Positions 1 to 64,000 of a stretch of 64,000 nucleotides of DNA are shown here, piece by piece. The number at the start of each line of letters is the position of its first letter. Positions within the stretch are counted from its first letter, which is position 1. The position numbers and the translations under genes were made by a program. Source of the stretch: a virus (Duplodnaviria; Caudoviricetes); IMG/VR virus record IMGVR_UViG_2756170314_000001, positions 1-64,000 of that record; one strand, written 5' to 3'. The notes below the pieces were generated by a model, which was given only the letters and a program-made list of their open reading frames with translations, was not told the origin of the DNA and did not search any database.

Positions 1-2025
1 ATATGGGATTTTAACCATAAAATCGTTCCGGCGAAGACATTCAGTAATGCTAATAGTACTGATGCATTTTCTTATATCCTTCAAGGAACAGGATGGCAAA
101 TAGGAACAGATAACTTTTTTGGTGGAGACAAATCTTTAGAAATCGGTTCAGGAAACAATGCTCAGTATTGGTTAGATCAATTAATTAGCCAATATGAAGT
201 AGAAGTTCGAGCTTATGTTCAAGTTTATAACGGCCAGGTTGTAAATAAACTCATTGATATTGTCCCTGAATTAGGAGAATCAAACGGCCGTAGATTAGAA
301 TACTCTCATGATTTAACAGGAATTACTCGTACCGGTGATGATACTCAATTGTATACCCTCCTCCATGTATACGGAGGAAATGATAAGAACGGAAATCCCA
401 CCACAATCTCTTCTGTTAATGGTGGTAAGGATTATGTTGTTGATGATGAAGCAAACGACTTATACAACAATGGAGGTCCTTACCTAGAAGGATATATTAC
501 AAACGATCAAATCCTCAACCCAAGTGGTTTGCTTGATTGGGGTAAAAAGCAATTAGCAAACTATAACCACCCTAAATACACCTACAATGTTTCTGTAGCC
601 CACCTTAATTATGAAGTCTCCCTCGGAGATCATATCCGTGTTGTCGATTACTCTATGCAGCCAGAATTAACCTTATCGGCAAGAGTAATCCAATATGACG
701 AATCAAAAGCAAATCCTGAAAATACTCAAGTTGTTATTGGCGAATATGTTGAAATTGCAGCTGTAACTCCCGCAGAAATTTGGGCGCTGCGAGCTCAAGC
801 TTCTCAGGCCCAACAAGCTGCTGAAGAAGCAAAATCATATAAAGTAGAGTATTTCACTCCAGATGGGACCGATTTTGCTGATGGAACTAGCACAAAAAGA
901 ATCATTATTAGAGTCTATTCAGGAATGAAGGAAGTTACTACTTCAATTGATGATAGTAGTTACGTATGGCAGAAAATCAACCCCGATGGATCTCATGACT
1001 TAGAATGGGAAAGTTCGATGGTTGGGGTCGGAAACGTAATCACTGTAGGAAGTGAAGTTGCCGGAAGTACTATTAGATGCCAAGTTAATAATGGGATCTC
1101 AAGCCCTATTCTCTTTGCTTCTGAAGAAGACGCAGCTTATTTTGCTACTCTTCCCCTAACGAACAATAGTGGTGATGTTAATAAACGAGTAGCTCAATAT
1201 GCACAAGTGGATGCTATCAACGGAAATATTTATTGGTCTCAGGAATACTCTGGGCCGAAAAAATCACAGTATGGTGGATGGCAATCTTACAACATAACAA
1301 GAACATCAATTGACGGAACATACAAAGATCAGATGTGGGTTATCGGTGGAGGTCATGGATCTCAATTTGGAATTGAACATGTTGGCAGCGACATTTACAT
1401 TTGGTCTGCAATTATCGATACAAAAAGATCAACATTAAATGGCTCTCACTACTGGGGTATTGCTAGATTTAAATACATCCCAAATAAGGTTATTCAATTT
1501 GGTGACTCTAATTTGCAATTCTACATGATTGGTTCCTCTACAAAGTACCACCGTATTAATTATGATGAAAAAAATCAATATATTTTCGCAAGCACCGGTG
1601 AAGTAGACTTCTATGTTTGTAAGCGATCAGATATTGAAAGAGACAAGTGGAAGCCAATCTATACAATGTCTGGCGACGATGTTGGATTTGACGGTAAAAC
1701 TCAAACCTTCCAATCATCTGCCCTTGATTTTCCTTATGCTTACTTCTGCGCTGGCGATGTAAACGGTGAGGATCCAAGAATTATGTACTGCTGCGATATT
1801 CGTTCAAAATCGTTAGTCTATAGCATTAACTATACTTTCGATAAAGGAACAATTAATCAAATAGGTGAGTACGATGAACCGGAGTGCATCAGCTACTACT
1901 ACGATACAGACGGTAAGAAATGGGTTATTCAAGGTTTTTCATGGGGAAATGAAGATACTTATGAGACTCAACGAACTAATCAATTGTATAGATTAAACGA
2001 GCATAAACGAGGTGAAGAGTCTTGA
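1..2025 (+). CDS. Phage tail endopeptidase/tail spike with C-terminal P68/TagC-like receptor-binding domain (5'-truncated by window)
   Basis: Frame is open from base 1 (ORF track starts at 349). It has the tail-endopeptidase-like C-terminal motif (TYNVSVAHL..LGDHIRVVD..LSARV) and a GHGSQFGIE motif of teichoic-acid-binding RBPs, and lies in the tail module. Confidence 0.75.
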   Translation: MWDFNHKIVPAKTFSNANSTDAFSYILQGTGWQIGTDNFFGGDKSLEIGSGNNAQYWLDQLISQYEVEVRAYVQVYNGQVVNKLIDIVPELGESNGRRLEYSHDLTGITRTGDDTQLYTLLHVYGGNDKNGNPTTISSVNGGKDYVVDDEANDLYNNGGPYLEGYITNDQILNPSGLLDWGKKQLANYNHPKYTYNVSVAHLNYEVSLGDHIRVVDYSMQPELTLSARVIQYDESKANPENTQVVIGEYVEIAAVTPAEIWALRAQASQAQQAAEEAKSYKVEYFTPDGTDFADGTSTKRIIIRVYSGMKEVTTSIDDSSYVWQKINPDGSHDLEWESSMVGVGNVITVGSEVAGSTIRCQVNNGISSPILFASEEDAAYFATLPLTNNSGDVNKRVAQYAQVDAINGNIYWSQEYSGPKKSQYGGWQSYNITRTSIDGTYKDQMWVIGGGHGSQFGIEHVGSDIYIWSAIIDTKRSTLNGSHYWGIARFKYIPNKVIQFGDSNLQFYMIGSSTKYHRINYDEKNQYIFASTGEVDFYVCKRSDIERDKWKPIYTMSGDDVGFDGKTQTFQSSALDFPYAYFCAGDVNGEDPRIMYCCDIRSKSLVYSINYTFDKGTINQIGEYDEPECISYYYDTDGKKWVIQGFSWGNEDTYETQRTNQLYRLNEHKRGEES

Positions 2026-2414
2026 TAATGGGAAGTGTTGATATTGCTTTTACAAATTCTTCTCAGGTTGCTCAGAATGCTCAAACCATTGCAACAACCA
2101 CTCAAGAAAACCTCAATGAAGTTAAAAACAATATCGTTTATAAAATAGATATTTTATCTACGAACGGCACCTCTTTCAAGAATGGATTAATAGATACCAC
2201 CCTCGTCGCTGTTGCATTCAAAGGCAAGGACAACATTACAAGCAGTTTGCCTTCTTCGTCATTTATTTGGACGAAAACAAATGCTGATGGTACACCTGAT
2301 GACGAATGGAATCAAGCTCATGTCGGAGTTGGGAATACCATAACGATCACATCTGAAGATGTATATAGTCGAGCAACATTTCAGTGTGATCTAGATATAG
2401 AAGATGAAGTGTAG
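2022..2414 (+). CDS. Small baseplate/tail protein, paralogous to an internal domain of the upstream gene
   Basis: Overlaps the upstream stop. YKIDILSTNGTSF...WTKTNADG...VGVGNTITI aligns by eye with YKVEYFTPDGTDF...WQKINPDG...VGVGNVITV. Confidence 0.65.
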   Translation: MIMGSVDIAFTNSSQVAQNAQTIATTTQENLNEVKNNIVYKIDILSTNGTSFKNGLIDTTLVAVAFKGKDNITSSLPSSSFIWTKTNADGTPDDEWNQAHVGVGNTITITSEDVYSRATFQCDLDIEDEV

Positions 2415-2431
2415 TAAGGAGCGAAAGTTTT

Positions 2432-4099
2432 ATGGCTATCGTAGCAAGTGGTCAAACAACTATTATGGATATGAATGATGCAATTATTTCAGGTACAGCC
2501 CCCACCTCCCCCACTGTCGGTACCCTCTGGATCGATTCCTCTGTCTCTCCAAACGTTTTAAAAAGTTGGAATGGTTCATCTTGGGTAATTCAATCCTTAG
2601 CATTATCAGGATTAGATCCAGCTGCCAATACAACTTTGACAAATACAACTAAGACAGCTAATGAGGCAAAATCTACAGCTGATTCTGCCAAATCAACGGC
2701 TGATGCAGCCAAAACAGCTGCGACAACAGCTCAAACTACAGCTAATGGGAAAAACAAAGCTTTCCGACAATCTACCCAACCAACTGGAACATTAACTGCA
2801 GGCGACTTATGGTTTGACACAGCTAACGGAAATAGAGTTAGCATTTACGATGGTTCGAAGTGGGTTTTATCACAGTTTGGAAATGCTGCAGTTGATAATT
2901 TAGATGCTGGTTCAATTACTACAGGTACTCTAAAAGCAATTGATATTTCAGCTTCATTTGTTGATTCAAACGGTCAGGTGAATGGCACTTATTTTGATGG
3001 TGATGAATTTAGATTTATGAAATTTAAGTCTGGTGTTAGTAACCCAGATTTAAAGAACCCGAACACTTCAGATATTGAACAACTATCGAAAATATTTGTT
3101 GATGGGTTTGCTTATGCGACAAGTACTTCTGCTTATGGGCTAGGCGCTTCTGGGCTCTTTTACGAAGGAGTTGGAGAAGAAAATATAGGTGCATGGTCGA
3201 TTGGTTCTAGCGCGGCAGGGACAATGACCGTAGTTTCTGATTCTAATATTGATATTGAAGTTGGATCGGGCCAAACCATTTCTTTATATGGAAATGTCTT
3301 TCTCGGTGGTGACTTGAACGCTAGCAATCACAATCTCAATAACGTCAACCATATTACAATCAATGACGCAGGTGGTGGCGAAGGCATTGAATGGCTTGGC
3401 GGTAACGGATGGAAAATCGTTGAGTCTGATAACAACCTATCTAATGTTTCAGCCGGAGCTTTACAGATTGCAAGTGGTGGTCAAAGAAGAATGTCTATTT
3501 CCACAGCTGGTAATGTGTATCTTTCCGGAACTACCTTCAAAGGAGAGTCTGGTGGGACTACTCATTTCGCTAGTCAAGGTACAGCAAGACTGGTAAGTGA
3601 TGGCGGTGCCGAATTCCTAGTCGGATCAGATGGTACAGGTTCACGTGTTTGGTCAATGGATATTTACAATAGAACCTATAGTTCGTCTCCAAACTTATAT
3701 ATCACAGGTGCTGGGACCCTAGGGAGAAGTACATCGGCTCGAAAATATAAATTATTAGAAGAACCGATTTCCGAAGAACTTCCTTACAATATCTTAAAAC
3801 TTAACCCAAAAACTTGGTTTGATAAATCGGCTGTAGAGCAATTTGCTTCAGCAATTGAGAGAAGTGAAGATCTCACTGATTCAGATATTCCTTACCTTGA
3901 AAGAATAGGCGGATTAATTGCTGAAGATGTTGAAGATGCTGGATTATCCTTATTTGTTCACTATAGTAATCCAGATGAAAATGGCCACCGTGAAGTTGAA
4001 GGTTTAATGTATGACAGACTATGGGTTTTGCTAATTCCGTTGGTTAGAGAACTTTTTAACCGAGTTGAAACACTTGAAGAAAAACTTAAAAGGAGATAA
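2432..4099 (+). CDS. Tail fibre protein with C-terminal intramolecular chaperone (peptidase S74-like)
   Basis: Ala/Thr coiled repeats and GDLWFDT repeats. C-terminal S-ARKYK...GLIAEDV...YDRL plus a coiled end is typical of S74 chaperones. Confidence 0.8.
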   Translation: MAIVASGQTTIMDMNDAIISGTAPTSPTVGTLWIDSSVSPNVLKSWNGSSWVIQSLALSGLDPAANTTLTNTTKTANEAKSTADSAKSTADAAKTAATTAQTTANGKNKAFRQSTQPTGTLTAGDLWFDTANGNRVSIYDGSKWVLSQFGNAAVDNLDAGSITTGTLKAIDISASFVDSNGQVNGTYFDGDEFRFMKFKSGVSNPDLKNPNTSDIEQLSKIFVDGFAYATSTSAYGLGASGLFYEGVGEENIGAWSIGSSAAGTMTVVSDSNIDIEVGSGQTISLYGNVFLGGDLNASNHNLNNVNHITINDAGGGEGIEWLGGNGWKIVESDNNLSNVSAGALQIASGGQRRMSISTAGNVYLSGTTFKGESGGTTHFASQGTARLVSDGGAEFLVGSDGTGSRVWSMDIYNRTYSSSPNLYITGAGTLGRSTSARKYKLLEEPISEELPYNILKLNPKTWFDKSAVEQFASAIERSEDLTDSDIPYLERIGGLIAEDVEDAGLSLFVHYSNPDENGHREVEGLMYDRLWVLLIPLVRELFNRVETLEEKLKRR

Positions 4100-4107
4100 A
4101 AGCATAT

Positions 4108-4587
4108 ATGATAACACGAATTGAACAACAAATGCTTGATGAAGGTATCTCTTCTTTTACTCAATATGATATGAACACCTTGATTGTAAGAATTGCTGAT
4201 AAACTCGGGAAGCTCCCATATGAAATTACGGAGGATGTAATACTTCAACATCATAAAAATTTAAAAAATGATCTTCTTTCAGAGGCTTGTGAAGAAGAAA
4301 TTATTAAGGGTTTCACGGCATCAAATGGCCATGCTTATAGGACTAATCGGGACGATCAAGTTAATATGATTGGCCAGAAGGACATTTTAGATGACACCAA
4401 TACTGATGAACCAATTAAATGGAAAACAGAAGATGCCGGTTGGATAGATCATACAAAAGATGAATGGCTTCAGGTGTACAAAGAAGCTTTTGATTTTAAA
4501 AAGTCCACCCTTCTTAAATACGCTACATTAAAAGACCAAGTAAATAATGCAACGACACATGACGAAATCCTAAAGATAGCCATTTGA
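4108..4587 (+). CDS. Tail-fibre-associated protein (DUF4376-like)
   Basis: Follows the tail fibre; has the DDQVNM...WKT pattern of fibre-assembly proteins. Confidence 0.55.
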   Translation: MITRIEQQMLDEGISSFTQYDMNTLIVRIADKLGKLPYEITEDVILQHHKNLKNDLLSEACEEEIIKGFTASNGHAYRTNRDDQVNMIGQKDILDDTNTDEPIKWKTEDAGWIDHTKDEWLQVYKEAFDFKKSTLLKYATLKDQVNNATTHDEILKIAI

Positions 4588-4624
4588 ATAAAACTGAATT
4601 TTTAGAATACAAGGAGAGAATATA

Positions 4625-4831
4625 ATGAATGTAAACCCCATTGAATTACACCAGCTGATCATTGAGGATTTGAAACAACAAAATTCTATTCTATCAGAAC
4701 AAAGATCAACTCAAGTAGCTATTAATAAACTGGCCCTAAAAAGAATTGAGGAATTACAAGGGACGGTTGCTCAACTCGAACTGAAAGTAAAGAATCTTGA
4801 AGAAGAATTAGGCAAATCAAACAAAAAGTAA
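4625..4831 (+). CDS. Hypothetical coiled-coil protein
   Basis: RBS AAGGAG; 68-aa ORF in the late operon. Confidence 0.6.
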   Translation: MNVNPIELHQLIIEDLKQQNSILSEQRSTQVAINKLALKRIEELQGTVAQLELKVKNLEEELGKSNKK

Positions 4832-4873
4832 GGCACTCATTATTGAGTGTCTCTTTTTTATGGAGGAAAACAG

Positions 4874-5143
4874 ATGGAGCAAAAAGATTATGAAAGAATT
4901 GCTACATTAGAAACCCAATTAGAAACGCTTTCTAAGGGGCTTGAGAGAATTGAAACGAAGTTAGATGCTTACTCAACGAACTTTATTACAAGGCTTGAAG
5001 CAGACATTCATTTCAAAAATCTCGAAAAAGAAATTGATGAAATCAAACAAAATAAACGAGCTAATAGCGCATTAATAGTCAGTTGTTTATCAGTTATCCT
5101 CTCGACTGTTTTTGCGTTAATAAACTTAATTGGAGGTAAGTAA
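4874..5143 (+). CDS. XhlA/BhlA-like lysis accessory membrane protein
   Basis: GGAGG RBS before ATG 4874; coiled coil plus C-terminal TM helix; directly upstream of the holin. Confidence 0.7.
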   Translation: MEQKDYERIATLETQLETLSKGLERIETKLDAYSTNFITRLEADIHFKNLEKEIDEIKQNKRANSALIVSCLSVILSTVFALINLIGGK

Positions 5144-5147
5144 AAAG

Positions 5148-5441
5148 ATGAATTTCCTAAATGATCTTGATTGGTGGAAACACCTTGCAACTAATGTTGG
5201 AGGTGTTTTAACAGCAATTCTCGGATTTTTAAGCATCTTAAATCTCCACTTTGATTGGTTTAGCCCAGGATCTATTGATGCGTTTACAGCAATCATCGTG
5301 GCTATTGGAACCCTATTTGTTGGTTCATTCTCGACCGTTGTAAACACTTACCTGACTAAACGTAGTAAAGAGAAAGCAAAGCAGGTTGCTTATAAATACG
5401 ATACAGAATTAGTTGAAAAAACAGCGAAAAAATCTAACTAA
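5148..5441 (+). CDS. Holin
   Basis: Two hydrophobic helices and a basic C-terminus; precedes the endolysin; GGAGGT RBS. Confidence 0.75.
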
Positions 5442-5454
5442 AGAGGCGATTAAA

Positions 5455-6768
5455 TTGAATAAACTAATTAAAACCGTTAGTGCGCTAGCTCTTTCTTTAG
5501 GGCTAGCTTTTTCTTTTGTTGCTCCTAGTTATGCGTCTTCCCTTCCATCTGTTGACTTCATTGATGTATCACATCACAATGCTGAAAATGGGTTGCCTCT
5601 ATCATTTTATCAAACAATCAAGGGATCCGGAGTGCAAGGTGTAGTTGTTAAAGTTTCTGAAGGAAGCTATTACGTTGATCCTGCTGCATCCGTTAATATT
5701 GCCAATGCTCGTCAAGCAGGTATGATTGTCAACGCTTATCACTTTGCTCGTTATACAAGCAATTTCGAAGCGAAGAAAGAAGCGATTTGGTTTGATAAAA
5801 AGCTTCAGTTGGTTGGGTTTGATAAGAAAAAAGATGGCTATGTAACCATTGATGTTGAAGCATCCGGTCTTGGTACATCTTCACAAGTAACTGAGTACAC
5901 CAATACTTTCATCAAACAAATGAAAGCTCTTGGTTATAGCCGTGTAGATTTGTATACCGGGTCTTACTACTACAATGGGCAGCTGATTCCTAGCAAACTC
6001 GTAGTAAATAAACCTTGGTTGGCTTCTTACCCAGCAAATCCAGTAAAGAACAAACCTACTGCCAAATTCACAAATGGAAAAGGTGCTTGGCAATGGGCTT
6101 CTGATTATAAATTCATCGGTATGTCTAGATACGGTAATTTTGACGTTTCAGAAGATTACGCAGGTAAGTACACAAAGAAAACGTCATCTACCCAAGTAGT
6201 TACAAAAGGGGTTGGAACCATTAAGATTGTTTCTTTAGTAGATTACATGAAATCTAAAGGAATGAATTCTTCTTTTTCTAACCGTTCGAAACTAGCTGCA
6301 GCTTATGGAATTGCAAATTACTCAGGAACTCAAGCTCAAAATCTTGCTCTTTTAGAGAAGATTAAAACTGGAACCCCAGTAGCAAAATCAAACACTTCTA
6401 ACAGTAAACTAACAACATCAACTCCTAAATCTTCTTCTTCATCTTCTAAGACAACAACTTATAAAGTTAAGTCTGGAGATACTCTTTCAGAAATCGCTGT
6501 GAAGTATAAAACTTCTGTATCTAAACTCGTGTCTCTCAACAAAATCAAGAACCCTAATAAGCTTTATATTGGTCAGAAACTAAAAGTGCCGACTAAAGCT
6601 TCCGTGGCTAAGAAAGCTGCATCTAAAACTTACTACACAGTGAAAAAAGGAGATAGTGTTTCTAAGATTGCTGTTAAATACAAAACCACTGTTTCTAAAA
6701 TCAAAAGTCTAAACAAACTTAAAAACCCGAACAAGATCTATGTTGGCCAAAAACTTCGGGTTAGGTAA
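5455..6768 (+). CDS. Endolysin: signal peptide, GH25 muramidase, two C-terminal LysM domains
   Basis: IDVSHH, VKVSEG, AYHFA, IDVE and WQW motifs of GH25; two [18 protein letters not shown] LysM repeats; N-terminal hydrophobic leader ending SYA. Confidence 0.9.
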
Positions 6769-6775
6769 TCAATCT

Positions 6776-6806
6776 GGCTCCTACTTTTTGTAGGAGTCCT
6801 TTTTTT
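6776..6806 (+). terminator. Rho-independent terminator after the lysis cassette
   Basis: GGCTCCTAC-loop-GTAGGAGTC followed by a T run. Confidence 0.8.
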
Positions 6807-6877
6807 AAATTATAGTCCCCTCCCCTGGATCATCAAATAGACATAAAATTTCAATTTTATAATAAGGAGTCGGTTAA

Positions 6878-7855
6878 ATGGCTAAAAGAAATGCGATTTA
6901 TAGCGATGAATTATATGCTCAAGTAAATCGAGAAAATAAGGACCTCCTTGATGATTACATATTGGAAATGAAATCACGGAGAAAAAGTGAAAAGACCATT
7001 TATCAGTATACGGCTGATATTAAGATGTTTTATTGTTGGTCCGTAAAGAATCTCGGTAATAAATCGATCTTAAAAATGAAGAAACGCGATTTTCGTAGGT
7101 TCTTCCTCGAGCTTCAAGATTCAGGTACATCAGCTGCACGAATAAACCGTGTTCAATGTTCTCTTAGAAATATGCTTGAATTCGCAACGGAAGATGAAGA
7201 CGAATATGATTATGAGATTAACGCCATGAGAAGCATTAAAGGACTTCAAAAAGAAGAAGTTCGAGAAATCTTCTTCCTTACAGATGAACAAATAAGGCTA
7301 ATCGTTGATTATCTATTGGAGAAAGGTAAATATCAGAAGGCTCTTTATTTGACTCTATCCTATGAATCAGCTGGACGGAGAAATGAAGTATACCAAGTTA
7401 AAAAGCACGGATTCCTTGAGAACTCTAAAACGAATGAGGTTGTTGGAAAACGAGGTAAGAAATTTAAACTCTTATATTTCTCAAAGTCTAAAGAGATTGC
7501 ACGACTTTACTTTGATCAACGTGGAGAAGATGATATTGACTCCCTTTGGGTTGTTGGGAAAGGAGAAAGTAAACGACCGGCCACATATGAAACCCTCTAT
7601 AATTGGACAGTAAGCTTCAGATCAATTCTTGAAGAATTAACTGGAGAGTATATTGCTTTTAATCCCCACAGCTTTAGGCACTCAGCCCTCACTAACTACC
7701 ATGACGGTAATCATTATGTCCTTAAAGAATTAGGCAAAGACAAATTTGATTTAAAGGTCCTTAAAACTCTAGCAAACCATACGAGCGTTGAAACAACAGA
7801 AGGCTACCTTCCTGACCGTGATCAAGAAATTCTTGAAGAAGCTTTCGGAATTTAA
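6878..7855 (+). CDS. Tyrosine recombinase (XerC/D-like)
   Basis: SAM-like N-terminus; catalytic R (AGRRNE), K, HSFR, H and Y (TTEGY). Confidence 0.85.
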   Translation: MAKRNAIYSDELYAQVNRENKDLLDDYILEMKSRRKSEKTIYQYTADIKMFYCWSVKNLGNKSILKMKKRDFRRFFLELQDSGTSAARINRVQCSLRNMLEFATEDEDEYDYEINAMRSIKGLQKEEVREIFFLTDEQIRLIVDYLLEKGKYQKALYLTLSYESAGRRNEVYQVKKHGFLENSKTNEVVGKRGKKFKLLYFSKSKEIARLYFDQRGEDDIDSLWVVGKGESKRPATYETLYNWTVSFRSILEELTGEYIAFNPHSFRHSALTNYHDGNHYVLKELGKDKFDLKVLKTLANHTSVETTEGYLPDRDQEILEEAFGI

Positions 7856-7963
7856 GAAATAAGTCGCAGGTCCAAATTATCATTTTAAGGATTAATTCTT
7901 CATGACCACCCCTTCTTAATTTTCCCATGGTAATATTTTGATATTAAACTATTAAGAAAGGAT

Positions 7964-9589
7964 ATGGTCATGAAGGTATTTGAAGCGAAAACACTTCTTT
8001 CAGAATCAGAAAATCGAGCAAAAGAATATAAAGAATTAAAAAGCAAAATGGTCAAATTAAAGAAGGCCTTTAAAGCTGTTGCTGACTTAGATGATAGTGA
8101 GTTTTCCGGAAAAGGTGCCGATAATATCAAATCATTTTATGAGGATCAAGCCGGCATTGCTGATCAATGGATTGATCTGATTGAAATGAAAATTGCTTTT
8201 TTAACAAGTATTCCGGGTATCTTGGAAGATGCTAACTTATCTGATGCATACATAGAAGAATCCTTCTTAGAACATGAGTTGGTTAATGCTAATACTAAAT
8301 CAAAGGCCATCATGTCTGAACAGAAAAAAGCGATCAAAAACATCTTAAATGATATACACGACATCCTTCCCCTAGATGTTTTTTCAACAGAAGACTTTAA
8401 AGATAAATTATCTTCTGCTGATAAAGTACGAAAAAACACAGTCGAGAAAATAAGCGAAGTTGATGAAAACTTAACATCTGAATATGCTCTATCAGAATCC
8501 AATGAACAAATGATTCAGGCAGATTACCAGGCCTTGATTGAGGCAACTTCAAAAGGTAAAAGTGCTTCGCCCATCTATTATGATGCTAAAGCATATAGAG
8601 ACAGTGAAGTCCACAAGATGGCTGAGGATGTTAAAAAACAATCGACTGATTATATCTCCTTTAAAGATCAACAGGCTGAGCAAAGAAGGATTGCAAAAGA
8701 ACAGGAAGAGCTTGCAAATCGCCCATGGTACGAAAAGACATGGGATGTTGTTTGTAATTTTACAGGAGAAGTCTCTGGATATTATGATTATAAAAGGGCT
8801 GCCGATGGAGTTGACCCTGTAACTGGCGAAAAACTAACTGAGGGACAACGAGTAGCAGCTGGTGCAATGGCTGCTGCAGGATATGTTCCTATTGTGGGAT
8901 GGGCCGGTAAATTAGGGAAAGGTGTAAAAGCTGTTTATTCAACAGGCAAAGCTATCTCTAAAGCCGAAAAAGCCCTTGAAGTATATAAAACGCCTAAAAC
9001 ATTCTATGCTCTTCAAAACTCAAGTAAAGGGCTTTACGGACTTGCTTCGGCGAATGGTTTTAGTGAAGCTATAACCGGCCGAGATATGTTTGGGAATAAA
9101 ATATCTGATGAACAACGGCAGAATAGCCTTAATCAGGCTCTCGGTGTTCTTGGTGGATTTGGATTACGTGGAGTGAGCAAAAAGTTAAATGCAACAAATT
9201 CTGGTGTTTCTAAAAGACCGTCCTGGCGACAATCTGAAATCGATATTGGCAAAGAGTATCCGGGATATAAAGATCAAGTATCTTTCAAAGATAGAACTGA
9301 AGTAAAACATGGGACAAAGAATAGTTCTCGACCTGACTTTTATGATACTGGGCATAGTATTGAAGTGAAAAATTATAAATTGACCACATCATCAGGAAGA
9401 AGTAATCTTGTTAGAATAGTCTCTAATCAATTTAACAAAAGATTAAAAGACTTGCCTGAAGGAACCAAACAAACTGTTATAATAGACGTACGTGGTCAAA
9501 CTGTATCCAGAGATGTTTTAAGAGATGTTAAACGAAAAATAGACGAAAGAACAGATAGTAAAGCTGAAATAATATTTAAAATGGATTAG
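7964..9589 (+). CDS. LXG (T7SS) polymorphic toxin with pre-toxin domain and C-terminal restriction-endonuclease-fold nuclease
   Basis: [10 protein letters not shown]...[17 protein letters not shown]-terminus; [11 protein letters not shown] pre-toxin motif; RPDF...IEVKNY PD-(D/E)xK tip. Confidence 0.9.
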
Positions 9590-9600
9590 AGGTGTAAGAT

Positions 9601-10017
9601 ATGGCTGTAGGTTTTATGGTTGACTGTTTTTTCTATGAAGCCGGACATGGTGATTTTGTTCATTCATTCTTCTCAACAATCTCATATCACCTAGAAAAAG
9701 ATGGTTGGGGAACAAAATACCCTCTGTTAATGAATAACTTATATCATGATAAATTAGAGTGGACGGACGTCCCGGCAGCGAGAAAAAATTTAAAAGAAAT
9801 TGAAGGAGAACTTTCAAAGCTTTCTCCAGAAAAAGTTATTTGGGATATTGAAGACTTAACAAAAAACCCTCCTTGGGGAGATAACATAAGTCCAAAAGTA
9901 ACCAACTTATCAAATTATTTTGCAACAAACGACGGCCAGACTTTCTTCGAGGTACTATATAAAGCGATGGATGCTTCAGAAGAAGATAAATGTGATATGA
10001 CTATTCGAAATGTATAA
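9601..10017 (+). CDS. Cognate immunity protein (Imm70-like)
   Basis: Directly follows the toxin; FFSTISYHLE..WG.KYP.LM and WDIEDL..PPWG motifs. Confidence 0.8.
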   Translation: MAVGFMVDCFFYEAGHGDFVHSFFSTISYHLEKDGWGTKYPLLMNNLYHDKLEWTDVPAARKNLKEIEGELSKLSPEKVIWDIEDLTKNPPWGDNISPKVTNLSNYFATNDGQTFFEVLYKAMDASEEDKCDMTIRNV

Positions 10018-10040
10018 AGACCCTTAATAAAGGGTCTTTA
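10015..10040. terminator. Bidirectional terminator between convergent genes
   Basis: TAAAGACCCTT-loop-AAGGGTCTTTA inverted repeat. Confidence 0.75.
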
Positions 10041-10042
10041 TT

Positions 10043-11258
10043 TTAATAAGTACTTAAATACTTCTTCCAACCTTCTGGGGGGAGCTCTATCCGTTGGTCT
10101 GTTGGTATTAGAGTCTTCTCAATATTAGCAGAATCACACTCGAAGTTAGAAATTTTGGAATCTAAATCAACAAAGAAAGATATAGGTACAGTAAATTCCA
10201 CCTGATATAAAGAAGTATGAATATCATGGTAGTTTGCTGATACAATATTTGTTACATTTAAATCGGCTGAAATTAAAACTAAGTCTTCTACGATTAGTTT
10301 TTCTTTAATTATTAAATTCCTTATATGGCCTTTAGTTGCGTGAACATCATTAATATTCAATGAAAACGGAGAAATAGCGATTTCTGAATTGATTTTATTT
10401 AATGACTTTTTCATTTCATCTCTAATAATAAGTAAATGATCAAATTCATTTAATAAGTTCAAAACGTCTTCATTATTCAATTGATCTTTAAAATTATTTA
10501 TTCGAATATACGCCGACATATTTTCCATATTTTCATTTATGTGATGGAAAATTTCATTATGCATCTTACGGTGGCTATTAAATCTTTCATCCTTATTAAC
10601 CAGATCTTTAATACTTCTATATAATATAAAGTTATCGCAATCTTTTAATAACTCAGGATGAAGTACAGAACTAGAGTCTATACAAGTTATGTCAAAAAAA
10701 TCATTTACATTATTGGTAATAAAATAACAATTTTCCAACCTATTTTCTTTTACAAAAGATGAATAGGTTAACCAAAACACAGCATCTCTAAACTCGTTTT
10801 TTTTTCTTTCCATCAAAGAACGGGGCTTTTCTGTTTATAGCTCTTTCAATTAAATCTTTCATAAGATTATCATGAGGTTCTAAAATTTCTATTATCCCCT
10901 CTTGTCGGAGTTCATCATAATATTGGTCAAATTGCTGTTGGCATTGTTCCTTTGTATAAGGAGATATAGCTTCTTTCTCTGTCCCCATGTAATCTTTAAT
11001 TCCATCATTAAACTGCTCAAAATGAGAAAACAATTCATCAATTTTTTCAAAGTATTTATTTTTGGTTTCTGCGTAAACTACGGATGATATGTATATTTTT
11101 GATCTTTCATGTAAAAATTCTGAGTCATATCCAGTATCCTCTATGAACTCTCTATCCATTTGTAAACTCATTCTTACCATCTCTATTAATTGTTTATTGT
11201 GGTTATTTCTTAGAAATGGATCACTAAATAAAATATTTGTATCTAAAAAGAAGTTCAC
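10043..11258 (-). pseudogene. PIN-like (DUF4935-type) nuclease gene split by a frameshift in an A9 run
   Basis: The 10788-11258 ORF starts FFLDTNIL and ends KAPFFDGKKKK. The 10043-10816 ORF continues EFRDAVFWLT...FITNNVNDF. Removing one base at 10797-10805 fuses them. Confidence 0.75.
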
Positions 11259-11309
11259 TTTATGTACCTCCGATAACTGTAATAAACAAAAAGGACCGTT
11301 TAGGTCCTA

Positions 11310-11597
11310 TTAATTTTTAAATCTGTTTAAAATCATATCGTGTTTTCCAACCTGTTTAGAAAGGTAATCAATGTCTTTTGTAATATCACTGGTTTGTTTA
11401 TCAATTTTCTTAAGAAGAACGATTACATCTTCGTTAGTATTGCTTTCTTTCTCTGTCATCATTTCTAAACGCTGCTCGATATTATCAAGGCGTTTTTCTA
11501 CAGAATCAAATCTCTTATCAAGTTGTTCAAAGCCCTTGTCGAATTTCTCAGATAGAGATTTCATTAACTTTAAAAGTTCATCTGTCATGTCGATCAC
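11310..11597 (-). CDS. Small coiled-coil protein
   Basis: Heptad repeats (LDKRFDSVEKRLDNIEQRL); RBS AGGAG. Confidence 0.65.
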   Translation of the reverse strand: MIDMTDELLKLMKSLSEKFDKGFEQLDKRFDSVEKRLDNIEQRLEMMTEKESNTNEDVIVLLKKIDKQTSDITKDIDYLSKQVGKHDMILNRFKN

Positions 11598-11688
11598 TCC
11601 TATAAAGCATTATACAATAATTTGTAAGGTATCTCATAAATATTTTACCGAGAATAAATATTGAATATTGCGAAAATTCGAGAGCCAC

Positions 11689-12018
11689 TTAATGTGACTC
11701 TCCTATTATGTAATTCACCACGCTATCAGTAATCCATTTCAATTGTTCCCCTTCAATTTTTCCAACTTTGAAGATCAATCGATTGGCATTGATTGTATAA
11801 AGTTTATTGGTTCTTACAATTGAAGGTTTGATTAGCTCGATCTCTTTCCAATTTTCTAGTACCAAATCAAATTTGGTTCGTGGTGGTTGGCTTGATAATT
11901 TTGCAATCGTAACATCAAATTCATTTGGACCAGAATAACCAACTATTATTCCAGGTCTTCGTTTACCACTGTCAGGATCATGATACATCCAAATATCACC
12001 CTTAGAGTGATTACTCAT
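11689..12018 (-). CDS. PemK/MazF-family endoribonuclease toxin
   Basis: KGDIW...KRRPGIIV...LSSQ...KPSIVRTNKLYT...KVGKI pattern. Confidence 0.8.
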   Translation of the reverse strand: MSNHSKGDIWMYHDPDSGKRRPGIIVGYSGPNEFDVTIAKLSSQPPRTKFDLVLENWKEIELIKPSIVRTNKLYTINANRLIFKVGKIEGEQLKWITDSVVNYIIGESH

Positions 12019-12155
12019 TAATATTCATCTCCTTCATCCAGGATCTGAATACCTTTATTAAAATAAAGATCATACATCAAATCGAGTAATTTCCATCTTT
12101 CAGCCGGTTCCATATTTTTAATTTTTTCAAGGAATTCATATGCTGTCTCTTCCAT
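12018..12155 (-). CDS. 45-aa putative antitoxin (not in ORF track): MEETAYEFLEKIKNMEPAERWKLLDLMYDLYFNKGIQILDEGDEY
   Basis: AAGGAG RBS; its stop overlaps the toxin ATG (TAATG); acidic tail. Confidence 0.65.
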   Translation of the reverse strand: MEETAYEFLEKIKNMEPAERWKLLDLMYDLYFNKGIQILDEGDEY

Positions 12156-12279
12156 CGTTTTTCTCCTTTCATCTATCTCTTACATTATTAATTATACCAT
12201 TTATTGGAAGTTTCGTACACTCTTTTTTGTAAGTTCTTGTCGAATTTTGTCAGTATAAGTCAATAAAAAATGGCAAAGC

Positions 12280-12429
12280 TTATTTGGCTTCACCATTTAC
12301 GGATTCATATCTCTTAGCTCCCCCGCCAAGAAAGTATTCATCATAAACTTTGTCCAAGACTTTTTTCTTTTCTTCTTCAGGTAACTCCTCAATAAGCTTC
12401 AACATTTCATCTGCTGTATATTGTTTCAT
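12280..12429 (-). CDS. 49-aa protein paralogous to the putative antitoxin
   Basis: AGGTG RBS before ATG 12429; LKLIEELPEEEKKKVLDKVYDEYF resembles LEKIKNMEPAERWKLLDLMYDLYF. Confidence 0.55.
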   Translation of the reverse strand: MKQYTADEMLKLIEELPEEEKKKVLDKVYDEYFLGGGAKRYESVNGEAK

Positions 12430-12544
12430 GATAATCACCTTCAAATTAGACTGATTATCTTTATTATAACAAATGGTTGAACTTTGATTAATTAATTTTA
12501 AATTCCCAAAGACCAGGTTACTCTCTTTCTCATTTGTCTCTTGT

Positions 12545-13003
12545 TTAGTTAGCATACTTGAACAAGTAACCCCCTTCACGATACTTATAACCTGCAGCAG
12601 TTTCTTCTCCAGTCTTAAGAGATCGCTTTACCCATCCAACGTTTGTAATTTTATTTTCAGTTACCCAATTAAAGGTTTCCATAAGACCATCAATAGTTTG
12701 AATTAATTGGCCATCTTTATAAACTTCAATTTTTCTCTTCTTAGCCCCACGTTTTTTTTGAGAAGTTTTTTCTTCTTCTGGCATGGTATTTCTTTCTGCT
12801 TCAATCACCTTCTTGATTTGATCGTTATTAAGCATTGCTGCAGTTTCTATTCCAAGATCTTTAGCTTCAGAAATCAATTGGGTTCTTTCAATCGCATAAA
12901 TCAGTTGGGACCGGTTCATATCCCAACGACCAGTAATGTTCATTTCCTTTGCAATATTACGTAGTTCCTTAACAGATTTAACGGATAATTCAGTAGTTGC
13001 CAT
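12545..13003 (-). CDS. Rho-N-like nucleic-acid-binding protein
   Basis: SVKELRNIAKEMNITG...MNRSQLIYAI Rho-N pattern; AATCGGAGG RBS. Confidence 0.6.
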   Translation of the reverse strand: MATTELSVKSVKELRNIAKEMNITGRWDMNRSQLIYAIERTQLISEAKDLGIETAAMLNNDQIKKVIEAERNTMPEEEKTSQKKRGAKKRKIEVYKDGQLIQTIDGLMETFNWVTENKITNVGWVKRSLKTGEETAAGYKYREGGYLFKYAN

Positions 13004-13084
13004 TTAAGTTACCTCCGATTTTATGTAAAAATTAATTTGATTTATCTCTCTTATATAAATTATTATACCATTTTATGGAAGATT

Positions 13085-13098
13085 CGTACATATGTTCG
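13085..13098. promoter_or_regulatory. LexA (Cheo)-like box overlapping the -35 of a SigA-type promoter; identical copy at 45042-45055
   Basis: - strand CGAACATATGTACG versus B. subtilis consensus CGAAC-N4-GTTCG. Confidence 0.6.
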
Positions 13099-13500
13099 CG
13101 AAATTTACTTCTATTTTCATGGTCTTAAATTGGATAATTATAAGAAGGTCCGGATAAAAAATCATATTCCGTCGCCAAAAAAAGATGCTTTACAGCATCC
13201 TTTCTATATTTATTCAAATAAACATGTTTATAACAATGCAGAACATCCAAGTGAATACACAGAACATAACAAAAATGATCATCCACATAACATCTGATTT
13301 TGTAGAGAGCTCGAAATAATCACAAACGGATTCAAAAGCTGATTGAATAAGAAATAGAAACGGAAAAGTTAAGGTTCCGATTTTTCTTCCAAACTGTTAC
13401 ACTCTTTTTCTTGGAAATTTGTAAAATAAAGTCCATTATGGTATATTCTCCTTATCGACAAATCCTTATTAGAAGGTCAGGTGTGGGAACACCTGGCTTT

Positions 13501-13794
13501 TTATTTATTTATTTTAACGACTTTTAACTGGCCATACTTATCTTTGTAATAGAAGTAAGTGTAGGTTCTTCCTTCCTTCAGGTGTTTTCTGTACCATCCA
13601 TTGTTTGACATTAAGACTTTATACTTCTTTCCAACTTTAATCTCAAAGAAAGTAGGATCGGCATATCCGTTAAACTTACCTTTAACATGGTAGACCTTTC
13701 TTTTCTTCGTAGCATCAGCTTTTTCTGGATGAACCCCAGCGACAGTTGTAAAAACAAGTCCAGCAGCGAGTACTCCAGCAATTAATTTTTTCAT
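13501..13794 (-). CDS. Small basic secreted protein
   Basis: Signal peptide MKKLIAGVLAAGLVF...ADA; RBS AAGGAG. Confidence 0.65.
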   Translation of the reverse strand: MKKLIAGVLAAGLVFTTVAGVHPEKADATKKRKVYHVKGKFNGYADPTFFEIKVGKKYKVLMSNNGWYRKHLKEGRTYTYFYYKDKYGQLKVVKINK

Positions 13795-13846
13795 TTCTCA
13801 TTTCTCCTTTTGTTATAAAATCAACATTTTATGTCTCTAAAAGCAT

Positions 13847-14743
13847 TTAAATGGCTTCTGTGAGCTTCAAATCATTTTCAATATATTTCCCTTCAATAAA
13901 GTTTAAAATGAAATCTGAGGCTTTCTGGGCGTGTTGTGAAGCCGATATTATCAATCCCCTATCTTCTTTTATCCGGCATAACCAGTTATGTAAATAAGAA
14001 ACGGAATTTTTTTGTTGATTTTGATCTTCAATTCCTAACATTGAGAGAATCATATTTGCTCCGATCTCAGCGACTAATTCTTCTTTGGAATAACTTTCAC
14101 TTCCGAAAATAGTTTGGCCTGGGGCGTCCTCAAATCTCTTGAGTCGAGTAATATGTCCAGTGCTGTGAATCATTTCATGAAATACTGTTGAGTAATATTC
14201 AGTAACATTCTCATACTGGTTAATAGATGGCACAGTTATTGAATCAAGAGTTGGGTTATAATAAGCTCTATCTGAGCCTACTTTTATATTAATTTGGCAC
14301 TCTCTTTTGTAAGCGCTTACAACTCTTTCAGCAGATTCAATCGGATCGTTTATAAAATCAGCAGTGTCATCTGCTATCCCATCGACATCTGAAGCATGGA
14401 AGACGTTATAATACCTGAAGATAAAGTTCGGACGATCTTTATCACTTTCTTCGTCCTCTCCTCTTTCAACAGGCTTCCAAAAATATATTTTATAAGACTT
14501 GCTGCCTTTTTTCAGTTTGACTTCAGGATTTTTCCTTTGAAGTTCTTGGATCTGTTTAAAGGTTAAATAGCTGCCTCCTTCCAAGAGTAAAAGGTTTATT
14601 CCCTGATAAGGAATTTTCGTGATATAGTTTTTAGGCATTCCTCCTTTCCAGGGTTTTCTCCAAGGTGCTGGACCTCCATTCTCAATGGCTTCCTCCAAAG
14701 CCCGGATGATACGATCTTGAACATACTCATAAACCTTCGACAC
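13847..14743 (-). CDS. ardC: ArdC-like antirestriction/ssDNA-binding protein (DUF1738 plus zincin-like domain)
   Basis: PWRKPW, YQGINLLLL, HEMIHSTGH and YSKEELVAE motifs. Confidence 0.85.
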   Translation of the reverse strand: MSKVYEYVQDRIIRALEEAIENGGPAPWRKPWKGGMPKNYITKIPYQGINLLLLEGGSYLTFKQIQELQRKNPEVKLKKGSKSYKIYFWKPVERGEDEESDKDRPNFIFRYYNVFHASDVDGIADDTADFINDPIESAERVVSAYKRECQINIKVGSDRAYYNPTLDSITVPSINQYENVTEYYSTVFHEMIHSTGHITRLKRFEDAPGQTIFGSESYSKEELVAEIGANMILSMLGIEDQNQQKNSVSYLHNWLCRIKEDRGLIISASQHAQKASDFILNFIEGKYIENDLKLTEAI

Positions 14744-14868
14744 AATATGACCTCCAATAAAGTAGTTGAATTATTTATCTCTTACATAATTAATTATAAT
14801 CCAACATATGGAAATCGTACATATTTTTTGTAGAGATTTGTCGAATTTCGGCAAGAAAAAAGGGCAGC

Positions 14869-16863
14869 CTAAGCTACCTCAATTTTCTTAAGTTTCCTTG
14901 ATGGAGAAGCATAAACACCAGTAGCGTTTCGGCCATTCGTTAAGTTGAAGTTTTTTGTATCAACGGTTAACTTTGATTTATCTGTCAGGAGATTTAGGCT
15001 AACATCATCCTCTAAAGTAATCATGTCTAACAGGTCTTGCTTTAAGCAGTATGAGTTTTTAAGGATCGTCCGGTTACCCTGGAATGCTTCTAGATTGATT
15101 TTTGCGATCCGGTTATTCGAATATGCTGCAATAATAAACTTATGAGTGCTATCTAAAATAGAATACGAAACAATAGTTATATTTTTATCCCGAATCATAT
15201 TCGGCAGATACGTCCCAAGAGCATTGGCTCGTGTCTCGTCAATATCCTTAAGTTCGACTTTATGACAAACTCGGTCGGATCCAAAGATAAGGATCTCGGC
15301 TTTATTTTCTGTTTCAAAAACTTTTAAAACTTCATCCCCAGGTTTTAGATTAGGTTCCTGATTCCCTTTAAACTTGTAGCAATAACCTTCCTTAGTGAGA
15401 TAGATTGTTACTGCATAGTTCGGTACTTCTTCTACAAGACGAACTGGTTTAACTTCTGTAAGTTCAACGATTTTTGTTCGTCTCTCCTTGCCGTACTTCT
15501 CCTTAGTTTCATTTAAACCCTTAATAATGATTTGATTTATTTTATCCTGACTTTCAACAATTAGTTTATAGTTCTCGATTGTTTCCTCGAATTTATCAAT
15601 GTCCTCAATTTTCTTAATGATGTACTCTCTATTAATGTTCCTCAACTTCATGTTGGCCACTTCTTTAGCTTGTTCGAAGTCTATTCCAAAATGCTTTTGA
15701 AGATTTGGTTCAATCTGATCTTGGCTTGATCTTCTAATGATTTCAATGGCTTCATCAATATCCAACAATACCTTCTCAAGACCTTGGAGTAAGTGTAGTT
15801 TACGAGTCATTGTTTCAATATCGTGAGACAATCCACGCTTAATACAAGTTGTTCTCCATTCAAGCCATTTATCAATTGTTTGCCAAACTCCTAAGACTTT
15901 GGGAAGATCATCAACAAGCATATTCATGTTCGCTGAATATGTTGATTGCAACGGAGTAAATTTATAAAGCTTTTCAAGCAGCACATTCATATCTGTATTT
16001 CGACGGGCAGTTATAGTGATTAGCATTCCCTTCAAGCCTGTCAGATCTTTAACATCAGTTACTTCTTTTAGCTTGCCAGCTTTATTTAATTCAACGATTT
16101 TTTCAATAATTGCTTCTCGTGTTGTAGAGTATGGAATTTCAGTAATGTGTATCTCATTCTTTACAATTTCGGCTTTTCCACGAATCTTAACTGTTCCCCG
16201 ACCTTCCTCGTTCAATTGGCGGAATACATTATCTTCTTTAACAATTAATCCCCCAGTTGCAAAGTCTGGAACTAGAACCGTTTTTTCTTCCGTCTCAATA
16301 TACTTAACAATGGCTTCAGTTAATTCTTTTAAATTGAATGATGGAATAGACGAACTAAAACCAACACCAATCCCTGAATTTGAGTATGCAAGTATTGAAG
16401 GGAATTTAACAGGAAGTACTTCAGGCATCTTCATTGTCCCATCATAGTTATCTATAAAATCAACAACATTCTTATCGAAGTTCTGCATCATATCAATTGA
16501 AATTTCAGAGAGCTTAACTTCAGAGTATCGATCAGCTGCCGGCATTAAATCTCTTGAAGTGTATTGTCCAAAGTTTCCTTTTCCTTCGAGCATGGGAATG
16601 ATATGTCGATCTTTCTGAACCATACCAACCATACTTCCATAAGAACTGCCATGAGGATGTAACTTCATAACCTGTCCAGCAACATTTGCTGATTTCGTGA
16701 ATTTAAAGGCTTTTTGTAAGTACATAGAATAAAGTATTCTTCGATGAACAGGTTTAAGTCCATCTCGAAGATCAGGTAGAGCTCGATCGAGTAAGATATA
16801 GGCAGAATACTCCATCATATTGTTTTCAATGATTTGTTCTATGTTTTTGTTTGTAGTAGTCAA
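14869..16863 (-). CDS. Type IIA topoisomerase subunit A (GyrA/ParC-like)
   Basis: RALPDLRDGLKPVHRRILY, HPHG, AADRY catalytic Tyr, PDFATGG; TTG start with GGAGG. Confidence 0.93.
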   Translation of the reverse strand: MTTTNKNIEQIIENNMMEYSAYILLDRALPDLRDGLKPVHRRILYSMYLQKAFKFTKSANVAGQVMKLHPHGSSYGSMVGMVQKDRHIIPMLEGKGNFGQYTSRDLMPAADRYSEVKLSEISIDMMQNFDKNVVDFIDNYDGTMKMPEVLPVKFPSILAYSNSGIGVGFSSSIPSFNLKELTEAIVKYIETEEKTVLVPDFATGGLIVKEDNVFRQLNEEGRGTVKIRGKAEIVKNEIHITEIPYSTTREAIIEKIVELNKAGKLKEVTDVKDLTGLKGMLITITARRNTDMNVLLEKLYKFTPLQSTYSANMNMLVDDLPKVLGVWQTIDKWLEWRTTCIKRGLSHDIETMTRKLHLLQGLEKVLLDIDEAIEIIRRSSQDQIEPNLQKHFGIDFEQAKEVANMKLRNINREYIIKKIEDIDKFEETIENYKLIVESQDKINQIIIKGLNETKEKYGKERRTKIVELTEVKPVRLVEEVPNYAVTIYLTKEGYCYKFKGNQEPNLKPGDEVLKVFETENKAEILIFGSDRVCHKVELKDIDETRANALGTYLPNMIRDKNITIVSYSILDSTHKFIIAAYSNNRIAKINLEAFQGNRTILKNSYCLKQDLLDMITLEDDVSLNLLTDKSKLTVDTKNFNLTNGRNATGVYASPSRKLKKIEVA

Positions 16864-16983
16864 GTTAAAGTTACCTCCTAGTTATTGAAAATTCTCATTA
16901 CGTAATCTTTATATCTAGTCTTTCTAAAACGTAAATGAGAATAAAAAAGATTGGCAATTTAATTGCCAACCTTAGAAAAGCTA

Positions 16984-18900
16984 TTAAATTGCTTCTTCAA
17001 CATACTTATAAAGATTTTCTGAAATATATTCTCTTCTGTTATCAACGCTGCTACCCATCCAAGTTTCTAAGGACTCAATCATATTTTCAGCGTCTTCAAC
17101 TGTTACTTTTATAAGGTTCCGGGTCTCTTCATTCATCGCTGTTTCAGCCATAGTAACTGCATCAAGTTCCCCAAGACCCTTACAACGAGCAATTGTGTAT
17201 TTACCCTTTAAAGTGTTGATCTTTTGGTCCTTTTCACTTTCTGAATAGAAGTAGATCATTGAATCATCTTCCATTTTGATTTCATAAAGTGGTGTTTGAG
17301 CTATATAAACATAACCTTCTTCAATTAGCTTCGGCATTAGTCGATAGATCATTGTAATGATTAAACATGCTATTTGAGCTCCATCAGAATCTTGGTCAGT
17401 AGCAATAATAATCTTTCCATAACGAAGGTTATTAATATTAAACGTATCAAGGTCCTTGTTCTTTTTGTCAGTTTGAATACCACAACCGAGAACCTTAATT
17501 AGATCAGTGATAATTTGGTTTTTAAAGATAGTCGTATAATCTGCTTTAAGGCAGTTCAGAATTTTTCCGCGAAGTGGATAAGCTGCCTGATAAACTGCAT
17601 CTCGAGCTAAAACAATTGAACCTAACGCAGACTGGCCTTCAGCAATAAAGATTTCAGAGTCTTTGCCATGCTTCTTACAGTCGACCAAGTTCGCCACTTT
17701 ATTTCCAATACCATCGACCTTTTCACTCAGTTTCTTTTTGAGCTGCTGTTTAGCCTTTTGAGACTGAGTATTATGTTTTTGAACTTCAAGTAAGTGATTA
17801 ACGAACTTTTTGAAGCCTTTTTCATTTTCTATTTGGAAAACTTCGAGAAGTTGGGTAGTATGCCTTTGGGCTAATTTTCGATAAAGCTTCTTATCAGTTG
17901 AAAGTTTTGTTTGGTTTTTAAATTCAACTTTATTTGATAAAGCCACCAAGACAAAACTAACGCTCGATTCAATATCTTCTGTTGTAAAAGAATTAATTCC
18001 TTTAGGGAATAATTTATTTTCTCTAGCATATTTATTACAAAAGGTTTTTATCCCAGTTATAACGCCGTCATTAAAGGAACCCCCATCAGAAAGGTAGGTT
18101 AAGTTCAAATAAGACTCCTGGATTGGATCGGTTGTTGTTGAAAAAGTAAGTTTTATTTGAGTTCGTTCCCCACCTTCTTCGTATAAAGATTCTGGTGCTG
18201 TAATCACTGGAGAAGTTGTTGTGCTGCCAATCAGTTCCTCAAAATACTCTTCAACGCTATCATAATGGAAAGTCTCTTCTTCACCGTTATGAATGAAGAT
18301 TAATTTAATCTTATGTGAACCAATAGCAAACCTTCTTACAATTTCTCGGACGACATCTTTGTCATAAGTAACCATAGGATAAACTTCAGGATCCAATTTA
18401 AAAGTTATAACTGTGCCGTGACGGTCTTCACTTATTTTTTCTTTTGTTAAGTCCTGGACGAGTTCCCCACCATTTTCAAATTTTAAGGTGTGTTTATATC
18501 CATCGTAATAAGATTCGATATGAAAAAACAACGAAGTAAAGTTGAGAACTGTCGCCCCTACACCATTAGTACCAGTAGTAGTCTGTTCGCTCGTTTCATA
18601 TTTTGTAGAGGCAAACAGGGTTCTAAACAATAATTCATAGTTTTTAACACCATCGGTTTCCCCATCAATGGGTATCCCTCGACCGGTATCTGTAACCCGA
18701 ACAGTTTGAAGGTCATCAAACAATTCAAGGGTAACTATTCCTTCATCAAAATTATTTATAACTTCATCAGTTCCATTAGCAAGGATTTCTTTCAAACCAT
18801 GATAATAGTTATCTGCTGATCCATACCAAATTGCAATTTTTTCTCTGGACTTCTCTCTATCGTCCAATCTTTTAATCTTGTCTTGATTAGTAGTAGTCAA
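16984..18900 (-). CDS. Type IIA topoisomerase subunit B (GyrB/ParE-like)
   Basis: GHKL motifs (EILANGTDE, DTGRGIP), EGQSA, PLRGKILN, TDQDSDG, KGLGE. Likely TTG start at 18900 after AGGAGG. Confidence 0.93.
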   Translation of the reverse strand: MTTTNQDKIKRLDDREKSREKIAIWYGSADNYYHGLKEILANGTDEVINNFDEGIVTLELFDDLQTVRVTDTGRGIPIDGETDGVKNYELLFRTLFASTKYETSEQTTTGTNGVGATVLNFTSLFFHIESYYDGYKHTLKFENGGELVQDLTKEKISEDRHGTVITFKLDPEVYPMVTYDKDVVREIVRRFAIGSHKIKLIFIHNGEEETFHYDSVEEYFEELIGSTTTSPVITAPESLYEEGGERTQIKLTFSTTTDPIQESYLNLTYLSDGGSFNDGVITGIKTFCNKYARENKLFPKGINSFTTEDIESSVSFVLVALSNKVEFKNQTKLSTDKKLYRKLAQRHTTQLLEVFQIENEKGFKKFVNHLLEVQKHNTQSQKAKQQLKKKLSEKVDGIGNKVANLVDCKKHGKDSEIFIAEGQSALGSIVLARDAVYQAAYPLRGKILNCLKADYTTIFKNQIITDLIKVLGCGIQTDKKNKDLDTFNINNLRYGKIIIATDQDSDGAQIACLIITMIYRLMPKLIEEGYVYIAQTPLYEIKMEDDSMIYFYSESEKDQKINTLKGKYTIARCKGLGELDAVTMAETAMNEETRNLIKVTVEDAENMIESLETWMGSSVDNRREYISENLYKYVEEAI

Positions 18901-19013
18901 GTTAAGCTTCCTCCTAAAATCTTTTCCCATATATTGGGATTAGGTTCTATAAACATTATATCCTTCGTTTATGAGTTCGTAAAACGATTTTAGGAGTATT
19001 TTTAGGTTAATTT

Positions 19014-19877
19014 TTAATTATCTAACCAATTATAAAACGGCACTTGCCCATTTATTTTCTTCCCTTTGAAATCAATATTTCCATACTTTAGATTTCTTTT
19101 ATGAAGAGCATTATCAAGACAAGTTCTTAAATAGGCTCCAAAATTTTTCACATCTGGGGTCTTCTCTACTTCGTCTAAAACCATAATGCAAACTTCTTTA
19201 GGCAAACCTTTTTTCATATATTCAGAGATTAAATTATGTATAGTTTCTTCTCTTGTTAACAATTTGTTAACAAGATTATTCTCATTATTATTAAAGTTAT
19301 TTTTAATAGAGTTATTATTATTAGTGGTTCTTTTTGAACTATCCGGATGGTTCAATTTGACCTCTCTTGATGGTTCAATTTGAACTTTCCCGGAAAGTTC
19401 ATTTTGACCTATCCGTTCATTACTGGAAAGTTCATTTTGACCCATCCAGTTTTTATCTATGTTTTTGGCTGTTTCCTCTGCTTTAATTAAAAGGTCATCA
19501 ACTTCATTGTTTAACCGATAAATATCTTCTTCGGTATACTCCAGCATTAGAGGATAGAGGATGTTCGACTTGTTCATCCCTTCCCTTTTTTCTTCTAACA
19601 GTTCGTATTTTGCTAATTCTTTCTTTGCTCTTTTGAAAGTTGAATCTGAGAATCCTAGAAGCTCTGAACCTTTTTCGATGCTTAAACGAACGTAATACCT
19701 TCCGAGTTCGTCTTTCCAATTGTTCATCATACTGAGCTTGATTCGGTCGATTAAAATTATGTAGAGTTTCATGGCATTCGGATTCATAGTTTTGTACTTG
19801 TCTCCGATCAGAAGAACTTTTGGAACCTGGTAAAATACCAGAGAGTCGAGGTTATTAGCTGTGAAATATTTACTCAT
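19014..19877 (-). CDS. repN: RepA_N-family plasmid replication initiator RepN
   Basis: FYQVPKVL...AMKLY..LIDRIKLS..NNWKDE RepA_N motif; 287 aa; internal iterons as in pLS32. Confidence 0.92.
   Translation of the reverse strand: MSKYFTANNLDSLVFYQVPKVLLIGDKYKTMNPNAMKLYIILIDRIKLSMMNNWKDELGRYYVRLSIEKGSELLGFSDSTFKRAKKELAKYELLEEKREGMNKSNILYPLMLEYTEEDIYRLNNEVDDLLIKAEETAKNIDKNWMGQNELSSNERIGQNELSGKVQIEPSREVKLNHPDSSKRTTNNNNSIKNNFNNNENNLVNKLLTREETIHNLISEYMKKGLPKEVCIMVLDEVEKTPDVKNFGAYLRTCLDNALHKRNLKYGNIDFKGKKINGQVPFYNWLDN
19325..19445. repeat. Five intragenic iterons (plasmid origin) next to an AT-rich stretch
   Basis: GTTC(A/T)(A/T)TTTGA(A/C)C-type repeats at ~19325, 19348, 19371, 19395 and 19428. Confidence 0.85.
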
Positions 19878-19930
19878 TTTTGTTGCTCCTTTTTGTTGAA
19901 GTCCGAAGCAACACCTGATATAATTGAATT

Positions 19931-20042
19931 AAAAATAGCCAAAAGCAATGAAAAGGCATATATGTAGCCCTGTTAAACTTTGGTCGGTTTGCTCAGGTGC
20001 TGCCAAGCGAAAAATAGTCTAGCGCCAACTAGGCTATTTTTT
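19931..20042 (+). ncRNA. Putative antisense copy-control RNA to the repN leader
   Basis: TTGAAG(19896)-17 bp-TATAAT(19919) with upstream TG; terminator AAAATAGTCTAG-CGCCAA-CTAGGCTATTTT-TT at 20011-20042. Confidence 0.65.
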
Positions 20043-20045
20043 ATT

Positions 20046-20074
20046 ATTATAATACTTTGTTGAACTTTCGTAAA
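20046..20074 (-). promoter_or_regulatory. repN promoter
   Basis: TTTACG-17 bp-TATAAT on the - strand, about 165 nt upstream of repN. Confidence 0.65.
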
Positions 20075-20121
20075 TGAGTATAAAAAAATCCTCCTTTATC
20101 GTCGAAAGAAGGAAGAAATGG

Positions 20122-20151
20122 TTGACATATTGGGTATGTATTAGGTAAAAT
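20122..20151 (+). promoter_or_regulatory. Near-consensus SigA promoter of the putative multi-target sRNA
   Basis: TTGACA (20122-27), 18 bp, TAAAAT (20146-51); no ORF downstream. Confidence 0.75.
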
Positions 20152-20158
20152 GTGAATC

Positions 20159-20225
20159 AGTAGTTGAGTTAAAGTTATTTATCTCATAGTCCTACTCTTT
20201 TTCTCCGATTAGAGTGGGATTTTTT
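20159..20225 (+). ncRNA. Putative ~67-nt trans-acting antisense sRNA complementary to more than 20 phage translation-initiation regions
   Basis: Promoter upstream; 11-bp stem (20188-98/20211-21) with G-U pairs and a U tail valid only on the + strand; seeds AGUAGUUGAGUUAAAG, UUAUUUAUCUC and loop UUUUCUCCGAUU. Confidence 0.75.
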
Positions 20226-20235
20226 GTGTTCAATT

Positions 20236-20601
20236 TTAGGATTCATAATCATCATCATCGAAAAATGCTTCTAAATAATCAGTCTTACCACAATTGGTAC
20301 AAACTTTATCACTATTAGAGGTTTGATTGCAAAGCTCACAGTAGGCTTTTCCTTTTCTAACATCATCAATAACTTCTTCTACATATTCTTCCGGAATTCT
20401 AATTCCTTCTCTAGAGACCCCTTTAATCGGTTTAGTATTGAATTCATACTTGAATAAGGTTTCTGTATCAACTTCTAGAGTTTTCCCTGAAATTTTCTGA
20501 AGTCTATCTTCCCAAACAGGATCTCCAATGTATACTCCTGACAGATCAGTGTTTTCATTTCTATAAATGTCAGCAGCATTTCTTCTTATTTTGATTTTCA
20601 T
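20236..20601 (-). CDS. Hypothetical protein with C-terminal Zn ribbon
   Basis: ATG 20601 after GGGGG RBS; CELC...CTNC. Confidence 0.65.
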   Translation of the reverse strand: MKIKIRRNAADIYRNENTDLSGVYIGDPVWEDRLQKISGKTLEVDTETLFKYEFNTKPIKGVSREGIRIPEEYVEEVIDDVRKGKAYCELCNQTSNSDKVCTNCGKTDYLEAFFDDDDYES

Positions 20602-20710
20602 TTTATCCCCCACAGAGTAAAGCTTATTAATCTCTCTATATTTATTATAACATTTTATGTAAGAAAATAAATAAAAAGTGAGCGAAAAAGCCCACTTTTT
20701 CAATAAAAAA

Positions 20711-21298
20711 TTAAATAATTTTTTCATCATTGTAATAGTGATCAGAACATAACGCAAGATAATAACTCTTTTCTTCTACAAATGTTTCTCCAGATCGAGA
20801 GACTTTTCCATCAACAATTCGAGCATTATACTGAGCTATCTTAGAGCACTTAGAAGCTTCGCAACCTCTTGAGATTCGGTTTATGTTTTCGGAGGGTAGG
20901 ATGGTTAAAAGGTGACTAGATGAGTCAAATAACTCTCCTGTGAAGGTTAGATCAAGACCATAAAAATGAATAGGTACGTGGTAGCTTTCTGATAATGAAA
21001 CAAATTCTTCAACGGTTTCTTTAGGAAGAAATTGAGATTCATCAATATAAATTGTTTGGGTATTTGTCATGAATATAATGATTTCTAATAAAGAAATATT
21101 TTGTTTGAATTGATCCTTGTTTAAGTTAATTGATCTTAGGCTGCGTCCATCTCTACTTTCAATTTTTCCTCTTGAAAAAGTATCTTCGGTTAAACTAACT
21201 GAAAGGGCAACTTTTTCTTTAGGATCAATTAAGTAATCATCTATTAACTTTTTAGACTTTCCAGAACCCATTAAACCAGTATTAAAAGTTATATCCAT
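20711..21298 (-). CDS. tdk: Thymidine kinase
   Basis: GLMGSGKS Walker A, IDESQF, YGLDLTFTGELF, C-terminal Zn/lasso region. Confidence 0.85.
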   Translation of the reverse strand: MDITFNTGLMGSGKSKKLIDDYLIDPKEKVALSVSLTEDTFSRGKIESRDGRSLRSINLNKDQFKQNISLLEIIIFMTNTQTIYIDESQFLPKETVEEFVSLSESYHVPIHFYGLDLTFTGELFDSSSHLLTILPSENINRISRGCEASKCSKIAQYNARIVDGKVSRSGETFVEEKSYYLALCSDHYYNDEKII

Positions 21299-21415
21299 AG
21301 ATAAAGTCCTCCATTGTAAGATTTAACTTTGTAATTATATCCGTACAATAGAGAACGTAAATGAAAAGACCAAAAAAGGTCCAGCTTAATAGCTGAACCC
21401 TTAATTAAAAACTTA

Positions 21416-21631
21416 TTAGATTAAGATTGAAACTTTACGGAATGCTTCTTTGCTAGCACATGCTACAGGTTTATTCTTGATTTCTTCTTCAGAAAAATCA
21501 TACTTAATATTTTCTAACATGCTTTCATAATCAATAGAAGAAGGATCAATTTCAACTCCAAAATCTTCTTTAGCCATCTCAATAGCTTTTAGAGTTTCTT
21601 CTTTAAGCAATTCGATAGTAAGTTTTTTCAT
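21416..21631 (-). CDS. Hypothetical acidic protein
   Basis: Has its own SigA-type promoter and RBS. Confidence 0.6.
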   Translation of the reverse strand: MKKLTIELLKEETLKAIEMAKEDFGVEIDPSSIDYESMLENIKYDFSEEEIKNKPVACASKEAFRKVSILI

Positions 21632-21745
21632 GGTTAATTCCCTCTTTCTTAGTAGTTGATTTGTTATTTATCTCTCTTACATTATTAATTATACCATATA
21701 TTGGAAGTTCTGTACATAAAAAATACGGAATTTAGGTAAAAATTT

Positions 21746-21775
21746 AATAAAGACAGCCTTTTGGCTGTCTTTATT
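21746..21775 (-). terminator. Terminator of the alf operon
   Basis: AATAAAGACAGCC-TTTT-GGCTGTCTTTATT inverted repeat. Confidence 0.75.
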
Positions 21776-21926
21776 CTTCGTTCCTAATTATCCTATCTAT
21801 CTTGTGAACTGTCTCATACAACTCTTTTTCAAGTTCCGGAACAGGACCATCCTTTATAAAACTATAAGACCTCATAATGAGATCTTGAATCTCGAGTAAG
21901 TCTTTTTCTTTAATTTCAATTTTCAT
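21771..21926 (-). CDS. 51-aa third gene of the alf operon (MKIEIKEKDLLEIQDLIMRS...)
   Basis: ATG overlaps the alfB stop; GGAGG RBS; not in the ORF track. Confidence 0.55.
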   Translation of the reverse strand: MKIEIKEKDLLEIQDLIMRSYSFIKDGPVPELEKELYETVHKIDRIIRNEE

Positions 21927-22204
21927 AAGAACCCTCCTGAATCATCTGGTAACTCAATTGTTTCAATTTTTGCTTTAGAAGGCTTTGGAGGATCGTTTTG
22001 GACTTCTTGATCAACTGTTTCATATACCGGAGTTGAACGAACAACCCCTCCTCGTTTTTCTTCAAGGTCTTTCTGAATCAATTCTCTTAAATACCAAGCA
22101 ATCCCTCCGGTTCGGTTCTTAGCGTCCTCAAGAGCTTTACAAATTTCAGGGTACTTCTTCTTATTCCAATTGATCTGATACATGAAGTTATCTTCGCGAC
22201 TCAC
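21923..22204 (-). CDS. alfB: Partition adaptor AlfB
   Basis: Translationally coupled to alfA; RHH-like N-terminus and disordered tail. Confidence 0.85.
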   Translation of the reverse strand: MSREDNFMYQINWNKKKYPEICKALEDAKNRTGGIAWYLRELIQKDLEEKRGGVVRSTPVYETVDQEVQNDPPKPSKAKIETIELPDDSGGFL

Positions 22205-23028
22205 GCAAACATCTCCTCAAACTTCCTACCGTATTTTAGAAGCAATCCAACTGAATTAACGTAGTAAGATGGTTTATCCTCACCCAGTTCGGCAGAACTT
22301 ACAGTGGAATATCCAACATTCTCTAAGCATTCTTTCATTTCTTCTGCTTTACCACCTGTACAAACAATAGGGTAGTCATAATCGATATTGCTGCAAGTCT
22401 TAGCAAAAGTCTTCGCCAAATCCATTATTGAATTGTCGATCGTCCCACCATTAATAGTATGGCTATCCATTTTACTTATAGACCCATTGATTAAATAAAG
22501 GACGTTTAATGTCTTAGAACCAGCATCTACAATGACGCAGTTTAATGAATCTGAGAAGTTTAGGGCTCCTAATCCCTCTGCAGCCATCACGATATTATGT
22601 ACAGTGAATTTGAATGACTTTCCTTCAACGATAACTTCTCTTTCTCCTTCAAAATGTTGAACGAAATATTTTTTATCTGTAACCATACTTTCATATGGGC
22701 AAGTTAGAATTAAGTTAAATTCTTTCTTTCCAGTCTCTTTAAAGATTGTATAGAGAGCATATACTAATCGAATTTGACCTTCCATATGGCCTTTTCTTGT
22801 ATTGCCGAAATACATTTGTTCTTCACGGCCGAAATAGAAGTTCTTAACGGTTTCTCCAACATAATAATCAAGGCCGTTGTACTCTACTCTTTCCATTCCC
22901 TCGTAATCTTCTAAAGGCTTGTAGCTATGGAGAATAGAAGGGAAACTGCCGACCTTAATTTGTTTTTTGTCCTTATAAGCGTACTTCGTACTAAAATTCC
23001 CAATATCAATTACAGTAGTTAGTGTCAA
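22201..23028 (-). CDS. alfA: Actin-like partition ATPase AlfA
   Basis: IDIGNFSTK, AEG, VDAGSKT and TGGKA actin motifs; 275 aa recognised as pLS32/pBS32 AlfA. Confidence 0.95.
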   Translation of the reverse strand: MTLTTVIDIGNFSTKYAYKDKKQIKVGSFPSILHSYKPLEDYEGMERVEYNGLDYYVGETVKNFYFGREEQMYFGNTRKGHMEGQIRLVYALYTIFKETGKKEFNLILTCPYESMVTDKKYFVQHFEGEREVIVEGKSFKFTVHNIVMAAEGLGALNFSDSLNCVIVDAGSKTLNVLYLINGSISKMDSHTINGGTIDNSIMDLAKTFAKTCSNIDYDYPIVCTGGKAEEMKECLENVGYSTVSSAELGEDKPSYYVNSVGLLLKYGRKFEEMFA

Positions 23029-23071
23029 GTTAAAGCATCTCCTTAGTTTTCTTTAGTTGGAACTCATTTCA

Positions 23072-23127
23072 ATTATAATGGAAAGTTATTCATACGTAAA
23101 TAATTTTTTAAATAAACTCTTAAATAA
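23072..23127 (-). promoter_or_regulatory. alfA promoter and parN centromere-like repeats
   Basis: TTTACG-17-TATAAT; three TTATTTA repeats at 12-bp period (23097, 23109, 23121). Confidence 0.7.
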
Positions 23128-23580
23128 ATTATTATCTAATCGCAAAATGAAAAAATGAACAGAAAAAATATTTTTTTTAATTCTTGACTAATTTAAAGAA
23201 AACCCTTTTATTTTTATTTCCCTTAACTTATAATGGACTTTGAATAGGATTTGGTCCATTTGTAGGATATTGTAAAAATTCGAAAAGTTGGTAATGTTTC
23301 TAAACTTCGTTTTAAAAATTTTACGAGGAAATAACATTAATTTAACGATTTTCGGATGTTTGTGTCCTATTCGTTTGTGTTATATATAATAATAAATAAA
23401 GATAATTAGTGAGCTTTAAGCAGAATCACTTTGGTTCTGTGGTAAGTTCTTACAAAAATTATAAATTATCGAAGAAATGCTATTTATTACCACTTCGTGT
23501 TATGTTATAATAATTAAAGCAAAATAAAAAGCCCTACCTTGTTGGCAGCAAGGTAAGACTTTGAATAAGATCTTTTTATG

Positions 23581-24180
23581 TTAAGCGATCTCAAGGTATT
23601 CTTTGGCGATAACAGAACGTAATTTTTTCTTAAGCTTTATGACTCTCTGGTTGGCAGCCTGACGAGTCAAACCATGCTTTTTAGCATAAGCATTAACAGG
23701 ATTATTTTTTACGTCAATAATAATTTTAAGTAAGTCCATTTCGTCTTCTTTGACGTTTTTCAAAATGATTGAAAGAAGTTCGTTAGTGGCAATGTTATCA
23801 AAAGATGTGTCGTTGGCAGCGAGCATATCTTCTATCTTGAGATCGTCATCACCTATTGGTGAAGATATTGAAAAGACTCCATTGCTTTGATTCTTTTGAG
23901 CATAACGGGAATATGTAGCATTTCTTACCCCTTTTCTTAACTTCGGGTACAGATATGTTGTGAAACAGTATCCTGTGTCTGAATCATACGCTTCGTAGGC
24001 CCTCCATAATTCAAGCTCCAACTCTTGCTGAAAATCTTCCTCTTCAACTTGATTAAACATGAACTTTGAATTAGCTTGTTTCATAGTCTTATAGACCATC
24101 GGCAAAAATCTTTCCCTCACCTCTTCAAATGTCATTTGAATTGATAATCCATTTGAAAATAAGATTTCTTTCTTCTTCAC
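23581..24180 (-). CDS. sigN: Alternative sigma factor SigN (ZpdN)
   Basis: Sigma region 2 (EDFQQELELELWRAYEAYD...FTTYLY) and region 4 HTH; pBS32 context; SigN-type promoter and LexA box upstream. Confidence 0.85.
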   Translation of the reverse strand: MKKKEILFSNGLSIQMTFEEVRERFLPMVYKTMKQANSKFMFNQVEEEDFQQELELELWRAYEAYDSDTGYCFTTYLYPKLRKGVRNATYSRYAQKNQSNGVFSISSPIGDDDLKIEDMLAANDTSFDNIATNELLSIILKNVKEDEMDLLKIIIDVKNNPVNAYAKKHGLTRQAANQRVIKLKKKLRSVIAKEYLEIA

Positions 24181-24266
24181 TAAGTCTCGTCCTCTCTCTA
24201 TATTGCTATTTCATGTTGGTGGATACAAGTAAAACCAAAATTTCCATATCCATCAGACTTAATGAT

Positions 24267-24292
24267 TATATCTAGAGAAATAGAAACGTAAA
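24267..24292 (-). promoter_or_regulatory. SigN-dependent autoregulatory promoter (representative of ~23 copies)
   Basis: TTTACG-N14-GATATA. Confidence 0.8.
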
Positions 24293-24535
24293 CGAAAAAA
24301 ATATTATTTTTTTAACTTTTTGTTTGAGCCTTTTCACAGATTGGAAGTCTTCAGAATAGGTCTTTTTTGGTAGTACTTACAATAATTATTATATTACATA
24401 AGTACTAGATCGTACACCTCTTTTTTTGATTATTCCCCATAGTCGAAGGATTATGAAAGTTTAGTTTGTTTTGTTGATATGACCTTTATTATGTTGACCG
24501 ACACGTTAATATAATATCATAATACGGTGATTGAG

Positions 24536-24549
24536 GGAACGTTTGTTCC
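24536..24549. promoter_or_regulatory. LexA box upstream of sigN
   Basis: GGAAC-GTTT-GTTCC palindrome; sigN of pBS32 is known to be LexA-repressed. Confidence 0.8.
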
Positions 24550-24693
24550 TATTTTTTAGCGAATAAGAACGGATATATGAACATATAGACATGTAAGGCT
24601 CAAATGACCTTATTTAACATAAAATATTCATTTTATGTATATCTTTAACTTAATAAATGATACCCCATCATTTAGCAAAAGAAAAGGAGGTAT

Positions 24694-25251
24694 TTACCTC
24701 CTTGCTAAACATTCCTTATTAGAAAGATTGAACTCTTGAACTACCCTATTGTCAATGATTCTCTTAAATATTGTACAATGGTCAGGTTTCTTCTTACATA
24801 GAGCACAGTTTTTGTCTTTGAAATCTTCAAGATCTTTTGGGCCATCGAAAACACCAATATTGGAAGCCTCATAAATCTCAAATTCCAGTCTCGGGTTTTG
24901 ACTATCAATATAAACCCTTTCTGCAACTGGTAGAGCCACATCGTCATCAAGATAAACGCCGGCTTCCGTAAAAACATCGAATGGGACCTTCAAGAAATTG
25001 TTTGGGTCTTTTCTCTTGCGATCTAAGAAAAACTTGATTTTTACAAACACTAACTTTCCTTTTTCAGGTTGTTCCCACTCTTGTTCATTCATTTGGTCTT
25101 TTACATAATCAGTAAAGAAGGATTTGTATATCTTAGTCTCTTCTGATGGATATGCCTGAACAAATTTACGCCGGCCATTTGAAGAGACTTTGTAACTTAG
25201 ATAGTTGTTAACTGATGGTGGTAATGGTGAAACTAACCGTAGGCTCTTCAT
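24694..25251 (-). CDS. RusA-like Holliday junction resolvase
   Basis: PPSVN, RKDPNNFLK..FD, YLDDD motifs. Confidence 0.85.
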   Translation of the reverse strand: MKSLRLVSPLPPSVNNYLSYKVSSNGRRKFVQAYPSEETKIYKSFFTDYVKDQMNEQEWEQPEKGKLVFVKIKFFLDRKRKDPNNFLKVPFDVFTEAGVYLDDDVALPVAERVYIDSQNPRLEFEIYEASNIGVFDGPKDLEDFKDKNCALCKKKPDHCTIFKRIIDNRVVQEFNLSNKECLARR

Positions 25252-25796
25252 TTAATGTCACCATTCATAATATTAAGAATGTCCTCGATAACCTGGTCCT
25301 TATCCACTGAAACAATAGTGTAATCAACTTCAAGCTCGAATCCTTCAAAATCTCTTTCATCCGCAGCTAATCTTCTTAAAAGCTCGTCTGAGTTATCTTT
25401 TCTATTCAATCCCCTGGCTAATCGAACATCGTAAGGAGTCATTAAATAGATTCCCACAACATTGTTCGAACCGTATTTTTCAGTTAGATCGCGATAACCA
25501 GAAGGCTCTGTAATCACGATTTGGTCTTCAAAGAGTTTTATATCTTGGCTATTGATTGCATAGCTCCAGATGTCTCCGAACGCACTTCTAAAGCTATTCT
25601 TTGCAACTAATAAACCTGATTCATCAAGCCACTCAAAATAATCTTGAGTAACGAAATGATAATCAACCCCATCAATCTCATTTGGGCGTTTTGGACGAGT
25701 TGTATAGGATATAACCGTTTGATGACCTTGACGGATTAATGTCTCTAATGCTGTTGTTTTGCCAGAACACGTTGATCCAAGTAGAACATATATCAT
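25248..25796 (-). CDS. Guanylate kinase-like protein
   Basis: GSTCSGKTT and SYTTRPKRPNEIDGVDYHFV. Confidence 0.9.
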   Translation of the reverse strand: MIYVLLGSTCSGKTTALETLIRQGHQTVISYTTRPKRPNEIDGVDYHFVTQDYFEWLDESGLLVAKNSFRSAFGDIWSYAINSQDIKLFEDQIVITEPSGYRDLTEKYGSNNVVGIYLMTPYDVRLARGLNRKDNSDELLRRLAADERDFEGFELEVDYTIVSVDKDQVIEDILNIMNGDIK

Positions 25797-26089
25797 GATT
25801 CCTCACCATTGTAATTAGCAACGTAATCGAAAAAATTCATCACTTTAATTGATTCTTCAAGTTCTTTGCTGTTAAATGGGCCGTCGTAGTTTGCAATTCT
25901 ATCGCCTTCCCTATCAAAGAAAACCAATGTATGAGTCTTTTCAATTTCATATTCTTCAATTAGCTCAGGATGTTCGTCAATTGACACTTTCTCAAATTCG
26001 CTGCCTTGTAAATCTGCTGCGTTTATTTGTCTTTCCAAGAAATCATTGAGTGGATCGTTCACTTTATATATCCAAATAACCTTAACCAT
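25793..26089 (-). CDS. Thioredoxin-fold protein lacking CxxC
   Basis: KVSIDEHPELIEEYEIEKTHTLVFF Trx-like pattern; no Cys. Confidence 0.5.
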   Translation of the reverse strand: MVKVIWIYKVNDPLNDFLERQINAADLQGSEFEKVSIDEHPELIEEYEIEKTHTLVFFDREGDRIANYDGPFNSKELEESIKVMNFFDYVANYNGEES

Positions 26090-26136
26090 AGTGTATTCCT
26101 CCGATTAGTAGTTGAGTAAGGGATCCTCCGATCCCT

Positions 26137-26247
26137 TTATGAGTGTTTCATTAACTTGTAAATGAAGTAACCAATAAGAAAAATGATAAATAGGTTATAA
26201 GCTGTGATTAATGTACAAAATAAAGCAATAGCTAATACATACTTCAT
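26137..26247 (-). CDS. 36-aa hydrophobic membrane peptide
   Basis: ATG immediately after the upstream stop; MKYVLAIALFCTLITAYNLFIIFLIGYFIYKLMKHS. Confidence 0.4.
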   Translation of the reverse strand: MKYVLAIALFCTLITAYNLFIIFLIGYFIYKLMKHS

Positions 26248-26248
26248 C

Positions 26249-26458
26249 TTATTGTTCAGTCACCACAAGGTCTTTATCTTTGTAGTACTCGACGGTAACT
26301 AAGACAATATAATATTCCACTTCTTTTTTAGTCTTCTTCGTGATCGTGTGGGATTTAAGGTATTCACCATGTTCCGCCTTCTGTTGGTCTACAATGGCTT
26401 CTGCAGCTACTTTAGTATCCGCAAAGTATTTAGTAGTGGTTTGCATAGTAGTTGTCAT
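26249..26458 (-). CDS. Hypothetical protein
   Basis: AATCGGAGG RBS; 69 aa. Confidence 0.65.
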   Translation of the reverse strand: MTTTMQTTTKYFADTKVAAEAIVDQQKAEHGEYLKSHTITKKTKKEVEYYIVLVTVEYYKDKDLVVTEQ

Positions 26459-26631
26459 ATTAATTTCCTCCGATTTATTTAATGATTTAAAGTATTAAAA
26501 TGAAAAGATATGATGAAGGATCATATCTCCAAAATAGCCAAGAATAAAACCAAGACTGATCCATCCTAAACAAATCAGATAACCAATTGAATGAATTAAA
26601 AGTGTCTCTAAGATTTTTTTGATCACTAAGT

Positions 26632-27006
26632 TTACCCCCGGACATAACCGAGTTTTGGATCCTCTTGCCGGCGATAATTCAACCGGTTCTTTTCTTTATA
26701 CAATTTTAAAATTTCTTCCTCTGTCATTTGTGCAGCAATAAGAATATTTGTAAAGAAATGCAAAGCATCAATGATCTCTTCCTTAAATAGCTGCTGCTGT
26801 TTTTCAAGATCATAATCTTCTTTTTCATACTTGCTGGACCATTCTTTAGCATAAGGAAGTTCATGAAGAGCTTCACTGAGTTCATCAATCGTCCAAAGCA
26901 TCATAGTCTTGATGTATGTGGCTTTTTCCTGAAGAGTCATGTTATCAAGGTCATAACCCATACGTTTTTGAAACTCTTTCTGACTATCAAGAATAAATTG
27001 ATTCAT
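26632..27006 (-). CDS. All-alpha NTP pyrophosphatase (dimeric dUTPase/dCTPase-like)
   Basis: DELSEAL...KEW...EEIIDALHFF...Y.EKNRLN.RRQ. Confidence 0.85.
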   Translation of the reverse strand: MNQFILDSQKEFQKRMGYDLDNMTLQEKATYIKTMMLWTIDELSEALHELPYAKEWSSKYEKEDYDLEKQQQLFKEEIIDALHFFTNILIAAQMTEEEILKLYKEKNRLNYRRQEDPKLGYVRG

Positions 27007-27292
27007 AGTAGTAGTTGAGTCCTTTCTCCGACTTAAATAATATTTTATTTATATTATTATTTAAGTTGTTATTTAATTCTTTATATTTATATCTGGTTAT
27101 TGAAAAACGTAAATCATTTATTACATTATTTTTTAAATAAATTACTTATGACCGTCATGACTGAGGGTATTATATCGGTTATAACAGAAATGTAAATCAT
27201 GACTGCGATATTTTGCATTTAGATGGTTGGTTATATTATTAAAGCAAACTAATTTCCTTGTAGAGCCCTGTAGAAGCAACAAAAGCCGCAGA

Positions 27293-30200
27293 TTACTCTG
27301 CGACTTTAGCCATTTGAAGGTATAACTTCTCGGAGTCATAACCTTTGATTTTCATTGTGCTGTGCTTAAATTGAGTTCCTGTTGTCCGAAGGACGAATTC
27401 TTCTCCACGCCTAAAGCCAACCAGAACAAGTTTACTTCCTCGTTCGAACCAAGATGGATCAAGGACTTCTTTTTCTTTACCATGCACTCGAACGACCTTT
27501 TTATCATAGTGAGCAAACTGACCTTTAGAATATCTTACAGTTACAACGCCAGCATCTTGAGTTAGGACATGGACGAGAGACTTCTGCTTGTTTTTTTCAA
27601 CTACAGTTCCAGCAATAACATCGATCTTGTATTGAGGGACATCATTTCCTCTTCTATTTTTTTTGTATCCAGTTATGACTGGGTTAGACGGCAGATCGTT
27701 AAAATTAGCAATATTAAAGTAGTTGTGTAATGGCATGTAATCTAACTCATGCTTTTTAGAGTAGAATAGTAATGTTTCCATTTCCCAAGCTTCAATTGTT
27801 CCTTGGCAGTGTTTGGCCCAGAACTCTTTCATTTTAATCTTGTTAAATTGTTCAGCAGCTTCAGGAGAAGTAACCCACATTCTTAATGGCTCGATAATCT
27901 CTTTGTAAGCTTTATCGAAGGTTTTCTGATCAACACAAAGTTTTCCGTCTTTAAATTCATAATCAACTTGATAAGGGTACGCTTGTAAGAAATCCATAAA
28001 TTCTTGTTCGATTTCTCTTGTCATAGGGACTTTATTTCTTCCAAAAAGTTTATTTCTAAACTTATAGACTTCAAGCTCAGTTCCAAATCTTTGCTTATCA
28101 GCTAAGTGAATTATGGTTGGTAGTTGGACCATTGTAAGCTTTTCTTTTTTAGGGGTAATTGCCTTAACAAAGTCGATCATTAAGAGTCGCCTGTTTGGAT
28201 AAAAAGAATCAAAGCAACCAGCTTTTATTAACGAAACAACTTTAGCTTCAGAAATTAGACCAGGATCGACTATCTTCTTAAAGAAGTCCCCAAAGTTCTT
28301 ATAAGGCCGATGTTCAATGATTTTTTCTATTGCATCTGTTCCTAAACCGGCAATCGGCTTGAGACCGAATAAGATCTTATTCTCTTCCTCTAAAGGTGTG
28401 AATTCTTTATTTGAAAGGTTAATGTCCGGGTTTAAAATATCACCTTTCATATCTCCAACAGCTTTAGCAATTGCACCGTATTTTGTGCCTTTCTCAGTTT
28501 CACCTATCATCCCCGCGTTAACTGATAAGCAAGCTGTCTTCCAATAAATCGCTCCATATCTATGGCAGATATTCATTTCAATCATTAAGATCATTGTGTA
28601 CCCAGCAATATGAGGTAATGAGAAAGAGTATCCAAACTGAGGTTTAAGTTCTTTATTCCAAACATAGTCCAGGAATACTTTACGAGCCCCAGTTTTTTCT
28701 CCACCTTCATAAAATTTAATTCTTTGATCTTCAATTAATTTTTGGTTTGCCTTTGCAACAGCTTTCCGGAATTTATTAGCTTGAGTTAGGCTGAACCCAG
28801 CAATTCTTTCATCCATAGCAAGCAACATTAGCCCTTCTTGAGTATCACAAATGCCATACCTATCAAGTAAATGTTCCTCAAGAATCTTAATTTCTTCCTC
28901 ATTCAAACTGGCTGTTTTCATTTCTTCGTACCAATCTTGAATGTTGTTTTTGAAACGAACATATTTATCAAGTGGCTGCTCTCCATCAGTACTCAATCTC
29001 ATTAAAGAGTTGCCAGCGCATAACTCATCAAAGGATCGAGGATTAATTTTAGTAAGTGCCTGCTGACCAACAGCTGTCTCAAATTGAAAAGCATTTAAAA
29101 CATGACCTTTAAATAGTAAATCGAACATTTTTGGTGATTCCATTTCAAGAACGTCTGGATGAAAATATTTATTGTAAGTTGCTCTCAATGACCCTTGCCA
29201 TTCAATTTTCCCATGTTCCAGAAGAAGATCTAAAGCTGTTCTAATTCTATCAAGAGCATTAATGGACAGATAATCTAATTTGAGCCCACCCATATAGATA
29301 CTGTCTTCTGCGTCAAACTGAGTGATAGGCAGCCCAGAAGTTGTTTTCATCATGGCATTTTGTTTTATATATCCATCAGGGAAAATAATAACTCCTGAAG
29401 CATGTTGGCCACGTCCAGAAATTAATCCTTCAATAGAGAGCATTGCTTCTTTTAAACCTTCGTATTTATCAACTTCACGGCAAAATTCTTTTGCTGGTTT
29501 GGTTCCCTCTTTTGGGTTTCCGTAAAAACACTCGTGTAAGCTCCAGATGCCACCCTTACGAGTAGGAATTAGGTTAGCAATATTATGAGCAATATCTTTA
29601 TCAATTCCTAATCCACGGCAAGAAGTTAAAACAGTTGAACGAGTACCTTCTGTTGTAAAAGTTCCCATGTTCAAGACGTTCTCTTCTCCATAGTGATCCT
29701 TTGTGATTTGAATAATTTCATGACGCTTTGATCCTTCAGAATCCAAATCAATATCAGGTAATTCCGGCCGTTCTTTTGATAAGAACCTCCAATGAGGAAG
29801 ATTAAATTTAATTGGATTCAGCTGGACAATGTCTAAAAGGTAATTCAGATAAAAGCAGCATGCAGATCCACGACTCACACCAACTAGCGAGACTTGCCAC
29901 ATCAAATCAACCACATCTTTTGAAAGGACAAAATAAGATGAAAGTGGCTGACCAAGATTTTCAGTAATATGGTAAAGCTCATCAAGCTCAGTATTTATTC
30001 TTGAAAGGTTCTCTTTATTCAGATCTTGTTTCTTCGCAACCATACCTTCGGCAATTAAATGAAGATAATAACGATCGATGTCGTATCTGCTTTCAGCATA
30101 TTTTCTAATGTATTCGTATTCCATATAGTGAGGAACAAATAGTTGGCTCATTTCATATTTCGGAATATGAGCTTTCGGAACTTTAGTTTCTTGGGCAAAT

Positions 30201-31135
30201 GTAATTGTTCCAAGTTTGGATCTTATCTCATTCGTATTATCAACAAGAACATCTAATAGTTCCTCGTCAAAGTACTCAAGCAATTCTTCATATCCCATAA
30301 CGTAAGTTGTGGCGTAAAATTCATCAACTTCTCTCTCCCCTTCTGATGCTGTAAGGTATATTTTATGTGCCGGAGCATATTTTTTATTTAGATAATGGGC
30401 ATCAGTAGAGACAATACATTTAACGTTGTAAGCTTCCGACACTTTTAGCATCATTTCATTAGCTACTAATTGGTCACGGTTTTTTGATGGCTGCAGTTCA
30501 AAATAAAGATCTTCTCCAAAAACACCTTTTAACCAAACAATGAAATCATGTACTCGTTTTTTATTTTCAGGAGTAGGATTATCATGATATGAAATTAGAG
30601 ACTGAGGAAGTTCTCCACCAACACAAGCTGTACAAGCAATAATTTCCCCTTGGTACTCCTGCATTAAAGACATTAATTCATCTTTGTACGTAGGAACACG
30701 TTCCATTCCACGGTAGAAGAAAGAGTTGTACCAAGCTTTAGAGCTAAGTTTTTTCAGACCTTCATATCCTTTTTGTGACTTGGCGATTAATATAAAGTGG
30801 TGGAAACTAATCTTTTGGTTTAATGATTTTTTCTCCATGGTATCTTCTTTATCAACCAGGTAAATTTCATTGCCGAACCCTAGTTTAAAATCTCCAAGAC
30901 GCTCTTTATTCTCTTCAACATACTTATGAGCTTTTACATGGGATGATAAAGTTTCGTGATCTGTTATGACTACTCCACTCAATCCAATCTCATGGCAGTA
31001 ATCAATCAATTCTTCTGGTTTATTAATCGCATCTCTTAGTCGAAAATTTGATGCATCAGTGTGTGAATGAGTTAAGAAAGGTTTTTTCTTATACTTTTCT
31101 ATACTTCTATTGATACTTCGTAGTAGTCGAGCCAT
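27293..31135 (-). CDS. dnaE: DNA polymerase III alpha subunit (DnaE-type)
   Basis: PHP domain (HSHT, ITDHE, TDAHY); VSRGSA, PDIDLD, GQHASG, KLDYL, YSFSLPH. Confidence 0.95.
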   Translation of the reverse strand: MARLLRSINRSIEKYKKKPFLTHSHTDASNFRLRDAINKPEELIDYCHEIGLSGVVITDHETLSSHVKAHKYVEENKERLGDFKLGFGNEIYLVDKEDTMEKKSLNQKISFHHFILIAKSQKGYEGLKKLSSKAWYNSFFYRGMERVPTYKDELMSLMQEYQGEIIACTACVGGELPQSLISYHDNPTPENKKRVHDFIVWLKGVFGEDLYFELQPSKNRDQLVANEMMLKVSEAYNVKCIVSTDAHYLNKKYAPAHKIYLTASEGEREVDEFYATTYVMGYEELLEYFDEELLDVLVDNTNEIRSKLGTITFAQETKVPKAHIPKYEMSQLFVPHYMEYEYIRKYAESRYDIDRYYLHLIAEGMVAKKQDLNKENLSRINTELDELYHITENLGQPLSSYFVLSKDVVDLMWQVSLVGVSRGSACCFYLNYLLDIVQLNPIKFNLPHWRFLSKERPELPDIDLDSEGSKRHEIIQITKDHYGEENVLNMGTFTTEGTRSTVLTSCRGLGIDKDIAHNIANLIPTRKGGIWSLHECFYGNPKEGTKPAKEFCREVDKYEGLKEAMLSIEGLISGRGQHASGVIIFPDGYIKQNAMMKTTSGLPITQFDAEDSIYMGGLKLDYLSINALDRIRTALDLLLEHGKIEWQGSLRATYNKYFHPDVLEMESPKMFDLLFKGHVLNAFQFETAVGQQALTKINPRSFDELCAGNSLMRLSTDGEQPLDKYVRFKNNIQDWYEEMKTASLNEEEIKILEEHLLDRYGICDTQEGLMLLAMDERIAGFSLTQANKFRKAVAKANQKLIEDQRIKFYEGGEKTGARKVFLDYVWNKELKPQFGYSFSLPHIAGYTMILMIEMNICHRYGAIYWKTACLSVNAGMIGETEKGTKYGAIAKAVGDMKGDILNPDINLSNKEFTPLEEENKILFGLKPIAGLGTDAIEKIIEHRPYKNFGDFFKKIVDPGLISEAKVVSLIKAGCFDSFYPNRRLLMIDFVKAITPKKEKLTMVQLPTIIHLADKQRFGTELEVYKFRNKLFGRNKVPMTREIEQEFMDFLQAYPYQVDYEFKDGKLCVDQKTFDKAYKEIIEPLRMWVTSPEAAEQFNKIKMKEFWAKHCQGTIEAWEMETLLFYSKKHELDYMPLHNYFNIANFNDLPSNPVITGYKKNRRGNDVPQYKIDVIAGTVVEKNKQKSLVHVLTQDAGVVTVRYSKGQFAHYDKKVVRVHGKEKEVLDPSWFERGSKLVLVGFRRGEEFVLRTTGTQFKHSTMKIKGYDSEKLYLQMAKVAE

Positions 31136-31250
31136 TGTTAATACCTCATTTCTTTTGTATTACAAAGTATTTATATCTGGACCGGCAAAAACGTAAATTG
31201 GATGACTGAAAAATGTAAAAAAAATAACCACTCAGATGAGTGGCTATTTG

Positions 31251-31703
31251 TTAATCCTCTATTTTTTTATTTTTGTTTTTAAAGATGTGTGGCTGCGACA
31301 CAAAGTATGTCAGCTTAATCTTCTTATGCCCTTTTAAGTACTTATCAATGAAGTAATTAAAGAATTGAACGTCATCTTCTAAATTAAACAAGTTAGAAGA
31401 TCTTTGAAAAACGTTAATTCCAATTACTCGTTTCTCATTGTCGAATATAAAATGAACTGCTGAGATACATTCGTCACTTGATAACATAACTTGTCTTTCA
31501 CTTGAGATCCACCCTTTATCATACTTGTAAAGTAAGTGTCTTAGTTGCATTTCGAGTGAAGTATAATAAGGTTCATCAGAGTCAGGAAAGGTATTCCTGG
31601 TCTGAGGATTAATCATCGTGAAGGATTCATACAAGATCATTTCATCATTTTCTTTTAAATATTCAAGTTCGCCTACAGATGGGATTCGAGGAAATTGTAA
31701 CAT
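31251..31703 (-). CDS. Minimal thymidylate-synthase/dCMP-hydroxymethylase-fold protein
   Basis: S.RQ...ECISAVHF...VFQRSSN...DD...YFVSQPHIF mirrors the TS PC..QF / QRS.D / HIY motifs in only 150 aa. Confidence 0.55.
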   Translation of the reverse strand: MLQFPRIPSVGELEYLKENDEMILYESFTMINPQTRNTFPDSDEPYYTSLEMQLRHLLYKYDKGWISSERQVMLSSDECISAVHFIFDNEKRVIGINVFQRSSNLFNLEDDVQFFNYFIDKYLKGHKKIKLTYFVSQPHIFKNKNKKIED

Positions 31704-32677
31704 TACTCATCTTCTCCTCGGCCTGCAAGGTGATCCATATACTGTTTTGAGGCAATTTTCCATTCTTCAAGTTGATTTTTATATTCTTGGAACATTTTTT
31801 GAAACTTAGTTGGCCCTTCTGGAGGGTTGGTTCCATTAATATTTTCACGGTAGTCTTGATAAATAAAGTCTTTTTCATTCCATTCGAATTTATCTGAGTT
31901 TTCTTCTGGGAAGTACAGGTTTGTGGCATGTCCATTTCGAGCATTCTTGATGTAATGGAAACTTGGCATTTCAAAGTCGATCAGATCTAAATGAGCAATA
32001 GGATATGCCCGACACAGCTCAAGATACATTTGATATGCAATAATGTTATCTGACTTCGGTTGAATCTGGCGATCAATACGCTGCTTGCAGAATGCCAATA
32101 AATCTTTAACATTCATTGAAGCATAATAAAAGTTATCATGGTTTTTATTCAGAATAAGTCGAGCATCCATAATTGAAATCTTCCTAGAATCAATCATTTC
32201 AGCATAAAGCTCACGACATTGACGAGTAAGATCTTTGTATCTTTCTAAAAACTCAGGGGAATTTTCAATAGACTCAGGAATAACTGCAGTTGTATGAGAT
32301 AACCAACGATCCCCTGTACATTGAGCCGAGAACGAAAATGTTCTATGACGAATTAAATGGGTTACGTCTTGGACTGAAATTCCTTCAATTCGGAATGTTA
32401 AACGAATCGTTTCAAGTATTGAAGGTAGCGTTTTAAAGGTGAAGGCTTTTTCAATATCATCAACCACCTGTGCCATGCTATATGTTTCTTCAGGTTCATC
32501 AGCCCAGGTAGCATTCACATATCCAGGGAGGTAATGAATGATGCTTTCCCAAGGAGTATAATCAACAAGAGTAACTTTAATATTCTCTAAATCATTTTTG
32601 AATTCAAAATCCGGCTTTTCACCAAAGCGAATTGGCATAGGCAATTTAACAGGCTCAAGGTTATTGTTTTTAGGCAT
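31703..32677 (-). CDS. Divergent flavin-dependent thymidylate synthase (ThyX family)
   Basis: LETIRLTFRIEGIS, THLIRHRTFSF and DARLIL motifs. Confidence 0.8.
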   Translation of the reverse strand: MPKNNNLEPVKLPMPIRFGEKPDFEFKNDLENIKVTLVDYTPWESIIHYLPGYVNATWADEPEETYSMAQVVDDIEKAFTFKTLPSILETIRLTFRIEGISVQDVTHLIRHRTFSFSAQCTGDRWLSHTTAVIPESIENSPEFLERYKDLTRQCRELYAEMIDSRKISIMDARLILNKNHDNFYYASMNVKDLLAFCKQRIDRQIQPKSDNIIAYQMYLELCRAYPIAHLDLIDFEMPSFHYIKNARNGHATNLYFPEENSDKFEWNEKDFIYQDYRENINGTNPPEGPTKFQKMFQEYKNQLEEWKIASKQYMDHLAGRGEDE

Positions 32678-32773
32678 AGTTTAATTCCTCCGATTTTTCA
32701 ATATTTTTTTCAATAAGAATTACAATATATTTATATCTAAAAGTATGAAAACGTAAATCGATTTAATAATTTT

Positions 32774-33007
32774 TTATTGATTTTTTTCAATAAATTTTAA
32801 TTTCCCCTCAAAAACAACCTCGTACTTTGTAAGTAATCCTTCTTTATTAACTGAGAACGCACTCACCAGTTTTTTTATCATCATGTGATGTTGCAAACCC
32901 TGCGACGAAAGATAAGGCGGACTCTTGACTTCGGAAAGTTTCCATCCTTGATTCTTTAAATCCGAATTCATCTTCGTGCTCATAAACAATAATGAAGACT
33001 GATTCAT
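32774..33007 (-). CDS. Hypothetical protein
   Basis: Abuts the RNase H stop. Confidence 0.45.
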   Translation of the reverse strand: MNQSSLLFMSTKMNSDLKNQGWKLSEVKSPPYLSSQGLQHHMMIKKLVSAFSVNKEGLLTKYEVVFEGKLKFIEKNQ

Positions 33008-33475
33008 TCATACGGCAGCACCTCTTGTAAGTTCATCCATTGCCTCATTTGCTAATCTATCAGCAAGTTCATTATCCGGGATTCCTGAATGGCCTTTAAC
33101 TTTGTTAAAAGTGATAAACGGGAATTGTTCGACCAGTTCAATTAATTCAATCCATAACTGGCGATTCTCCACCGGCTTTTTACCAGCTGTAACCCATCCG
33201 TTATTCATCCATTTCTTATACCAACCTTGGTTCATACAGTTACACAGATATGCAGAATCAGTATTGATTTCTACAGGGATATTAGTTGTTTTTAATTGTT
33301 TAAGGGCTTCAATAGCTGCACGAATTTCCATCATGTTATTAGTCACGTTTCTAAAGCCAGCCTTAATGGTTTTAACGTGGTCACCATATCGAAGAACTGC
33401 CCCAAAACCTCCGACATTGTTATCTTTTCCGTTATTTCTTGCTGCGCCATCGCAGTAAATTACAACCTTTTTCAT
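33008..33475 (-). CDS. rnhA: Ribonuclease HI
   Basis: YCDGA, TNNMMEIRA, TDSAY, KVKGHSG..DNELADRLA. Confidence 0.95.
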   Translation of the reverse strand: MKKVVIYCDGAARNNGKDNNVGGFGAVLRYGDHVKTIKAGFRNVTNNMMEIRAAIEALKQLKTTNIPVEINTDSAYLCNCMNQGWYKKWMNNGWVTAGKKPVENRQLWIELIELVEQFPFITFNKVKGHSGIPDNELADRLANEAMDELTRGAAV

Positions 33476-33936
33476 TAAAGGACTCCCTCCTTGACAAGAT
33501 CGTTGGCAATTTCCTCAGGAGTCTTATATGTTGTGTCTACAATGATCTTCTTCATTGGGGACTTATCAAAATAAAATTTATAAAAATGCTTATGCAAAGT
33601 ATAATCAAGAATTTCGTGGCCGGTCTGAATGCATCGATCTATCAGGACTTTTGTGTCACAATCAAGGTAAATTACGAGTACGTCTTCCATCTTAGCTAGG
33701 TGTTTTTCTAAATCATCATAGTTATCCCATAATTGAGGATCCCGACTAAACAGGTCACAGTATGTTTTAAAACCAATCGGTCCCCTATCGACTACAATAT
33801 GTTTGTAGCAAGTGGCTTTATTTATAGCATGTTGTAAAGTTGATTTTCCCGAACGATCAACACCTTCAAGGATGATGATTTTTGGCTTAACAAATTCAGG
33901 AGTCGGCGCGACAACACAAGTAGTTGAGTTAGTCAT
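33475..33936 (-). CDS. Deoxynucleoside monophosphate kinase (dTMP kinase-like)
   Basis: LEGVDRSGKST P-loop and VDR motif. Confidence 0.8.
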   Translation of the reverse strand: MTNSTTCVVAPTPEFVKPKIIILEGVDRSGKSTLQHAINKATCYKHIVVDRGPIGFKTYCDLFSRDPQLWDNYDDLEKHLAKMEDVLVIYLDCDTKVLIDRCIQTGHEILDYTLHKHFYKFYFDKSPMKKIIVDTTYKTPEEIANDLVKEGVL

Positions 33937-34128
33937 AATTGTTATATCCTCCGATTTCTTTAATCTCTTTGCTTTACTTTGTATTTATATCTGGTGATTC
34001 GAAAACGTAAATTGAAATATAAAAAAGACTACTATAGCAGTCTTTATTGGCATAACTTTTATATCCGACATAACTTTTATATCTGCTTTATAAAAAACAA
34101 AAAAGGCTGGAGACAAATCTCCAACCTT

Positions 34129-34917
34129 TTATATAGCTAACAAATCTATTGATTTCATAAACTTTTCAATTCGAGTGATTACTTCATCAACTTTGTCTTC
34201 AGGGAACTCAAACCACTCTGGTTGCTTAGTTTGACCAGTCTTTGGTGGAAGTCTGTATTCTTCAAATTGAGAGTGAATCAATCTTTCAACTGCTTTACCA
34301 TCCTTACAAGGGAAAGTAGCGACGACTTCCAAGTCTCTTGAGGTATATGTATTCATGTTTGCTTCAGCATAACGTTCTTGCCAAGGCCGGGTAGTCATAC
34401 CAATTTTGAGTTCATTTCTAACTTTAGGGTGTCTAAAAATATATATCCATTGGAGACCCCCATAATCATCATTTTCGGGCTCGTCAGAGATAACTTCTGA
34501 TGAATATATATATTTAATCAAATCGGATCTCTGTAGCTCTATAAGGGCCTTACAAACATAATTTATGCATTGTTCAGCATAGTAGGCTGAGTTAGGTGGT
34601 TCGATAGCTGAAACATCAACTTCTGAATCATAATATTTCAAAACAAGTTCATCTATAACTTCCAAGCCTTCTTTGTAGACTATTTTAGCTTGTCCAGCTT
34701 TAACTACCGTTGCTTTTACTCCATGCCTAACATGAGAGTGCCAATTAAAGAAGCCTTTCAAGCCAGGACATATAAAAGCAATGTACTTATAATCTCCAGA
34801 CCTTGCACTCCTTCCAAGTATGTTTGTGGCTGTTAAAGCTTCATATTGGTTCATAGGAATATTGCCGTTTTCATTAAACAACCTGATCATTGAATTTGAT
34901 AATTTTTCCGTATCCAT
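34129..34917 (-). CDS. GIY-YIG-family (T5orf172-like) nuclease-domain protein
   Basis: WIYIF...LKIGMTTR...ER...VERLIH...EWF. Confidence 0.75.
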   Translation of the reverse strand: MDTEKLSNSMIRLFNENGNIPMNQYEALTATNILGRSARSGDYKYIAFICPGLKGFFNWHSHVRHGVKATVVKAGQAKIVYKEGLEVIDELVLKYYDSEVDVSAIEPPNSAYYAEQCINYVCKALIELQRSDLIKYIYSSEVISDEPENDDYGGLQWIYIFRHPKVRNELKIGMTTRPWQERYAEANMNTYTSRDLEVVATFPCKDGKAVERLIHSQFEEYRLPPKTGQTKQPEWFEFPEDKVDEVITRIEKFMKSIDLLAI

Positions 34918-35193
34918 AGCAGAATAATTTTAACATAAAATAGTGTTTTTATTATAGAGTCACTTTTTCGTTTTATTCTTCATATGCTAATAGCATACAG
35001 TGGTGGTAAGAAATTTAAGGACGAGGATGTTTCATTTTTTGTTATGTTTCTGCGACACAAAATTAACGACATAAATAAACACAAAAATATTTACGTGGCT
35101 GTACAAATTTTTCATTGCCTCAATGGGGATCCATACTGGACACACTATAACTTTGTTGATACAATCACTATATATTAAGTATATATTACGTAG

Positions 35194-35244
35194 TAATATT
35201 ACATGATAATGTTACATGATAATGTTACATGGTAATGTTGCATT
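35194..35244. repeat. 13-bp tandem repeat TAATGTTACATGA, 3 copies plus a degenerate fourth
   Basis: Units start at 35194, 35207, 35220 and 35233. Confidence 0.8.
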
Positions 35245-35289
35245 GTTGCATTGTTGTTTATCGTTTTCGAATGAATAAAATATTCGTAA

Positions 35290-35433
35290 ACGAATAAAAT
35301 AAAAAAGACCGAAGATGGTGCAACATCTTCGATCTGTAATAGAATAGCTCCTGAGGGAGACGGCTTTGTCTAAAAAGCTAAATTAAATGTAGGAACGCTC
35401 TGACCGTCACATCATTCGTTCCTACTTTTTTTT
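35290..35433 (+). ncRNA. Putative antisense (antitoxin-like) RNA convergent with comI; 5' end approximate
   Basis: + strand terminator GTAGGAACG...CGTTCCTAC-T8 overlaps the comI stop; the comI terminator is at 35300-35335 on the - strand. Confidence 0.55.
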
Positions 35434-35514
35434 GTTGGAATTGGCAAGCGACAAGATTCCGACAATAAGGAGACCAAATTGAAACATCAATCCAAGTGCG
35501 CTTTCTACTGGCAT
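35422..35514 (-). CDS. comI: Competence inhibitor ComI (30 aa, MPVESALGLMFQFGLLIVGILSLANSNKKK)
   Basis: 30-aa single TM peptide with Gln at position 12 (cf. comI Q12L of pBS32); AAGGAGGTGA RBS; missed by the ORF track. Confidence 0.85.
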   Translation of the reverse strand: MPVESALGLMFQFGLLIVGILSLANSNKKK

Positions 35515-35772
35515 ATTCTCACCTCCTTCTTTCTAGACATGGAGGTGTGCCGTCTGCCCTTTTCCAAAAGCCGTATCTATTACGTTACTTATACTTTAAA
35601 TGAAAATCTTTCAAATTACAATATATAGACTGAGCTTGGAACGCAAATTAGGAGATTTGAGTTTTGTACTTTGTGTAAAAGCGCTTACACATTCTGCGAA
35701 AGGAGGATTTCTCTTTCTTACAAAATAAAAAAGAAGCCGAAAAATCGACTTCTCTACAAAAATACTACAGTA

Positions 35773-36333
35773 TCAATTTTCAAATTTACTCTCAATTGCT
35801 TTTTCCAATTTCTCAATTAAGTTTAAAACACGCTCTTGTGCCCCCTCATTAATACTCTTCATTTGATTTGTTTTATTCCCAAGCTCGATTTCGCTATTGG
35901 AATATTGAAGGACAGAAACCGTATCGGCAAGCTTAACGATTAGATAAGCAATTGTCTCTTCTTTTTCTTCTTTGAGAAATTTTTCATAAGCTTCAGCATA
36001 CTCAGGCATATTCTTTTTTAAGCTAACCACTTCAGCTCGCTCGAGGATCTCTGTTAAGTCGGGATTGTCCACTTTCGTATCATATGGTACATCGCCTAAG
36101 AAAATCTCCGGAATATCATGAACTGCAGCGAACTCTAAAGCTTTGAGCTTAATATAATCATCAATGTTGTACATCTGACAGATCTTCAGGACCGTTGTAA
36201 TCACGTAAAACGTATGTTCAGCAACATTTTCATGTTTGATTTTCGGACGATTATTGTATCGGATAATCTCTCCAAGTCCTAAGATTTGTGTATCTCCTAA
36301 AGTCCGTACTTTTCCACGGTTATAGTAAGTCAT
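35773..36333 (-). CDS. HD-domain 5'-deoxynucleotidase (YfbR-like)
   Basis: RY...ENVAEH...HDIPE...GDVP...VKLAD. Confidence 0.85.
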   Translation of the reverse strand: MTYYNRGKVRTLGDTQILGLGEIIRYNNRPKIKHENVAEHTFYVITTVLKICQMYNIDDYIKLKALEFAAVHDIPEIFLGDVPYDTKVDNPDLTEILERAEVVSLKKNMPEYAEAYEKFLKEEKEETIAYLIVKLADTVSVLQYSNSEIELGNKTNQMKSINEGAQERVLNLIEKLEKAIESKFEN

Positions 36334-36401
36334 AACTGTTGTGTCTCCTTTTTGTGAGTAATTGAGTTAAGTTATATCTGTTATAAAAGTTACGAGGGAT
36401 G

Positions 36402-36680
36402 TTATCCCTCGATTTTTCCTGCTTTTAAGAACATATCTCGAATCAGATCTTGCTTACCGTCAAATCCAACGATTCTTTCAATCTCATTTTCATCATCATC
36501 AACAAGTACCAAGACTGGGGCTGCCATAATACCAAACTTCATAGCAGCATTTATTGATTCATCATCACCATTTGAAAGGTTATAAGTTATATCTGGCTCG
36601 ACTCCCAGCTCAAAAGTATGGAAGTTCTCAAGCATCTGACAAGGACGGCAAGCATTTTGTTTAAATTTAATTACTTTCAT
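36402..36680 (-). CDS. Thioredoxin/NrdH-like redoxin
   Basis: CRPC motif; GIMAAPVLV. Confidence 0.8.
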   Translation of the reverse strand: MKVIKFKQNACRPCQMLENFHTFELGVEPDITYNLSNGDDESINAAMKFGIMAAPVLVLVDDDENEIERIVGFDGKQDLIRDMFLKAGKIEG

Positions 36681-36784
36681 GTTGGTTCCTCCATATGTAC
36701 TGATAGATGATTATTGAATAAAACCAATAAAAAATTATTTAATCAGTTATCTTTTGATATTAATTATTGAATTTATTAAATAAA

Positions 36785-37243
36785 TTATTCAATTAAACCT
36801 TCATAATAGATTTCTTGACCAAGTATGGCAGCTTCCAATTCCTCAACCGTTTTACACGCAGCTTTTCCGGACTCAGCTAGCATTAAGTTGAACATTCCAT
36901 CTTTACCGAGTGTGAAGGCCACATAAATTACTGGAACACCTGATGCATAAGCATGTCCGGCTTCAAAAATGGTTCCCATATCTTTATCATCAGTGATGGC
37001 AATAACAAGCTCTGATTCTTCAATTCCTCTTACATTCATATCAAAAGACTTTTTGCGAACTTCAGGCGATGATATTGGGCCGATTGCTGATTGTTTTCTT
37101 GGTGAAAAGTAAGTTAATCCATGTTTTTCAAGTAATGTCTCGACCAAAGCAACACGAGTGATTTGATCTGGCTTGAAAAATGGCGCAGCAATGTAAACAT
37201 GTTGTTTCTTGCCTGGAGATAATGATTTAGTAGTTTGAGTCAT
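36785..37243 (-). CDS. Nucleoside 2-deoxyribosyltransferase/nucleotide N-hydrolase family protein
   Basis: VYIAAPFF, DMGTIFEAGHAYA, NLML. Confidence 0.85.
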   Translation of the reverse strand: MTQTTKSLSPGKKQHVYIAAPFFKPDQITRVALVETLLEKHGLTYFSPRKQSAIGPISSPEVRKKSFDMNVRGIEESELVIAITDDKDMGTIFEAGHAYASGVPVIYVAFTLGKDGMFNLMLAESGKAACKTVEELEAAILGQEIYYEGLIE

Positions 37244-37402
37244 AATTATTCCTCCGATTTAAATATGGTGTTTTCTCTTTATTTATATCTGGTGATTCGA
37301 AAACGTAAATTAATGTCGAAACTTTTATTACGTTTTTTCTAAAAAGCTATTTTGTCTATGATATGATTGTTATGACTACTATAATCGGAGGTTATAACTG
37401 TT

Positions 37403-37927
37403 ATGAATGTTTTCGCTGGTGTCGATGATGTAGCCCGAGAACTTGGGTTATCTCCATCAACTATTAAGAAGTACTATCTCTTGATAGAAGAGAACGGATA
37501 CAGATTTACGAGAAGTCGCACAGGAAAAGTAATCTTCTCAGAGAGAGATTTGGAGATTTTTAAGCGACTGATTCAGATTAAAAACGAAAAAGGAATAAAA
37601 GTTGTAGACGCTGTTAAGACAGTTATATCTTCTATAACTGATGTAACTGTGTGGAAAGAGTCGGCTGTCGCCACTGAATTTGAAGAACCACCGGTGGATA
37701 TAACAGTTATGAAAGAAACAATGGAACAAATGCATGAAATTATAAAAAACCAACAGAAACAAATAGACCAGCTGTTAGAAAGCCAAAATCAAACTCAAAA
37801 GCTTTTAGAAAGTGGCTCTACAGATAGAGACAAGTTATTACTGCAGTCAATTAGAGAAACCCAGGAATTAAAACAATTGATCTTAGAAAACAACAAGAAG
37901 AAAAAATGGTGGCAGTTCGGTAAATAA
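37403..37927 (+). CDS. HTH plus coiled-coil protein with KKKWWQF tail (DUF3967/pSK1 Par/RacA-like)
   Basis: MerR-like HTH (VARELGLSPSTIKKY), central coiled coil, C-terminal KKKKWWQFGK. Confidence 0.75.
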   Translation: MNVFAGVDDVARELGLSPSTIKKYYLLIEENGYRFTRSRTGKVIFSERDLEIFKRLIQIKNEKGIKVVDAVKTVISSITDVTVWKESAVATEFEEPPVDITVMKETMEQMHEIIKNQQKQIDQLLESQNQTQKLLESGSTDRDKLLLQSIRETQELKQLILENNKKKKWWQFGK

Positions 37928-37999
37928 AGATAGCCATAACAATTACAACTACTGCTGTAACTGTTATGGCTGACGTTGTGACTGTCATAACTGTTGTAC

Positions 38000-39751
38000 C
38001 TAAAAAATAATAGTTTCTGCGGTAATTTCGTCAGGTACCTCAATAAAATCATATTGGCCAGATTCATTTCTTTCACAGTCAACCAATACTAATTGAAGAG
38101 TTCGTTTATTACCATAAACGTTCACAGATGGGGTACCAACGAAATCCATCGTGATTTGCCTGTCGAAATTATTTTTAAGACTCTCATATAATCCTTCGGG
38201 TGCTCCGTACATAACAAACTCAACACCATTTTCATAAAAGGTTAACATGGAACCTTTTTGACGGATAAAGTTCTTATTAATTTTAATTCCGACAAAGGCT
38301 AGTAGGGGTTCTTGAACTTTCCCACCAAATAAGTGTTTATTATCAGTAACATCTTCAATTAGAGACCGATCAACGTTTTCCTTTACTATGAGGTCAACCT
38401 CATAAACAAACTCATTCTGCTCAACTTCATGTGTTCTTTTTTTGAACTCCTCAAAGTTATCTTCAGGGATAGAGATACCAAAAGCATTGGCATGTCCTTG
38501 AGCAAACTCAACTAAGCCAGTTTCATTGCACCAGTCTTTAAGAGAAGACAAAACTTTTTCATCTCCACGTCCCGATCCAATATATTTCTTATCTTTATAA
38601 TAGAGCACTAAAGCCGGCTTCTGATATTTTTTCGCAACTTTATTAGCGACTAAACCGGTAATCGCAGCTTCATCGGAAGAATCAAGTAAAGCAATTGAAA
38701 TTCCACCTTCATTGTATGTACTGCTTCTAAGTTTTTCTAAAGACTTTTTAATCATTGAGTTCTGACGGCCCTTAACTTTTTTCATCATATCAAAGGCATA
38801 TTCATATAGATCTTGCTCAACTAATATCTTATCGAATTTACCGGTCTTTTTATTTTTCTTCCGTTTCTCTACATTCCAAACTCGTCCATCACCGATCTTA
38901 TTTAAGGCTCTGAACAGGAGGTCTTTTTCATCTTCAGTCCCAACACGAACAACAGCATTAATCATTGGAATGATAGAGAAAGAGAGATCTTTTGGTGCAA
39001 TGCCTTCTAGGCTTCCGAAAACATCCATTACAGCAACTTTAACCAGAGGATTATTGATTGTCTCAAGACCACGGAAGACTAGATTTCTGACCTCATTTTC
39101 ACTTATATCTGAAGTATCTCCAATTTGACCGATAGCAACTAAGTCGAGTAGATCATCTGCATAATGAGTATCTAAAATCCTATCTAAGGCCTGGCAAAAC
39201 TTATAGGCCATACCTGCACCAACTAAATTCTTATTAGTGCTTTTATTCTCGTCTAATTGGTTATTAATTAAAATTCCGTGCGTCGGCATCTTATCTACTT
39301 CATGGTGATCTAGGACGATAATGTCAATTCCCATGTAATAAAGCCTTTGAAGTTCATCAACATCATTAGACGCTGCATCAGGAATAATAATTAAATCTAT
39401 TGATGAGTCAGCAATCTTTTGAGAAATTTCATCGGTTAATCCATGAGCTTTTCGATCATGAAGAAAATATGAAACATGCGAATCTGGTTCGATTTTTTTT
39501 ATATATTGATAGATTATTGATGCAGACGAGAATCCATCAGCGTCAGCATCAACTAAAATACCGATGTGGTCGTTTATAAGCAAATGAGCAAGAAGTACAT
39601 TCGCGCCTAGTTCAATATTATGAAGATCAAAAGGATTAAGATCCTCGCTGCTGTTAGGATTAAGGAATGTATCAATATCCTTAATATTTCTATTCTTCAA
39701 TATGGTGTCTATGATGTCTCCATTGTAAGAACTGATTTGTTTAATCTTCAT
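38000..39751 (-). CDS. RecJ-like ssDNA exonuclease (DHH family)
   Basis: DADADG, DHH, GSGRG and GHANAFG motifs. Confidence 0.9.
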   Translation of the reverse strand: MKIKQISSYNGDIIDTILKNRNIKDIDTFLNPNSSEDLNPFDLHNIELGANVLLAHLLINDHIGILVDADADGFSSASIIYQYIKKIEPDSHVSYFLHDRKAHGLTDEISQKIADSSIDLIIIPDAASNDVDELQRLYYMGIDIIVLDHHEVDKMPTHGILINNQLDENKSTNKNLVGAGMAYKFCQALDRILDTHYADDLLDLVAIGQIGDTSDISENEVRNLVFRGLETINNPLVKVAVMDVFGSLEGIAPKDLSFSIIPMINAVVRVGTEDEKDLLFRALNKIGDGRVWNVEKRKKNKKTGKFDKILVEQDLYEYAFDMMKKVKGRQNSMIKKSLEKLRSSTYNEGGISIALLDSSDEAAITGLVANKVAKKYQKPALVLYYKDKKYIGSGRGDEKVLSSLKDWCNETGLVEFAQGHANAFGISIPEDNFEEFKKRTHEVEQNEFVYEVDLIVKENVDRSLIEDVTDNKHLFGGKVQEPLLAFVGIKINKNFIRQKGSMLTFYENGVEFVMYGAPEGLYESLKNNFDRQITMDFVGTPSVNVYGNKRTLQLVLVDCERNESGQYDFIEVPDEITAETIIF

Positions 39752-39944
39752 TGGATTCACCAACAATTTTATTAGTGATTCTCAGGAATTGAGGGTGGAT
39801 GCCTTCTAGCTCTAACATATCTTTGATTGCATAATTCATTCTTTTGATTTGTTCTTCCTTTTCTTCAGCTGATAATTTATTTACATATTCAATTTCCTCA
39901 CTGTTTAAAGGGCGATCGATCTCTATTTTTATAACACTTCTCAT
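39741..39944 (-). CDS. Hypothetical protein
   Basis: AGGAGG RBS; directly after a SigN promoter. Confidence 0.6.
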   Translation of the reverse strand: MRSVIKIEIDRPLNSEEIEYVNKLSAEEKEEQIKRMNYAIKDMLELEGIHPQFLRITNKIVGESNED

Positions 39945-40004
39945 AAATTTTTCCTCCTAGTAGTTGAATCTTCGTTATTATATCTGGGGTTTTTAAAACG
40001 TAAA

Positions 40005-41045
40005 TCAAGCTACTAGGATTCGGTTATGGAATAATTTCATGAAAGTTTCTGGGCCTTTATCTGAAGGGCTGTCTTTTAAATCGAGAAGACCTTCAACATC
40101 CCACATCACACTTGTTTCGAACCTGGAACTAAGCTTATTAATAAAAACACTATTGATTTTCTCTATGTAGTATTTTTCTTCGATACTCCCGACTTCTGTG
40201 AATTCTTTATCTAGTGCAATTATGACTCGTTCGATGCCTAAGTCATTTATTATTTCTAACTGAGTATCAGTGAGAGTTGACCCACTTAAAGCTACAGCAA
40301 TAGACATATCAGGAAACATAGTATCTATCTGCATGACTGACTTTTCAGATTCACACAAGATGATTGCTCCGTAATCTGTTATTTGTTCTAGGTTAAAATT
40401 TAATCCATAAAGGCAGGCGCCGGTGGGGTGCTTTAAAAAACGATTTTTGTAAAACACGGGCATATATTTTTTTCCGGAGTTCACTAATTCCTGATTTAAG
40501 TTCCGGGCTCGGACCCCAACAAGATTTCCTTTAAGATCATAGTGAGGTATGATTATTTGGTTATCTAAAACTGAGTACTTAATATTAAACTTCTTCATTG
40601 TCTTTGGAGAAATGTTGTCTTCTATCCAAGACTTATGATAGTAGTCATAATAAGAATCAAGGATTTTCTTATCTAACAACTTAATTTCTGCTGCCATATC
40701 TTTTGGCTCAAACTTTTCAAAAAAAGACATATCCACTTTATCAGAGCCATATTTTGAATTTCCGTATGATAATCCAAATCTCTGACAAACAAATTTAAAT
40801 GACTCAAAAAAAGTTAACCCTTTTATTTTCCCTATTAATCCGTACAGGTCCATGTGGCCGCATTCCGTAAAGCAATAAAATGAATGAGAGTTAGAATAGT
40901 AGGTAAGCTTATGACTATGACCGTTATGACAGATCGTTTTGCATATAATATTTGAACCTTTTAATTTTGGTTGGGCTCCTAACTCTTGAAGTAAGGTGAA
41001 TATGTCATTTTCACTCAAGGATTGTTTTACTTCGTTGGCATCCAA
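40005..41045 (-). CDS. DnaG-type primase
   Basis: CH..H...CFTEC Zn finger, IIIPH, LYGL, CESEKS and ALD TOPRIM motifs. Confidence 0.9.
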   Translation of the reverse strand: MDANEVKQSLSENDIFTLLQELGAQPKLKGSNIICKTICHNGHSHKLTYYSNSHSFYCFTECGHMDLYGLIGKIKGLTFFESFKFVCQRFGLSYGNSKYGSDKVDMSFFEKFEPKDMAAEIKLLDKKILDSYYDYYHKSWIEDNISPKTMKKFNIKYSVLDNQIIIPHYDLKGNLVGVRARNLNQELVNSGKKYMPVFYKNRFLKHPTGACLYGLNFNLEQITDYGAIILCESEKSVMQIDTMFPDMSIAVALSGSTLTDTQLEIINDLGIERVIIALDKEFTEVGSIEEKYYIEKINSVFINKLSSRFETSVMWDVEGLLDLKDSPSDKGPETFMKLFHNRILVA

Positions 41046-41124
41046 ACCAATTCACCTCTTAACCCTGTTTAAGTTATTTTATCTGACTAAATAAAAACGT
41101 AAAAAAGAGAAGAATTATCTTCTC

Positions 41125-42717
41125 TTAAAAAACGGGCACTTCTTCAGCCGAATCTTCAGTTGCTTCGATAGCATATTCAATATCCATTGGGTGAACATCT
41201 AGCAAATTAAAATCGTAGTCTGTAACGAATAATGGCTCTTCTCTCATAGTTCCTAAATTCATGTAAGTCCAGATAATTACGTTACTGTACTTTCCCCCAC
41301 GATTTTTATAAACCCAATGAGAGTAGTTTGGTTTTTTGTTAGTAAAACCGGTTTGCAAAATGTGCTTTAGATTATGATGATCTGAAGCTCCTGCCCTAAA
41401 TGTAAGTATGCCAAAGTCAACTTTATCTGCTGTGGCTTGTCCACCACGAAGGGCTGAAGGGTCTCTATTTTCAATATCCTTAGAACCTCTATTTAACTGA
41501 GTCGAAGAAGCAATAAAAATATCGTACTTCTCAGCAAGAATCTTTAATGATGATGAAAACTGATGAAGAATCTGGTCTTCCCGAAGATGATTCCCAAACG
41601 CACTTGCCATTGTTCTGGAGAGTTTCGGGGTCATTTGAATATAGTCGAAGGCACACTCTTGAATATTGTTTTCAATAATATGTCGTTCAATAATTGTTTC
41701 AATATCTGAAATTGAGAAGTCATTTACATATTCGCAGAAGATAGGAGCCCTCTTTAAAATTTCGATTGCTTTTTTGAGCCTTCTTAAAACTACTTCAGAA
41801 TACTTACCATCTTTAATTACGTCTTCATCGACTCCAGAAATGAAAGCAAGCATAATTGTTTGAACTTCTCTTTTTACAAGCTCCGTTGATATGAATAGGG
41901 TAGGGATTGATGGACCATTGCTTACATATTTGTTTTGGTCAATATCAAAAATTTCGTCACACGAAGCATTACACATATCAGCTAATGCTTGACGAGTTTT
42001 CCCCGTCCCCGTACCAGCTGAACGCAGCATAAGCTTTGTTTTCCGTTTTCCACGAAATATTGTGTTATAGAACTTGTTCGTGAATGGGTTTCCGTACTCA
42101 GGATCTTCGTCTAACTCATCCAGAAGAGTATCCAAGTCATCACCAGCCATAAAGCTTTTTGTCTCTTGGCCGATATTAAATTCATCTTTAATCTTAGTCA
42201 ACTTAATTGTGTAATGGTCGATTATTTCATTAACAGTCATGCTGTCTATTTTTTTCATTCCATCATTCCGAACCTTTAAGTCAGTAGACTTCCAATCATA
42301 AAGATCTGTCACATCAATTCCATTTAATACGTAGTGTCTTAATAAAGAAATCTTTTTCAGTCGATCATAGCTGCTTTTAAAGGTATTTTCATTTGCATGA
42401 GCTATTGATTTTCTTATATAAGATAAACCATCATTTTTTTCCCAGATCTTATAGTGCTGAGGAAAAGAAGCTAGGTAATTATCGAGGTCAATTTCATCAA
42501 TCTTAGTGACTTCATAATTTGAGTAAGCGATATTATATATTGAAGAAAACACAATTTGATGAAATTCATGAGCAAAGTCTTTTTCTGTAATGATAATCTC
42601 CGAATCTCTTAAAAGATGAGGGTTTTTACAAAGTGAGCCTATAACAGAATAGACTGCACGAGTAGGGTTTAAAGCTTTCATTACATTATCAGTAGTAGCT
42701 GAGTTAACTTCTGTCAT
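41125..42717 (-). CDS. DnaB-like replicative helicase
   Basis: AGTGTGKT, FISTEL, FDYIQ and STQLNR. Confidence 0.9.
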   Translation of the reverse strand: MTEVNSATTDNVMKALNPTRAVYSVIGSLCKNPHLLRDSEIIITEKDFAHEFHQIVFSSIYNIAYSNYEVTKIDEIDLDNYLASFPQHYKIWEKNDGLSYIRKSIAHANENTFKSSYDRLKKISLLRHYVLNGIDVTDLYDWKSTDLKVRNDGMKKIDSMTVNEIIDHYTIKLTKIKDEFNIGQETKSFMAGDDLDTLLDELDEDPEYGNPFTNKFYNTIFRGKRKTKLMLRSAGTGTGKTRQALADMCNASCDEIFDIDQNKYVSNGPSIPTLFISTELVKREVQTIMLAFISGVDEDVIKDGKYSEVVLRRLKKAIEILKRAPIFCEYVNDFSISDIETIIERHIIENNIQECAFDYIQMTPKLSRTMASAFGNHLREDQILHQFSSSLKILAEKYDIFIASSTQLNRGSKDIENRDPSALRGGQATADKVDFGILTFRAGASDHHNLKHILQTGFTNKKPNYSHWVYKNRGGKYSNVIIWTYMNLGTMREEPLFVTDYDFNLLDVHPMDIEYAIEATEDSAEEVPVF

Positions 42718-43208
42718 TTCAATAAATCCTCCATGTTTATTAATTTCTTGTCTCTATATCTGTTTTGAGACAGGGAGGGTGGCTTTATTTGAACCTTTTG
42801 GGTTTCTATTTTTTTAACCACCATATTCTCTCTTCTTCTTTTGAGATCCTTATAGTAGTCAATCATTTCATCATAATAGTGGGGGATAAGAGCCAAACCA
42901 TACTTTAATTCCAATTGTATTTTTTTGATTCTTACTATGTAATCAAGAGCGAAACCTATATTCTTGTAAGTGTATCCTCGTTCCTCTTTAAACTGTTTGA
43001 TCTGCCTAAGCATTAAACCTGTAGGAAAAGAGATACCAAAGACTTCTTTACACTTGTTATAAAGGTTTTCTCGATCTTCGACCTCTTTAACTTTTTTCTT
43101 ATAACATGCAGGGCAGTAGTTTTTGCTTTTGAATTTTTGCATAATAGATTGGGGATGTTTTTGTTCACATGTTCCGTAGCATTTAACTAATCTGCTGCTC
43201 ATTTTCAA
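42714..43208 (-). CDS. Zn-finger protein coupled to the helicase (possible loader)
   Basis: CYGTC...CPAC; overlaps the helicase start. Confidence 0.55.
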   Translation of the reverse strand: MKMSSRLVKCYGTCEQKHPQSIMQKFKSKNYCPACYKKKVKEVEDRENLYNKCKEVFGISFPTGLMLRQIKQFKEERGYTYKNIGFALDYIVRIKKIQLELKYGLALIPHYYDEMIDYYKDLKRRRENMVVKKIETQKVQIKPPSLSQNRYRDKKLINMEDLLK

Positions 43209-43292
43209 ATGCTCCTTTATTTTTTGTTATTATATCTGGATCACCTGAAACGTAAATTTTTGAAATTAAAAAAGACGACCAATATATGGCCG

Positions 43293-44345
43293 CTAAATTT
43301 GTTTATACCTGGTTTTAATCTTTTCACCGACACGTGATGATAATGTTTCAGCAAATGAATTGAGTTTGTCTATAATTTCATATAATTCTGTTTTGGAAAG
43401 TTTAATACGTTTATACTTATTTATTTCTATTGTTGAATTCTCATCACTCATTACTTCAATTGAATCTGCGTTTGGCAAGCTATAATTTAATGAATCCCTG
43501 TCTAAATTCCAATTATGATGTTGAATACAATTCCTAATGATTACATGCTTTATTATTTCGTGCCTTAACTCTTTATCTTGTTTACTCATTTCATAATCTA
43601 AAGGTTTTGTTAGTCTGGATAATTTATCTGTAAAACCAGTTCGTCTATAATCATCATAGACATCACTAATAATGTTAGCGATTGTTAGCCAATCATCTCC
43701 ATCCATTTTATTCAGATCTAATTTAACATTTTTCTTTGATAACTTCAGTTTGCTTTTATTACCGTTCTCTAATACTTCAATTAACAGTTGTAAGTAGCAG
43801 TTGTCCATAAAGTCATTCAAAAGTTGAATTAACATACATTGATTGTATCCGAGTATTTTTTCTTCAATTTCTTCTTTTATTTTTTGGTTTGAGATTTCAT
43901 CAATTGCTTTTAATTCTTTTTCAATATTATCTTTGTAAGAGAAGAGATCTTTCTTGAAAGAATCCACCTCGTGTTGAATTATGTTGCGTCCTTCGTTATT
44001 CACAGGCTCATTTTCGTCATCAGGTATAGATAAATTTTGTTTAGAGGCATTCTGCTTTAGTAATTCCCCAAATGGAAGGAATAATCTTGAAGCGAGAAAT
44101 GACGTGCCATTATTCTGTTGTTTCACATGATAAACCCAATGTCCATAACTGTTAGCTTTATGTAACACAAAAGGAGGTAGCCATATCTGCCCGATTTCCC
44201 CGTCACCCTCCCAACCTTCTTTTTTAAATAATTGCTTTAATTCATCTAAAAGTGCTTTATTACTGTCGGGTTCTAAAAGCTCGATATTGTCTAAGTAATC
44301 TATATGTTCATATTTAAAAACAAACCATTTTTTTGGTGATTCCAT
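43293..44345 (-). CDS. Accessory protein with C-terminal HEPN-like RNase motif
   Basis: IRNCIQHH (R-x4-H) in a helical C-terminal domain; ATG 44345 after GAGGGG. Confidence 0.55.
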   Translation of the reverse strand: MESPKKWFVFKYEHIDYLDNIELLEPDSNKALLDELKQLFKKEGWEGDGEIGQIWLPPFVLHKANSYGHWVYHVKQQNNGTSFLASRLFLPFGELLKQNASKQNLSIPDDENEPVNNEGRNIIQHEVDSFKKDLFSYKDNIEKELKAIDEISNQKIKEEIEEKILGYNQCMLIQLLNDFMDNCYLQLLIEVLENGNKSKLKLSKKNVKLDLNKMDGDDWLTIANIISDVYDDYRRTGFTDKLSRLTKPLDYEMSKQDKELRHEIIKHVIIRNCIQHHNWNLDRDSLNYSLPNADSIEVMSDENSTIEINKYKRIKLSKTELYEIIDKLNSFAETLSSRVGEKIKTRYKQI

Positions 44346-44590
44346 AAGTGTTTTCCCCTCTTTAATTTTCACTATCCTTAACATATAAAACCATTTTTTC
44401 TCGGTTCTGGTTCATTTAATTATAAAATAAGTATTTTATAATTAAAAACCCCGACATCGGAATAATGTCGAGATTTTTGTCATAACCATATAGCATACAT
44501 ACACTGCTATGATTCTCATAAGATGGGGTTGGTAGAATCATAGCAAGAGATTGCTATTTTCTTAGGTTAAATCGGTCGATTAAAGTTGAA

Positions 44591-44977
44591 TTATGACTGT
44601 TTCACTTCATAATTGTGATAAACCCAAACAGGGTTGGTTCCTAACAAAGCCAGTTTAAATTTGCTTAATATCTTTGTGGCTTCCTCGGTAAGACTAATTG
44701 TATCTCCGTCTTCATTACTTGAAGCGAACATAATATTCCCACAGATCACTACATCCCAATCGGTGATAGATGGATTTGGGGTGTTTTTTATAATAAGGGA
44801 TGGCATTGGGGGCTCTTCCTTTAAAAGAAATCCATCGTCGTACCACACGTCTAACTCCTCAATGCTTGTCAAAGCAAGAGTTCCTTGGATTTCTTTCTTT
44901 AGAAGATCATAAGTGCTGCCAACGCCCTCCTTAAAATTAATCAATTCTCCTGGCTTTAAAGTTGCGTAGTTGAGCAT
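44591..44977 (-). CDS. DUF3846-like hypothetical protein
   Basis: VWYDDGFLL...ICGNIMF...DGDTISLT pattern. Confidence 0.6.
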   Translation of the reverse strand: MLNYATLKPGELINFKEGVGSTYDLLKKEIQGTLALTSIEELDVWYDDGFLLKEEPPMPSLIIKNTPNPSITDWDVVICGNIMFASSNEDGDTISLTEEATKILSKFKLALLGTNPVWVYHNYEVKQS

Positions 44978-45075
44978 TTGTGTCTCTCTCCTTAAAGTTA
45001 TTTATCTCTTACATTTAAATTATACAATATCTGGAATATAACGTACATATGTTCGTATTTAAAAAGCCAAACTTT

Positions 45076-45582
45076 TTAGGTTTGGCTCGTTTCAATGCTT
45101 TTAGATAAATATTTGAGGAGATCATATAGTTCATTTGGAGTTAGATCAATTCCTCGTACCTCACCGGTGATCCCAAGATCATTAGTAATTCCAAGGTGAT
45201 CTAGAACATTAAACACTAACTCCGAGCAAATTAAATTGTTGGGATTGTTGAATAAAATCTTTCCTTTGAGGTGGAATAGGTTTTTAATGATATAACCAAA
45301 AATTTGTGCATAGTCATATTTCTTGCCTATATACGCTTTGCTAATCTCAACAACTTTTTCCTGTTGTTCTGAACTCAATCCTAAATCAAGAATCTCATAA
45401 TATGAGTATTCTTTGAGATTGAACTTTTTAACTCTTGAAACAATGTTTATATCGGCTTCTAGAATTTCTGTATCAGATATAGCAATGGCCACATGACTAA
45501 ACTTTCCTCGATGATCAAATAACCTAATCAGTTTAGAAATGATACCTTTTCTTCTTACAAAAATAATACTTCCTCTAGTCAT
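45076..45582 (-). CDS. Permuted papain-like amidase (YaeF/YiiX-type NlpC/P60)
   Basis: FSHVAI, IGKKYDY and ICSELV motifs. Confidence 0.8.
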   Translation of the reverse strand: MTRGSIIFVRRKGIISKLIRLFDHRGKFSHVAIAISDTEILEADINIVSRVKKFNLKEYSYYEILDLGLSSEQQEKVVEISKAYIGKKYDYAQIFGYIIKNLFHLKGKILFNNPNNLICSELVFNVLDHLGITNDLGITGEVRGIDLTPNELYDLLKYLSKSIETSQT

Positions 45583-45828
45583 TTTTTAAACACAATTCTT
45601 AAGAAGTATAGTGCAATAAAGATAAAGTAAAGACCCCAGAAATCAATGTTGTAATGGAAAATTCGTGATATGCTAAACTTAATCAATATGCTAGGAATGG
45701 CTAAATAAAAAAATAAAAGATAAATAATAAACATAAATATCTCTCCCTTCTGAAATCTTTGTTATTTTATCTGGGTAAACAAAAACGTAAATCATAATTC
45801 AATAAAAAATTAAATAAAAAAGGAGCCG

Positions 45829-46254
45829 TTAACGACTCCAATATTTAATGCTGCCTATTAATTTATTCAATTCTAACTTAGTTAGTTTCTCAGCATTGAA
45901 TCTCTGTTCAAATTTAAAAGCAGCTATGACATCAGCGCCACAATCCAAACAAATTTTCTTTATTCCCTCAACTGCCCCACAGAATTTAGGATAAACTGAA
46001 TTACCACTCCCAAATATAAAAATTTCTCTTCCATGCAGCTGTAAATGGTTTTCAATAAGATATTCTTTGAGTCTCTTAGGTATTTTTCCGTTACCCCAAG
46101 TATATGCCCCAATAGCCAAACTATTACAACTAGGGAAAGGATTGTTAAAGTCTTCAATAACCTGCAGATCCCTTTTAGCATACTCTTGGATAAACGGAAT
46201 AAAGGTTCTAGTGTTACCCGTATTTGAAGCAAGAATAATTGGGAGCGAACCCAT
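45829..46254 (-). CDS. Flavodoxin/NrdI-like protein
   Basis: ASNTGNT, YTWGNGKIP, FGSGN..YPKFCGA; follows the RNR beta subunit. Confidence 0.8.
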   Translation of the reverse strand: MGSLPIILASNTGNTRTFIPFIQEYAKRDLQVIEDFNNPFPSCNSLAIGAYTWGNGKIPKRLKEYLIENHLQLHGREIFIFGSGNSVYPKFCGAVEGIKKICLDCGADVIAAFKFEQRFNAEKLTKLELNKLIGSIKYWSR

Positions 46255-46255
46255 C

Positions 46256-47299
46256 TCATAGGTCATCCCAATCATTCTTTTGTTCATTCGCTTTGCCATA
46301 GTTTACTTCTTTATCCTCAAAGAAATCTCGTTTTGTATTATTCAAATTATCAGGATCAAAAGCTGTTATCCAAGGCATAGGATTTTTCTTTGCTGAGAAT
46401 ATTTGGTCGAGTCCCAGGTTGTCTAAAATTAAATTCGCCCGGTACCCGATGTACTCTTTTACTTCTTCAATATCAATATCAGGAGTGTTTTTATAAAGAT
46501 CCTCACAGAACTCTCTTTCAAGTTGTACAAGCTCAGTGAAGAAATCATATACAAACTCAGAAAACTCTTCAGTATTAAGTTCAGGATATTGAGTTAGAAT
46601 GTCACGTACCAGGATTGTTTGGAAGTAAGAGTGCTTCATTTCATCACGTTGAATATACTGAATAACAGTTCCGGTCCCAAACATTTTTCCGTTTCTATTA
46701 AAATGATAGAACGGTGTAAATCCATTTACGAAACATAAACCTTCTAGGCCACTCATTGCAACCAATCCTTTTGCAAAAGTCTCCGGAGTAGGATTTTGGA
46801 TGAACTCATCAAACAGATCCATCATTAGCTTGTTTCTTCTAATCATGAATTCGTTCTTTTTTGGTCGTTCAAATACATCTAAAGAGACAGCTTTAGAGCT
46901 AACCGAACTTAGAATATATGTGTAAGATTCGTTATGAATTGTTTCCATTGCAGCTACAAAAGCCATAAGGGCTTTAATTGCAGAATCTCTAATATAATAT
47001 GCAGCAACATTATCAAAATATGTAGCAATAGAATCGAGTACAGCCAAAATTCCGATAGCATTTAAAAACAACTCTTGTTCCATTTCGTTCATTTCAGTAG
47101 CCCACTGTACTTTATCCTTACTCATGGATACTTCATCCGGAATCCAGAATACTTCTCTCATTTCTTTAATAAGTTCGTAGTAGACTTGATTAATAATGTC
47201 ATCCCAGAAGAGAATACCACTTACATCATCGAACATTCTCTCGCCTTTGTTAGGTAAATTCTCGTTAAAAACTCTCACTTGTTTCGTCAATTGTTCCAT
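46256..47299 (-). CDS. nrdF: Class I ribonucleotide reductase beta subunit
   Basis: FWIPDEV, LD, ETIHNESY, LEG, RDEMKH and DFFE. Confidence 0.92.
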   Translation of the reverse strand: MEQLTKQVRVFNENLPNKGERMFDDVSGILFWDDIINQVYYELIKEMREVFWIPDEVSMSKDKVQWATEMNEMEQELFLNAIGILAVLDSIATYFDNVAAYYIRDSAIKALMAFVAAMETIHNESYTYILSSVSSKAVSLDVFERPKKNEFMIRRNKLMMDLFDEFIQNPTPETFAKGLVAMSGLEGLCFVNGFTPFYHFNRNGKMFGTGTVIQYIQRDEMKHSYFQTILVRDILTQYPELNTEEFSEFVYDFFTELVQLEREFCEDLYKNTPDIDIEEVKEYIGYRANLILDNLGLDQIFSAKKNPMPWITAFDPDNLNNTKRDFFEDKEVNYGKANEQKNDWDDL

Positions 47300-47402
47300 A
47301 TAAGCGTTCCTCCGTATTCATAAAAATCTCTTAATATTTATATCTGGAGTATTAAAAACGTAAATCAAAAAAGGGAGCTTTCGCCCCCACTTCTTTAATA
47401 TA

Positions 47403-49772
47403 TTAAGCTGAACATGCCAGGCATGAACTTTCATGTTTTTGATCCCAAGATCGAGTGTAGTAAGAAGTTTTCACACCGGCTTTCCAGTTTTCCATATGAA
47501 GCTTATAGAAATTCTTAGCCTTAATGTCCTGAGGAATATAGAAGTTATGAGAAATAGCTTGGTCTACAAACTTTTGACGAGCAGCGTTGTGTTTAATAGC
47601 CCAAAGGTGAGCTAATTGTTTTTCATTTTCGTATTCCATTTTCATAGTTGGTTTGTAGAAGAACCATGTTTTTTGATTTAATTCCGGAACCAAAATAGGA
47701 AGGTGGAAGTCTTTTTTTCGTTCAAAGTAGATAACATCAAAGATTGGGTCGATTCCTGGAGTTGATCCAGCAATAACTGATGTTCCACCAGTCGGGGCAA
47801 TAGCTCTTAGGTATCCATTTCTCATGTACTTAGAAGCCAATTCTTTAACTTCCAACCACTCGGGAGAGTTTAAATCACGTTCTTCAAACCATTCTCCAGT
47901 TTGCCATTTCGAACCTTCAAAAACAGGATAGCTACCTTTTTCTTTTCCTAATAAAGCTGAAGCTTTAATGCAATTCAACATGATTTTTTCTTCAAGTTTG
48001 GAGATATATTCAATAGCCTGTTCTGAATCCCACATGATTCCTTCTTGAGCTAATAAAGCAGCAATACCTTGTTCTCCTGCCCCAACAGCACGATACTTCA
48101 TATTTGTGTATTGAGCTTGAGGAACAGGGACCTTTAAGAGAGAAATAACGTTATCAAGGGCTCTCATTTGAATTTTGATAACTCTCTCTGTTACTCCATC
48201 TTTTTCTGTTCTATTAACAACCAAGGAACTGAGGTTGCATGTTACTAGATCACCAATTTGTTTATGAATGATTACTTCTCCTGTTTCCCAATTAATCGTC
48301 TCTTGAGTTACAAACGAAGGTGACATATTTTGAGCGATTTCAGAACACAAGTTAGAAGAATAGATCATTCCTGAATGAGAGTTTGGATTATTACGGTTAA
48401 CCGTGTCACGATAAAACATATATGGAATTCCAGTTTCTAATTGAGCCTTCATGTATCTCTTTTTCAATTCAATTGCTGGTACACGTCTCTTATCTAAATT
48501 GTTATTATCAACGCATAAGTAATAGTGGTAAGTCCAAGCATGATCAATTGGATTTGGTGTTTCTTTTTCACCAAGTTTTTTCTTATCGTAGAAGTCTTCA
48601 AGACTGAATCCCATCTTTTGTTTGATCTCATGAGGATCAAAAAGATAGAAGTCACCACGTTTTTCAACTTGTCTCATAAATTCATCCGGAATACAGAGAC
48701 CAGTGAAAACGTTGTAAGCTCGTTTTGATTTATCACCAGTATTGAGACGAAGATCTATGAAGTCTTCAATATCTTTGTGCCATATATCTAGATACACAGC
48801 AACGGCTCCAGGTCTTTGTCCTAACTGATCAACGGAAACGGCCGTGTTATCAAGTTGTTTAATCCATCCTAGTATTCCACTGGCAGCGCCTTTATGTCCT
48901 CGAATATCTGATCCAGTTGCTCGTAATTTTCCAAAATAAATACCAATACCGGCACCATTTTTAGAGAACGTAGAAACATCAGTGTTATCATCAAAAATTC
49001 CACGAAGTGAGTCTTCAGTTGTTAGAACAAAACAACTTGATAAACCACCGGTAACACGGCCAGCATTCATTAAAGTTGGAGTAGCAAGTGTAAGGTAAAG
49101 GTTAGAAAGCGCCCAGTATAGTTCAATTGCTTTCTCCACTCGGTCTTTTTCCTCTGGCATCATCAGGTGAAGGGCAGCAATCATAAATCTTTCTTGTGGC
49201 AATTCATAAACTGATTTGTCAAAGTCTTTAACACAATAGCGACCAGATAGTGAATGAAGCCCTGCAAAATCAAATAATTCATCACGTTCGGGAACAATTG
49301 AATTTCCGGCCTTAACTAATTCTTCTCGCGTGTAATTAGCAAGAATATCGGGAGTATACAAGCCTTTTTCGGTGAGAGTCACGATAAGACCATAGAAATC
49401 ACCATACTTCTCTTTTGAATCATAAGATCTATTTTTAGAAGCTCTTTTATATAACTCTTGGAGCTTTACATAACGGGCAAATCTATTCCAGTTAGTGTTT
49501 ACAAGGTAATCAGGCGACACGTATCCAGAATCATTCTTAATGTCATTTGTAAGAACCAAAGCATTTTGAATGAGAATTTTCGTAATATCTTTTGATTCGA
49601 TTTCTTCTCTTCTCTCGATTGTCCGGACCACTTTAGAAATGTAACTCTCTTTTGTGGTTGGATTAACCTCAATATTTTCGAATCCACGTTTAATAAATGA
49701 AATCAATCTTTCTCTATCAAATTCCATTCGTCGTTCACGTTTTTTATTCTTGTCTTTAATTACAACTGTCAT
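47403..49772 (-). CDS. nrdE: Class I ribonucleotide reductase alpha subunit
   Basis: ATPTLMNAG, SSCF, SNLCSE, IAPTG, KTSYY, C-terminal CLAC; ATP-cone-like N-terminus. Confidence 0.93.
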   Translation of the reverse strand: MTVVIKDKNKKRERRMEFDRERLISFIKRGFENIEVNPTTKESYISKVVRTIERREEIESKDITKILIQNALVLTNDIKNDSGYVSPDYLVNTNWNRFARYVKLQELYKRASKNRSYDSKEKYGDFYGLIVTLTEKGLYTPDILANYTREELVKAGNSIVPERDELFDFAGLHSLSGRYCVKDFDKSVYELPQERFMIAALHLMMPEEKDRVEKAIELYWALSNLYLTLATPTLMNAGRVTGGLSSCFVLTTEDSLRGIFDDNTDVSTFSKNGAGIGIYFGKLRATGSDIRGHKGAASGILGWIKQLDNTAVSVDQLGQRPGAVAVYLDIWHKDIEDFIDLRLNTGDKSKRAYNVFTGLCIPDEFMRQVEKRGDFYLFDPHEIKQKMGFSLEDFYDKKKLGEKETPNPIDHAWTYHYYLCVDNNNLDKRRVPAIELKKRYMKAQLETGIPYMFYRDTVNRNNPNSHSGMIYSSNLCSEIAQNMSPSFVTQETINWETGEVIIHKQIGDLVTCNLSSLVVNRTEKDGVTERVIKIQMRALDNVISLLKVPVPQAQYTNMKYRAVGAGEQGIAALLAQEGIMWDSEQAIEYISKLEEKIMLNCIKASALLGKEKGSYPVFEGSKWQTGEWFEERDLNSPEWLEVKELASKYMRNGYLRAIAPTGGTSVIAGSTPGIDPIFDVIYFERKKDFHLPILVPELNQKTWFFYKPTMKMEYENEKQLAHLWAIKHNAARQKFVDQAISHNFYIPQDIKAKNFYKLHMENWKAGVKTSYYTRSWDQKHESSCLACSA

Positions 49773-49842
49773 AACCTATTTCCTTTCTTGCAGTAGTTGA
49801 GTTAAAGCAAGAGAGGACGACATAATCATCCCCTCGCAATTA

Positions 49843-50877
49843 TTAAAGAATTTCTTTCATTTTTTGAATTGCAACGAATAACGGCTGAACTTGTTCTTTG
49901 GAAGCATCGGTTAACTTATTGCCGGCTCCAAATACTTCATCTACAATTCTATTAACTTCATCCATACGATTTGCTTTATGGAACTGAACACCAAGCTCAC
50001 GAGCTTCTTGCATCAGAGCATCATAATCCAGCTGTTCTTCTTGTAATCCAACTGATTCTTTTTCTTCTTTCAATTGAGAAGGATCAATTAGATTAATTGC
50101 ATCAGTAACGGCTTTTTTATATGCTTCAGCATCCAAAGGAATTACTGGAGCAATACCTTCAAATGTTGAACCGGCTTGCCATTGAAGTGTTTCTCGAAGA
50201 TGGATTACACGATGTTCATTCATGTGTTCATCAGTTGTAACTGTCATGAACAAGATGTTATCAACCATTTTATTGATTGGAGCCATGACTTTATCTTTTA
50301 GATCCGGAACATACTTTTCAAATTGATAGTATTGTTCTTTGGTCTTTTTATCAGTTACAAGAGTCATAGTGTCGTTTACCTGTTCTTGAAGGACCCCTGA
50401 AACAGGAATCTTAGTTGTGACTTGAGTTGCGTGAGCAATAAACACAGGAGTGTAACCGAGTCGTTCAATTTGCTGAAGATTTTTCTTCCAATCATTTTTA
50501 AGATCAACCCAGTCTTTTCCCCATTCAACCTGGCCGAACTCTGTTTTGTCATACTTTGAAAGGATATATGTTTCAAGCATTGCGTAAAGGTTTTCTACCG
50601 TATCAATGCAAACAACATCGTATCGTTCTTTAATTTTTTTGTTCTGCAACTGAGCTAAAACCTGAAGATATTCAATCCAGTTTGAAACGTATTGAACATT
50701 GGCACCAACAAGCACTTTATGCCGTTTTTCTGTGGCGATAAACAAAACTCGATCTCCATAGAGCTTATGAACAAAAGATGTTTTACCGATTTTAGGAACA
50801 CCATAAATAAATGAAGTGTAGGATGCTAAATCCGTACTTGCCTTAATCGGCTCTAAATTTAATAAGTTAATTGCCAT
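49843..50877 (-). CDS. AAA_24/Sak4-like ATPase (ssDNA annealing)
   Basis: YGVPKIGKTS, CIDTV, FIAH; near the SSB gene. Confidence 0.8.
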   Translation of the reverse strand: MAINLLNLEPIKASTDLASYTSFIYGVPKIGKTSFVHKLYGDRVLFIATEKRHKVLVGANVQYVSNWIEYLQVLAQLQNKKIKERYDVVCIDTVENLYAMLETYILSKYDKTEFGQVEWGKDWVDLKNDWKKNLQQIERLGYTPVFIAHATQVTTKIPVSGVLQEQVNDTMTLVTDKKTKEQYYQFEKYVPDLKDKVMAPINKMVDNILFMTVTTDEHMNEHRVIHLRETLQWQAGSTFEGIAPVIPLDAEAYKKAVTDAINLIDPSQLKEEKESVGLQEEQLDYDALMQEARELGVQFHKANRMDEVNRIVDEVFGAGNKLTDASKEQVQPLFVAIQKMKEIL

Positions 50878-50945
50878 AGTTGAGTTCCTCCGATTTGTTT
50901 AATGTGATTACTTTTTATTTATATCTGGTTCTTGGAAAACGTAAA

Positions 50946-51185
50946 TTAATTAATAAATTTTGCCGGCGTTTTTTTAAATTCTTCCTGTATTTTTTTCTTT
51001 ATCAACTCATATGGATAAAGCTCGTTTATTGAAACGTACCAGGTATTTTTCCCATCACTTGCTTGGAAAAAATCAGAGTGACCAGCATCATGTAAGATGG
51101 TAACAATCTCACCTATCTCAAATTCATGGCCACAAAATTGTCTGATTATAATTGCTTTATCACCAACTTTATATGGATTTTTCAT
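50946..51185 (-). CDS. Hypothetical SH3-like protein
   Basis: YKVGDKA...HEFEIGEIVTI; GGAGG RBS. Confidence 0.55.
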   Translation of the reverse strand: MKNPYKVGDKAIIIRQFCGHEFEIGEIVTILHDAGHSDFFQASDGKNTWYVSINELYPYELIKKKIQEEFKKTPAKFIN

Positions 51186-51273
51186 CTATAAACCTCCGTC
51201 TTCTTTCAAGTCCTTTTGTATTCTATTTGGATAGTGAAAAACGTAAATTAAAGCACAAAAAAGAAACAAGGAA

Positions 51274-51636
51274 TTATCCTTGTCTCTTGTCGTTTTCTTC
51301 ATTAAACTTTTGCTTTAACCATTCAGCTGTAATTAATGCCTGGGGAACAACATATGAAGAGTTTTTTCTATATTTCAGAACCATGATCAACATAATTAAA
51401 GCAAGAGCTTCATTTAAGGCTTCAGTAATCATAGTCCCCCATGTACCGAACTTGATAAAGATCATAATGGCATTAACGAGCATAAAGATCAAAGCGACAT
51501 TTAGAGAAAGCCAGAATAATACGCTCATACCATTTACGTCTTTTATTACATACGTTTTTCTTATTTGAGGTAGGTAACAAATTGTCAGGAACACCGTTCC
51601 TAGTACTGGCAGCCAATTCAATAGAAAGTTTATCAT
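51274..51636 (-). CDS. PQ-loop/SemiSWEET-like small transporter
   Basis: YLPQIRKTY..KDVNGMS..FW; three TM helices. Confidence 0.8.
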   Translation of the reverse strand: MINFLLNWLPVLGTVFLTICYLPQIRKTYVIKDVNGMSVLFWLSLNVALIFMLVNAIMIFIKFGTWGTMITEALNEALALIMLIMVLKYRKNSSYVVPQALITAEWLKQKFNEENDKRQG

Positions 51637-52154
51637 TGGGGAGCCACCTCTTTTTCAACTGATTTTTTTAATTCATCAGTTTTCTTTTTTAAAGCAGCTA
51701 CTAAATCATCTACGGTAGAGAATATTCCACCATTTGTTTTCTTGATCAAGCCAATAACATAAAGATTACGATATTGGAATTGGTTTTCGGTAATATCATC
51801 AACTAATGTTAGAACCTTTTTAGCATTGTCATTTCCTAACTGCCGAACATCAGTATACAAACCAAGGATAGGTCGTCCAGTTGTTGAGAAAACTCCAATC
51901 TCTGCAGCAACACCAGAATCAATTTCTACCCCATCTAAAACGGCAACTAAAATATCACTTGATAGGAGGTGTTCTGTATCAGCATCGGCGATTTGTGTAC
52001 TTGTTGCACTTGCTTTTTTATCATTAACAACAACATTCTCTTGTGGGAGATATACCTCAAGTTCAGGGATTTCTTCTCTGATTTTTGCTGCTAATGTATC
52101 GTTAAAATTTCGGTCTGCGATTCCAAATAAACCGTTAGCTAAGTATAGTTTCAT
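51633..52154 (-). CDS. Second nucleoside 2-deoxyribosyltransferase-family protein
   Basis: LYLANGLF, YLPQE, DSGVAAEIG, NLYVIG. Confidence 0.85.
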   Translation of the reverse strand: MKLYLANGLFGIADRNFNDTLAAKIREEIPELEVYLPQENVVVNDKKASATSTQIADADTEHLLSSDILVAVLDGVEIDSGVAAEIGVFSTTGRPILGLYTDVRQLGNDNAKKVLTLVDDITENQFQYRNLYVIGLIKKTNGGIFSTVDDLVAALKKKTDELKKSVEKEVAPQ

Positions 52155-52228
52155 TTTTATCAACCTCGTCTCATATTTGTTCAAAGAGAAGCCAACGAGA
52201 ATTTCTTCTCATTGGCCTGATTAAAATA

Positions 52229-53194
52229 TTAAAAATCTGGCATATCATCTGTATTTGGAGCATCACTAAATGGGTTATCATCTTGTGGTGGTTCCATTCC
52301 AGTTGGCAGAGATCCAGGAGGAAGATCATTTCCGTTCGAACCAAAACCACTTGGTGGTGTATCTTCAGCTGGTTGAGAAAGCTCCTGAAGCTTAAGTTTG
52401 CGGATTTGAAGAGCTGTTTCAATTTCTTCTTCTGTATAGGCTTTATCACCAAAGTAAGGAATTTCTCCACCAATTACTTCAATATTATTTACATAGTTTG
52501 TTACCTGACGAGCTTCAGCTTTCTCAGTAGATCCAAAGCCATGTGAAACTTGGTTTGATTCTTTAACTTCGTCAACAACAGCATAGTTATTAATCTTGAA
52601 ATTTAATTGGCCAGTAGAACCTACAGGGTATAAATCCATAAATGCTTCAGCAAGTTCGGCACCAACAATTGTATTTTTAAGTTCAATAACTTCATTCCCC
52701 CAACCAACAGTGAAGCCTTTAACTTTATATTCTCCAGTTGGAAGGTCATTTTTAATAACAGGTTCAAATCCTTGAACAACCGTATCAATAGTTGCGATTG
52801 CTTTATCTGGTCGATCATTTGTTTCATCTAAACGGTTAAAGAAGATTCCTTTAACTTGATTAAACTGAACAAGGTTTCCCTGAGCATTGTAGTATTCATT
52901 TAATGTAAGTTCTCCATTAACTTCAATTCGATCGGCTGCATCTGCCCCATCATCTTCAATAGTTTTGTATTCATTTTTTACAGTTTCAATGCCTTTAAAG
53001 AGTTTTGATGATTCCATCATAAACACTGAAATTTTGATTTCCTGAACATGGTTATCAAATTTTGAAAGAACAACCAGGTTACCAGACATATACTTATTGC
53101 CTTTTTTACTTGTTTTGACCTCTAAATCTTTCGATTTAAGGGTGCCGATTACTTGAACATTATTTTGAAGTTGTCTTAATTCTTTATTTTCCAT
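52229..53194 (-). CDS. Phage single-stranded DNA-binding protein
   Basis: NNVQVIGTL OB-type start; acidic C-terminus DDMPDF. Confidence 0.7.
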   Translation of the reverse strand: MENKELRQLQNNVQVIGTLKSKDLEVKTSKKGNKYMSGNLVVLSKFDNHVQEIKISVFMMESSKLFKGIETVKNEYKTIEDDGADAADRIEVNGELTLNEYYNAQGNLVQFNQVKGIFFNRLDETNDRPDKAIATIDTVVQGFEPVIKNDLPTGEYKVKGFTVGWGNEVIELKNTIVGAELAEAFMDLYPVGSTGQLNFKINNYAVVDEVKESNQVSHGFGSTEKAEARQVTNYVNNIEVIGGEIPYFGDKAYTEEEIETALQIRKLKLQELSQPAEDTPPSGFGSNGNDLPPGSLPTGMEPPQDDNPFSDAPNTDDMPDF

Positions 53195-53253
53195 GTGATT
53201 TTCCTCCGATTTGATAGTAGTTGAGTTATTTATTTTTATAAGACTCCCATGAG

Positions 53254-53463
53254 TTACGAGAAAATTTCCTTCAATAGATCTTCAATTTCTGATGCTTCAG
53301 ATTCCTCTGTAACTTCTTCCTGAACTTCATCAAGAATTGATTTAAGTTGGTCCATAAGAATAAGAAATTCTAAATCACCGATAGCTTGCATAGCTTCATC
53401 TTGATCCATACCAGCTTGGCGAAATTGAAGATAAGCGTAGAGTTTTTCGATTTCATTTAACAT
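53254..53463 (-). CDS. Small acidic hypothetical protein
   Basis: SigN promoter and AATCGGAGG RBS. Confidence 0.6.
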   Translation of the reverse strand: MLNEIEKLYAYLQFRQAGMDQDEAMQAIGDLEFLILMDQLKSILDEVQEEVTEESEASEIEDLLKEIFS

Positions 53464-53741
53464 AAGAATTTCCTCCGATTTATGAGTGATTTTTATTACA
53501 TATCTTTTATATCTTGGGTTTTAGAAACGTAAATCAAAAAATAAATAATTTATTACTTATTTTTTTCAATAATCATCAAAGTTCCATTAGCTTATATGTT
53601 CAATAGAGATGTAATTAAACCAACTTATGTTTCTTTATGTGGAATCATTGTATTTATATCGTGAGAGTTGAAAATGTAAATCTAAATCGGATCAAATAAA
53701 AAAAGTGTAGGCGTTAAGCCCACACTTTTTGCTGTTTATCT

Positions 53742-53996
53742 TTATCTCTCGACTTTCACATAACACATACCATTTTGAACTTTGTCACATTTAACGATTT
53801 TTGGTACTTTACCTTTGAAGTAAAGAGTAACTTCTTTTTTATTGGCATCGAATACAAAGTCATAAGCGTCTTGATATTCAGGTACATCTCTAATCCATAC
53901 ATACTCTGTAATAGCGCTTGCAGGCAAAGCAGAAATAAATAAACCAGTGGTAATGATACCCATTCCAACAACTTTTTTCAGTTTTGATTTGAACAT
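53742..53996 (-). CDS. Small secreted protein
   Basis: Signal peptide ending ASA; GGGAG RBS. Confidence 0.6.
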   Translation of the reverse strand: MFKSKLKKVVGMGIITTGLFISALPASAITEYVWIRDVPEYQDAYDFVFDANKKEVTLYFKGKVPKIVKCDKVQNGMCYVKVER

Positions 53997-54228
53997 TTTC
54001 AACACTCCCCACCTTTTTATTTTCCTGATTACAAAACAGGACAAGGAAATTTTACCATGTATTTGGTGGGGAAAAATGTCGATTTCTGTAAAAAAGAACA
54101 AACTTTTTGTGAATTTTAAGACCATTTAATCAGCATAAAATCTGAATTTTATATCTGAATTTAGCTTTAATCCTCTGATTTTCCGTCTAAATATCCAATA
54201 CCATAGGATAAAAAGAAGCAAATAAACG

Positions 54229-54558
54229 TTATAATAAATGAAAGCATTGATCTTCTCCTTCGTTTACCAAGACTTCAGCATGAAATCCTAATTTTTCATC
54301 GTATTTCAACTCTACAACCGTCAAATCTGGATTGAAGTTGTGGTATTCCTCTAAGAACTGAATAATGCCTTCCGAGATCTGAGTTGTTCCAAGAAATTGT
54401 CTTCTTAAAGGTCCATAACGAACCTCAGCAATAAACCCTTTGTGATTGTTATATGTTAGTTCTTTTATTTCAACATCTTCTGGAGAAATGGCTGCGTCAT
54501 TTGAAATAAAAACACAAATTCCATCTACAATTTCTTGCTCATTTAATATTAATCTCAT
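54229..54558 (-). CDS. YxcD/DUF2653-like protein
   Basis: LNEQEIVDGIC...PEDVE..L.Y....GF.AEV pattern, repeated. Confidence 0.65.
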   Translation of the reverse strand: MRLILNEQEIVDGICVFISNDAAISPEDVEIKELTYNNHKGFIAEVRYGPLRRQFLGTTQISEGIIQFLEEYHNFNPDLTVVELKYDEKLGFHAEVLVNEGEDQCFHLL

Positions 54559-54560
54559 AA

Positions 54561-55319
54561 TCAAAATCTCCTTTTGTAAGTCTTAGATGATTTGTAAGCA
54601 CGGATGATAGCAATGACAATGATTAAAATAATGATCAAAGCGATGACATCAACGATCCAGGCAATAGGTGAAGCTCCATAGGAAACATAACCTGGTCCTC
54701 CGACTGGATGATAGGTGTAACCCCAGGGGTGCATCATGCTTGTCATGAACATTCCCATCGTAAAACCGTTATAATATCCAAACCAACCTGAAGGAGAAAA
54801 TCCTGCATTGTAGTAATGATTAACAGAAACGGTTCTGCCACCAACATAAGCTTTTGTGGTTCTTCCACTATAGGTTTTTCCTTTTACCTTTGATGTAGCG
54901 CCTGAGAACGACCCTGATGATTTTTTAGCAGAACTCTTCTTAGATAGTGTTGATTTTGTTTTATTTGAAGATTTTTTTGTTAAAGAAATTGATTTTGATT
55001 TATCCGACTTTGTAGATTTTTTAGATGATCCACCAAAGAATGATTTAAAGCTAGAACTAAAGCTAGATTTCCTCGAACTCGAGCTTGATCCTGAGCTCGA
55101 GCTAGAACTTGGTTTAGAATAACTGGATTTGTAACTTCCACTATATGATGATCCAGAACTCCGACTACCACTACTGAAGCTGGATTTAGATGAAGAAAAT
55201 GATGAAGAAACCCTGGCACTTCCACCACTAAAGCCAGCTGCTTCTGATATTGTAGGTGGCAACAGTAAACCGAAAGTAACGACTACTGCCAATAAGGATT
55301 TAACATATTTAAGTTTCAT
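54561..55319 (-). CDS. Ser/Lys-rich exported membrane-anchored protein
   Basis: Signal peptide, low-complexity S/K region, C-terminal TM helix. Confidence 0.65.
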   Translation of the reverse strand: MKLKYVKSLLAVVVTFGLLLPPTISEAAGFSGGSARVSSSFSSSKSSFSSGSRSSGSSYSGSYKSSYSKPSSSSSSGSSSSSRKSSFSSSFKSFFGGSSKKSTKSDKSKSISLTKKSSNKTKSTLSKKSSAKKSSGSFSGATSKVKGKTYSGRTTKAYVGGRTVSVNHYYNAGFSPSGWFGYYNGFTMGMFMTSMMHPWGYTYHPVGGPGYVSYGASPIAWIVDVIALIIILIIVIAIIRAYKSSKTYKRRF

Positions 55320-55358
55320 TTGTATTCCTCCAAGTAATGAGGCCGCCTAAGCGACCTA

Positions 55359-55937
55359 TTATGCTGATTTTGAATCGTCAACGATAAACGTAAAATTCTT
55401 AACAACCGGTGATCTTAACATCGCTGCATCATCAGCCATCGCTTCACTCATGCTTTTCACAACTTTAATTCTTTCATTTTCGAATTCCGGATAAGATGTG
55501 AGAATAATATCTCCAATCTCTGGTTCCACAGGATTTTCAACTGTTAAGTACTTTGTAGGAACTTTTTTAGATAAAGCCCGGTATAAAGCGATCGCTTTAC
55601 CAATATGCTCATTAAAGGTATCTCTCGGATCACATTTAGCAATACCTTTTGCGTAAATTCTTCCAGACCTATAACCTTTTAATAGAACTGTTACGACACG
55701 TTTTTTTCTATTGATGTGGTATTCAGGAACAGTAGCATAAGATCCAACTTCATATCCATCGCACATAGTGGAATCTTTTAAGTTTTCAAGGTCTGACTTA
55801 GCATCTTCAATAACTTTCTTTCTAGCAGTAATAACTCTAGGTGACTTATTAGCTCTCTTAGTGAGTTCTTCTGCTGCTTTGGAAATAAATTCGTTTAATT
55901 CAGTAGTAGTCAAGTTTTTGAAATTTACCTTCTGCAT
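55359..55937 (-). CDS. Conserved phage hypothetical protein
   Basis: ATG 55937 after AATCGGAGG; GIAKCDPRDTFNEHIGKAIALYRA motif. Confidence 0.65.
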   Translation of the reverse strand: MQKVNFKNLTTTELNEFISKAAEELTKRANKSPRVITARKKVIEDAKSDLENLKDSTMCDGYEVGSYATVPEYHINRKKRVVTVLLKGYRSGRIYAKGIAKCDPRDTFNEHIGKAIALYRALSKKVPTKYLTVENPVEPEIGDIILTSYPEFENERIKVVKSMSEAMADDAAMLRSPVVKNFTFIVDDSKSA

Positions 55938-55941
55938 AATA

Positions 55942-56466
55942 TTAGTGTTCCTCCGATTTTTTGATTTGATTTTCAATTTCTGCTTTGATCTTTGGTTCAG
56001 GTTGTTGCCAACCTTCCGGTTTAAGTATCTTTCCACTATTGCCTAAGTCATATCTCGGTTTACCATCCGGAAATAACTTGGCCATGTTTGCGTCTTGAAC
56101 AATATCAAAGAGTGGTTGTGGTTTAACTCCAGCAACGACAAATGATCCTTGAACAAAATAATTAACATCAGTTAATGCATCCATTTGGTCAACAAGAATA
56201 TCCTCAACCGGACCTTTCTTAATCACTTTAGATTCTGCAGCAGTAATTCCCCGGATTAACTCTGTTACCAACCCATAAAATTTTGTTTTGTTTCCACCTG
56301 CTGTTGCATATAAGAATTCAACTAACTCTTCAGCCGTCCAGATGGTTCTGGCCAAAGCAACATCTTCAGGAATAGATGTTGGTTTTTCTGAGATTGGGTG
56401 ATGGAATGCTCGGTGAAACTCTTCAACTTGAGATTTGGCATAGTCTAAACCTTTTTCTTCTTTCAT
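55942..56466 (-). CDS. MazG-like/PRA-PH-type nucleotide pyrophosphohydrolase
   Basis: VEEFHRAF, EELVE, DALTD, VQDANMAK, GKILKPEGW..PE. Confidence 0.8.
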   Translation of the reverse strand: MKEEKGLDYAKSQVEEFHRAFHHPISEKPTSIPEDVALARTIWTAEELVEFLYATAGGNKTKFYGLVTELIRGITAAESKVIKKGPVEDILVDQMDALTDVNYFVQGSFVVAGVKPQPLFDIVQDANMAKLFPDGKPRYDLGNSGKILKPEGWQQPEPKIKAEIENQIKKSEEH

Positions 56467-56477
56467 GATCATTCTCC

Positions 56478-56708
56478 TCAATGTACTAAATGTTCTTTCT
56501 TTAATGTAAAGGGGTTTTGATCTATTTCATTGCTGACTATTTCAGCCAGATCAACAATCGTTAAACCAAGGTCTTTAAGGTCTTCTTCACTTAATTCATT
56601 TACTGATTCATATAAGAGCCAGGTCTTATCATTTTTAGTTCGAGTCGATAGATTCTCACGAAAACTCTTAACCTTCCTGGTTAAAGCTTCGTAACCTGGT
56701 GTGCTCAC
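56478..56708 (-). CDS. Hypothetical protein
   Basis: GAGGTG RBS; follows a SigN promoter. Confidence 0.55.
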   Translation of the reverse strand: MSTPGYEALTRKVKSFRENLSTRTKNDKTWLLYESVNELSEEDLKDLGLTIVDLAEIVSNEIDQNPFTLKKEHLVH

Positions 56709-56737
56709 TTATTATCACCTCACGGTAATTTTTGTTA

Positions 56738-57436
56738 TTATATCTGTGCCTTTGAAAACGTAAATTGATTTTCAGCTTTTTTGGCCATTTCTTTTAATAT
56801 TTTTGTTTCAAAGGACTGTATCGACGTTTTATCAAGACCTCTGTTTGTAAATAGAACTTTTATGTCTCCTTCGATCCAATATAATTCTCCATTGACCATA
56901 TCATCATTAAAGAAATGGACCTCTAGGTATTCAGCTGGTCTACCGTAACACTTAATTTGTTCTTGCTTTTCTTTCTGATCTTTAGAATCCATATGTCTGT
57001 GATTTTTAATTTGAAGTGGAATAGAAATGTTGGAGTCTTTTAAATGAAGAACCGTTCCATCAATTTTCGAATTACGATCTTCTTTTGATGAGGGAATTTC
57101 AAACCAAAACATTAGGCAGCTGTTGACGAGGTTTCTAACGACAATCTCTTGAAAAATCGGCCGTCCTATTCTTTGAAAGAAATACTTGATGTAATTCCTT
57201 TCTACTTCGCCCCTATCTCCATAGTGTTTTGTTGCGTTATTGAGAAATCGGGTAATCTCTCCTGGATAGTAATGCTTCCAAATAAAATTTAGGATTTCAA
57301 TTGGTTTAATAAATGGATCTCTTTCGATGAGTTTAAATGTAACGTACTTGGCCAAATAAAAATCAATGTGCCCTTTGCCATCTTTGCCTTTTATAACAGC
57401 ATTATGACATTCTGCTTCAAGTCCATACTTAAACAT
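56738..57436 (-). CDS. Hypothetical protein with possible PD-(D/E)xK nuclease motif
   Basis: D...KIDG...PLQIK pattern. Confidence 0.5.
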   Translation of the reverse strand: MFKYGLEAECHNAVIKGKDGKGHIDFYLAKYVTFKLIERDPFIKPIEILNFIWKHYYPGEITRFLNNATKHYGDRGEVERNYIKYFFQRIGRPIFQEIVVRNLVNSCLMFWFEIPSSKEDRNSKIDGTVLHLKDSNISIPLQIKNHRHMDSKDQKEKQEQIKCYGRPAEYLEVHFFNDDMVNGELYWIEGDIKVLFTNRGLDKTSIQSFETKILKEMAKKAENQFTFSKAQI

Positions 57437-57492
57437 AGATTCAGTCTCCTGTTCTCAATATTTTCTGATTCAAACGAAAAATACAGAGATCC

Positions 57493-58527
57493 TTAGACCT
57501 CTGTTTCTTCTGAATCGTATTTATCTCCAACTGCAGCGACCTTCTTAACAATACGATCGATTGTTCGAGATATTTTCATTTGATATGTGTTAAAATTCGC
57601 AGCTATTTCTTCTTGAGTTAATCCATTTTGGGTTTGTCTTAAGACTTCTTTTTCGAAGTCAGTGAGTTCAGCTTTTTCGATTGTCGATTTTAAATCTAAT
57701 AAGATGAAGCTGAAATCATCATTTGGATCAAAATCTGGTTTTAAGAATAATAACCCTTTAGCTGAGATGGTTTTTCCTGATTCTGTTTCGACTACATCAC
57801 CTTTTAAGTGAAGAGGATTTGTGAAGTCAAATACATCAATATCGTATTCTGTACTCTGGGAGAAGTATTTAAGGTTATAACCGAACACGCCTAACAATGT
57901 ATCTTTAGAATAAATCATATCGTGCTGCAGCTGACCTTTAATGCGAGATAAAATGAACCGGTTCCCTTCTTTATTCTTCAGTTTTTGTGTTACGAAATCA
58001 TAGAATGGCTTATAACTTCTTAAAATTTCCCCCAACCAATCATCTCTTTCGAGATCTGAAGCTGTAATCGATTGAGGTCTAAGCAGAATTTTGTTTCTTT
58101 CTTCTTTTTTCAAGAAGTGAATAACATTCTCGGAAAAATCATTGCTATCTGAGTTCGTCAATGATTCTATAGATTGTTCTTTCTCAACTTTCTTTTGAAA
58201 GTACCGTTCATCTGAATAAAAAATGTACTCCGTTTTCTCTTGTTCTTCTTCTTTCTTAATTTCATCACTGGTTAATAAATATGTGGCCATACGATCTAGT
58301 GATTTGCAAACATTGTTTTGATGGGATAAAAAGTCTTTGGTTGTAATCCCTGTTTTAAAATAACCATCAAAATACTCGGAATAGAAATTAGTCTCATTTA
58401 GGATCTCTTCCACAACTTTTTTCCGTTCCTCTAATGTTGTTTTTTCAAAATCAATTTTTTTGTTAATTTCATGAACTGTCGTTCCATCTAATCTCCCTTT
58501 AAAGTTTCTCTGTGATGTAAAACTCAT
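57493..58527 (-). CDS. Protein with C-terminal sigma-region-4-like HTH (possible transcription regulator)
   Basis: LTDFEKEVL...GLTQEEIAANF...Q..ISR. Confidence 0.65.
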   Translation of the reverse strand: MSFTSQRNFKGRLDGTTVHEINKKIDFEKTTLEERKKVVEEILNETNFYSEYFDGYFKTGITTKDFLSHQNNVCKSLDRMATYLLTSDEIKKEEEQEKTEYIFYSDERYFQKKVEKEQSIESLTNSDSNDFSENVIHFLKKEERNKILLRPQSITASDLERDDWLGEILRSYKPFYDFVTQKLKNKEGNRFILSRIKGQLQHDMIYSKDTLLGVFGYNLKYFSQSTEYDIDVFDFTNPLHLKGDVVETESGKTISAKGLLFLKPDFDPNDDFSFILLDLKSTIEKAELTDFEKEVLRQTQNGLTQEEIAANFNTYQMKISRTIDRIVKKVAAVGDKYDSEETEV

Positions 58528-58656
58528 TTATTTGTTCCTCCATAAATTTGTCCTATTTATTTTGAATTAATTTAATGTTTGAAATTATATAACGATTATA
58601 TCCGTAATTTTCCATATGTAAATTAATGGAAGGTGGATTTTATAAGTCTATGAATC

Positions 58657-58677
58657 TTACACAATGACATTATGTAA
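58657..58677. other. Inverted repeat upstream of the second recombinase (candidate recombination/operator site)
   Basis: TTACACAAT-GAC-ATTATGTAA; related half-site TTACATAA at ~58740. Confidence 0.45.
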
Positions 58678-58785
58678 AGTGTTAAATCCCTTCATATCAA
58701 TGTTTATAAGAGATGCCGACTTTTCATTGTTTTTGAATATTACATAACATATAATTATCTTATAATATGTCATATTGGTTAGAAG

Positions 58786-59358
58786 GTGATCATTTTGAAT
58801 ATGGTGAGTCCCATTAGAGACAAAAAACAACTGGAATTACTAAAAATGTATTTGAGAGAAAAGAGCAAAAGAGATTACTTAATGTTCATGGTTGGAATAA
58901 GTTCTGCCCTCAGAATTAGTGATATTCTTAAATTAAAGGTTGGAGATATTTGGGATGGAAGAAAGCCGAAAGAATTCATTTATCTTCATGAAGAAAAGAC
59001 AGGAAAATATAAAAGATTTCCGATCACTGAGAACCTCCAAAAAGCAATTAGAGAATATATGAAAGAATATCAGCTTGACCAGGAATCCTATTTGTTTTTC
59101 AGCAGAAAAGGTAATAAACCCATCTCTCGACAACAAGCTGCACATATATTATCTTCAGCTGCAGATTACATTGGAATTAAAGAGCCAGTATCAACTCATA
59201 GCATGAGAAAGACATGGGGATATTGGGCATATAAAAAAGGATACTCTTTGGCATTAATAATGGAGGCTTTGAATCATTCAAGTATTGCCATTACAAAGAA
59301 ATATTTGGGGATTACTCAAGAAGATCTTGATGATGTCTATATGAGTATGAATTTGTGA
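58786..59358 (+). CDS. Short tyrosine recombinase (catalytic domain only)
   Basis: ALRISD, EEKTGK, HSMRKT, LNHSS...TKKYLG. Confidence 0.9.
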   Translation: MIILNMVSPIRDKKQLELLKMYLREKSKRDYLMFMVGISSALRISDILKLKVGDIWDGRKPKEFIYLHEEKTGKYKRFPITENLQKAIREYMKEYQLDQESYLFFSRKGNKPISRQQAAHILSSAADYIGIKEPVSTHSMRKTWGYWAYKKGYSLALIMEALNHSSIAITKKYLGITQEDLDDVYMSMNL

Positions 59359-59395
59359 TATATAATAGAAGAAACTCGGAATTATGAGGTGAATT

Positions 59396-59734
59396 ATGGA
59401 GATTAAGAGAATAACAAGAAAAGAATTCGAAAGCTTTCCTAAATTTAAAAATGTTGAAGAAGCAATAAAGTTTTTCAAAGAAAAGTATGGGGATCATTTT
59501 ATGGAGCAAGGATTGGGCCCATTTGAAGAATTTGAACTTGGAAAGTACTATCACCATTTGTTAGTCCTTGATAAGGAAGGTCTTAAAAGGATGAGTGAAT
59601 GGATGATAAAAAATAATCGGTTAACATTCCCTGAGGATTCATATTCTGAAACAAAAGGGATGAATGAAAGTGTTCAAGCAATATTTATTTTTGAAAACGG
59701 AAGGGTTCAAGTATCTAATTTAGCTGAGGAATAA
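59396..59734 (+). CDS. Hypothetical protein
   Basis: GAGGTG RBS; 112 aa. Confidence 0.6.
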   Translation: MEIKRITRKEFESFPKFKNVEEAIKFFKEKYGDHFMEQGLGPFEEFELGKYYHHLLVLDKEGLKRMSEWMIKNNRLTFPEDSYSETKGMNESVQAIFIFENGRVQVSNLAEE

Positions 59735-60021
59735 AAAATCAAAAAGCAGACATAAACTGTCTGCTTTTAATCACTCCAAATGTTTATCTAGGAGTTCTGA
59801 AAACTTTATAATCATAGCCTATTTGTTTGCTATACTTGCTATCTTTATATACGTACATGTCTACGATTGTATATCTATATTTTTTATCGTAGGCTAAGTA
59901 TTGTGTTGTTGAATAATATCGTGTTGGTTTTTTGTGATAGAATGTTCCAAACACAGCTTGGGCGAATAAACCAGCCCAGGAGTATTTAAGACCAGGTAAC
60001 CCTGTTTTGGAGGTTGAAAAT

Positions 60022-60264
60022 ATGAATTTTGATGACAAAAAGAGCATATTAAAGACCGTGGGAAATGTATTTATGGTTCTTGTTCTTATCTCTTTATTTG
60101 TTTACGCGTTTTCTTCTGAATCAATTGGATGGTATGTTAAGATTACTTCTATTGTGATGTTGACCATATCATATATCTGTTATGCTCTAATTTCTCTACA
60201 AGAGAAGTGGTTTATTGCAACTTTAGTGGTCTCTTGGTTGGTCATTATTTTTTGGGTGTTTTAA
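60022..60264 (+). CDS. Small multi-TM membrane protein
   Basis: GGAGG RBS; three hydrophobic segments. Confidence 0.55.
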   Translation: MNFDDKKSILKTVGNVFMVLVLISLFVYAFSSESIGWYVKITSIVMLTISYICYALISLQEKWFIATLVVSWLVIIFWVF

Positions 60265-60397
60265 ATCAAAGATTATACAATAAAAAAATGATCCGGATTA
60301 ACCGGACCATCAATACTTTCGACTGCCGTTATATTCTCTCCCAACAATGGCTATAGCGAGGTAGAAAGTGAAATGGCAGCCTTTATTATTATTCCCT

Positions 60398-60919
60398 TCA
60401 CTTTAAGATTTTAACTTGAATATCTCTAACACCAAATTCAATGCACTTGTCATTAGCATTTAAATAGACATCTATTTTGTTTCCTTTAATAGCTGATCCA
60501 GTATCTTCGGCCGTATATACACCATTAAGGTGTTCATATCCTTCAGGAAATTTAATTTCAACTTTAGATCCTAACGGAATTACACTTGGATCAACTGCAA
60601 TCGTACGACCTTCTTGAACTTTCGTTCCTGTCGCCGTAACAGTTCCCATTGAATATGCTGTTGAAGTAAAATGTTTATATCCCTCATAAACCCCTGATTT
60701 ATGTTTTTCAACTCCAACTTTCGTGTTTATTTCTTGTCCCGGAAAAATCAAAGAAAGATTTTTGATTTGTGGGTTAGCTTCTGCCAATTCTTGCAGAGAC
60801 ATATTATTTTCCCTCGCAATTTTTGACATTGTGTCCCCAGGTTTCACTTCTTGAGCAAACGTGGGAGAAGCAATTAGCATCGATACTACTAATGTCGATA
60901 CGGCAATTAGTTTTTTCAT
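60398..60919 (-). CDS. Secreted LysM plus 3D-domain cell-wall protein (YocH-like)
   Basis: Signal peptide; VKPGDTMSKIA LysM; TAY...IAVDPSVIPLGS...AEDTGSAIKGNKIDV. Confidence 0.88.
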   Translation of the reverse strand: MKKLIAVSTLVVSMLIASPTFAQEVKPGDTMSKIARENNMSLQELAEANPQIKNLSLIFPGQEINTKVGVEKHKSGVYEGYKHFTSTAYSMGTVTATGTKVQEGRTIAVDPSVIPLGSKVEIKFPEGYEHLNGVYTAEDTGSAIKGNKIDVYLNANDKCIEFGVRDIQVKILK

Positions 60920-61067
60920 AGGTTCTTGCCCTCCTGTTTTTATTTGGTTCATTCTTTTTCTTTCAGAACCTTTTATACTTATATCTATGAATATGAATTC
61001 GTAAATCAAAACAGTATTACATTTGGATTACAAAGAAAAGGCCTGACACATAGCCAAGCCCATAACG

Positions 61068-62348
61068 TTATGAATAAGACACTTCATCTTTATCATCTCG
61101 AATTCTATTTAATGAAGGCTGCCGTAAAGATAAACCTCCATGTTCATTTTTACTTTCTTGAAAGTATTTAATCTCAACAATCTTCCCAACCACCAAGGAT
61201 GGATCTTTCCAAAAATCAACTTTCCATTTCTCTTTTAATCCAGCTACGGCCACTCGATGTCCTTTGTAATCAACAATAATTGATCCACATTTACCTCCAC
61301 GTATATCTTCCACAACATCTAAACAACGTAAATCTGCTTCTTCTTCTGGTTTTACTTTTAAAATGCTAGGAGACTTTTTCAATTCAAATATTCCATCCGA
61401 TAAATGAATTATTAATCCTTCTTCCCCACGGCCAATTGCTTCAAGAAACAAGTCATCAATAACATCCTTGTCATTTCCAACATAGAATTTAGGAACAACC
61501 GAAATTAACGAATCTGCCGGCAGAGACTTCTTGATCGTTTCTTCTAAAAAAGAGCGTCTAGTTTTGTAAGGAACATCAAAAACACCTTTTTCATAATCAT
61601 CAATTGGAATCATGTCGAACAACAAAAATCTAACGTCTTTTTTAATTCCGTGTTTCTTCAAACGACTTTGAGTTGCTCGGAATAAGTCCGATGAGGAAAG
61701 GTTATCTCTATTCACGTTTACGAGTTCTCCTTCATAAACAAATCCTGTCGGAAGTTTTTTCATTAACTCTTCGAGTTCAATTAATCCTTCGTATTTGGCA
61801 CCGGTGGTTGTAATGAATTCGCTGCCTTCTTCCAAGTTCTTCGTTGTTGATCTGAAGCCATCGACTTTAAGTGAGACAATGAACTCTTCTCCTTTTGTAA
61901 GGTGTTTTTCAGGATTGTATTTTTGACCTTTCATAACCTTGTGTTTACTGATAAACCCTTTACCGTATACTTTATTCAAAGTAGTTGAAGAGATTCCAAT
62001 CGGCAAATCTTTTGTTAATATAGATTTGGCCAGTTCCCGTTCTTCTTCTGTTTTAAGTTGCTTTAAAAAGATCTGAATTGATTGGATTATTTGATCAGAT
62101 CCGGTATTGTAAAGAATTACGTAAGCCATAGCATCAAAGATGGTTTCAAGTTGAGTATAAGTCGGCAAACAAACTTCTTTTTCGATCTTCTTTTTTGCTA
62201 AACCCGTTTTAACAAGTGGGTCGTAAACAAACTTGAAAATCTCCTTTAAACCCTCAACATTTTCGTATTTTCTTAGTAATTCTTCTTTTCCTTTTCGGCT
62301 TGATTCATTTTTAATCTCCTTAAAAATTTCAACGTATTTCTTCATCAT
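61068..62348 (-). CDS. ATP-dependent DNA ligase
   Basis: KVDG motif I, YEGEL, LFDM, EGLII, LKVK; likely ATG at 62348 after AATCGGAGG. Confidence 0.92.
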   Translation of the reverse strand: MMKKYVEIFKEIKNESSRKGKEELLRKYENVEGLKEIFKFVYDPLVKTGLAKKKIEKEVCLPTYTQLETIFDAMAYVILYNTGSDQIIQSIQIFLKQLKTEEERELAKSILTKDLPIGISSTTLNKVYGKGFISKHKVMKGQKYNPEKHLTKGEEFIVSLKVDGFRSTTKNLEEGSEFITTTGAKYEGLIELEELMKKLPTGFVYEGELVNVNRDNLSSSDLFRATQSRLKKHGIKKDVRFLLFDMIPIDDYEKGVFDVPYKTRRSFLEETIKKSLPADSLISVVPKFYVGNDKDVIDDLFLEAIGRGEEGLIIHLSDGIFELKKSPSILKVKPEEEADLRCLDVVEDIRGGKCGSIIVDYKGHRVAVAGLKEKWKVDFWKDPSLVVGKIVEIKYFQESKNEHGGLSLRQPSLNRIRDDKDEVSYS

Positions 62349-62477
62349 AGTAGTTGAGTCCTCCGATTTTTCTTTATTTATTTCGAGTAACGAAATAATA
62401 TTATCACTTCTTTTTTGAGTCGTACACATTGATTACAGAATATTGCAAAAATAATAGCTAGATATTTGAATCTAGCT

Positions 62478-62780
62478 CTATACACATGCAGCCATTCTTT
62501 TTGCCATCCTTTTTCTTTTCTCAATAGCTTCATGGTTATTATTACGAGATCGTTTAATAACGGTTGTAAGTATCCAGCGATTTCTTTCTTTTACAAAGAT
62601 GAATTCCTTACTATTTCTAGTAAAGATATGCCTCACATTACCGTTATTCACTATCTGCTTTATATTTAAGTTTCTTACATCACGCTTAATCCTACTTTCA
62701 ATATTTTTACGGCATTCGCCTACTCTTTGTTCATATCGCTGTATTACGTGATTAGTAATGATAAAGTCTTCAAACATCAT
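62478..62780 (-). CDS. Small basic hypothetical protein
   Basis: ITNHVIQRYEQRV pattern; SigN promoter and RBS. Confidence 0.6.
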   Translation of the reverse strand: MMFEDFIITNHVIQRYEQRVGECRKNIESRIKRDVRNLNIKQIVNNGNVRHIFTRNSKEFIFVKERNRWILTTVIKRSRNNNHEAIEKRKRMAKRMAACV

Positions 62781-63727
62781 ATCTCCCTCCGATTAATGTA
62801 TGTAGTAGTTGAGTGAAAGTGGTGCTGCTGAATTGGTTATCTAACAACACCACTTTAGAAATGTCTGATAATTGGTATGATTATATCTGGCTCTATTAAA
62901 ACGTAAACCACATTAGCGAATTAATTTAATATGCCAATGCTAAAGCATTGTCTATTCGAAATTACTTACGTAATTTCTCATATGTTTATTTAATTTATTA
63001 TTTAATTTATTCATTAATAATTAATTGATATATAAAGACCATAGCTATTCGTAAGCATCCATGAAGATTAAGTTTAGAATTCTTACGACCACATCTAAAC
63101 AACTATACGTTCTTCTCCAGTGTTGATTTATAAGTTAATTCTTATTGGCTCAAACACTTAAAGCACATGACAACGGATAACATTACTAATCAACTGCAAG
63201 TCAATGATAAGGATGGTCAATGACGATTGATTAGTCTATCCATCGATCCCAGCGAAGATGAAGAATCTTCACCACCATTAATTGCTTAATGGTATTTGCA
63301 ACGGCGAGATAACCTTGGAGTTATTTGATAAAGGAGTGAACTCTCAGCTTCAAATGTCTCCGTGATTATTGAGTTGTGCAATATATTTATATCTGAGAAT
63401 GGTGAAACGTAAATTGGTAGGGAGAAATCAAACAAGAGTGAGGAAAATTCACACACGAAAAATTCGGGTGGAGTTGAAAATGATTGCCGCCTGCTCCGAG
63501 AGTTGGATCGAGGTTTGAAAAAGTAGCCGCCTACCCTTTCGGGAAAAAAATCGGTCTCGACAGGAATAACTGGAGGAGGTCCGTTCACACCAACCATCCC
63601 AAAACGCCCAAATTGTGTTGAAATTTAGGAGAAGGAACAAGAATTTTGTCATTCTTTGTTATAGAATAATAGTTAGATGGATATAATAAACATATAGAGA
63701 AAATAACCTAGTTGAGGGGGAAAATTT

Positions 63728-64000
63728 TTGTATTATAGGATTGGGACTATTAAGACAATAAAAGAAGGAGAACACGAAGTTGATATTAAAAGAGACTTCA
63801 CTCAAGAAGAACAAGAAAAATATTTTCAGTACAGAAAGTACCTTGGGCTACATATAAATAACAAGAATTTATATAATCTAATTGTAAGAAATGGAGAAGA
63901 ATTTGAACATTTTTTAGATACGATTAAAGATAAAGACCCGTCAGAAATAGGAAGCCCAGATTATGTTGTATTTGAAGCCAATAGGTTATTTATGAATTAC
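63728..64000 (+). CDS. Hypothetical accessory protein, 3'-truncated by window
   Basis: GAGGGG RBS, TTG start, frame open to the window end (...EANRLFMNY). Confidence 0.5.
   Translation, partial: MYYRIGTIKTIKEGEHEVDIKRDFTQEEQEKYFQYRKYLGLHINNKNLYNLIVRNGEEFEHFLDTIKDKDPSEIGSPDYVVFEANRLFMNY

Follow-up and report, generated by a model that had tools for sequence, protein, structure and literature searches.

The 64,000-nt window analyzed here (positions 1-64000 of the virus IMGVR_UViG_2756170314_000001; all coordinates are window positions) belongs to a Bacillus subtilis plasmid-prophage of the pBS32 family, and here it is proposed, with a probability of roughly 0.58, that a small RNA (sRNA) of this family pairs with tagged Shine-Dalgarno (SD) sequences and with separate seed sites and thereby restrains the replication and nucleotide genes of the element. 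Selection on the complementarity between the tag and the sRNA loop is well supported, because the tag is conserved at orthologues, brings no gain in 16S rRNA pairing and is denser than in host genomes, and because outgroups lack both tag and sRNA. The complete genome of the element is 84.6 kb, of which the window covers 64 kb; the closest phage is Geobacillus phage GR1. An assignment to SPbeta was rejected in favor of the pBS32 family, and B. subtilis had been correctly assumed as the host in the original prediction. Genes were called with a simple caller of our own, without curated annotation, giving 105 genes or start regions.

The window contains 14 copies of the motif CTCCGATT (13 on the + strand and one on the minus strand) against 1.7 expected (100 dinucleotide shuffles, 1.67 +/- 1.19, largest 5, with 0/100 reaching 14), and 13 of these matches are AAUCGGAGG, located 5-12 nt 5' of a start codon. 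The fourteenth, at 20203, forms the loop of the sRNA's terminator hairpin on the + strand. All 12 sites listed in the original prediction are present, each as a minus-strand AAUCGGAGG located 5-12 nt before an ATG, as are its two variants, TTATCGGAGG at 11267-11276 and AAGTCGGAG at 27026-34 (12-mer TTTCTCCGACTT from 27023); the matches beyond that list are the one in the sRNA loop and one at 37383, which lies on the other strand. The canonical AAAGGAGG has just 5 occurrences vs. 2.6 expected. Of the 19 copies of AATCGGAG in the whole 84.6-kb genome, 18 lie on the minus strand and 14 are in SD position, 3-14 nt before the start codon of an ORF with 30 aa or more. Of the 105 genes, 14 are tagged. 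As in Shine-Dalgarno sequences, the gap from GGAGG to the start codon is 5-12 nt, with modes of 8 and 9, and the GGAGG core pairs with CCUCC of the 16S tail.

The tagged SDs on the minus strand precede genes for a Rho_N-domain protein (tag 13012-13020, gene 12545-13003), a thioredoxin-like protein (26098-26106, gene 25793-26089, with a seed-1 site preceding the tag), a 69-aa protein (26467-26475, gene 26249-26458), ThyX (32687-32695, gene 31703-32677), whose tag begins 28 nt after a predicted SigN-type +1 and is conserved in four of the five genomes having the gene, and a P-loop kinase-like protein (33948-33956, gene 33475-33936), which is the first gene behind the published zpdB promoter. These are followed by a nucleoside 2-deoxyribosyltransferase (37251-37259, gene 36785-37243, zpcX promoter; tag conserved in 4/4 genomes), an AAA_24 ATPase (50887-50895, gene 49843-50877, zpcJ promoter; 5/5 genomes), a 321-aa protein (53203-53211, gene 52229-53194, with a preceding seed-1 site; 4/4 genomes), a second 69-aa protein (53472-53480, gene 53254-53463, zpcE promoter), a 192-aa protein (55950-55958, gene 55359-55937), an ATP-dependent DNA ligase (62360-62368, gene 61068-62348, with a seed-1 site directly after the tag) and a 100-aa protein (62786-62794, gene 62478-62780, with a preceding seed-1 site). 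The variant tags, also on the minus strand, belong to a PIN-domain gene (UUAUCGGAGG, 11267-11276, gene 10788-11258) and to a dUTPase-like gene (AAGUCGGAGAAA, 27023-27034, gene 26632-27006), the latter followed by a seed-1 site. As originally noted for the tail and lysis genes, + strand genes are almost free of the tag (1/37), the sole case being a DUF3967 gene (tag 37383-37391, gene 37403-37927), which belongs to neither the tail nor the lysis genes. There are 25 SigN-type promoter matches, and a tag is found within 70 nt of the predicted +1 in five of them, at a distance varying from 16 to 28 nt. The tag as a fixed part of the SigN-dependent promoter (Burton et al. 2019) or of its leader was rejected, since no more than 5 of the 14 tags fall within the leader of a SigN-type promoter and the other 9 are not behind one.

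The AAUC prefix adds no pairs with the 16S tail ...GGAUCACCUCCUUUCUA (two Bacillaceae-family genomes), as had been predicted; the longest exact 16S complement of the 10-mer is CCTCC, and the 16S duplex of the tagged SD (-9.5 kcal/mol) is weaker than that of AAAGGAGG (-11.8 kcal/mol). An extended SD in the sense of longer 16S pairing was rejected on these grounds. The comparison with host DNA, made on 41 Bacillaceae-family genomes (2.5-5.7 Mb each) in place of the B. subtilis chromosome itself, agreed with the expected rarity of AATCGGAGG, with 12-48 copies per genome at any position vs. 14 in 84.6 kb. This corresponds to ~4-10 tags per Mb in those genomes vs. 165 per Mb in the element, which is ~20-40 times denser. 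As AAUC is unpaired with the 16S rRNA and rare beside host SDs, it would therefore be an address for the sRNA.

The candidate sRNA gene is on the + strand (20158-20222, ~60-65 nt) and includes a 5' seed, a small variable hairpin, a terminator hairpin and a U-tract. It is preceded by a sigma-A-type promoter at 20122-20151 on the same strand (TTGACA, an 18-nt spacer in the scan, TAAAAT; 11/12 consensus matches), and the 5' end was placed from the position of the -10 box. The predicted single-stranded seed, seed-1 (A)GUAGUUGAGU, at 20159-20170 (+ strand), is complementary to ACUCAACUACU near start codons, and the 12-nt terminator loop UUUUCUCCGAUU at 20199-20210 (+ strand), for which two weak internal pairs are predicted, is the anti-tag. 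The predicted fold has an MFE of -19.4 kcal/mol (z -4.25; 0/200 shuffles fold equally well), with z-scores of -4.2 to -4.7 in four of six homologues. Judged from sequence evidence, the RNA would be bounded by its own promoter and an intrinsic terminator (hairpin and U-tract), both kept in the six aligned homologues, with the -35 and -10 boxes as TTGAC/TTGAT and TAAAAT/TATAAT in all six. The near-consensus promoter, the invariant 5' seed, the intrinsic terminator and the recurrence in relatives make it a credible candidate gene. The Rfam scan of the window gave no matches at the gathering score, and the two in 19850-20300 were at chance level (E 0.35 and 0.97); the sRNA is unannotated in all 41 plasmid records examined, and no published description of a tag-sRNA system was found in the literature. 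Contigs from two RNA libraries over the sRNA region are 5.4-kb and 24-kb pieces, uninformative on a 60-nt RNA, and two raw-read RNA runs have 0 reads at the locus and hence are no test of expression. The gene is flanked by the stop codon at 20236 and the minus-strand terminator 20113-20089, directly upstream of the predicted repN promoter (20074-20046), and this position is syntenic in GR1. A role as repN copy-control countertranscript was rejected because the sRNA is upstream of the repN promoter and beyond the minus-strand terminator; another + strand unit (19896-20042) fits that role.

Between tag and sRNA loop, 9-13 contiguous pairs can form, one of them G-U, in accordance with the up to 12 bp originally estimated, and such a duplex includes the GGAG core of the SD. 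The loop pairs with 13 of the 105 start regions at <= -13 kcal/mol, vs. 0.67 for shuffled loops (0/200 reach 13), and seed-1 pairs with 12 of 105 at <= -14 kcal/mol, vs. 0.07 for shuffled seeds (0/200 reach 12), all of these start regions belonging to minus-strand genes. The mean loop pairing energy is -15.6 kcal/mol for tagged and -8.7 kcal/mol for untagged start regions. Additionally, the seed-site motif CAACTACT occurs 16 times in the window vs. 1.56 expected, with 15 on the minus strand. The position of the seed site varies between -31 and +10 around the start codon, and in several genes it falls within the coding sequence. Many genes do carry both sites, as was claimed beforehand, with a seed-1 site in 9/14 tagged vs. 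8/91 untagged start regions; the order is seed then tag in 4 of the 9 doubly marked regions, where one sRNA molecule cannot pair both without crossing. When whole molecules were co-folded, the sRNA was not distinguishable from its shuffles.

Homologues of the sRNA were found in pBS32, GR1 and six metagenomic relatives. The seed GTAGTTGAGT is invariant across six of the homologues, and the loop keeps CUCCGAUU in seven of eight, although the stems differ. The covariation alignment has six sequences, including one near-identical pair; in it, both bases have changed in 7 of 10 terminator stem pairs, 0/500 shuffles reach the covariation score, and the stem columns are paired in 78% of cells vs. 32-62% after sliding the partner by 1-3 columns. 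Furthermore, each of the four complete genomes has another terminator hairpin, also with CUCCGAUU in the loop and with covarying stems; in this element it is at 67638-67670, outside the window. The tag is kept at orthologues 50-87% identical in protein, with diverged flanking bases, and in six related genomes AATC precedes 59 of 247 GGAGG SDs, followed by AATT (14), with AAAA at 5. Tag counts vary widely among the four complete genomes (18 in GR1, 14 in this element, and 14 and 5 in the others); sigN is tagged in GR1 and in the relatives G004 and G001 and untagged in this element. Tag, seed and sRNA are all absent from two outgroup phages whose polymerase is related (~51% and ~57% identical). 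The loop of a close relative, L448, is CUCCUAUU, and its 14.8-kb contig is without tagged genes, so loop-tag covariation is not readable there. The base 5' of the tag is C in 0/14 cases here, 5/18 in GR1 and 4/14 in G004, a weak test as the last two are near-identical lineages.

Under the proposed mechanism, the sigma-A-type promoter would drive an sRNA showing two single-stranded surfaces, the 5' seed and the terminator loop. The loop would pair with the SD GGAG and the adjoining upstream AAUC, and the seed with its sites around many of the same start codons, so that the AAUC address would make the replication and nucleotide-metabolism mRNAs of the element far better partners of the sRNA than host mRNAs, and the pairing would block 30S binding. 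In the plasmid state the sRNA would set a translational threshold on the SigN-driven hyper-replication program, whereas in lytic relatives such as GR1 it may act as a shut-off of tagged genes; the second hairpin probably adds to the anti-tag pool. The original claim that the tag lets the sRNA occlude phage ribosome-binding sites and spare those of the host was refuted by no computational test and has partial support. The sequences show the motifs with their enrichment and positions, the conserved build of the sRNA and the joint presence of tag and sRNA, while we infer sRNA expression, pairing in the cell, occlusion and the repression of translation by tag-sRNA pairing. Through a tag that matches the sRNA loop, the element probably silences its own genes without affecting those of the host.

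Since the tag weakens 16S pairing, some reader other than the ribosome is needed, and this could be an element-encoded protein or nuclease, with the complementary loops as competitors, protectors or coincidence. The window encodes PemK/MazF-like, PIN-domain (PIN_12) and Rho_N-domain proteins, and relatives that all have the sRNA differ in their tag counts; however, an exact complement of the tag in two independent hairpin loops with different stems in each of four genomes is unpredicted by a protein-only model, the co-occurring seed site is also complementary to the same sRNA, and we know of no candidate protein with tag specificity, all of which leaves a protein reader unlikely. It is slightly less likely that tag and seed site are a leader cassette spread by duplication or recombination without a regulatory role, the sRNA locus being the antisense of a decayed leader. 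Its minus strand is indeed leader-like (AATCGGAG and ACTCAACTACT), and several tagged leaders, e.g., those at 33977 and 37275, share long promoter-proximal identity. Such a cassette fits poorly with the minority of tags behind SigN-type promoters, with the coding sequence that precedes some tagged SDs (e.g., GR1 8475), with the variable position of the seed site, reaching into genes, and with the retention of the 9-mer between diverged flanks, while the + strand of the locus retains promoter, U-tract and stem covariation in all lineages.

The position of the sRNA, syntenic in GR1, also suits a mainly cis-acting antisense to the 3' UTR of the upstream minus-strand operon (gene 20236-20730, terminator 20089-20113), insulating repN from read-through, with the tags serving otherwise. 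This would not account for the conservation of seed and loop rather than the rest of the RNA, for the 9-10-fold enrichment of motifs complementary to them near other start codons, or for a second hairpin elsewhere with the same loop, and it is regarded as improbable. Least probable is that the pairing is real but activates or stabilizes its targets, e.g., by shielding short leaders from 5' exonuclease or by keeping the mRNAs in store until displacement of the sRNA, for although tags in short leaders, 16-28 nt from the predicted +1, would allow a 5'-end duplex to block decay, the duplex covers GGAG, and in RNAIII, RoxS/RsaE and P1 c4 a duplex over the SD prevents 30S binding.

Beyond repression by tag-sRNA pairing, the wider reading is an RNA "address code", by which one sRNA and a second hairpin at an mRNA 3' end gate the whole replication and nucleotide module apart from host mRNAs; its odds are put slightly below even. 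If true, a system based on an 8-9-nt SD-joined tag, which the ribosome does not read and host SDs almost lack, would be an RNA counterpart of T4 RegA; in pBS32 the threshold for SigN-driven hyper-replication and cell death would depend on the code, and it would be kept across Bacillus and Geobacillus phages.

RegA of phage T4 is a translational repressor and RegB a nuclease that cuts GGAG in early SDs. Similarly, the factor here would be phage-encoded and would target the start regions of the phage's own early genes as a class; unlike these proteins, the reader would be an RNA with specificity by base pairing. The 3' hairpins of S. aureus RNAIII, including its terminator hairpin, and RsaE/RoxS are C-rich-loop Firmicutes sRNAs, encoded in the chromosome, that pair with ordinary host SDs. 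The candidate sRNA shares with them a C-rich hairpin loop (CUCC here) facing the GGAG of several mRNAs in trans and, with RNAIII, a terminator hairpin that doubles as pairing surface, but its complementarity extends into the AAUC prefix, which the ribosome does not read and which marks only genes of the element; it also differs in its second, 5' seed site and in having no Rfam match. The P1/P7 c4, P4 CI and P22 sar RNAs are immunity RNAs of prophages or plasmid-prophages, each directed at a single operon through one or two sites. They resemble the sRNA proposed here as small structured RNAs of such elements whose loops pair with ribosome-binding regions of lytic mRNAs and hold the program down, whereas here the site is present at at least 14 start regions (18 in GR1) and the sRNA has its own promoter instead of being processed from the target operon.

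P22 sar is cited in the report on pBS32 by Burton et al. 2023 (PMC10601692), according to which antisense RNAs (asiN) against sigN already restrain the same SigN program at the RNA level. In this comparison asiN and the sRNA would share the element and the logic, an RNA raising the threshold of SigN positive feedback; asiN is a cis-antisense through one gene, whereas the sRNA lies 3.4 kb from sigN, which is untagged here, and would act in trans if at all.

The record from which the window takes the first 64 kb is a single contig of 84,613 bp. A 6-kb piece of it matched 41 Bacillus plasmid records with 95-100% identity, including an 84,569-bp B. subtilis plasmid (100%) and pBS32 of NCIB 3610 (99.3%), which identifies the element as a pBS32-family plasmid-prophage; a 6-kb megablast query had no match among GenBank phages. 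The large PHP-domain polymerase shares 74.6% identity with its counterpart in Geobacillus phage GR1, compared with about 50% for the polymerases of Staphylococcus Sextaecvirus phages. An identity as SPbeta was discarded, since the GR1-like polymerase pointed elsewhere and the pBS32 plasmid matches settled against it. The plasmid pBS32 comes from NCIB 3610, an ancestral strain of B. subtilis, and the programme of its sigma factor SigN leads to cell death after DNA damage, under a restraint that is understood only in part.

According to Pfam, the minus strand encodes RepA_N (RepN), an actin-like protein (ALP_N), a sigma-70 region 2 protein (SigN), the polymerase and a helicase, as well as gyrase-like subunits, ribonucleotide reductase, ThyX and kinases, and the + strand encodes receptor-binding, lysin, recombinase and LXG/immunity genes. 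Window positions 7970-10017, 10043-11258 and 11689-12155 hold a polymorphic-toxin gene of LXG/PT-TG type accompanied by an Imm70 immunity gene, two adjoining ORFs that both match PIN_12 and are possibly one split gene, and a PemK/MazF-like gene after a 45-aa ORF.

The original observation of Shine-Dalgarno (SD) sequences with an AATC prefix in this element was confirmed. The window contains 14 copies of the motif CTCCGATT, where 1.67 are expected and 0 of 100 shuffles reach as many. Of the 13 copies on the + strand, 12 are the tagged SD AAUCGGAGG when read on the minus strand and lie 5-12 nt upstream of an ATG. The remaining + strand match, at 20203, is the hairpin loop of the candidate sRNA, and the single copy in the opposite orientation serves as SD for gene 37403, which is encoded on the + strand. 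In the whole genome, AATCGGAG is on the minus strand in 18 of 19 cases and in SD position in 14 of 19, by a criterion independent of gene calls. A simple gene caller gives 105 genes, 39 of them with a GGAGG SD; the tag marks 13 of the 68 minus-strand genes and one of the 37 + strand genes, 14 in all. The canonical AAAGGAGG is not enriched in the window.

The tag as an extension of pairing with the 16S rRNA was ruled out, as in two genomes of the searched Bacillaceae-type family the 16S genes end in ...GGATCACCTCCTTT followed by CTA, so that AAUC contributes no pair, and the duplex with the 16S tail has -9.5 kcal/mol for the tagged SD compared with -11.8 kcal/mol for AAAGGAGG. The original reading had already stated this lack of gain. 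Counted at any position, AATCGGAGG occurs 12-48 times per genome (2.5-5.7 Mb) in 41 genomes of one Bacillaceae-type family and 16-31 times in three further Bacillaceae genomes, or about 4-10 per Mb, compared with 165 per Mb in the element.

The candidate sRNA (window 20158-20222, + strand, ~60-65 nt) has a promoter with 11 of 12 consensus matches (TTGACA / TAAAAT), followed in order by the seed (A)GUAGUUGAGU, which is single-stranded, a small hairpin, and the hairpin CCUACUCU-UUUUCUCCGAUU-AGAGUGGG with a U-tract. It is predicted to fold with an MFE of -19.4 kcal/mol (z -4.25). The unit is syntenic in GR1, between the replication initiator and the gene following thymidine kinase, and it is also found in four IMG/VR contigs and two more metagenome contigs. 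Promoter elements and seed are kept across the homologues, and the terminator stem varies (CCUACUCU, GUCCUGAAUC, UCCUGUAC, CCCACACU, CCCUGCC, UCUCGUAC) with covariation, 7 of 10 pairs being changed on both sides (0 of 500 shuffles reach the score). The loop core CUCCGAUU is kept in 7 of 8 homologues. GR1 and the related genome G004 are near-identical, as are the G001 phage and the metagenome locus L448, so the homologues represent about six independent lineages. The one homologue with another loop core is L448 (2482-2549), closely related to the G001 phage, which has the loop CUCCUAUU in place of CUCCGAUU; on the tag-loop model this would go with tags reading AAUAGGAGG, not AAUCGGAGG, and the tagged genes are absent from its 14.8-kb contig.

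The locus has no Rfam match, and none of the 41 plasmid records containing it carries an annotation of the sRNA. Scanning IMG/VR with a 14-mer of the seed returned chance matches only, with the loop downstream in 0 of 117 loci, and promoter-plus-seed scans of IMG/VR and genome contigs gave no new homologue among the matches listed. A RepN-based search retrieved one relative among viruses and none among genome contigs. The covariance model R1 had no match in 151 genomes of one Bacillaceae-type family, a sample holding no known positive, and five matches, three of them real, among 80 examined of 98 metagenome-scan loci. Two raw-read RNA runs had 0 usable reads on the locus, and contigs from RNA libraries were uninformative on the sRNA. 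A minus-strand transcript as the functional RNA of the locus was rejected, as GR1 has not conserved its -10-like box and the hairpin has no U-tract on that strand.

The loop can form 9-13 contiguous pairs, one of them G-U, with every tagged SD, and its mean duplex energy with start regions is -15.6 kcal/mol for tagged and -8.7 kcal/mol for untagged genes. Loop pairing at or below -13 kcal/mol was found for 13 of 105 start regions (0.67 for shuffled loops), and seed pairing at or below -14 kcal/mol for 12 of 105 (0.07 for shuffled seeds); the strong targets of loop and seed are minus-strand genes only. Strong seed pairing without a tag includes the start regions of ribonucleotide reductase alpha, both gyrase-like subunits, the helicase and the polymerase. 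The seed site CAACTACT, located from -31 to +10 of start codons, is 10-fold enriched (16 observed, 1.56 expected). As originally noted, tag and seed site coincide at many of the same genes, the latter being present in 9 of 14 tagged and 8 of 91 untagged start regions. In the nine doubly marked regions the tag precedes the seed site in five and follows it in four, the former being the order that suits one sRNA molecule. Co-folding of the whole molecule, a method unable to model the loop pairing, returned 27 'targets' against a mean of 39 for shuffled RNAs.

Other elements were observed near these sites. Upstream of the thioredoxin-like gene there is a stable hairpin with a GGAG loop, AAGGGAUC-GGAG-GAUCCCUU, followed by a seed site and a tag (window 26090-26136), which has counterparts with different stems in GR1, G004 and a further related genome, G002. 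Several seed-site leaders (GR1, G002, window 13019-13080) are preceded by a block TATAATAAT..AGAGAGATA(T)AAAT, consisting of a sigma-A-like -10 and then a second -10-like box.

The tag is present in all six related genomes (full or large fragments), on the strand opposite the sRNA, with 18/106, 5/97, 14/99, 4/60 and 4/30 tagged genes in the five relatives. Over the six genomes, 59 of 247 GGAGG SDs bear AATC, the next 4-mer, AATT, being found in 14 and AAAA in 5. At orthologues with 50-87% protein identity, the tag is kept in AAA_24 (5/5), a 321-aa gene (4/4), deoxyribosyltransferase (4/4) and ThyX (4/5), and the bases flanking the conserved tags differ. It has also been gained and lost, as sigN is tagged in GR1, G004 and G001 and untagged in this element. 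Neither tag nor seed was found in 50 kb of a Sextaecvirus phage or in 24 kb of a distant contig with a 57% identical polymerase. Evidence of covariation is weak for the base that precedes the tag.

Each of the four complete genomes has exactly one further terminator-like hairpin with a CUCCGAUU loop, on the same strand as the sRNA and 3' of a 163-aa gene, with stems that differ between lineages. In this element it lies outside the window (67638-67670), just upstream of the genes for tRNA-Asn (67682-67758, directly 3' of the hairpin) and the neighboring tRNA-Trp (67760-67833), and a TATAAT box is immediately 5' of it.

SigN promoters have been mapped by Rend-seq (Burton et al. 2019, PMC6751061), and the consensus given in that paper is the ATTTACGTTT...CAGATATAAAT block found upstream of many tagged genes. 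The pattern has 25 matches in the genome, 24 on the minus strand (13959-63379) and one on the + strand at 68567, exceeding the 19 promoters in Table 2 of the paper. In five of these matches (ThyX, zpdB, zpcX, zpcJ and zpcE) the tag follows the predicted +1 by 16-28 nt. The other nine tags have no SigN-type promoter in front, and therefore the tag is not a promoter element, which excludes it as part of the SigN promoter, although it marks the same functional module.

The sRNA as a copy-control RNA of repN was also rejected, because it is positioned upstream of the predicted repN promoter and past a minus-strand terminator. Transcription of the repN gene (19014-19877, minus strand) is predicted to start from a promoter at 20074-20046, which gives a leader of ~160 nt. 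Opposite this leader, a TG-extended -10 promoter (19896-19924) on the + strand and a terminator at 20009-20042 delimit a predicted antisense RNA of ~115 nt that looks like a copy-control countertranscript; the region (window 19896-20074) is conserved in GR1. The repN SD AAAGGAGC is within the 3' arm of a hairpin, GUUGCU...AGCAAC (window 19878-19912, minus strand), which may sequester it.

The original interpretation, in which tagged SDs let the sRNA occlude phage ribosome-binding sites and spare those of the host, is supported in part: the case for selection on tag-loop complementarity is strong, and the regulatory outcome is one that we infer. Since the core of the SD lies within the duplex, the effect would be translational repression. 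A promoter of sigma-A type points to an sRNA that is present in the carrier state, where it could silence leaky SigN-regulon mRNAs, and it would be titrated once SigN induces these mRNAs, an induction of 38-400-fold according to Table 2 of PMC6751061. Such silencing matches the antisense restraint of sigN described in PMC10601692.

No description of the sRNA or tag was found in the literature on GR1, pBS32/pLS32, phage sRNAs with SD, or the motif, a search whose scope excluded the 2020 pBS32 review and supplements, and the terms 'Shine-Dalgarno' and 'sRNA' are absent from the available parts of both SigN papers; this sRNA may already be included in PMC6751061 (Table S3 and Fig. S2). If correct, the proposed role would place an unannotated sRNA with at least 14 tagged targets as a post-transcriptional layer on the SigN programme, directly testable in a model organism, and a mobile element would make its own mRNAs addressable via SD-adjacent bases read only by its own RNA, a principle that could serve the design of orthogonal translational control. 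Among known kinds, the nearest are Firmicutes sRNAs with an anti-SD loop, together with plasmid-prophage immunity RNAs; what is new is the element-wide address tag adjoining the SD.

Follow-up and report, generated by a model that had tools for sequence, protein, structure and literature searches.

The question raised by the window analysed here (64,000 nt, i.e., bases 1-64000 of an 84.6-kb, phage-like Bacillus subtilis plasmid of the pBS32/pLS32 type) is why many of its genes begin with nearly the same short word. With up to one mismatch, AGTAGTTGAG occurs 20 times on the two strands, while 3.62 occurrences are expected; 18 of the 20 are on the + strand. The maximum among shuffles is 11, and none of 100 shuffles gets to 20. 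In minus-strand mRNAs the word reads CUCAACUACU (the tag). An earlier sequence-only reading had placed it at about 20 start regions, within ~35 nt of the start codon. With start codons taken over from the annotation of NZ_CP028216.1, a AGTAGTTGAG-like word is present at all 22 coordinates listed there, two of which (44966 and 50877) were off register by 1-2 nt, and the 5' end of the tag lies between -36 and +24 of the start in 22 of 22 (Table 1). The recurrent N-termini pointed out in that reading (MTTTN, MATTE, MTNSTT, MTQTT, MTLTT, and MTEVNSATT) are a consequence of the tag sequences at these starts. A shifted register or a 1-nt bulge, also anticipated for a few sites, is needed at 23014 and 37229. 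As strong targets 20 of the 22 hold (-18.7 kcal/mol or better), and 26447 and 50877 are weak partial tags; both of the latter start regions carry a second motif, AATCGGAGG, as Shine-Dalgarno. One gene named as a target, SSB, is not SSB: Pfam assigns the gene at 44977 to DUF3846.

Table 1. Tag sites and elements of the small RNA gene in the window. Site sequences are in mRNA sense and placement is relative to the start codon; energies are calculated for the duplex with the first 28 nt of the small RNA (kcal/mol).
Feature	Position	Strand	Start	Sequence or structure	Placement	Energy
Rho_N-domain gene	12992..13001	-	13003	GGCAACTACT	from +3	-21.0
ArdC-like zincin gene	14761..14770	-	14743	TTCAACTACT	from -27	-22.7
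Topoisomerase subunit A	16855..16864	-	16863	CTTGACTACT	across TTG start	-26.9
Toprim topoisomerase subunit B	18892..18901	-	18900	CTTGACTACT	across TTG start	-18.7
Sigma-A-type promoter of small RNA	20122..20151	+		TTGACA, 18 nt, TAAAAT; 11/12 consensus bases		
Small RNA, ~70 nt	20159..20228	+		5' tail, stem-loop 1, terminator stem-loop, U run		
Terminator-loop word	20203..20210	+		CUCCGAUU, complement of extended Shine-Dalgarno AAUCGGAG		
Hypothetical gene	21651..21660	-	21631	ATCAACTACT	from -29	-25.6
alfA	23014..23023	-	23028	ACTAACTACT	from +6	-20.5
Thioredoxin gene	26107..26116	-	26089	exact	from -27	-20.3
Hypothetical gene	26447..26456	-	26458	weak partial, GACAACTACT	from +3	-13.4
dUTPase	27010..27019	-	27006	exact	from -13	-18.8
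DnaE-like PHP polymerase	31122..31131	-	31135	CTCGACTACT	from +5	-27.2
P-loop kinase-like gene	33919..33928	-	33936	exact	from +9	-22.6
YfbR-like nucleotidase	36357..36366	-	36333	CTCAATTACT	from -33	-21.8
Nucleoside deoxyribosyltransferase	37229..37240	-	37243	ACTCAAACTACT, 1-nt bulge		-22.5
Hypothetical gene	39959..39968	-	39944	TTCAACTACT	from -24	-23.5
DnaB helicase	42694..42703	-	42717	CTCAGCTACT	from +15	-21.9
DUF3846 gene	44965..44974	-	44977	CTCAACTACG	from +3	-31.9
nrdE	49792..49801	-	49772	exact; 17 contiguous pairs	from -29	-24.3
AAA ATPase gene	50877..50886	-	50877	weak partial, AACTCAACTATG		-14.9
Hypothetical gene	53216..53225	-	53194	exact, then AATCGGAGG	from -31	-19.8
Hypothetical gene	55905..55914	-	55937	CTTGACTACT	from +24	-19.9
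ATP-dependent DNA ligase	62349..62358	-	62348	exact	from -10	-20.6
Hypothetical gene	62804..62813	-	62777	exact	from -36	-20.0

The tag is not equally frequent away from starts. On the mRNA-sense strand, start windows (5040 nt in total) contain 14 sites with up to one mismatch and the remaining 60,673 nt contain 3, which is a ~56-fold higher density (binomial p 1e-13). Matches at 27718, 51879, and 61980 lie within genes, look like chance, and were rejected as targets. Motif discovery made without reference to the tag (8-mer enrichment in start windows) recovers it together with one further motif: CAACTACT, from the tag, occurs 12 times in start windows vs. 3 times elsewhere, and ATCGGAGG 14 times vs. 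0. Only these two 8-mer families are enriched, and they are the complements of the two conserved unpaired parts of a predicted small RNA.

This RNA accounts for the exact match at 20159, which was rejected as a target for being the RNA gene itself. In the predicted fold, the 5' tail AGUAGU is free, stem-loop 1 (nt 7-28) holds the remainder of the seed, and the terminator stem-loop (nt 30-63; -19.4 kcal/mol, z -4.2) exposes CUCCGAUU in its loop before the U run of an intrinsic terminator. Judged by its promoter, its terminator, and its unchanged body, the gene looks genuine: compared with pLS32 and MB8_B7, there are 3 substitutions in the 7 nt between the -10 element and A20159 and none in the RNA body, U-run length aside. 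Neither a family match in Rfam nor a publication describing it was found, and it is a previously undescribed, conserved RNA, present in 41 of 41 related plasmids. A covariance model (R1) detects a single copy in each element (72-89 bits); its second-best match in the window (33.9 bits) is the antisense of the P-loop kinase-like start region at 33936. As for expression, assembled contigs from RNA libraries span the entire stretch and hence give no information on the small RNA specifically, and two raw-read RNA runs contain 0 reads from the plasmid.

More distant copies exist in Geobacillus phage GR1 and in a viral contig (L007), which were both identified by their SigN protein (~60% identity) and independently of the RNA. 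The 14-nt 5' end of these RNAs and their loop CUCCGAU are identical, while linker and stem sequences have diverged. Among the six distinct homologues, the first 14 nt and the loop are constant and the stems vary, and five of six retain the -35 and -10 hexamers. Since four of the six were retrieved by a pattern requiring seed and loop, the unbiased conservation test comes from GR1 and L007 only. The aligned homologues indicate that the stem is covarying, with U-G pairs in three of the six stems that are workable on this strand only.

Of 79 start regions, 20 are predicted to form a duplex of -18 kcal/mol or stronger with the first 28 nt of the RNA. Note that the AU-rich nt 15-28 inflate duplex energies; 150 dinucleotide shuffles of the same 28-mer reach this level at a mean of 0.83 and a maximum of 5 start regions, and its reverse complement, reverse, and complement at 0 each. 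The distribution is bimodal, and the value following the 20 strong ones is -15.6 kcal/mol. Across the whole plasmid, 25 clusters of this strength exist in the minus sense, 20 of them at starts and one antisense to the RNA gene itself; in the plus sense there are 2, neither at a start. The start region of sigN is without a site (-11.1 kcal/mol), as the sequence-only reading had said. In GR1, the -18 kcal/mol level is attained at 11 of 106 start regions (shuffle mean 0.58, maximum 3), and 0 of 74 do so with the small RNA in the unrelated phage VPE25. Some leaders offer additional pairing: GAGATAAATAA of the ArdC-like zincin gene with RNA nt 17-27, and AGAGATAAATAACTTTAA of the DUF3846 gene.

The terminator loop is complementary to the second start-region motif, AATCGGAG(G). 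In the window, 14 copies of CTCCGATT are present where 1.67 are expected, 12 of them being antisense copies of AATCGGAG located upstream of minus-strand starts. The two motifs co-occur: 9 of the 20 seed targets have TCGGAG, compared with 5 of the remaining 43 minus-strand genes (Fisher p 0.005). For example, AATCGGAGG is the Shine-Dalgarno of the Rho_N-domain gene, directly follows the thioredoxin tag, and lies on the 5' side of the ligase tag; GCTTTAACTTG is immediately upstream of the alfA tag.

From these sequence patterns, we consider it likely that a small antisense RNA encoded by the plasmid acts in trans, with CUCAACUACU as its landing site, and represses about 20 start regions. The RNA would be read from the host sigma-A-type promoter and end at its own terminator. 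Contact with the tag would be made first by its six free 5' bases, and the duplex would then extend by opening the weak first hairpin, which holds the remainder of the conserved 14-nt 5' end. The conserved, unpaired loop CUCCGAUU can in addition base-pair with AAUCGGAG(G), an unusual extended Shine-Dalgarno at 12 minus-strand starts. Putative targets, from replication and nucleotide metabolism, include topoisomerases A and B, DnaE, DnaB, NrdE, ligase, dUTPase, thioredoxin, deoxyribosyltransferase, AlfA, and others. Because the tags lie on or next to the ribosome-binding sites and start codons of ~20 genes, a block of translation initiation is the most likely outcome, possibly with cleavage of the duplex as well.

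One observation against this reading is that, from the window to pLS32, the sites as delimited by the duplexes do not significantly exceed their flanks in conservation (5/267 vs. 62/2515, p 0.37). A simple initiation block is uncertain at several sites, because they lie 25-36 nt upstream, outside the usual ribosome footprint, and some tags are so near a SigN -10 element that the mRNA may begin within them. As an alternative, the pairing may be real while the RNA activates or stabilises its targets, as a helper of the SigN programme and not a brake, e.g., by shielding mRNA 5' ends from a 5'-3' exonuclease or by opening inhibitory leader structures. Eight strong sites are 24-36 nt upstream of the start and away from the Shine-Dalgarno. 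The tag at 39959 is only a few nt past a SigN -10 element, which would put it at the mRNA's extreme 5' terminus, and four GAGATAAATAA leaders pair starting at their first bases. However, at 12 of the 20 strong sites the tag overlaps the spacer between Shine-Dalgarno and AUG, the start codon, or the first codons, and the second module is a literal anti-Shine-Dalgarno. The small RNA promoter is of the sigma-A type and does not appear among the SigN promoters in Table 2 of PMC6751061. Activation is therefore an unlikely reading, though the most credible of the alternatives.

A 10-nt word at gene starts would also fit a translational repressor or operator, i.e., a plasmid or host protein recognising CUCAACUACU on mRNA or DNA with the small RNA unrelated or secondary. 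The substitutions bear on this. At internal tag positions 3-9, a range chosen post hoc after the data were seen, 11 of 12 mismatches at start regions are compatible with G-U pairing vs. 13 of 36 elsewhere (Fisher p 0.0009), and in GR1 10 of 11 vs. 12 of 43 (p 0.0002). The bias weakens when all ten positions are counted (p 0.02 in the window, 0.03 in GR1), and it was not found at the terminal positions of either; three CTTGACTACT sites overlap a TTG start codon, which is a caveat to the count. None of the 21 start-region mismatches is T>C. Wobble-preserving substitution, as proposed earlier, is thus borne out at internal positions. Proteins, too, often tolerate transitions better than transversions, but here changes are tolerated only where G-U pairing is possible. 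Complementarity past the 10-mer differs site by site (17 contiguous pairs at nrdE, ~22 at topoisomerase A), and the placement of tags with respect to promoters and starts ranges from -36 to +24 and over three reading frames. An indel in the RNA is mirrored in three targets: the pBS32-type RNA has UUAAAG and its topoA, alfA, and nrdE targets CUUUAA, where the GR1 RNA has UUAAG and the same targets CUUAA. This covariation is not uniform, and cognate vs. non-cognate duplex energies across orthologues are mixed; for the topoisomerase B site of the pBS32 type, the GR1-type RNA is the better partner (-22.7 vs. -20.8). Finally, recognition by a protein would give no reason for a conserved RNA to begin with an exact antisense copy of the site. 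A protein reader is accordingly quite improbable, and the sequence-level tests proposed for RNA-RNA pairing over a DNA operator all favour pairing.

Less probable again, and only slightly, is that the RNA acts mainly in cis or is a relic, the tags being leftovers of duplicated leader cassettes with no shared regulator. The convergent gene 20236-20601 has its minus-strand terminator at 20113-20089, and therefore its 3' UTR is fully antisense to the small RNA; some SigN promoters are near-identical copies (e.g., 33985 and 37283). Yet target start regions share only the two motifs and promoter words (outside the motifs, the mean longest common substring is 7.4 vs. 7.2 in non-targets), tags occur in UTRs as well as in coding sequence, and they are enriched at starts as described. 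Orthologous genes in GR1 retain or relocate their tags despite diverged flanks. The alfA site is retained, as is that of dUTPase (at -10), the deoxyribosyltransferase has the identical bulged site, nrdE has CTTGACTACT at the equivalent position, and the DnaB tag, CTCAACTACT in pLS32 and GR1, switches between G-U and A-U pairing. The Rho_N tag has moved (+3 here, -31 in GR1), and tdk has a tag in GR1 only. Pairing of the tag with ribosomal RNA or another host RNA as a translational enhancer would suit its nearness to ribosome-binding sites, but an exact, conserved complement is already available in the plasmid's own RNA, which leaves this the least plausible explanation.

Many target genes stand behind SigN promoters. 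As a repressor of these genes, the small RNA would silence the DNA-damage-induced hyper-replication programme while the plasmid is quiescent, and would set a threshold which a burst of SigN-driven mRNA can overrun.

The stretch belongs to the pBS32/pLS32 family of ~84-kb B. subtilis plasmids, 41 records of which match the window at 95-99.8% identity (megablast). The plasmid is 84,613 bp long, and the window covers its first 64,000 bases. Nearly all genes lie on the minus strand from ~11 kb to 63 kb (gene starts transferred from the NZ_CP028216.1 annotation), so that + strand AGTAGTTGAG reads CUCAACUACU in the mRNAs. This 10-nt word, referred to here as the tag, occurs 20 times with at most one mismatch against 3.62 expected; none of 100 shuffles reaches 20, and 18 copies are on the + strand. 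The sequence-only reading had placed such words near start codons at 22 coordinates. A related word is found at 22/22, with the tag 5' end at -36 to +24 of an annotated start. The concentration at start codons is also borne out: when one mismatch at most is allowed, the 5040 nt of start windows (-45 to +35) contain 14 mRNA-sense sites and the other 60,673 nt contain 3 (p 1e-13). Motif discovery by a blind 8-mer count (start windows vs the rest) recovers the tag family as CAACTACT and CTCAACTA (12 vs 3 and 9 vs 2). The count gives just two motif families, the second being ATCGGAGG, with 14 in start windows and 0 elsewhere. An additional full site is found beyond the window (genome 66372-66381), where CTCAACTACTAAATCGGAGG is followed by ATG and a minus-strand ORF starts near 66345.

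The recurrent N-termini that had been ascribed to the tag are a direct consequence of the sequences. Three frames of the tag are used, ACU-ACU (topoisomerase A and B), CGA-CUA-CUA (DnaE), and CUC-AAC-UAC (gene 44977), and the peptide is therefore not what selection acts on. The last gene (44591-44977, minus strand) had been labelled SSB; in Pfam it matches DUF3846 (E 2.8e-07) and no SSB/OB family.

The sole exact + strand copy of the tag away from minus-strand starts is at 20159. Directly 5' of it is a promoter (TTGACA, 18 nt, TAAAAT) with 11 of 12 consensus bases. In the predicted fold of 20159-20228 (-19.4 kcal/mol, z -4.2), a weak hairpin comes first, then a strong terminator hairpin with a U run behind it; the stretch is a predicted small RNA of the + strand. 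It is present in 41/41 related plasmids. In the most divergent of these, pLS32 and MB8_B7, the seven bases from the -10 to A20159 carry three substitutions and the RNA body carries none except in U-run length, a pattern that fits a constrained transcript beginning at or beside 20159. Rfam gives no match at gathering score in the window, and the best sub-threshold matches near 19850-20300 (at most 21 bits) are to unrelated families. Among RNA libraries, contigs of two runs span 19850-20449 in one piece, which is uninformative on a small RNA. A Ribo-seq run and a run of type 'other', both with raw reads, gave 0 reads and presumably come from plasmid-free strains; they are neutral on expression.

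Complementarity to the RNA was scanned with 40-nt windows slid along both strands of the whole plasmid against RNA nt 1-28 (the 28-mer), with a cut-off of -18 kcal/mol. There are 25 minus-sense clusters at this energy or better, one of which is the antisense of the RNA gene; 20 of the 24 non-self clusters are no more than 45 nt from an annotated start. Only two clusters are plus-sense, neither near a start. The energy distribution over the 79 annotated start regions is bimodal, with 20 regions at -18.7 or better and the following one at -15.6. When the 28-mer is dinucleotide-shuffled (150 shuffles), a mean of 0.83 and a maximum of 5 start regions reach -18, and its reverse complement, reverse, and complement each reach it at none. 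No match is found among 74 start regions of VPE25, an unrelated, AT-rich Enterococcus phage. The start region of sigN, noted earlier as lacking a strong site, indeed has only -11.1 kcal/mol. Pairing past the 10-mer varies by site: nrdE has 17 contiguous pairs and topoisomerase A ~22, and at gene 44977 the pairing is split (17 + 9) and flanks the Shine-Dalgarno and AUG. Contiguous extension beside the seed is the preferred measure because AU-rich pairing with promoter -10 words blurs non-cognate 28-mer energies. Duplicated leader cassettes are not the explanation, since target start regions are no more alike outside the motifs than non-target ones (mean longest common substring 7.4 vs 7.2).

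Another possible role for the tag is that of a promoter element of SigN, the plasmid sigma factor driving the hyper-replication programme. The published consensus is ATTTACGTTT ... CAGATATAAA (PMC6751061, Table 2). The tag differs from the consensus as tabulated there and lies downstream of the promoter-like sites at variable distance, and it is rejected as such an element. A scan with the consensus finds ~25 minus-strand promoter-like sites. Many targets are the first gene behind a SigN-type promoter, the DnaB target is operon-internal, and targets 13003, 14743, 21631, and 44977 are preceded by leaders of TATAAT type. Eleven SigN-type promoters precede untagged genes (sigN, tdk, thyX, nrdF, and others). 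Thus the tag is gene-specific and in transcribed sequence, as expected of post-transcriptional control. In the four TATAAT-type leaders, the hexamer is followed after a few bases by GTAAGAGAGATAAATAA, the end of which is complementary to RNA nt 17-27. These look like early promoters of sigma-A type, whose transcripts would pair with the RNA from their first bases.

A SigN protein search identifies Geobacillus phage GR1 (OK896991.1; 60.6% identity, 79.4 kb), which is syntenic with the plasmid, and one IMG/VR contig (L007; 60%). Both were recovered via SigN, independently of the RNA sequence, and in both the corresponding position upstream of the replication gene is occupied by an RNA gene whose promoter is of sigma-A type. 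Their RNAs have the identical 14-nt 5' end AGUAGUUGAGUUAA and the loop word CUCCGAU; the linker and the terminator-stem sequence differ. The GR1 annotation has no feature at this locus (42644-42913). A pattern scan requiring seed and loop found four further distinct versions, plus one chance match with no terminator; because the scan required both words, these four are no test of seed and loop conservation. The promoter is kept in 5/6 homologues and the terminator in 6/6. Six different stems surround one loop. Every sequence forms its own hairpin, and RNAalifold gives compensatory changes in 6/12 pairs on an imperfect alignment. U-G pairs in three stems would be A-C on the opposite strand, which supports the + strand orientation.

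Three of the six predicted folds leave nt 1-6 free; the free 5' stretch of the others is nt 1-7, nt 1-9, and nt 1-3 (or just nt 1, where a fold joins the tail to the distant 3' end). The majority of these folds thus have at least nt 1-6 free, and their nt 7-14 pair with a target-like downstream arm (UUAACUY). Two of the six depart from this: L014 pairs from nt 4, and L013 has its 5' tail paired with the far 3' end. Overall, the predicted architecture is that of a toehold arrangement. R1, a covariance model built for the RNA, finds one copy per element at 72-89 bits. In VPE25, whose SigN-like protein is 32% identical, R1 finds no RNA (best 17.3 bits, E 1), and the tag is absent. SigN protein and seed/loop pattern scans of genome contigs and a SigN alignment scan of viral contigs were all empty. 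VPE25 has a start-associated word of its own: AGAAAGTAGGAA is found 8-10 nt 5' of seven start codons (8738-29866), replacing the canonical Shine-Dalgarno. No antisense copy of it was seen in the first 45 kb, and the start regions otherwise contain only promoter-like words.

The GR1 RNA matches start regions of its own phage, 11/106 being at -18 or better (shuffle mean 0.58, maximum 3). These targets include orthologues of topoisomerase A and B, DnaB, NrdE, AlfA, DnaE, dUTPase, thioredoxin, and the DUF3846 protein. Sites turn over between the two elements: the Rho_N gene has its tag at +3 in the window and -31 in GR1, and tdk is tagged in GR1 only. Orthologous cores differ by wobble-type changes (nrdE, CUCAAC vs CUUGAC; DnaB, CUCAGC vs CUCAAC; DnaE, CUCGAC vs CUCAAC). 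Directly 3' of the shared 14 nt, the RNAs differ by a one-base indel (UUAAAG in the pBS32 type vs UUAAG in GR1), and the topA, alfA, and nrdE targets change in step with it (CUUUAA vs CUUAA). At the level of sequence comparison, the turnover, the wobble-type core changes, and the matched indel argue for selection on pairing itself. There is also counter-evidence: CUUAA, the GR1 type, is found at the topoisomerase B site of the pBS32 type, and cognate and non-cognate energies of the whole 28-mer are mixed. Between the window and pLS32, divergence is too low for a test of purifying selection (5/267 changed in sites vs 62/2515 in flanks, p 0.37). The single change in the twenty 10-nt cores, assessed by eye, is G>A at DnaB, which turns a G-U into an A-U pair.

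The substitutions within the tag had been proposed to preserve G-U pairing. As the degenerate wobble pattern YTYRRYTRYT is too common to inform, sites were defined by a Hamming distance of at most 2, which favours no substitution type. Mismatches in start regions comprise 13 wobble-compatible changes, 0 other transitions, and 8 transversions (elsewhere 15, 3, and 29). The bias holds at internal positions 3-9, where 11/12 mismatches are wobble-compatible vs 13/36 elsewhere (p 0.0009), and is not found at terminal positions, a split chosen post hoc with the data already seen; across all ten positions it is weaker (Fisher p 0.02). The internal positions in GR1 give 10/11 vs 12/43 (p 0.0002), a count that is not fully separate since pBS32 and GR1 sites are partly orthologous. 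Note that in these counts three CTTGACTACT sites overlap a TTG start codon.

The second word of the small RNA, CUCCGAUU, is in the terminator loop. It corresponds to an unusual extended Shine-Dalgarno, AATCGGAG(G), the complement of which, CTCCGATT, has 14 copies in the window (expected, 1.67). Of these, twelve lie 16-20 nt 5' of minus-strand starts, one precedes a + strand gene, and one is the RNA terminator loop itself. GR1 has AATCGGAGG 19 times on the coding strand (18 just 5' of annotated starts, one antisense to the RNA loop) and never on the opposite strand. In the window, TCGGAG is found in 9/20 seed targets vs 5/43 other minus-strand genes (p 0.005). Genes with AATCGGAGG and no tag include thyX (32677) and the one at 53463. 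Where the Shine-Dalgarno comes before the tag (e.g., 33936), the start region is colinear with the RNA; the antisense of the 33936 region is the next-best R1 match, at 33.9 bits. Since the DUF3967 gene has a AATCGGAGG Shine-Dalgarno, the loop module could reach this gene too.

Features of the replication region and the loop-word site on the + strand
Feature	Coordinates	Strand	Description
AATCGGAG word	37383-37390	+	Upstream of DUF3967 gene starting 37403, the only + gene in the minus-strand block
Second small RNA candidate	19896-20045	+	TG-extended promoter TTGAAG, 17 nt, TATAAT at 19896-19924; terminator hairpin 20009-20042
repN predicted promoter	20074-20046	-	TTTACG, 17 nt, TATAAT

The small RNA gene is close to the replication gene repN, and a countertranscript controlling replication was considered. 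The predicted repN promoter lies downstream of the RNA gene in the minus-strand sense, and the repN start region has no site (-13.6 kcal/mol). A type I toxin-antitoxin RNA was rejected as well: the convergent gene 20236-20601 has a 121-aa product whose sole match, to DUF2703, falls below threshold, and the overlap is in the 3' UTR of the gene. The terminator of this convergent gene is at 20113-20089 (minus strand), and its 3' UTR is a perfect 70-nt antisense of the small RNA. Such a 3' UTR could act as an RNA sponge or form a substrate for a double-strand RNase. The second + strand candidate (~19931-20045, ~115 nt) is fully antisense to the repN leader (20039-19877, minus strand) and is probably the copy-control RNA of the plasmid; GR1 and L007 show the same layout of repN and countertranscript with different stem sequence.

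The preferred reading is that the 70-nt RNA acts on the tags. That the tag reflects RNA-RNA pairing and not a DNA operator, as first suggested, is supported by start-specific complementarity (20/79 start regions vs the shuffle mean of 0.83), the wobble bias, and the conserved partner RNA. On this evidence the small RNA very probably pairs with the tags, and, given pairing, repression is the likely effect. The RNA would work in trans as an antisense RNA, with its free 5' bases nucleating pairing on the tag. Pairing would spread as its first hairpin opens, and the terminator loop could add a contact with the Shine-Dalgarno, so that RNA-mRNA pairing would block translation initiation. Physiologically, the RNA may serve as a brake and threshold on the hyper-replication programme, as suggested by the target list, the sigma-A-type promoter, and the published effect of SigN on SigA: SigN accumulation reduces SigA-dependent transcription (PMC10601692).

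A wider interpretation, which we hold as tentative and rather less probable than its negation, is that the RNA is the 'immunity factor' of a phage-plasmid family, keeping the replication and nucleotide-metabolism programme translationally silent and setting the SigN threshold. One constitutive 70-nt RNA with two pairing modules would then face more than 20 genes bearing an installed address tag and/or the matching extended Shine-Dalgarno, and would set the threshold at which SigN drives hyper-replication and cell death, all or none. A flood of tagged mRNAs under SigN, the displacement of SigA by SigN at the RNA promoter, and tdk read-through into the convergent gene, which yields a perfect antisense sponge, would overrun it.

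Multi-target base-pairing sRNAs with a conserved seed include RybB and OmrA/B in enterobacteria and RoxS/RsaE and RNAIII in Firmicutes. Like these, the pBS32 RNA is short, with its own promoter and an intrinsic terminator (here predicted); it has a conserved unpaired seed, predicted imperfect pairing with the start regions of numerous unlinked mRNAs, and another pairing word, in a hairpin loop, that is aimed at the Shine-Dalgarno. Unlike them, every predicted target is on its own element, and the target word is an arbitrary 10-mer at ~20 starts, sometimes in the first codons, and not a Shine-Dalgarno derivative. No relationship to them was found by sequence or in Rfam. The RNA immunity factors known from phage-plasmids and satellites include P1/P7 c4 RNA, P4 CI RNA, and P22 sar. 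Within a single operon these RNAs have one or two target sites, and c4 and CI arise by processing of the very transcript that they regulate. Shared with them would be a small antisense RNA of a prophage-like element and repeated complementary words in its own lytic or replication transcripts. The pBS32 RNA differs in being a separate gene with ~20 dispersed sites, and no Rfam family reaches gathering score in the window.

Plasmid copy-control countertranscripts such as pIP501 RNAIII and pT181 RNAI are similar in being small RNAs with stem-loops and a constitutive promoter beside a replication initiator gene. Unlike these, the small RNA is upstream of the predicted repN promoter with no repN-start site; the copy-control role is fitted instead by the candidate at ~19931-20045. 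Another antisense RNA of the same plasmid and the same regulon is asiN, cis-antisense transcripts overlapping sigN on pBS32 that raise the threshold of the SigN programme (PMC10601692). Unlike asiN, the small RNA has no sigN site and appears to be aimed in trans at downstream regulon genes.

A literature search on pBS32/pLS32 small RNAs and phage GR1 gave two SigN papers with no description of the RNA or the tag; supplementary Rend-seq data may show the transcript. The text of the 2019 paper has no mention of non-coding or antisense RNA, and the 2023 paper, in its accessible part, describes only cis-antisense sigN transcripts (PMC10601692). As far as the searches reach, the kind of regulator is familiar, and the family, the size of a regulon on its own replicon, and the paired matched motifs are not described.

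Plasmid-borne cell death triggered by DNA damage has been studied with pBS32 of B. subtilis NCIB 3610 as a model. Published work covers SigN-regulon transcription and how sigN is controlled by cis-antisense RNA (PMC6751061, PMC10601692). What keeps the SigN regulon harmless, and at which layer the threshold is set, is left open there. A conserved trans-acting RNA on ~20 regulon start regions would add a directly testable post-transcriptional layer. If true, this is a clear case in which a mobile element writes a common address tag into its own gene starts, even first codons, and lets one small RNA govern the tagged genes jointly. GR1 was isolated on Geobacillus stearothermophilus, has a complete structural module, and is syntenic with the replication and nucleotide module of pBS32, which supports a phage-plasmid nature of pBS32. 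The RNA and the tags, which GR1 shares, also tie the pBS32 family to true phages.

Follow-up and report, generated by a model that had tools for sequence, protein, structure and literature searches.

A conserved candidate antisense RNA in the replication module of pBS32-like plasmids, complementary to a box at many translation starts

Here we describe a candidate small RNA gene of pBS32/pLS32-like plasmids whose predicted 5′ end is exactly complementary to a box found in the start regions of about 18 genes of the same element, and which probably holds that gene set in check. The explanation that we favour, with moderate confidence, is a constitutive trans-acting antisense RNA that occludes the translation starts of replication and nucleotide-metabolism genes. 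The plasmid pBS32 is a model for plasmid-borne cell death, competence control and phage-plasmid biology. Its known switch in B. subtilis NCIB 3610, in the excerpts of PMC6751061 and PMC10601692 drawn on here, is transcriptional and consists of LexA, SigN and antisense sigN transcripts. If the pairing proposed here takes place, a post-transcriptional layer would be added to this switch, which could help to explain the silence of a toxic, self-activating regulon, and the plasmid would be a rare case of a mobile element that gives its own genes a dedicated box for one RNA. As both the box and the seed of the RNA are short, defined and easily mutated, the idea is directly testable.

Results

Anatomy of the RNA gene

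The DNA analysed, hereafter the window, is a stretch of 64,000 nt from the start of a virus record of 84,613 bp and represents a pBS32/pLS32-like plasmid; its positions 19850-20650 share 96.9-100% identity with 41 Bacillus plasmid records, including pBS32 of NCIB 3610 and pLS32. The genes around the locus all lie on the minus strand, and the candidate gene lies on the plus strand between repN and the gene for a Zn-ribbon protein, the whole unit spanning 20122-20229 and the RNA body 20159-20225 (Table 1). The initial annotation had described a near-consensus SigA promoter, TTGACA-18-TAAAAT, pointing into an ORF-free unit, and this description holds: the promoter agrees with the consensus at 11 of 12 positions, ranks first among the 12 promoter-like sites of 19000-21500, and the plus strand of the RNA body contains no ORF of at least 20 aa. 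Taken as a class, promoter-like sites show no excess in that region (12 against 10.2 expected).

The predicted RNA of 67-71 nt consists of a 5′ seed, a variable middle part and a terminator hairpin whose loop is the complement of AATCGGAG. The plus strand folds with -19.4 kcal/mol (z -3.6; 2 of 200 shuffles equal it) and the minus strand of the unit with only -10.7 kcal/mol; the fold being good on the plus strand alone, the two G-U pairs of the stem and the U tail are features of that strand, as had been proposed. Four of 24 listed sequencing runs were used: two raw-read runs contain 0 plasmid reads, so that the plasmid is absent from them, and in two Logan RNA-library assemblies one contig each spans 19800-20400, a result without bearing on transcription. 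The literature found on pBS32/pLS32 and on Geobacillus phage GR1 contains no description of the RNA or of the box; published Rend-seq maps may already show the transcript.

Table 1. Features of the RNA locus and predicted target sites, in coordinates of the window
Feature	Position	Strand	Detail
Topoisomerase B-like gene	16984-18930	-	neighbour of the RNA locus
RepN	19014-19877	-	Pfam RepA_N domain
Candidate repN promoters	20105..20077 and 20074..20046	-	RNA unit upstream of both
Minus-strand terminator-like hairpin	20089..20113	-	downstream of the Zn-ribbon gene, beyond the RNA gene
SigA-type promoter	20122..20151	+	TTGACA-18-TAAAAT
5′ seed	20159..20169	+	AGUAGUUGAGU, 11 nt, predicted RNA 5′ end; exact complement of the box ACTCAACTACT
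Variable middle part	20170..20187	+	forms weak hairpin 1; complementary, in pBS32, to the start of leaders, GAGAUAAAUAA
Terminator hairpin and U tail	20188..20225	+	arms 20188-20198 and 20211-20221 (11 bp); loop 20199-20210, UUUUCUCCGAUU (12 nt)
Zn-ribbon protein gene	20236-20601	-	121 aa; without known family
Thymidine kinase (tk), alfB, alfA	beyond the Zn-ribbon gene	-	neighbours of the RNA locus
Target: zincin-like metallopeptidase gene	14761..14771	-	box in leader; TATAAT-type leader
Target: topoisomerase subunit A gene (zpaB)	16855..16876	-	over SD-start spacer and TTG start; 22 nt, 2 G-U; ddG -21.3; SigN promoter zpaB upstream; box kept in 4/4 orthologues
Target: topoisomerase subunit B gene	18892..18902	-	box variant ACTTGACTACT over TTG start
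Target: 71-aa gene	21651..21661	-	box (AATCAACTACT) in leader; TATAAT-type leader
Target: thioredoxin-family gene	26107..26117	-	box directly 5′ of SD AATCGGAGG; kept in GR1
Target: dUTPase gene (zpdH operon)	27010..27020	-	box in the SD-ATG interval; GR1 and G003 keep it
Target: PHP/Pol III alpha gene (zpdG)	31122..31132	-	box (2 G-U) in codons 2-5; same place in GR1 and G002
Target: zpdB operon, first gene	33919..33929	-	box in codons 3-6
Target: YfbR-like deoxynucleotidase gene	36357..36367	-	box in leader
Target: zpcU (SigN) transcript	39959..39969	-	box at about +5, directly 5′ of SD
Target: DnaB-like helicase gene	42694..42704	-	box in codons 5-8; kept in 3/3 orthologues
Target: 128-aa gene	44965..45008	-	two-part site flanking SD and ATG, GAGATAAATAACTTTAA upstream and CTCAACTAC in codons 2-4; duplex -31.9, structure-aware ddG -21.8
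Target: nrdE	49792..49808	-	perfect 17-nt site upstream
Target: AAA ATPase gene (zpcJ)	50875..50885	-	box-like site (1 non-pair) over ATG
Target: start at about 53190	53216..53226	-	exact box 5′ of AATCGGAGG and ATG; CDS unmapped
Target: 192-aa gene	55905..55915	-	box variant ACTTGACTACT at +22
Target: ATP-dependent DNA ligase gene	62349..62359	-	box between SD and ATG
Target: 99-aa gene	62804..62820	-	box in leader; zpbQ promoter upstream

Enrichment and placement of the box

The seed complement ACTCAACTACT, with at most one mismatch, is matched at 14 places in the window, each of them on the minus strand, where 1.04 ± 1.04 are expected; none of 100 shuffles reached 14, their maximum being 5. 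Across the whole record the 13-nt form of the box, with at most two mismatches, has 17 matches, 16 of them on the minus strand. The loop complement AATCGGAG likewise occurs 14 times (13 on the minus strand; 1.74 expected), and the complement of the middle part, GAGATAAATAA, is mildly enriched (15 matches against 5.04 expected), the three exact copies outside the RNA gene being the starts of paralogous TATAAT-type leaders. The initial annotation had described all three unpaired parts of the RNA as complementary to motifs recurring at translation starts; the enrichment is strong for the seed and the loop and weaker for the middle part, which matches leaders of the pBS32 lineage only.

Of the 100 annotated CDS, 92 could be placed (61 minus, 31 plus) and 8 were dropped. 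A gene was counted as a target if nucleotides 1-11 of the RNA pair within -60 to +30 of its start with at most one non-pair and at most two G-U pairs, which applies to 18 of the 61 minus-strand genes and to 1 of the 31 plus-strand genes. Together with the unmapped start at about 53190, this places the earlier count of more than 20 genes slightly too high. The targets encode topoisomerase A and B, Pol III alpha (PHP), a DnaB-like helicase, NrdE, an AAA ATPase, dUTPase and thioredoxin, as well as a deoxynucleotidase, a DNA ligase, a metallopeptidase and seven hypothetical proteins.

The 5′ ends of the boxes of the 18 target genes lie between -37 and +22 relative to the start codon, and the start windows, which make up 6.6% of the strand, hold 18 of the 40 minus-strand box-like matches (p 1.4e-11). 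Read as mRNA, the box stands just ahead of the Shine-Dalgarno sequence (SD), lies in the SD-ATG interval, spans the start codon or falls within the first codons. It thus occurs both in 5′ UTRs and in early codons, where its reading frame varies, which points to selection on the nucleotides rather than on the protein. Among the box variants, 9 of 19 substitutions are G-U compatible (p 0.024), a weak excess that is confounded by AT bias. The loop is antisense to the unusual extended SD of the element, AAUCGGAG; its complement AATCGGAG is the extended SD typical of this element. Box and SD occur together: 8 of the 18 box genes have a TCGGAG SD, against 5 of the 43 minus-strand genes without a box (p 0.007); among the 31 plus-strand genes 1 has it.

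The positions of the boxes bear on the outcome of pairing. Half of them (9 of 18) lie at -25 to -37, beyond the classical footprint of the 30S subunit, which counts against occlusion of the ribosome, and some leaders have hairpins beside the box, for example at 26089 and 49772. Boxes upstream of the SD and such hairpins would suit the same pairing with the opposite effect, namely activation or stabilisation of target mRNAs by opening of hairpins or protection of 5′ ends, or a role of the mRNAs as sponges of the RNA. Set against this, in the remaining nine genes the box overlaps the SD-AUG region or early codons, and the loop is an anti-SD sequence. Pairing over the SD-AUG region or first codons, and an anti-SD loop, are the usual marks of repression by small RNAs, and we consider activation or a sponge role rather improbable.

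Duplex energies

The first 29 nt of the RNA form duplexes of at most -18 kcal/mol with 19 of 92 start regions, a number that 200 dinucleotide shuffles do not approach (mean 0.96, maximum 6) and that one of 200 native plus-strand 29-mers reaches (mean 3.1). In cofolding, ddG is at most -10 in 18 of the 92 start regions; 39 controls with shuffled seed and loop gave a mean of 4.4 and a maximum of 15. The complementarity to many translation-start regions that had been noticed initially is statistically solid. A G-U-tolerant count over the whole RNA is less distinctive, with 35 of 1405 native decoys reaching the observed value; most of these decoys are themselves antisense to further start regions of the plasmid, which indicates that the RNA resembles an antisense of the generic leader of the element. 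The three longest duplexes named in the initial annotation exist, with lengths of 22 nt (16855-16876, two G-U pairs), 17 nt (44992-45008) and 17 nt (49792-49808). For the nrdE site the structure-aware gain is only -5.4 kcal/mol, which speaks against the antisense reading at that gene.

Homologues and covariation

Geobacillus phage GR1 carries the unit at the equivalent place, as do six IMG/VR contigs (L015, L016, L028, L073, L349 and L351), beside the Zn-ribbon gene and mostly beside rep. GR1, which surfaced through its Zn-ribbon gene (74% DNA identity), is syntenic with pBS32 for gyrase-like A and B genes, rep, the Zn-ribbon gene, tk, an alfA-like gene, a sigma factor gene and rusA. Its unit, between rep and the Zn-ribbon gene, comprises a promoter TTGACG-17-TAAAAT, the sequence AGTAGTTGAGTTAAG 6 nt further on, a middle part and stem that differ from those of pBS32, and the loop UUUCCUCCGAUU followed by a U tail. 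The promoters of the homologues read TTGACN or TTGATT and TAAAAT or TATAAT with spacers of 17-18 nt, and end 6-7 nt before the seed in every case.

The 11-nt seed AGUAGUUGAGU is kept in all homologues seen, with G as the first base in L028 and one N in L351, and the loop motif CUCCGAU is kept in all except L351 (CUCCUAU). The pattern that retrieved L015, L016 and L073 demanded both seed and loop, so that the conservation of these parts in the three contigs is partly by construction; L028 was obtained from the pattern and, independently, via RepN, and L349 and L351 only via the Zn-ribbon protein. In L028 the motif CUCCGAU is predicted in the stem instead of the loop, a point against the antisense reading. 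A search with the seed word alone returned the same set plus the unrelated-looking L328, which we rejected as a member since it shares the 16-nt seed word, shows no other likeness and has no other box on its contig. No further homologue appeared among the roughly 240 matches listed from loose pattern scans of genome and metagenome contigs, a blastn search of plasmids and phages with the GR1 unit recovered GR1 alone, and a profile search with the RepN alignment gave no new contig.

Five of the variants fold with z-scores of -4.3 to -5.1, L028 more weakly with -2.2. In an alignment of only eight sequences that was fitted by a covariance model and is hence structure-guided, 83.8% of the terminator cells are paired against 66.4% in shuffled alignments, 7 of 10 pairs have changed on both sides, and the covariation score is 0.589 against 0.257 for shuffled alignments (0 of 500 reach it) and at most 0.19 for slid registers. 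Conservation and covariation among relatives, which the initial annotation had named as a check, are thus found in GR1 and the six contigs, with compensatory changes in these pairs; and its proposal of a discrete plus-strand RNA gene gains from comparative evidence in that promoter, seed, loop and covarying terminator are all kept. Within the pBS32 group itself the RNA body is invariant, and variation lies in the bases between -10 and +1 and in the tail; in one plasmid the 5′ arm contains an extra C, with the fold retained.

Read on its minus strand, the unit resembles a rearranged leader in which AATCGGAG, GAGATAAATAA and the box follow each other in that order. One might therefore take it for a non-functional fossil, an inverted leader remnant that came by chance to lie between a promoter-like and a terminator-like sequence, particularly as promoter-like sites show no enrichment in the region. 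The maintenance of the unit with compensatory stem changes, in relatives whose neighbouring proteins are only 46-69% identical, makes this highly improbable.

The box in relatives

In GR1 the box occurs 10 times on the gene strand and 0 times on the other (reversed-pattern controls gave 2 and 5), in the relative G006 7 times forward and once in reverse, and in G001-G003 the boxes have the same strand lean relative to their own RNA. They again stand in leaders and first codons, those of the helicase and Pol III genes in differing frames. In a comparison with GR1, G003 and G001 (G002 being excluded as a near-copy of GR1), a box stands at the orthologous start in 10 of 23 cases for box-bearing pBS32 genes and in 3 of 49 for boxless ones (p 3e-4). 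The leaders of relatives upstream of the box show no complementarity to their own middle parts, and the conserved interaction would accordingly be that of seed and box plus that of loop and SD.

The main rival to an RNA partner is that the box is primarily the site of a protein, whether as a roadblock or operator on DNA in the manner of the stoperators of mycobacteriophages or as a site on mRNA, the copy at 20159 being for example an operator on the promoter of the RNA. An asymmetric box of 11-13 nt whose many copies share one direction relative to transcription, whatever the promoter type and the distance to it, would suit a protein, as would the invariance of the seed; a seed this constant leaves no room for seed-box covariation to show, a point against the antisense reading. 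The box, however, tracks start codons from -37 to +22, with positions inside coding sequence in different frames, in preference to promoters and gene ends, and a protein site leaves unaccounted for the predicted +1 position of the box in all homologues, the covarying plus-strand terminator, and the conserved loop that is complementary to the extended SD and co-occurs with the box. No candidate binding protein was found, the neighbouring Zn-ribbon protein being without known family. We regard a protein-bound box as unlikely. The seed at the predicted 5′ end, the conserved loop, the covarying stems, the box tied to starts and the co-occurrence of box and SD all fit a single RNA-RNA reading.

A second rival concerns the place of action. 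With a minus-strand terminator only downstream (20113-20089), minus-strand transcripts must cross the RNA gene, and 20114-20235, this gene included, would form the 3′ UTR of the Zn-ribbon mRNA. The terminator of the RNA abuts or overlaps the Zn-ribbon stop codon in every homologue, and the perfect 67-nt duplex formed in cis is stronger than any trans site. The RNA might hence act in cis by destroying tk/Zn-ribbon read-through or 3′ UTR transcripts, or by insulating the control of repN, with the trans matches as a secondary matter. This would call for no particular sequence, yet the 11-nt seed and the loop persist where other parts of the RNA drift, and it does not explain the enrichment of the box at 18 start regions or its conservation at orthologues. 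We therefore think cis action quite unlikely as the explanation of the unit; a cis role against Zn-ribbon read-through is a possible added function of a trans-acting RNA.

Relation to the SigN regulon

The initial annotation had further placed the RNA on top of LexA-SigN control. The SigN promoters listed in Table 2 of PMC6751061, a source represented here by excerpts, match the pattern hits of our analysis, and the first gene behind the published promoters zpaB, zpbQ, zpcJ, zpcU, zpdB, zpdG and zpdH carries a box, as does an internal gene in several other SigN operons. The tk/Zn-ribbon operon lies behind a SigN-like promoter (a regex match only). Roughly half of the published SigN promoters are followed by a first gene that lacks a box, and neither sigN nor repN is among the predicted targets, the repN start lying outside the 32 best seed duplexes. 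The link to SigN control is thus upheld insofar as many targets lie in published SigN operons, and weakened by the boxless first genes and the untargeted sigN and repN.

Discussion

In the mechanism that we envisage, the RNA is transcribed from its SigA promoter, opposite nearly all genes of the replication block, and ends at its own intrinsic terminator. The product would present two conserved single-stranded modules, the 5′ seed and the terminator loop. The seed would pair with an 11-nt leader box, ACUCAACUACU and its G-U-compatible variants, at some 18-19 genes, and the loop UUYCUCCGAUU could pair with the extended SD. Pairing at or beside the ribosome-binding site would most likely block initiation, cleavage of the duplex being possible. 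In the plasmid state, mRNAs of replication and nucleotide-metabolism genes that arise from leaky or weak transcription would thereby stay untranslated. Transcription of the RNA, pairing in vivo and repression as its outcome are read here from sequence and comparison.

A wider and more doubtful proposal is that one constitutive RNA and a regulon-wide box form an RNA counterpart of stoperator immunity in pBS32-like phage-plasmids, imposing a threshold, at the level of translation, on the replication and death programme that SigN drives. On that proposal induction would flood the cell with box-bearing mRNAs that titrate or destroy the RNA until the switch flips, and the perfectly complementary 3′ UTR of tk/Zn-ribbon read-through would titrate it too.

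Two of the properties by which trans-encoded small RNAs are recognised are present in the unit: its own promoter and intrinsic terminator enclose a short ORF-free stretch that is conserved in homologues, and a conserved single-stranded seed has complementary sites in several mRNAs beyond chance. In its presumed way of working the RNA would resemble the C4 and CI RNAs as well as multi-target small RNAs with a 5′ seed, and it is a member of none of these families. The C4 RNA of P1 and P7 and the CI RNA of satellite phage P4 are constitutive small antisense RNAs in the immunity of temperate elements, P1 being itself a phage-plasmid, and the likeness lies in a small antisense RNA of a temperate element acting in trans on short boxes in the transcripts of that element. 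C4 and CI are cut from longer transcripts and have two or three sites in one operon, where CI leads to termination and C4 blocks one ribosome-binding site. In contrast, the promoter of the pBS32 RNA ends 7 nt before the seed, and its start-region targets, about 18 in number, are dispersed over some 50 kb on the opposite strand. Processing from a longer, target-carrying transcript in the manner of C4 and CI was rejected on the same grounds, a promoter directly before the seed and targets dispersed on the other strand. Membership of the P1 C4 or P4 CI family was likewise rejected, as Rfam gave no match at gathering score in the window, and in 19800-20400 up to an E-value of 10 it gave none to these families and matches at chance level only (e.g. 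snoRNAs).

RybB and OmrA/B are multi-target small RNAs with a conserved 5′ seed, and RsaE/RoxS are small RNAs of Firmicutes with C-rich anti-SD loops. With these the pBS32 RNA shares a seed at the 5′ end, a Rho-independent terminator, many targets near ribosome-binding sites and a CU-rich loop complementary to the SD. They are chromosomal regulators of host regulons whose target sites arose independently, whereas the pBS32 targets share a dedicated 11-nt box that is conserved across related elements, and the RNA is encoded within the replication module of a mobile element. Stoperators, the DNA sites of cluster A mycobacteriophages that occur in dozens of copies over the early and replication genes, are bound by a repressor protein and silence that region in the resting state, are similar in being many copies of a short asymmetric site in one orientation relative to transcription; they differ in that the conserved encoded partner of the pBS32 box is an RNA and that its sites track translation starts.

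A type I toxin-antitoxin RNA was discarded as a candidate identity, there being no small hydrophobic toxin ORF; the only minus-strand ORFs that overlap the unit encode a basic peptide of 24 aa and the final part of the 121-aa Zn-ribbon protein. Countertranscripts of the pSK41 RNAI type control replication of RepA_N-family plasmids, and the pBS32 RNA is like them in its small size, its place next to a RepA_N-type rep gene, its constitutive promoter and its terminator. Unlike RNAI, it lies upstream of the predicted repN promoter and is not antisense to the repN leader. A role as a copy-control countertranscript was rejected, as the unit is upstream of both repN promoter candidates and beyond the minus-strand terminator, and repN is not a predicted target. 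Separately from the RNA described here, a further RNA unit at 19896-20048 fits the role of a rep countertranscript.

A second conserved RNA unit beside repN

Besides the sRNA (the predicted ~67-nt RNA gene between repN and a Zn-ribbon gene), the plasmid carries a second RNA unit adjoining repN, the RepA_N-type replication gene. The fold of its + strand has an MFE of -34.1 (z -3.0). The Geobacillus phage GR1 and the IMG/VR contigs L349 and L073 retain its promoter, the motif AACTTTGGTCGG and a terminator that covaries; L015 retains them in part. If repN is transcribed from its predicted promoter, a hybrid of a SigN-type -35 (TTTACG) and a SigA-type TATAAT, this RNA would be antisense to the predicted repN leader; it is apparently the RepA_N replicon's copy-control countertranscript.

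GR1 (OK896991.1), although filed as a phage, is probably a phage-plasmid relative, since its replication block is syntenic with that of pBS32 and contains both an actin-like homologue of alfA and a sigma factor resembling SigN. RepN and the GR1 rep protein are only 19% identical in alignment, yet the intergenic RNA units are kept.

Features of the second RNA unit, other promoters and sRNA-associated sites
Feature	Position	Strand	Remark
Second RNA unit, conserved	19896-20048	+	promoter and strong terminator, ~115 nt
Its promoter	19896-19924	+	TTGAAG-17-(TG)TATAAT
Its terminator	20009-20042	+	strong
Predicted repN promoter	20046-20074	-	TTTACG-17-TATAAT
Zn-ribbon protein gene	20236-20601	-	121 aa; conserved sRNA neighbour
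SigN-like promoter before tk	21310-21335	-	TTACG-N-GGATATAA
Cassette -10 boxes	near 12196, 13067, 14798, 21693, 45024	-
Box variant	16863, 18900, 23028, 55915 region	-	AACTTGAC(..)TACT

Neighbouring genes, start sites and promoters

The sRNA terminator abuts the stop codon of the Zn-ribbon gene, and gene and sRNA are convergent in most homologues; the encoded protein (PHROG 28968, of unknown function) has an acidic tail and, at its C terminus, a zinc ribbon of the form CxxC...CxxC. The variant of the box (the 11-nt complement of the sRNA 5' seed) encloses the start codon, TTG in each case, of topoisomerase A, topoisomerase B and alfA, and recurs at +22 of a gene whose start is at 55937. It departs from the consensus box at two positions, and both departures still allow G-U pairing with the seed.

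Five paralogous promoter-leader cassettes on the minus strand of the window share the arrangement (TTCCAATATATGG)TATAAT-N6-7-GTAAGAGA(GA)TAAATAA. The 19-mer TTCCAATATATGGTATAAT has 3 matches at ≤3 mismatches against 0.05 expected, and a near-palindrome upstream may be the operator of an unknown regulator. The SigN-like promoter before tk is absent from the published SigN list (PMC6751061).
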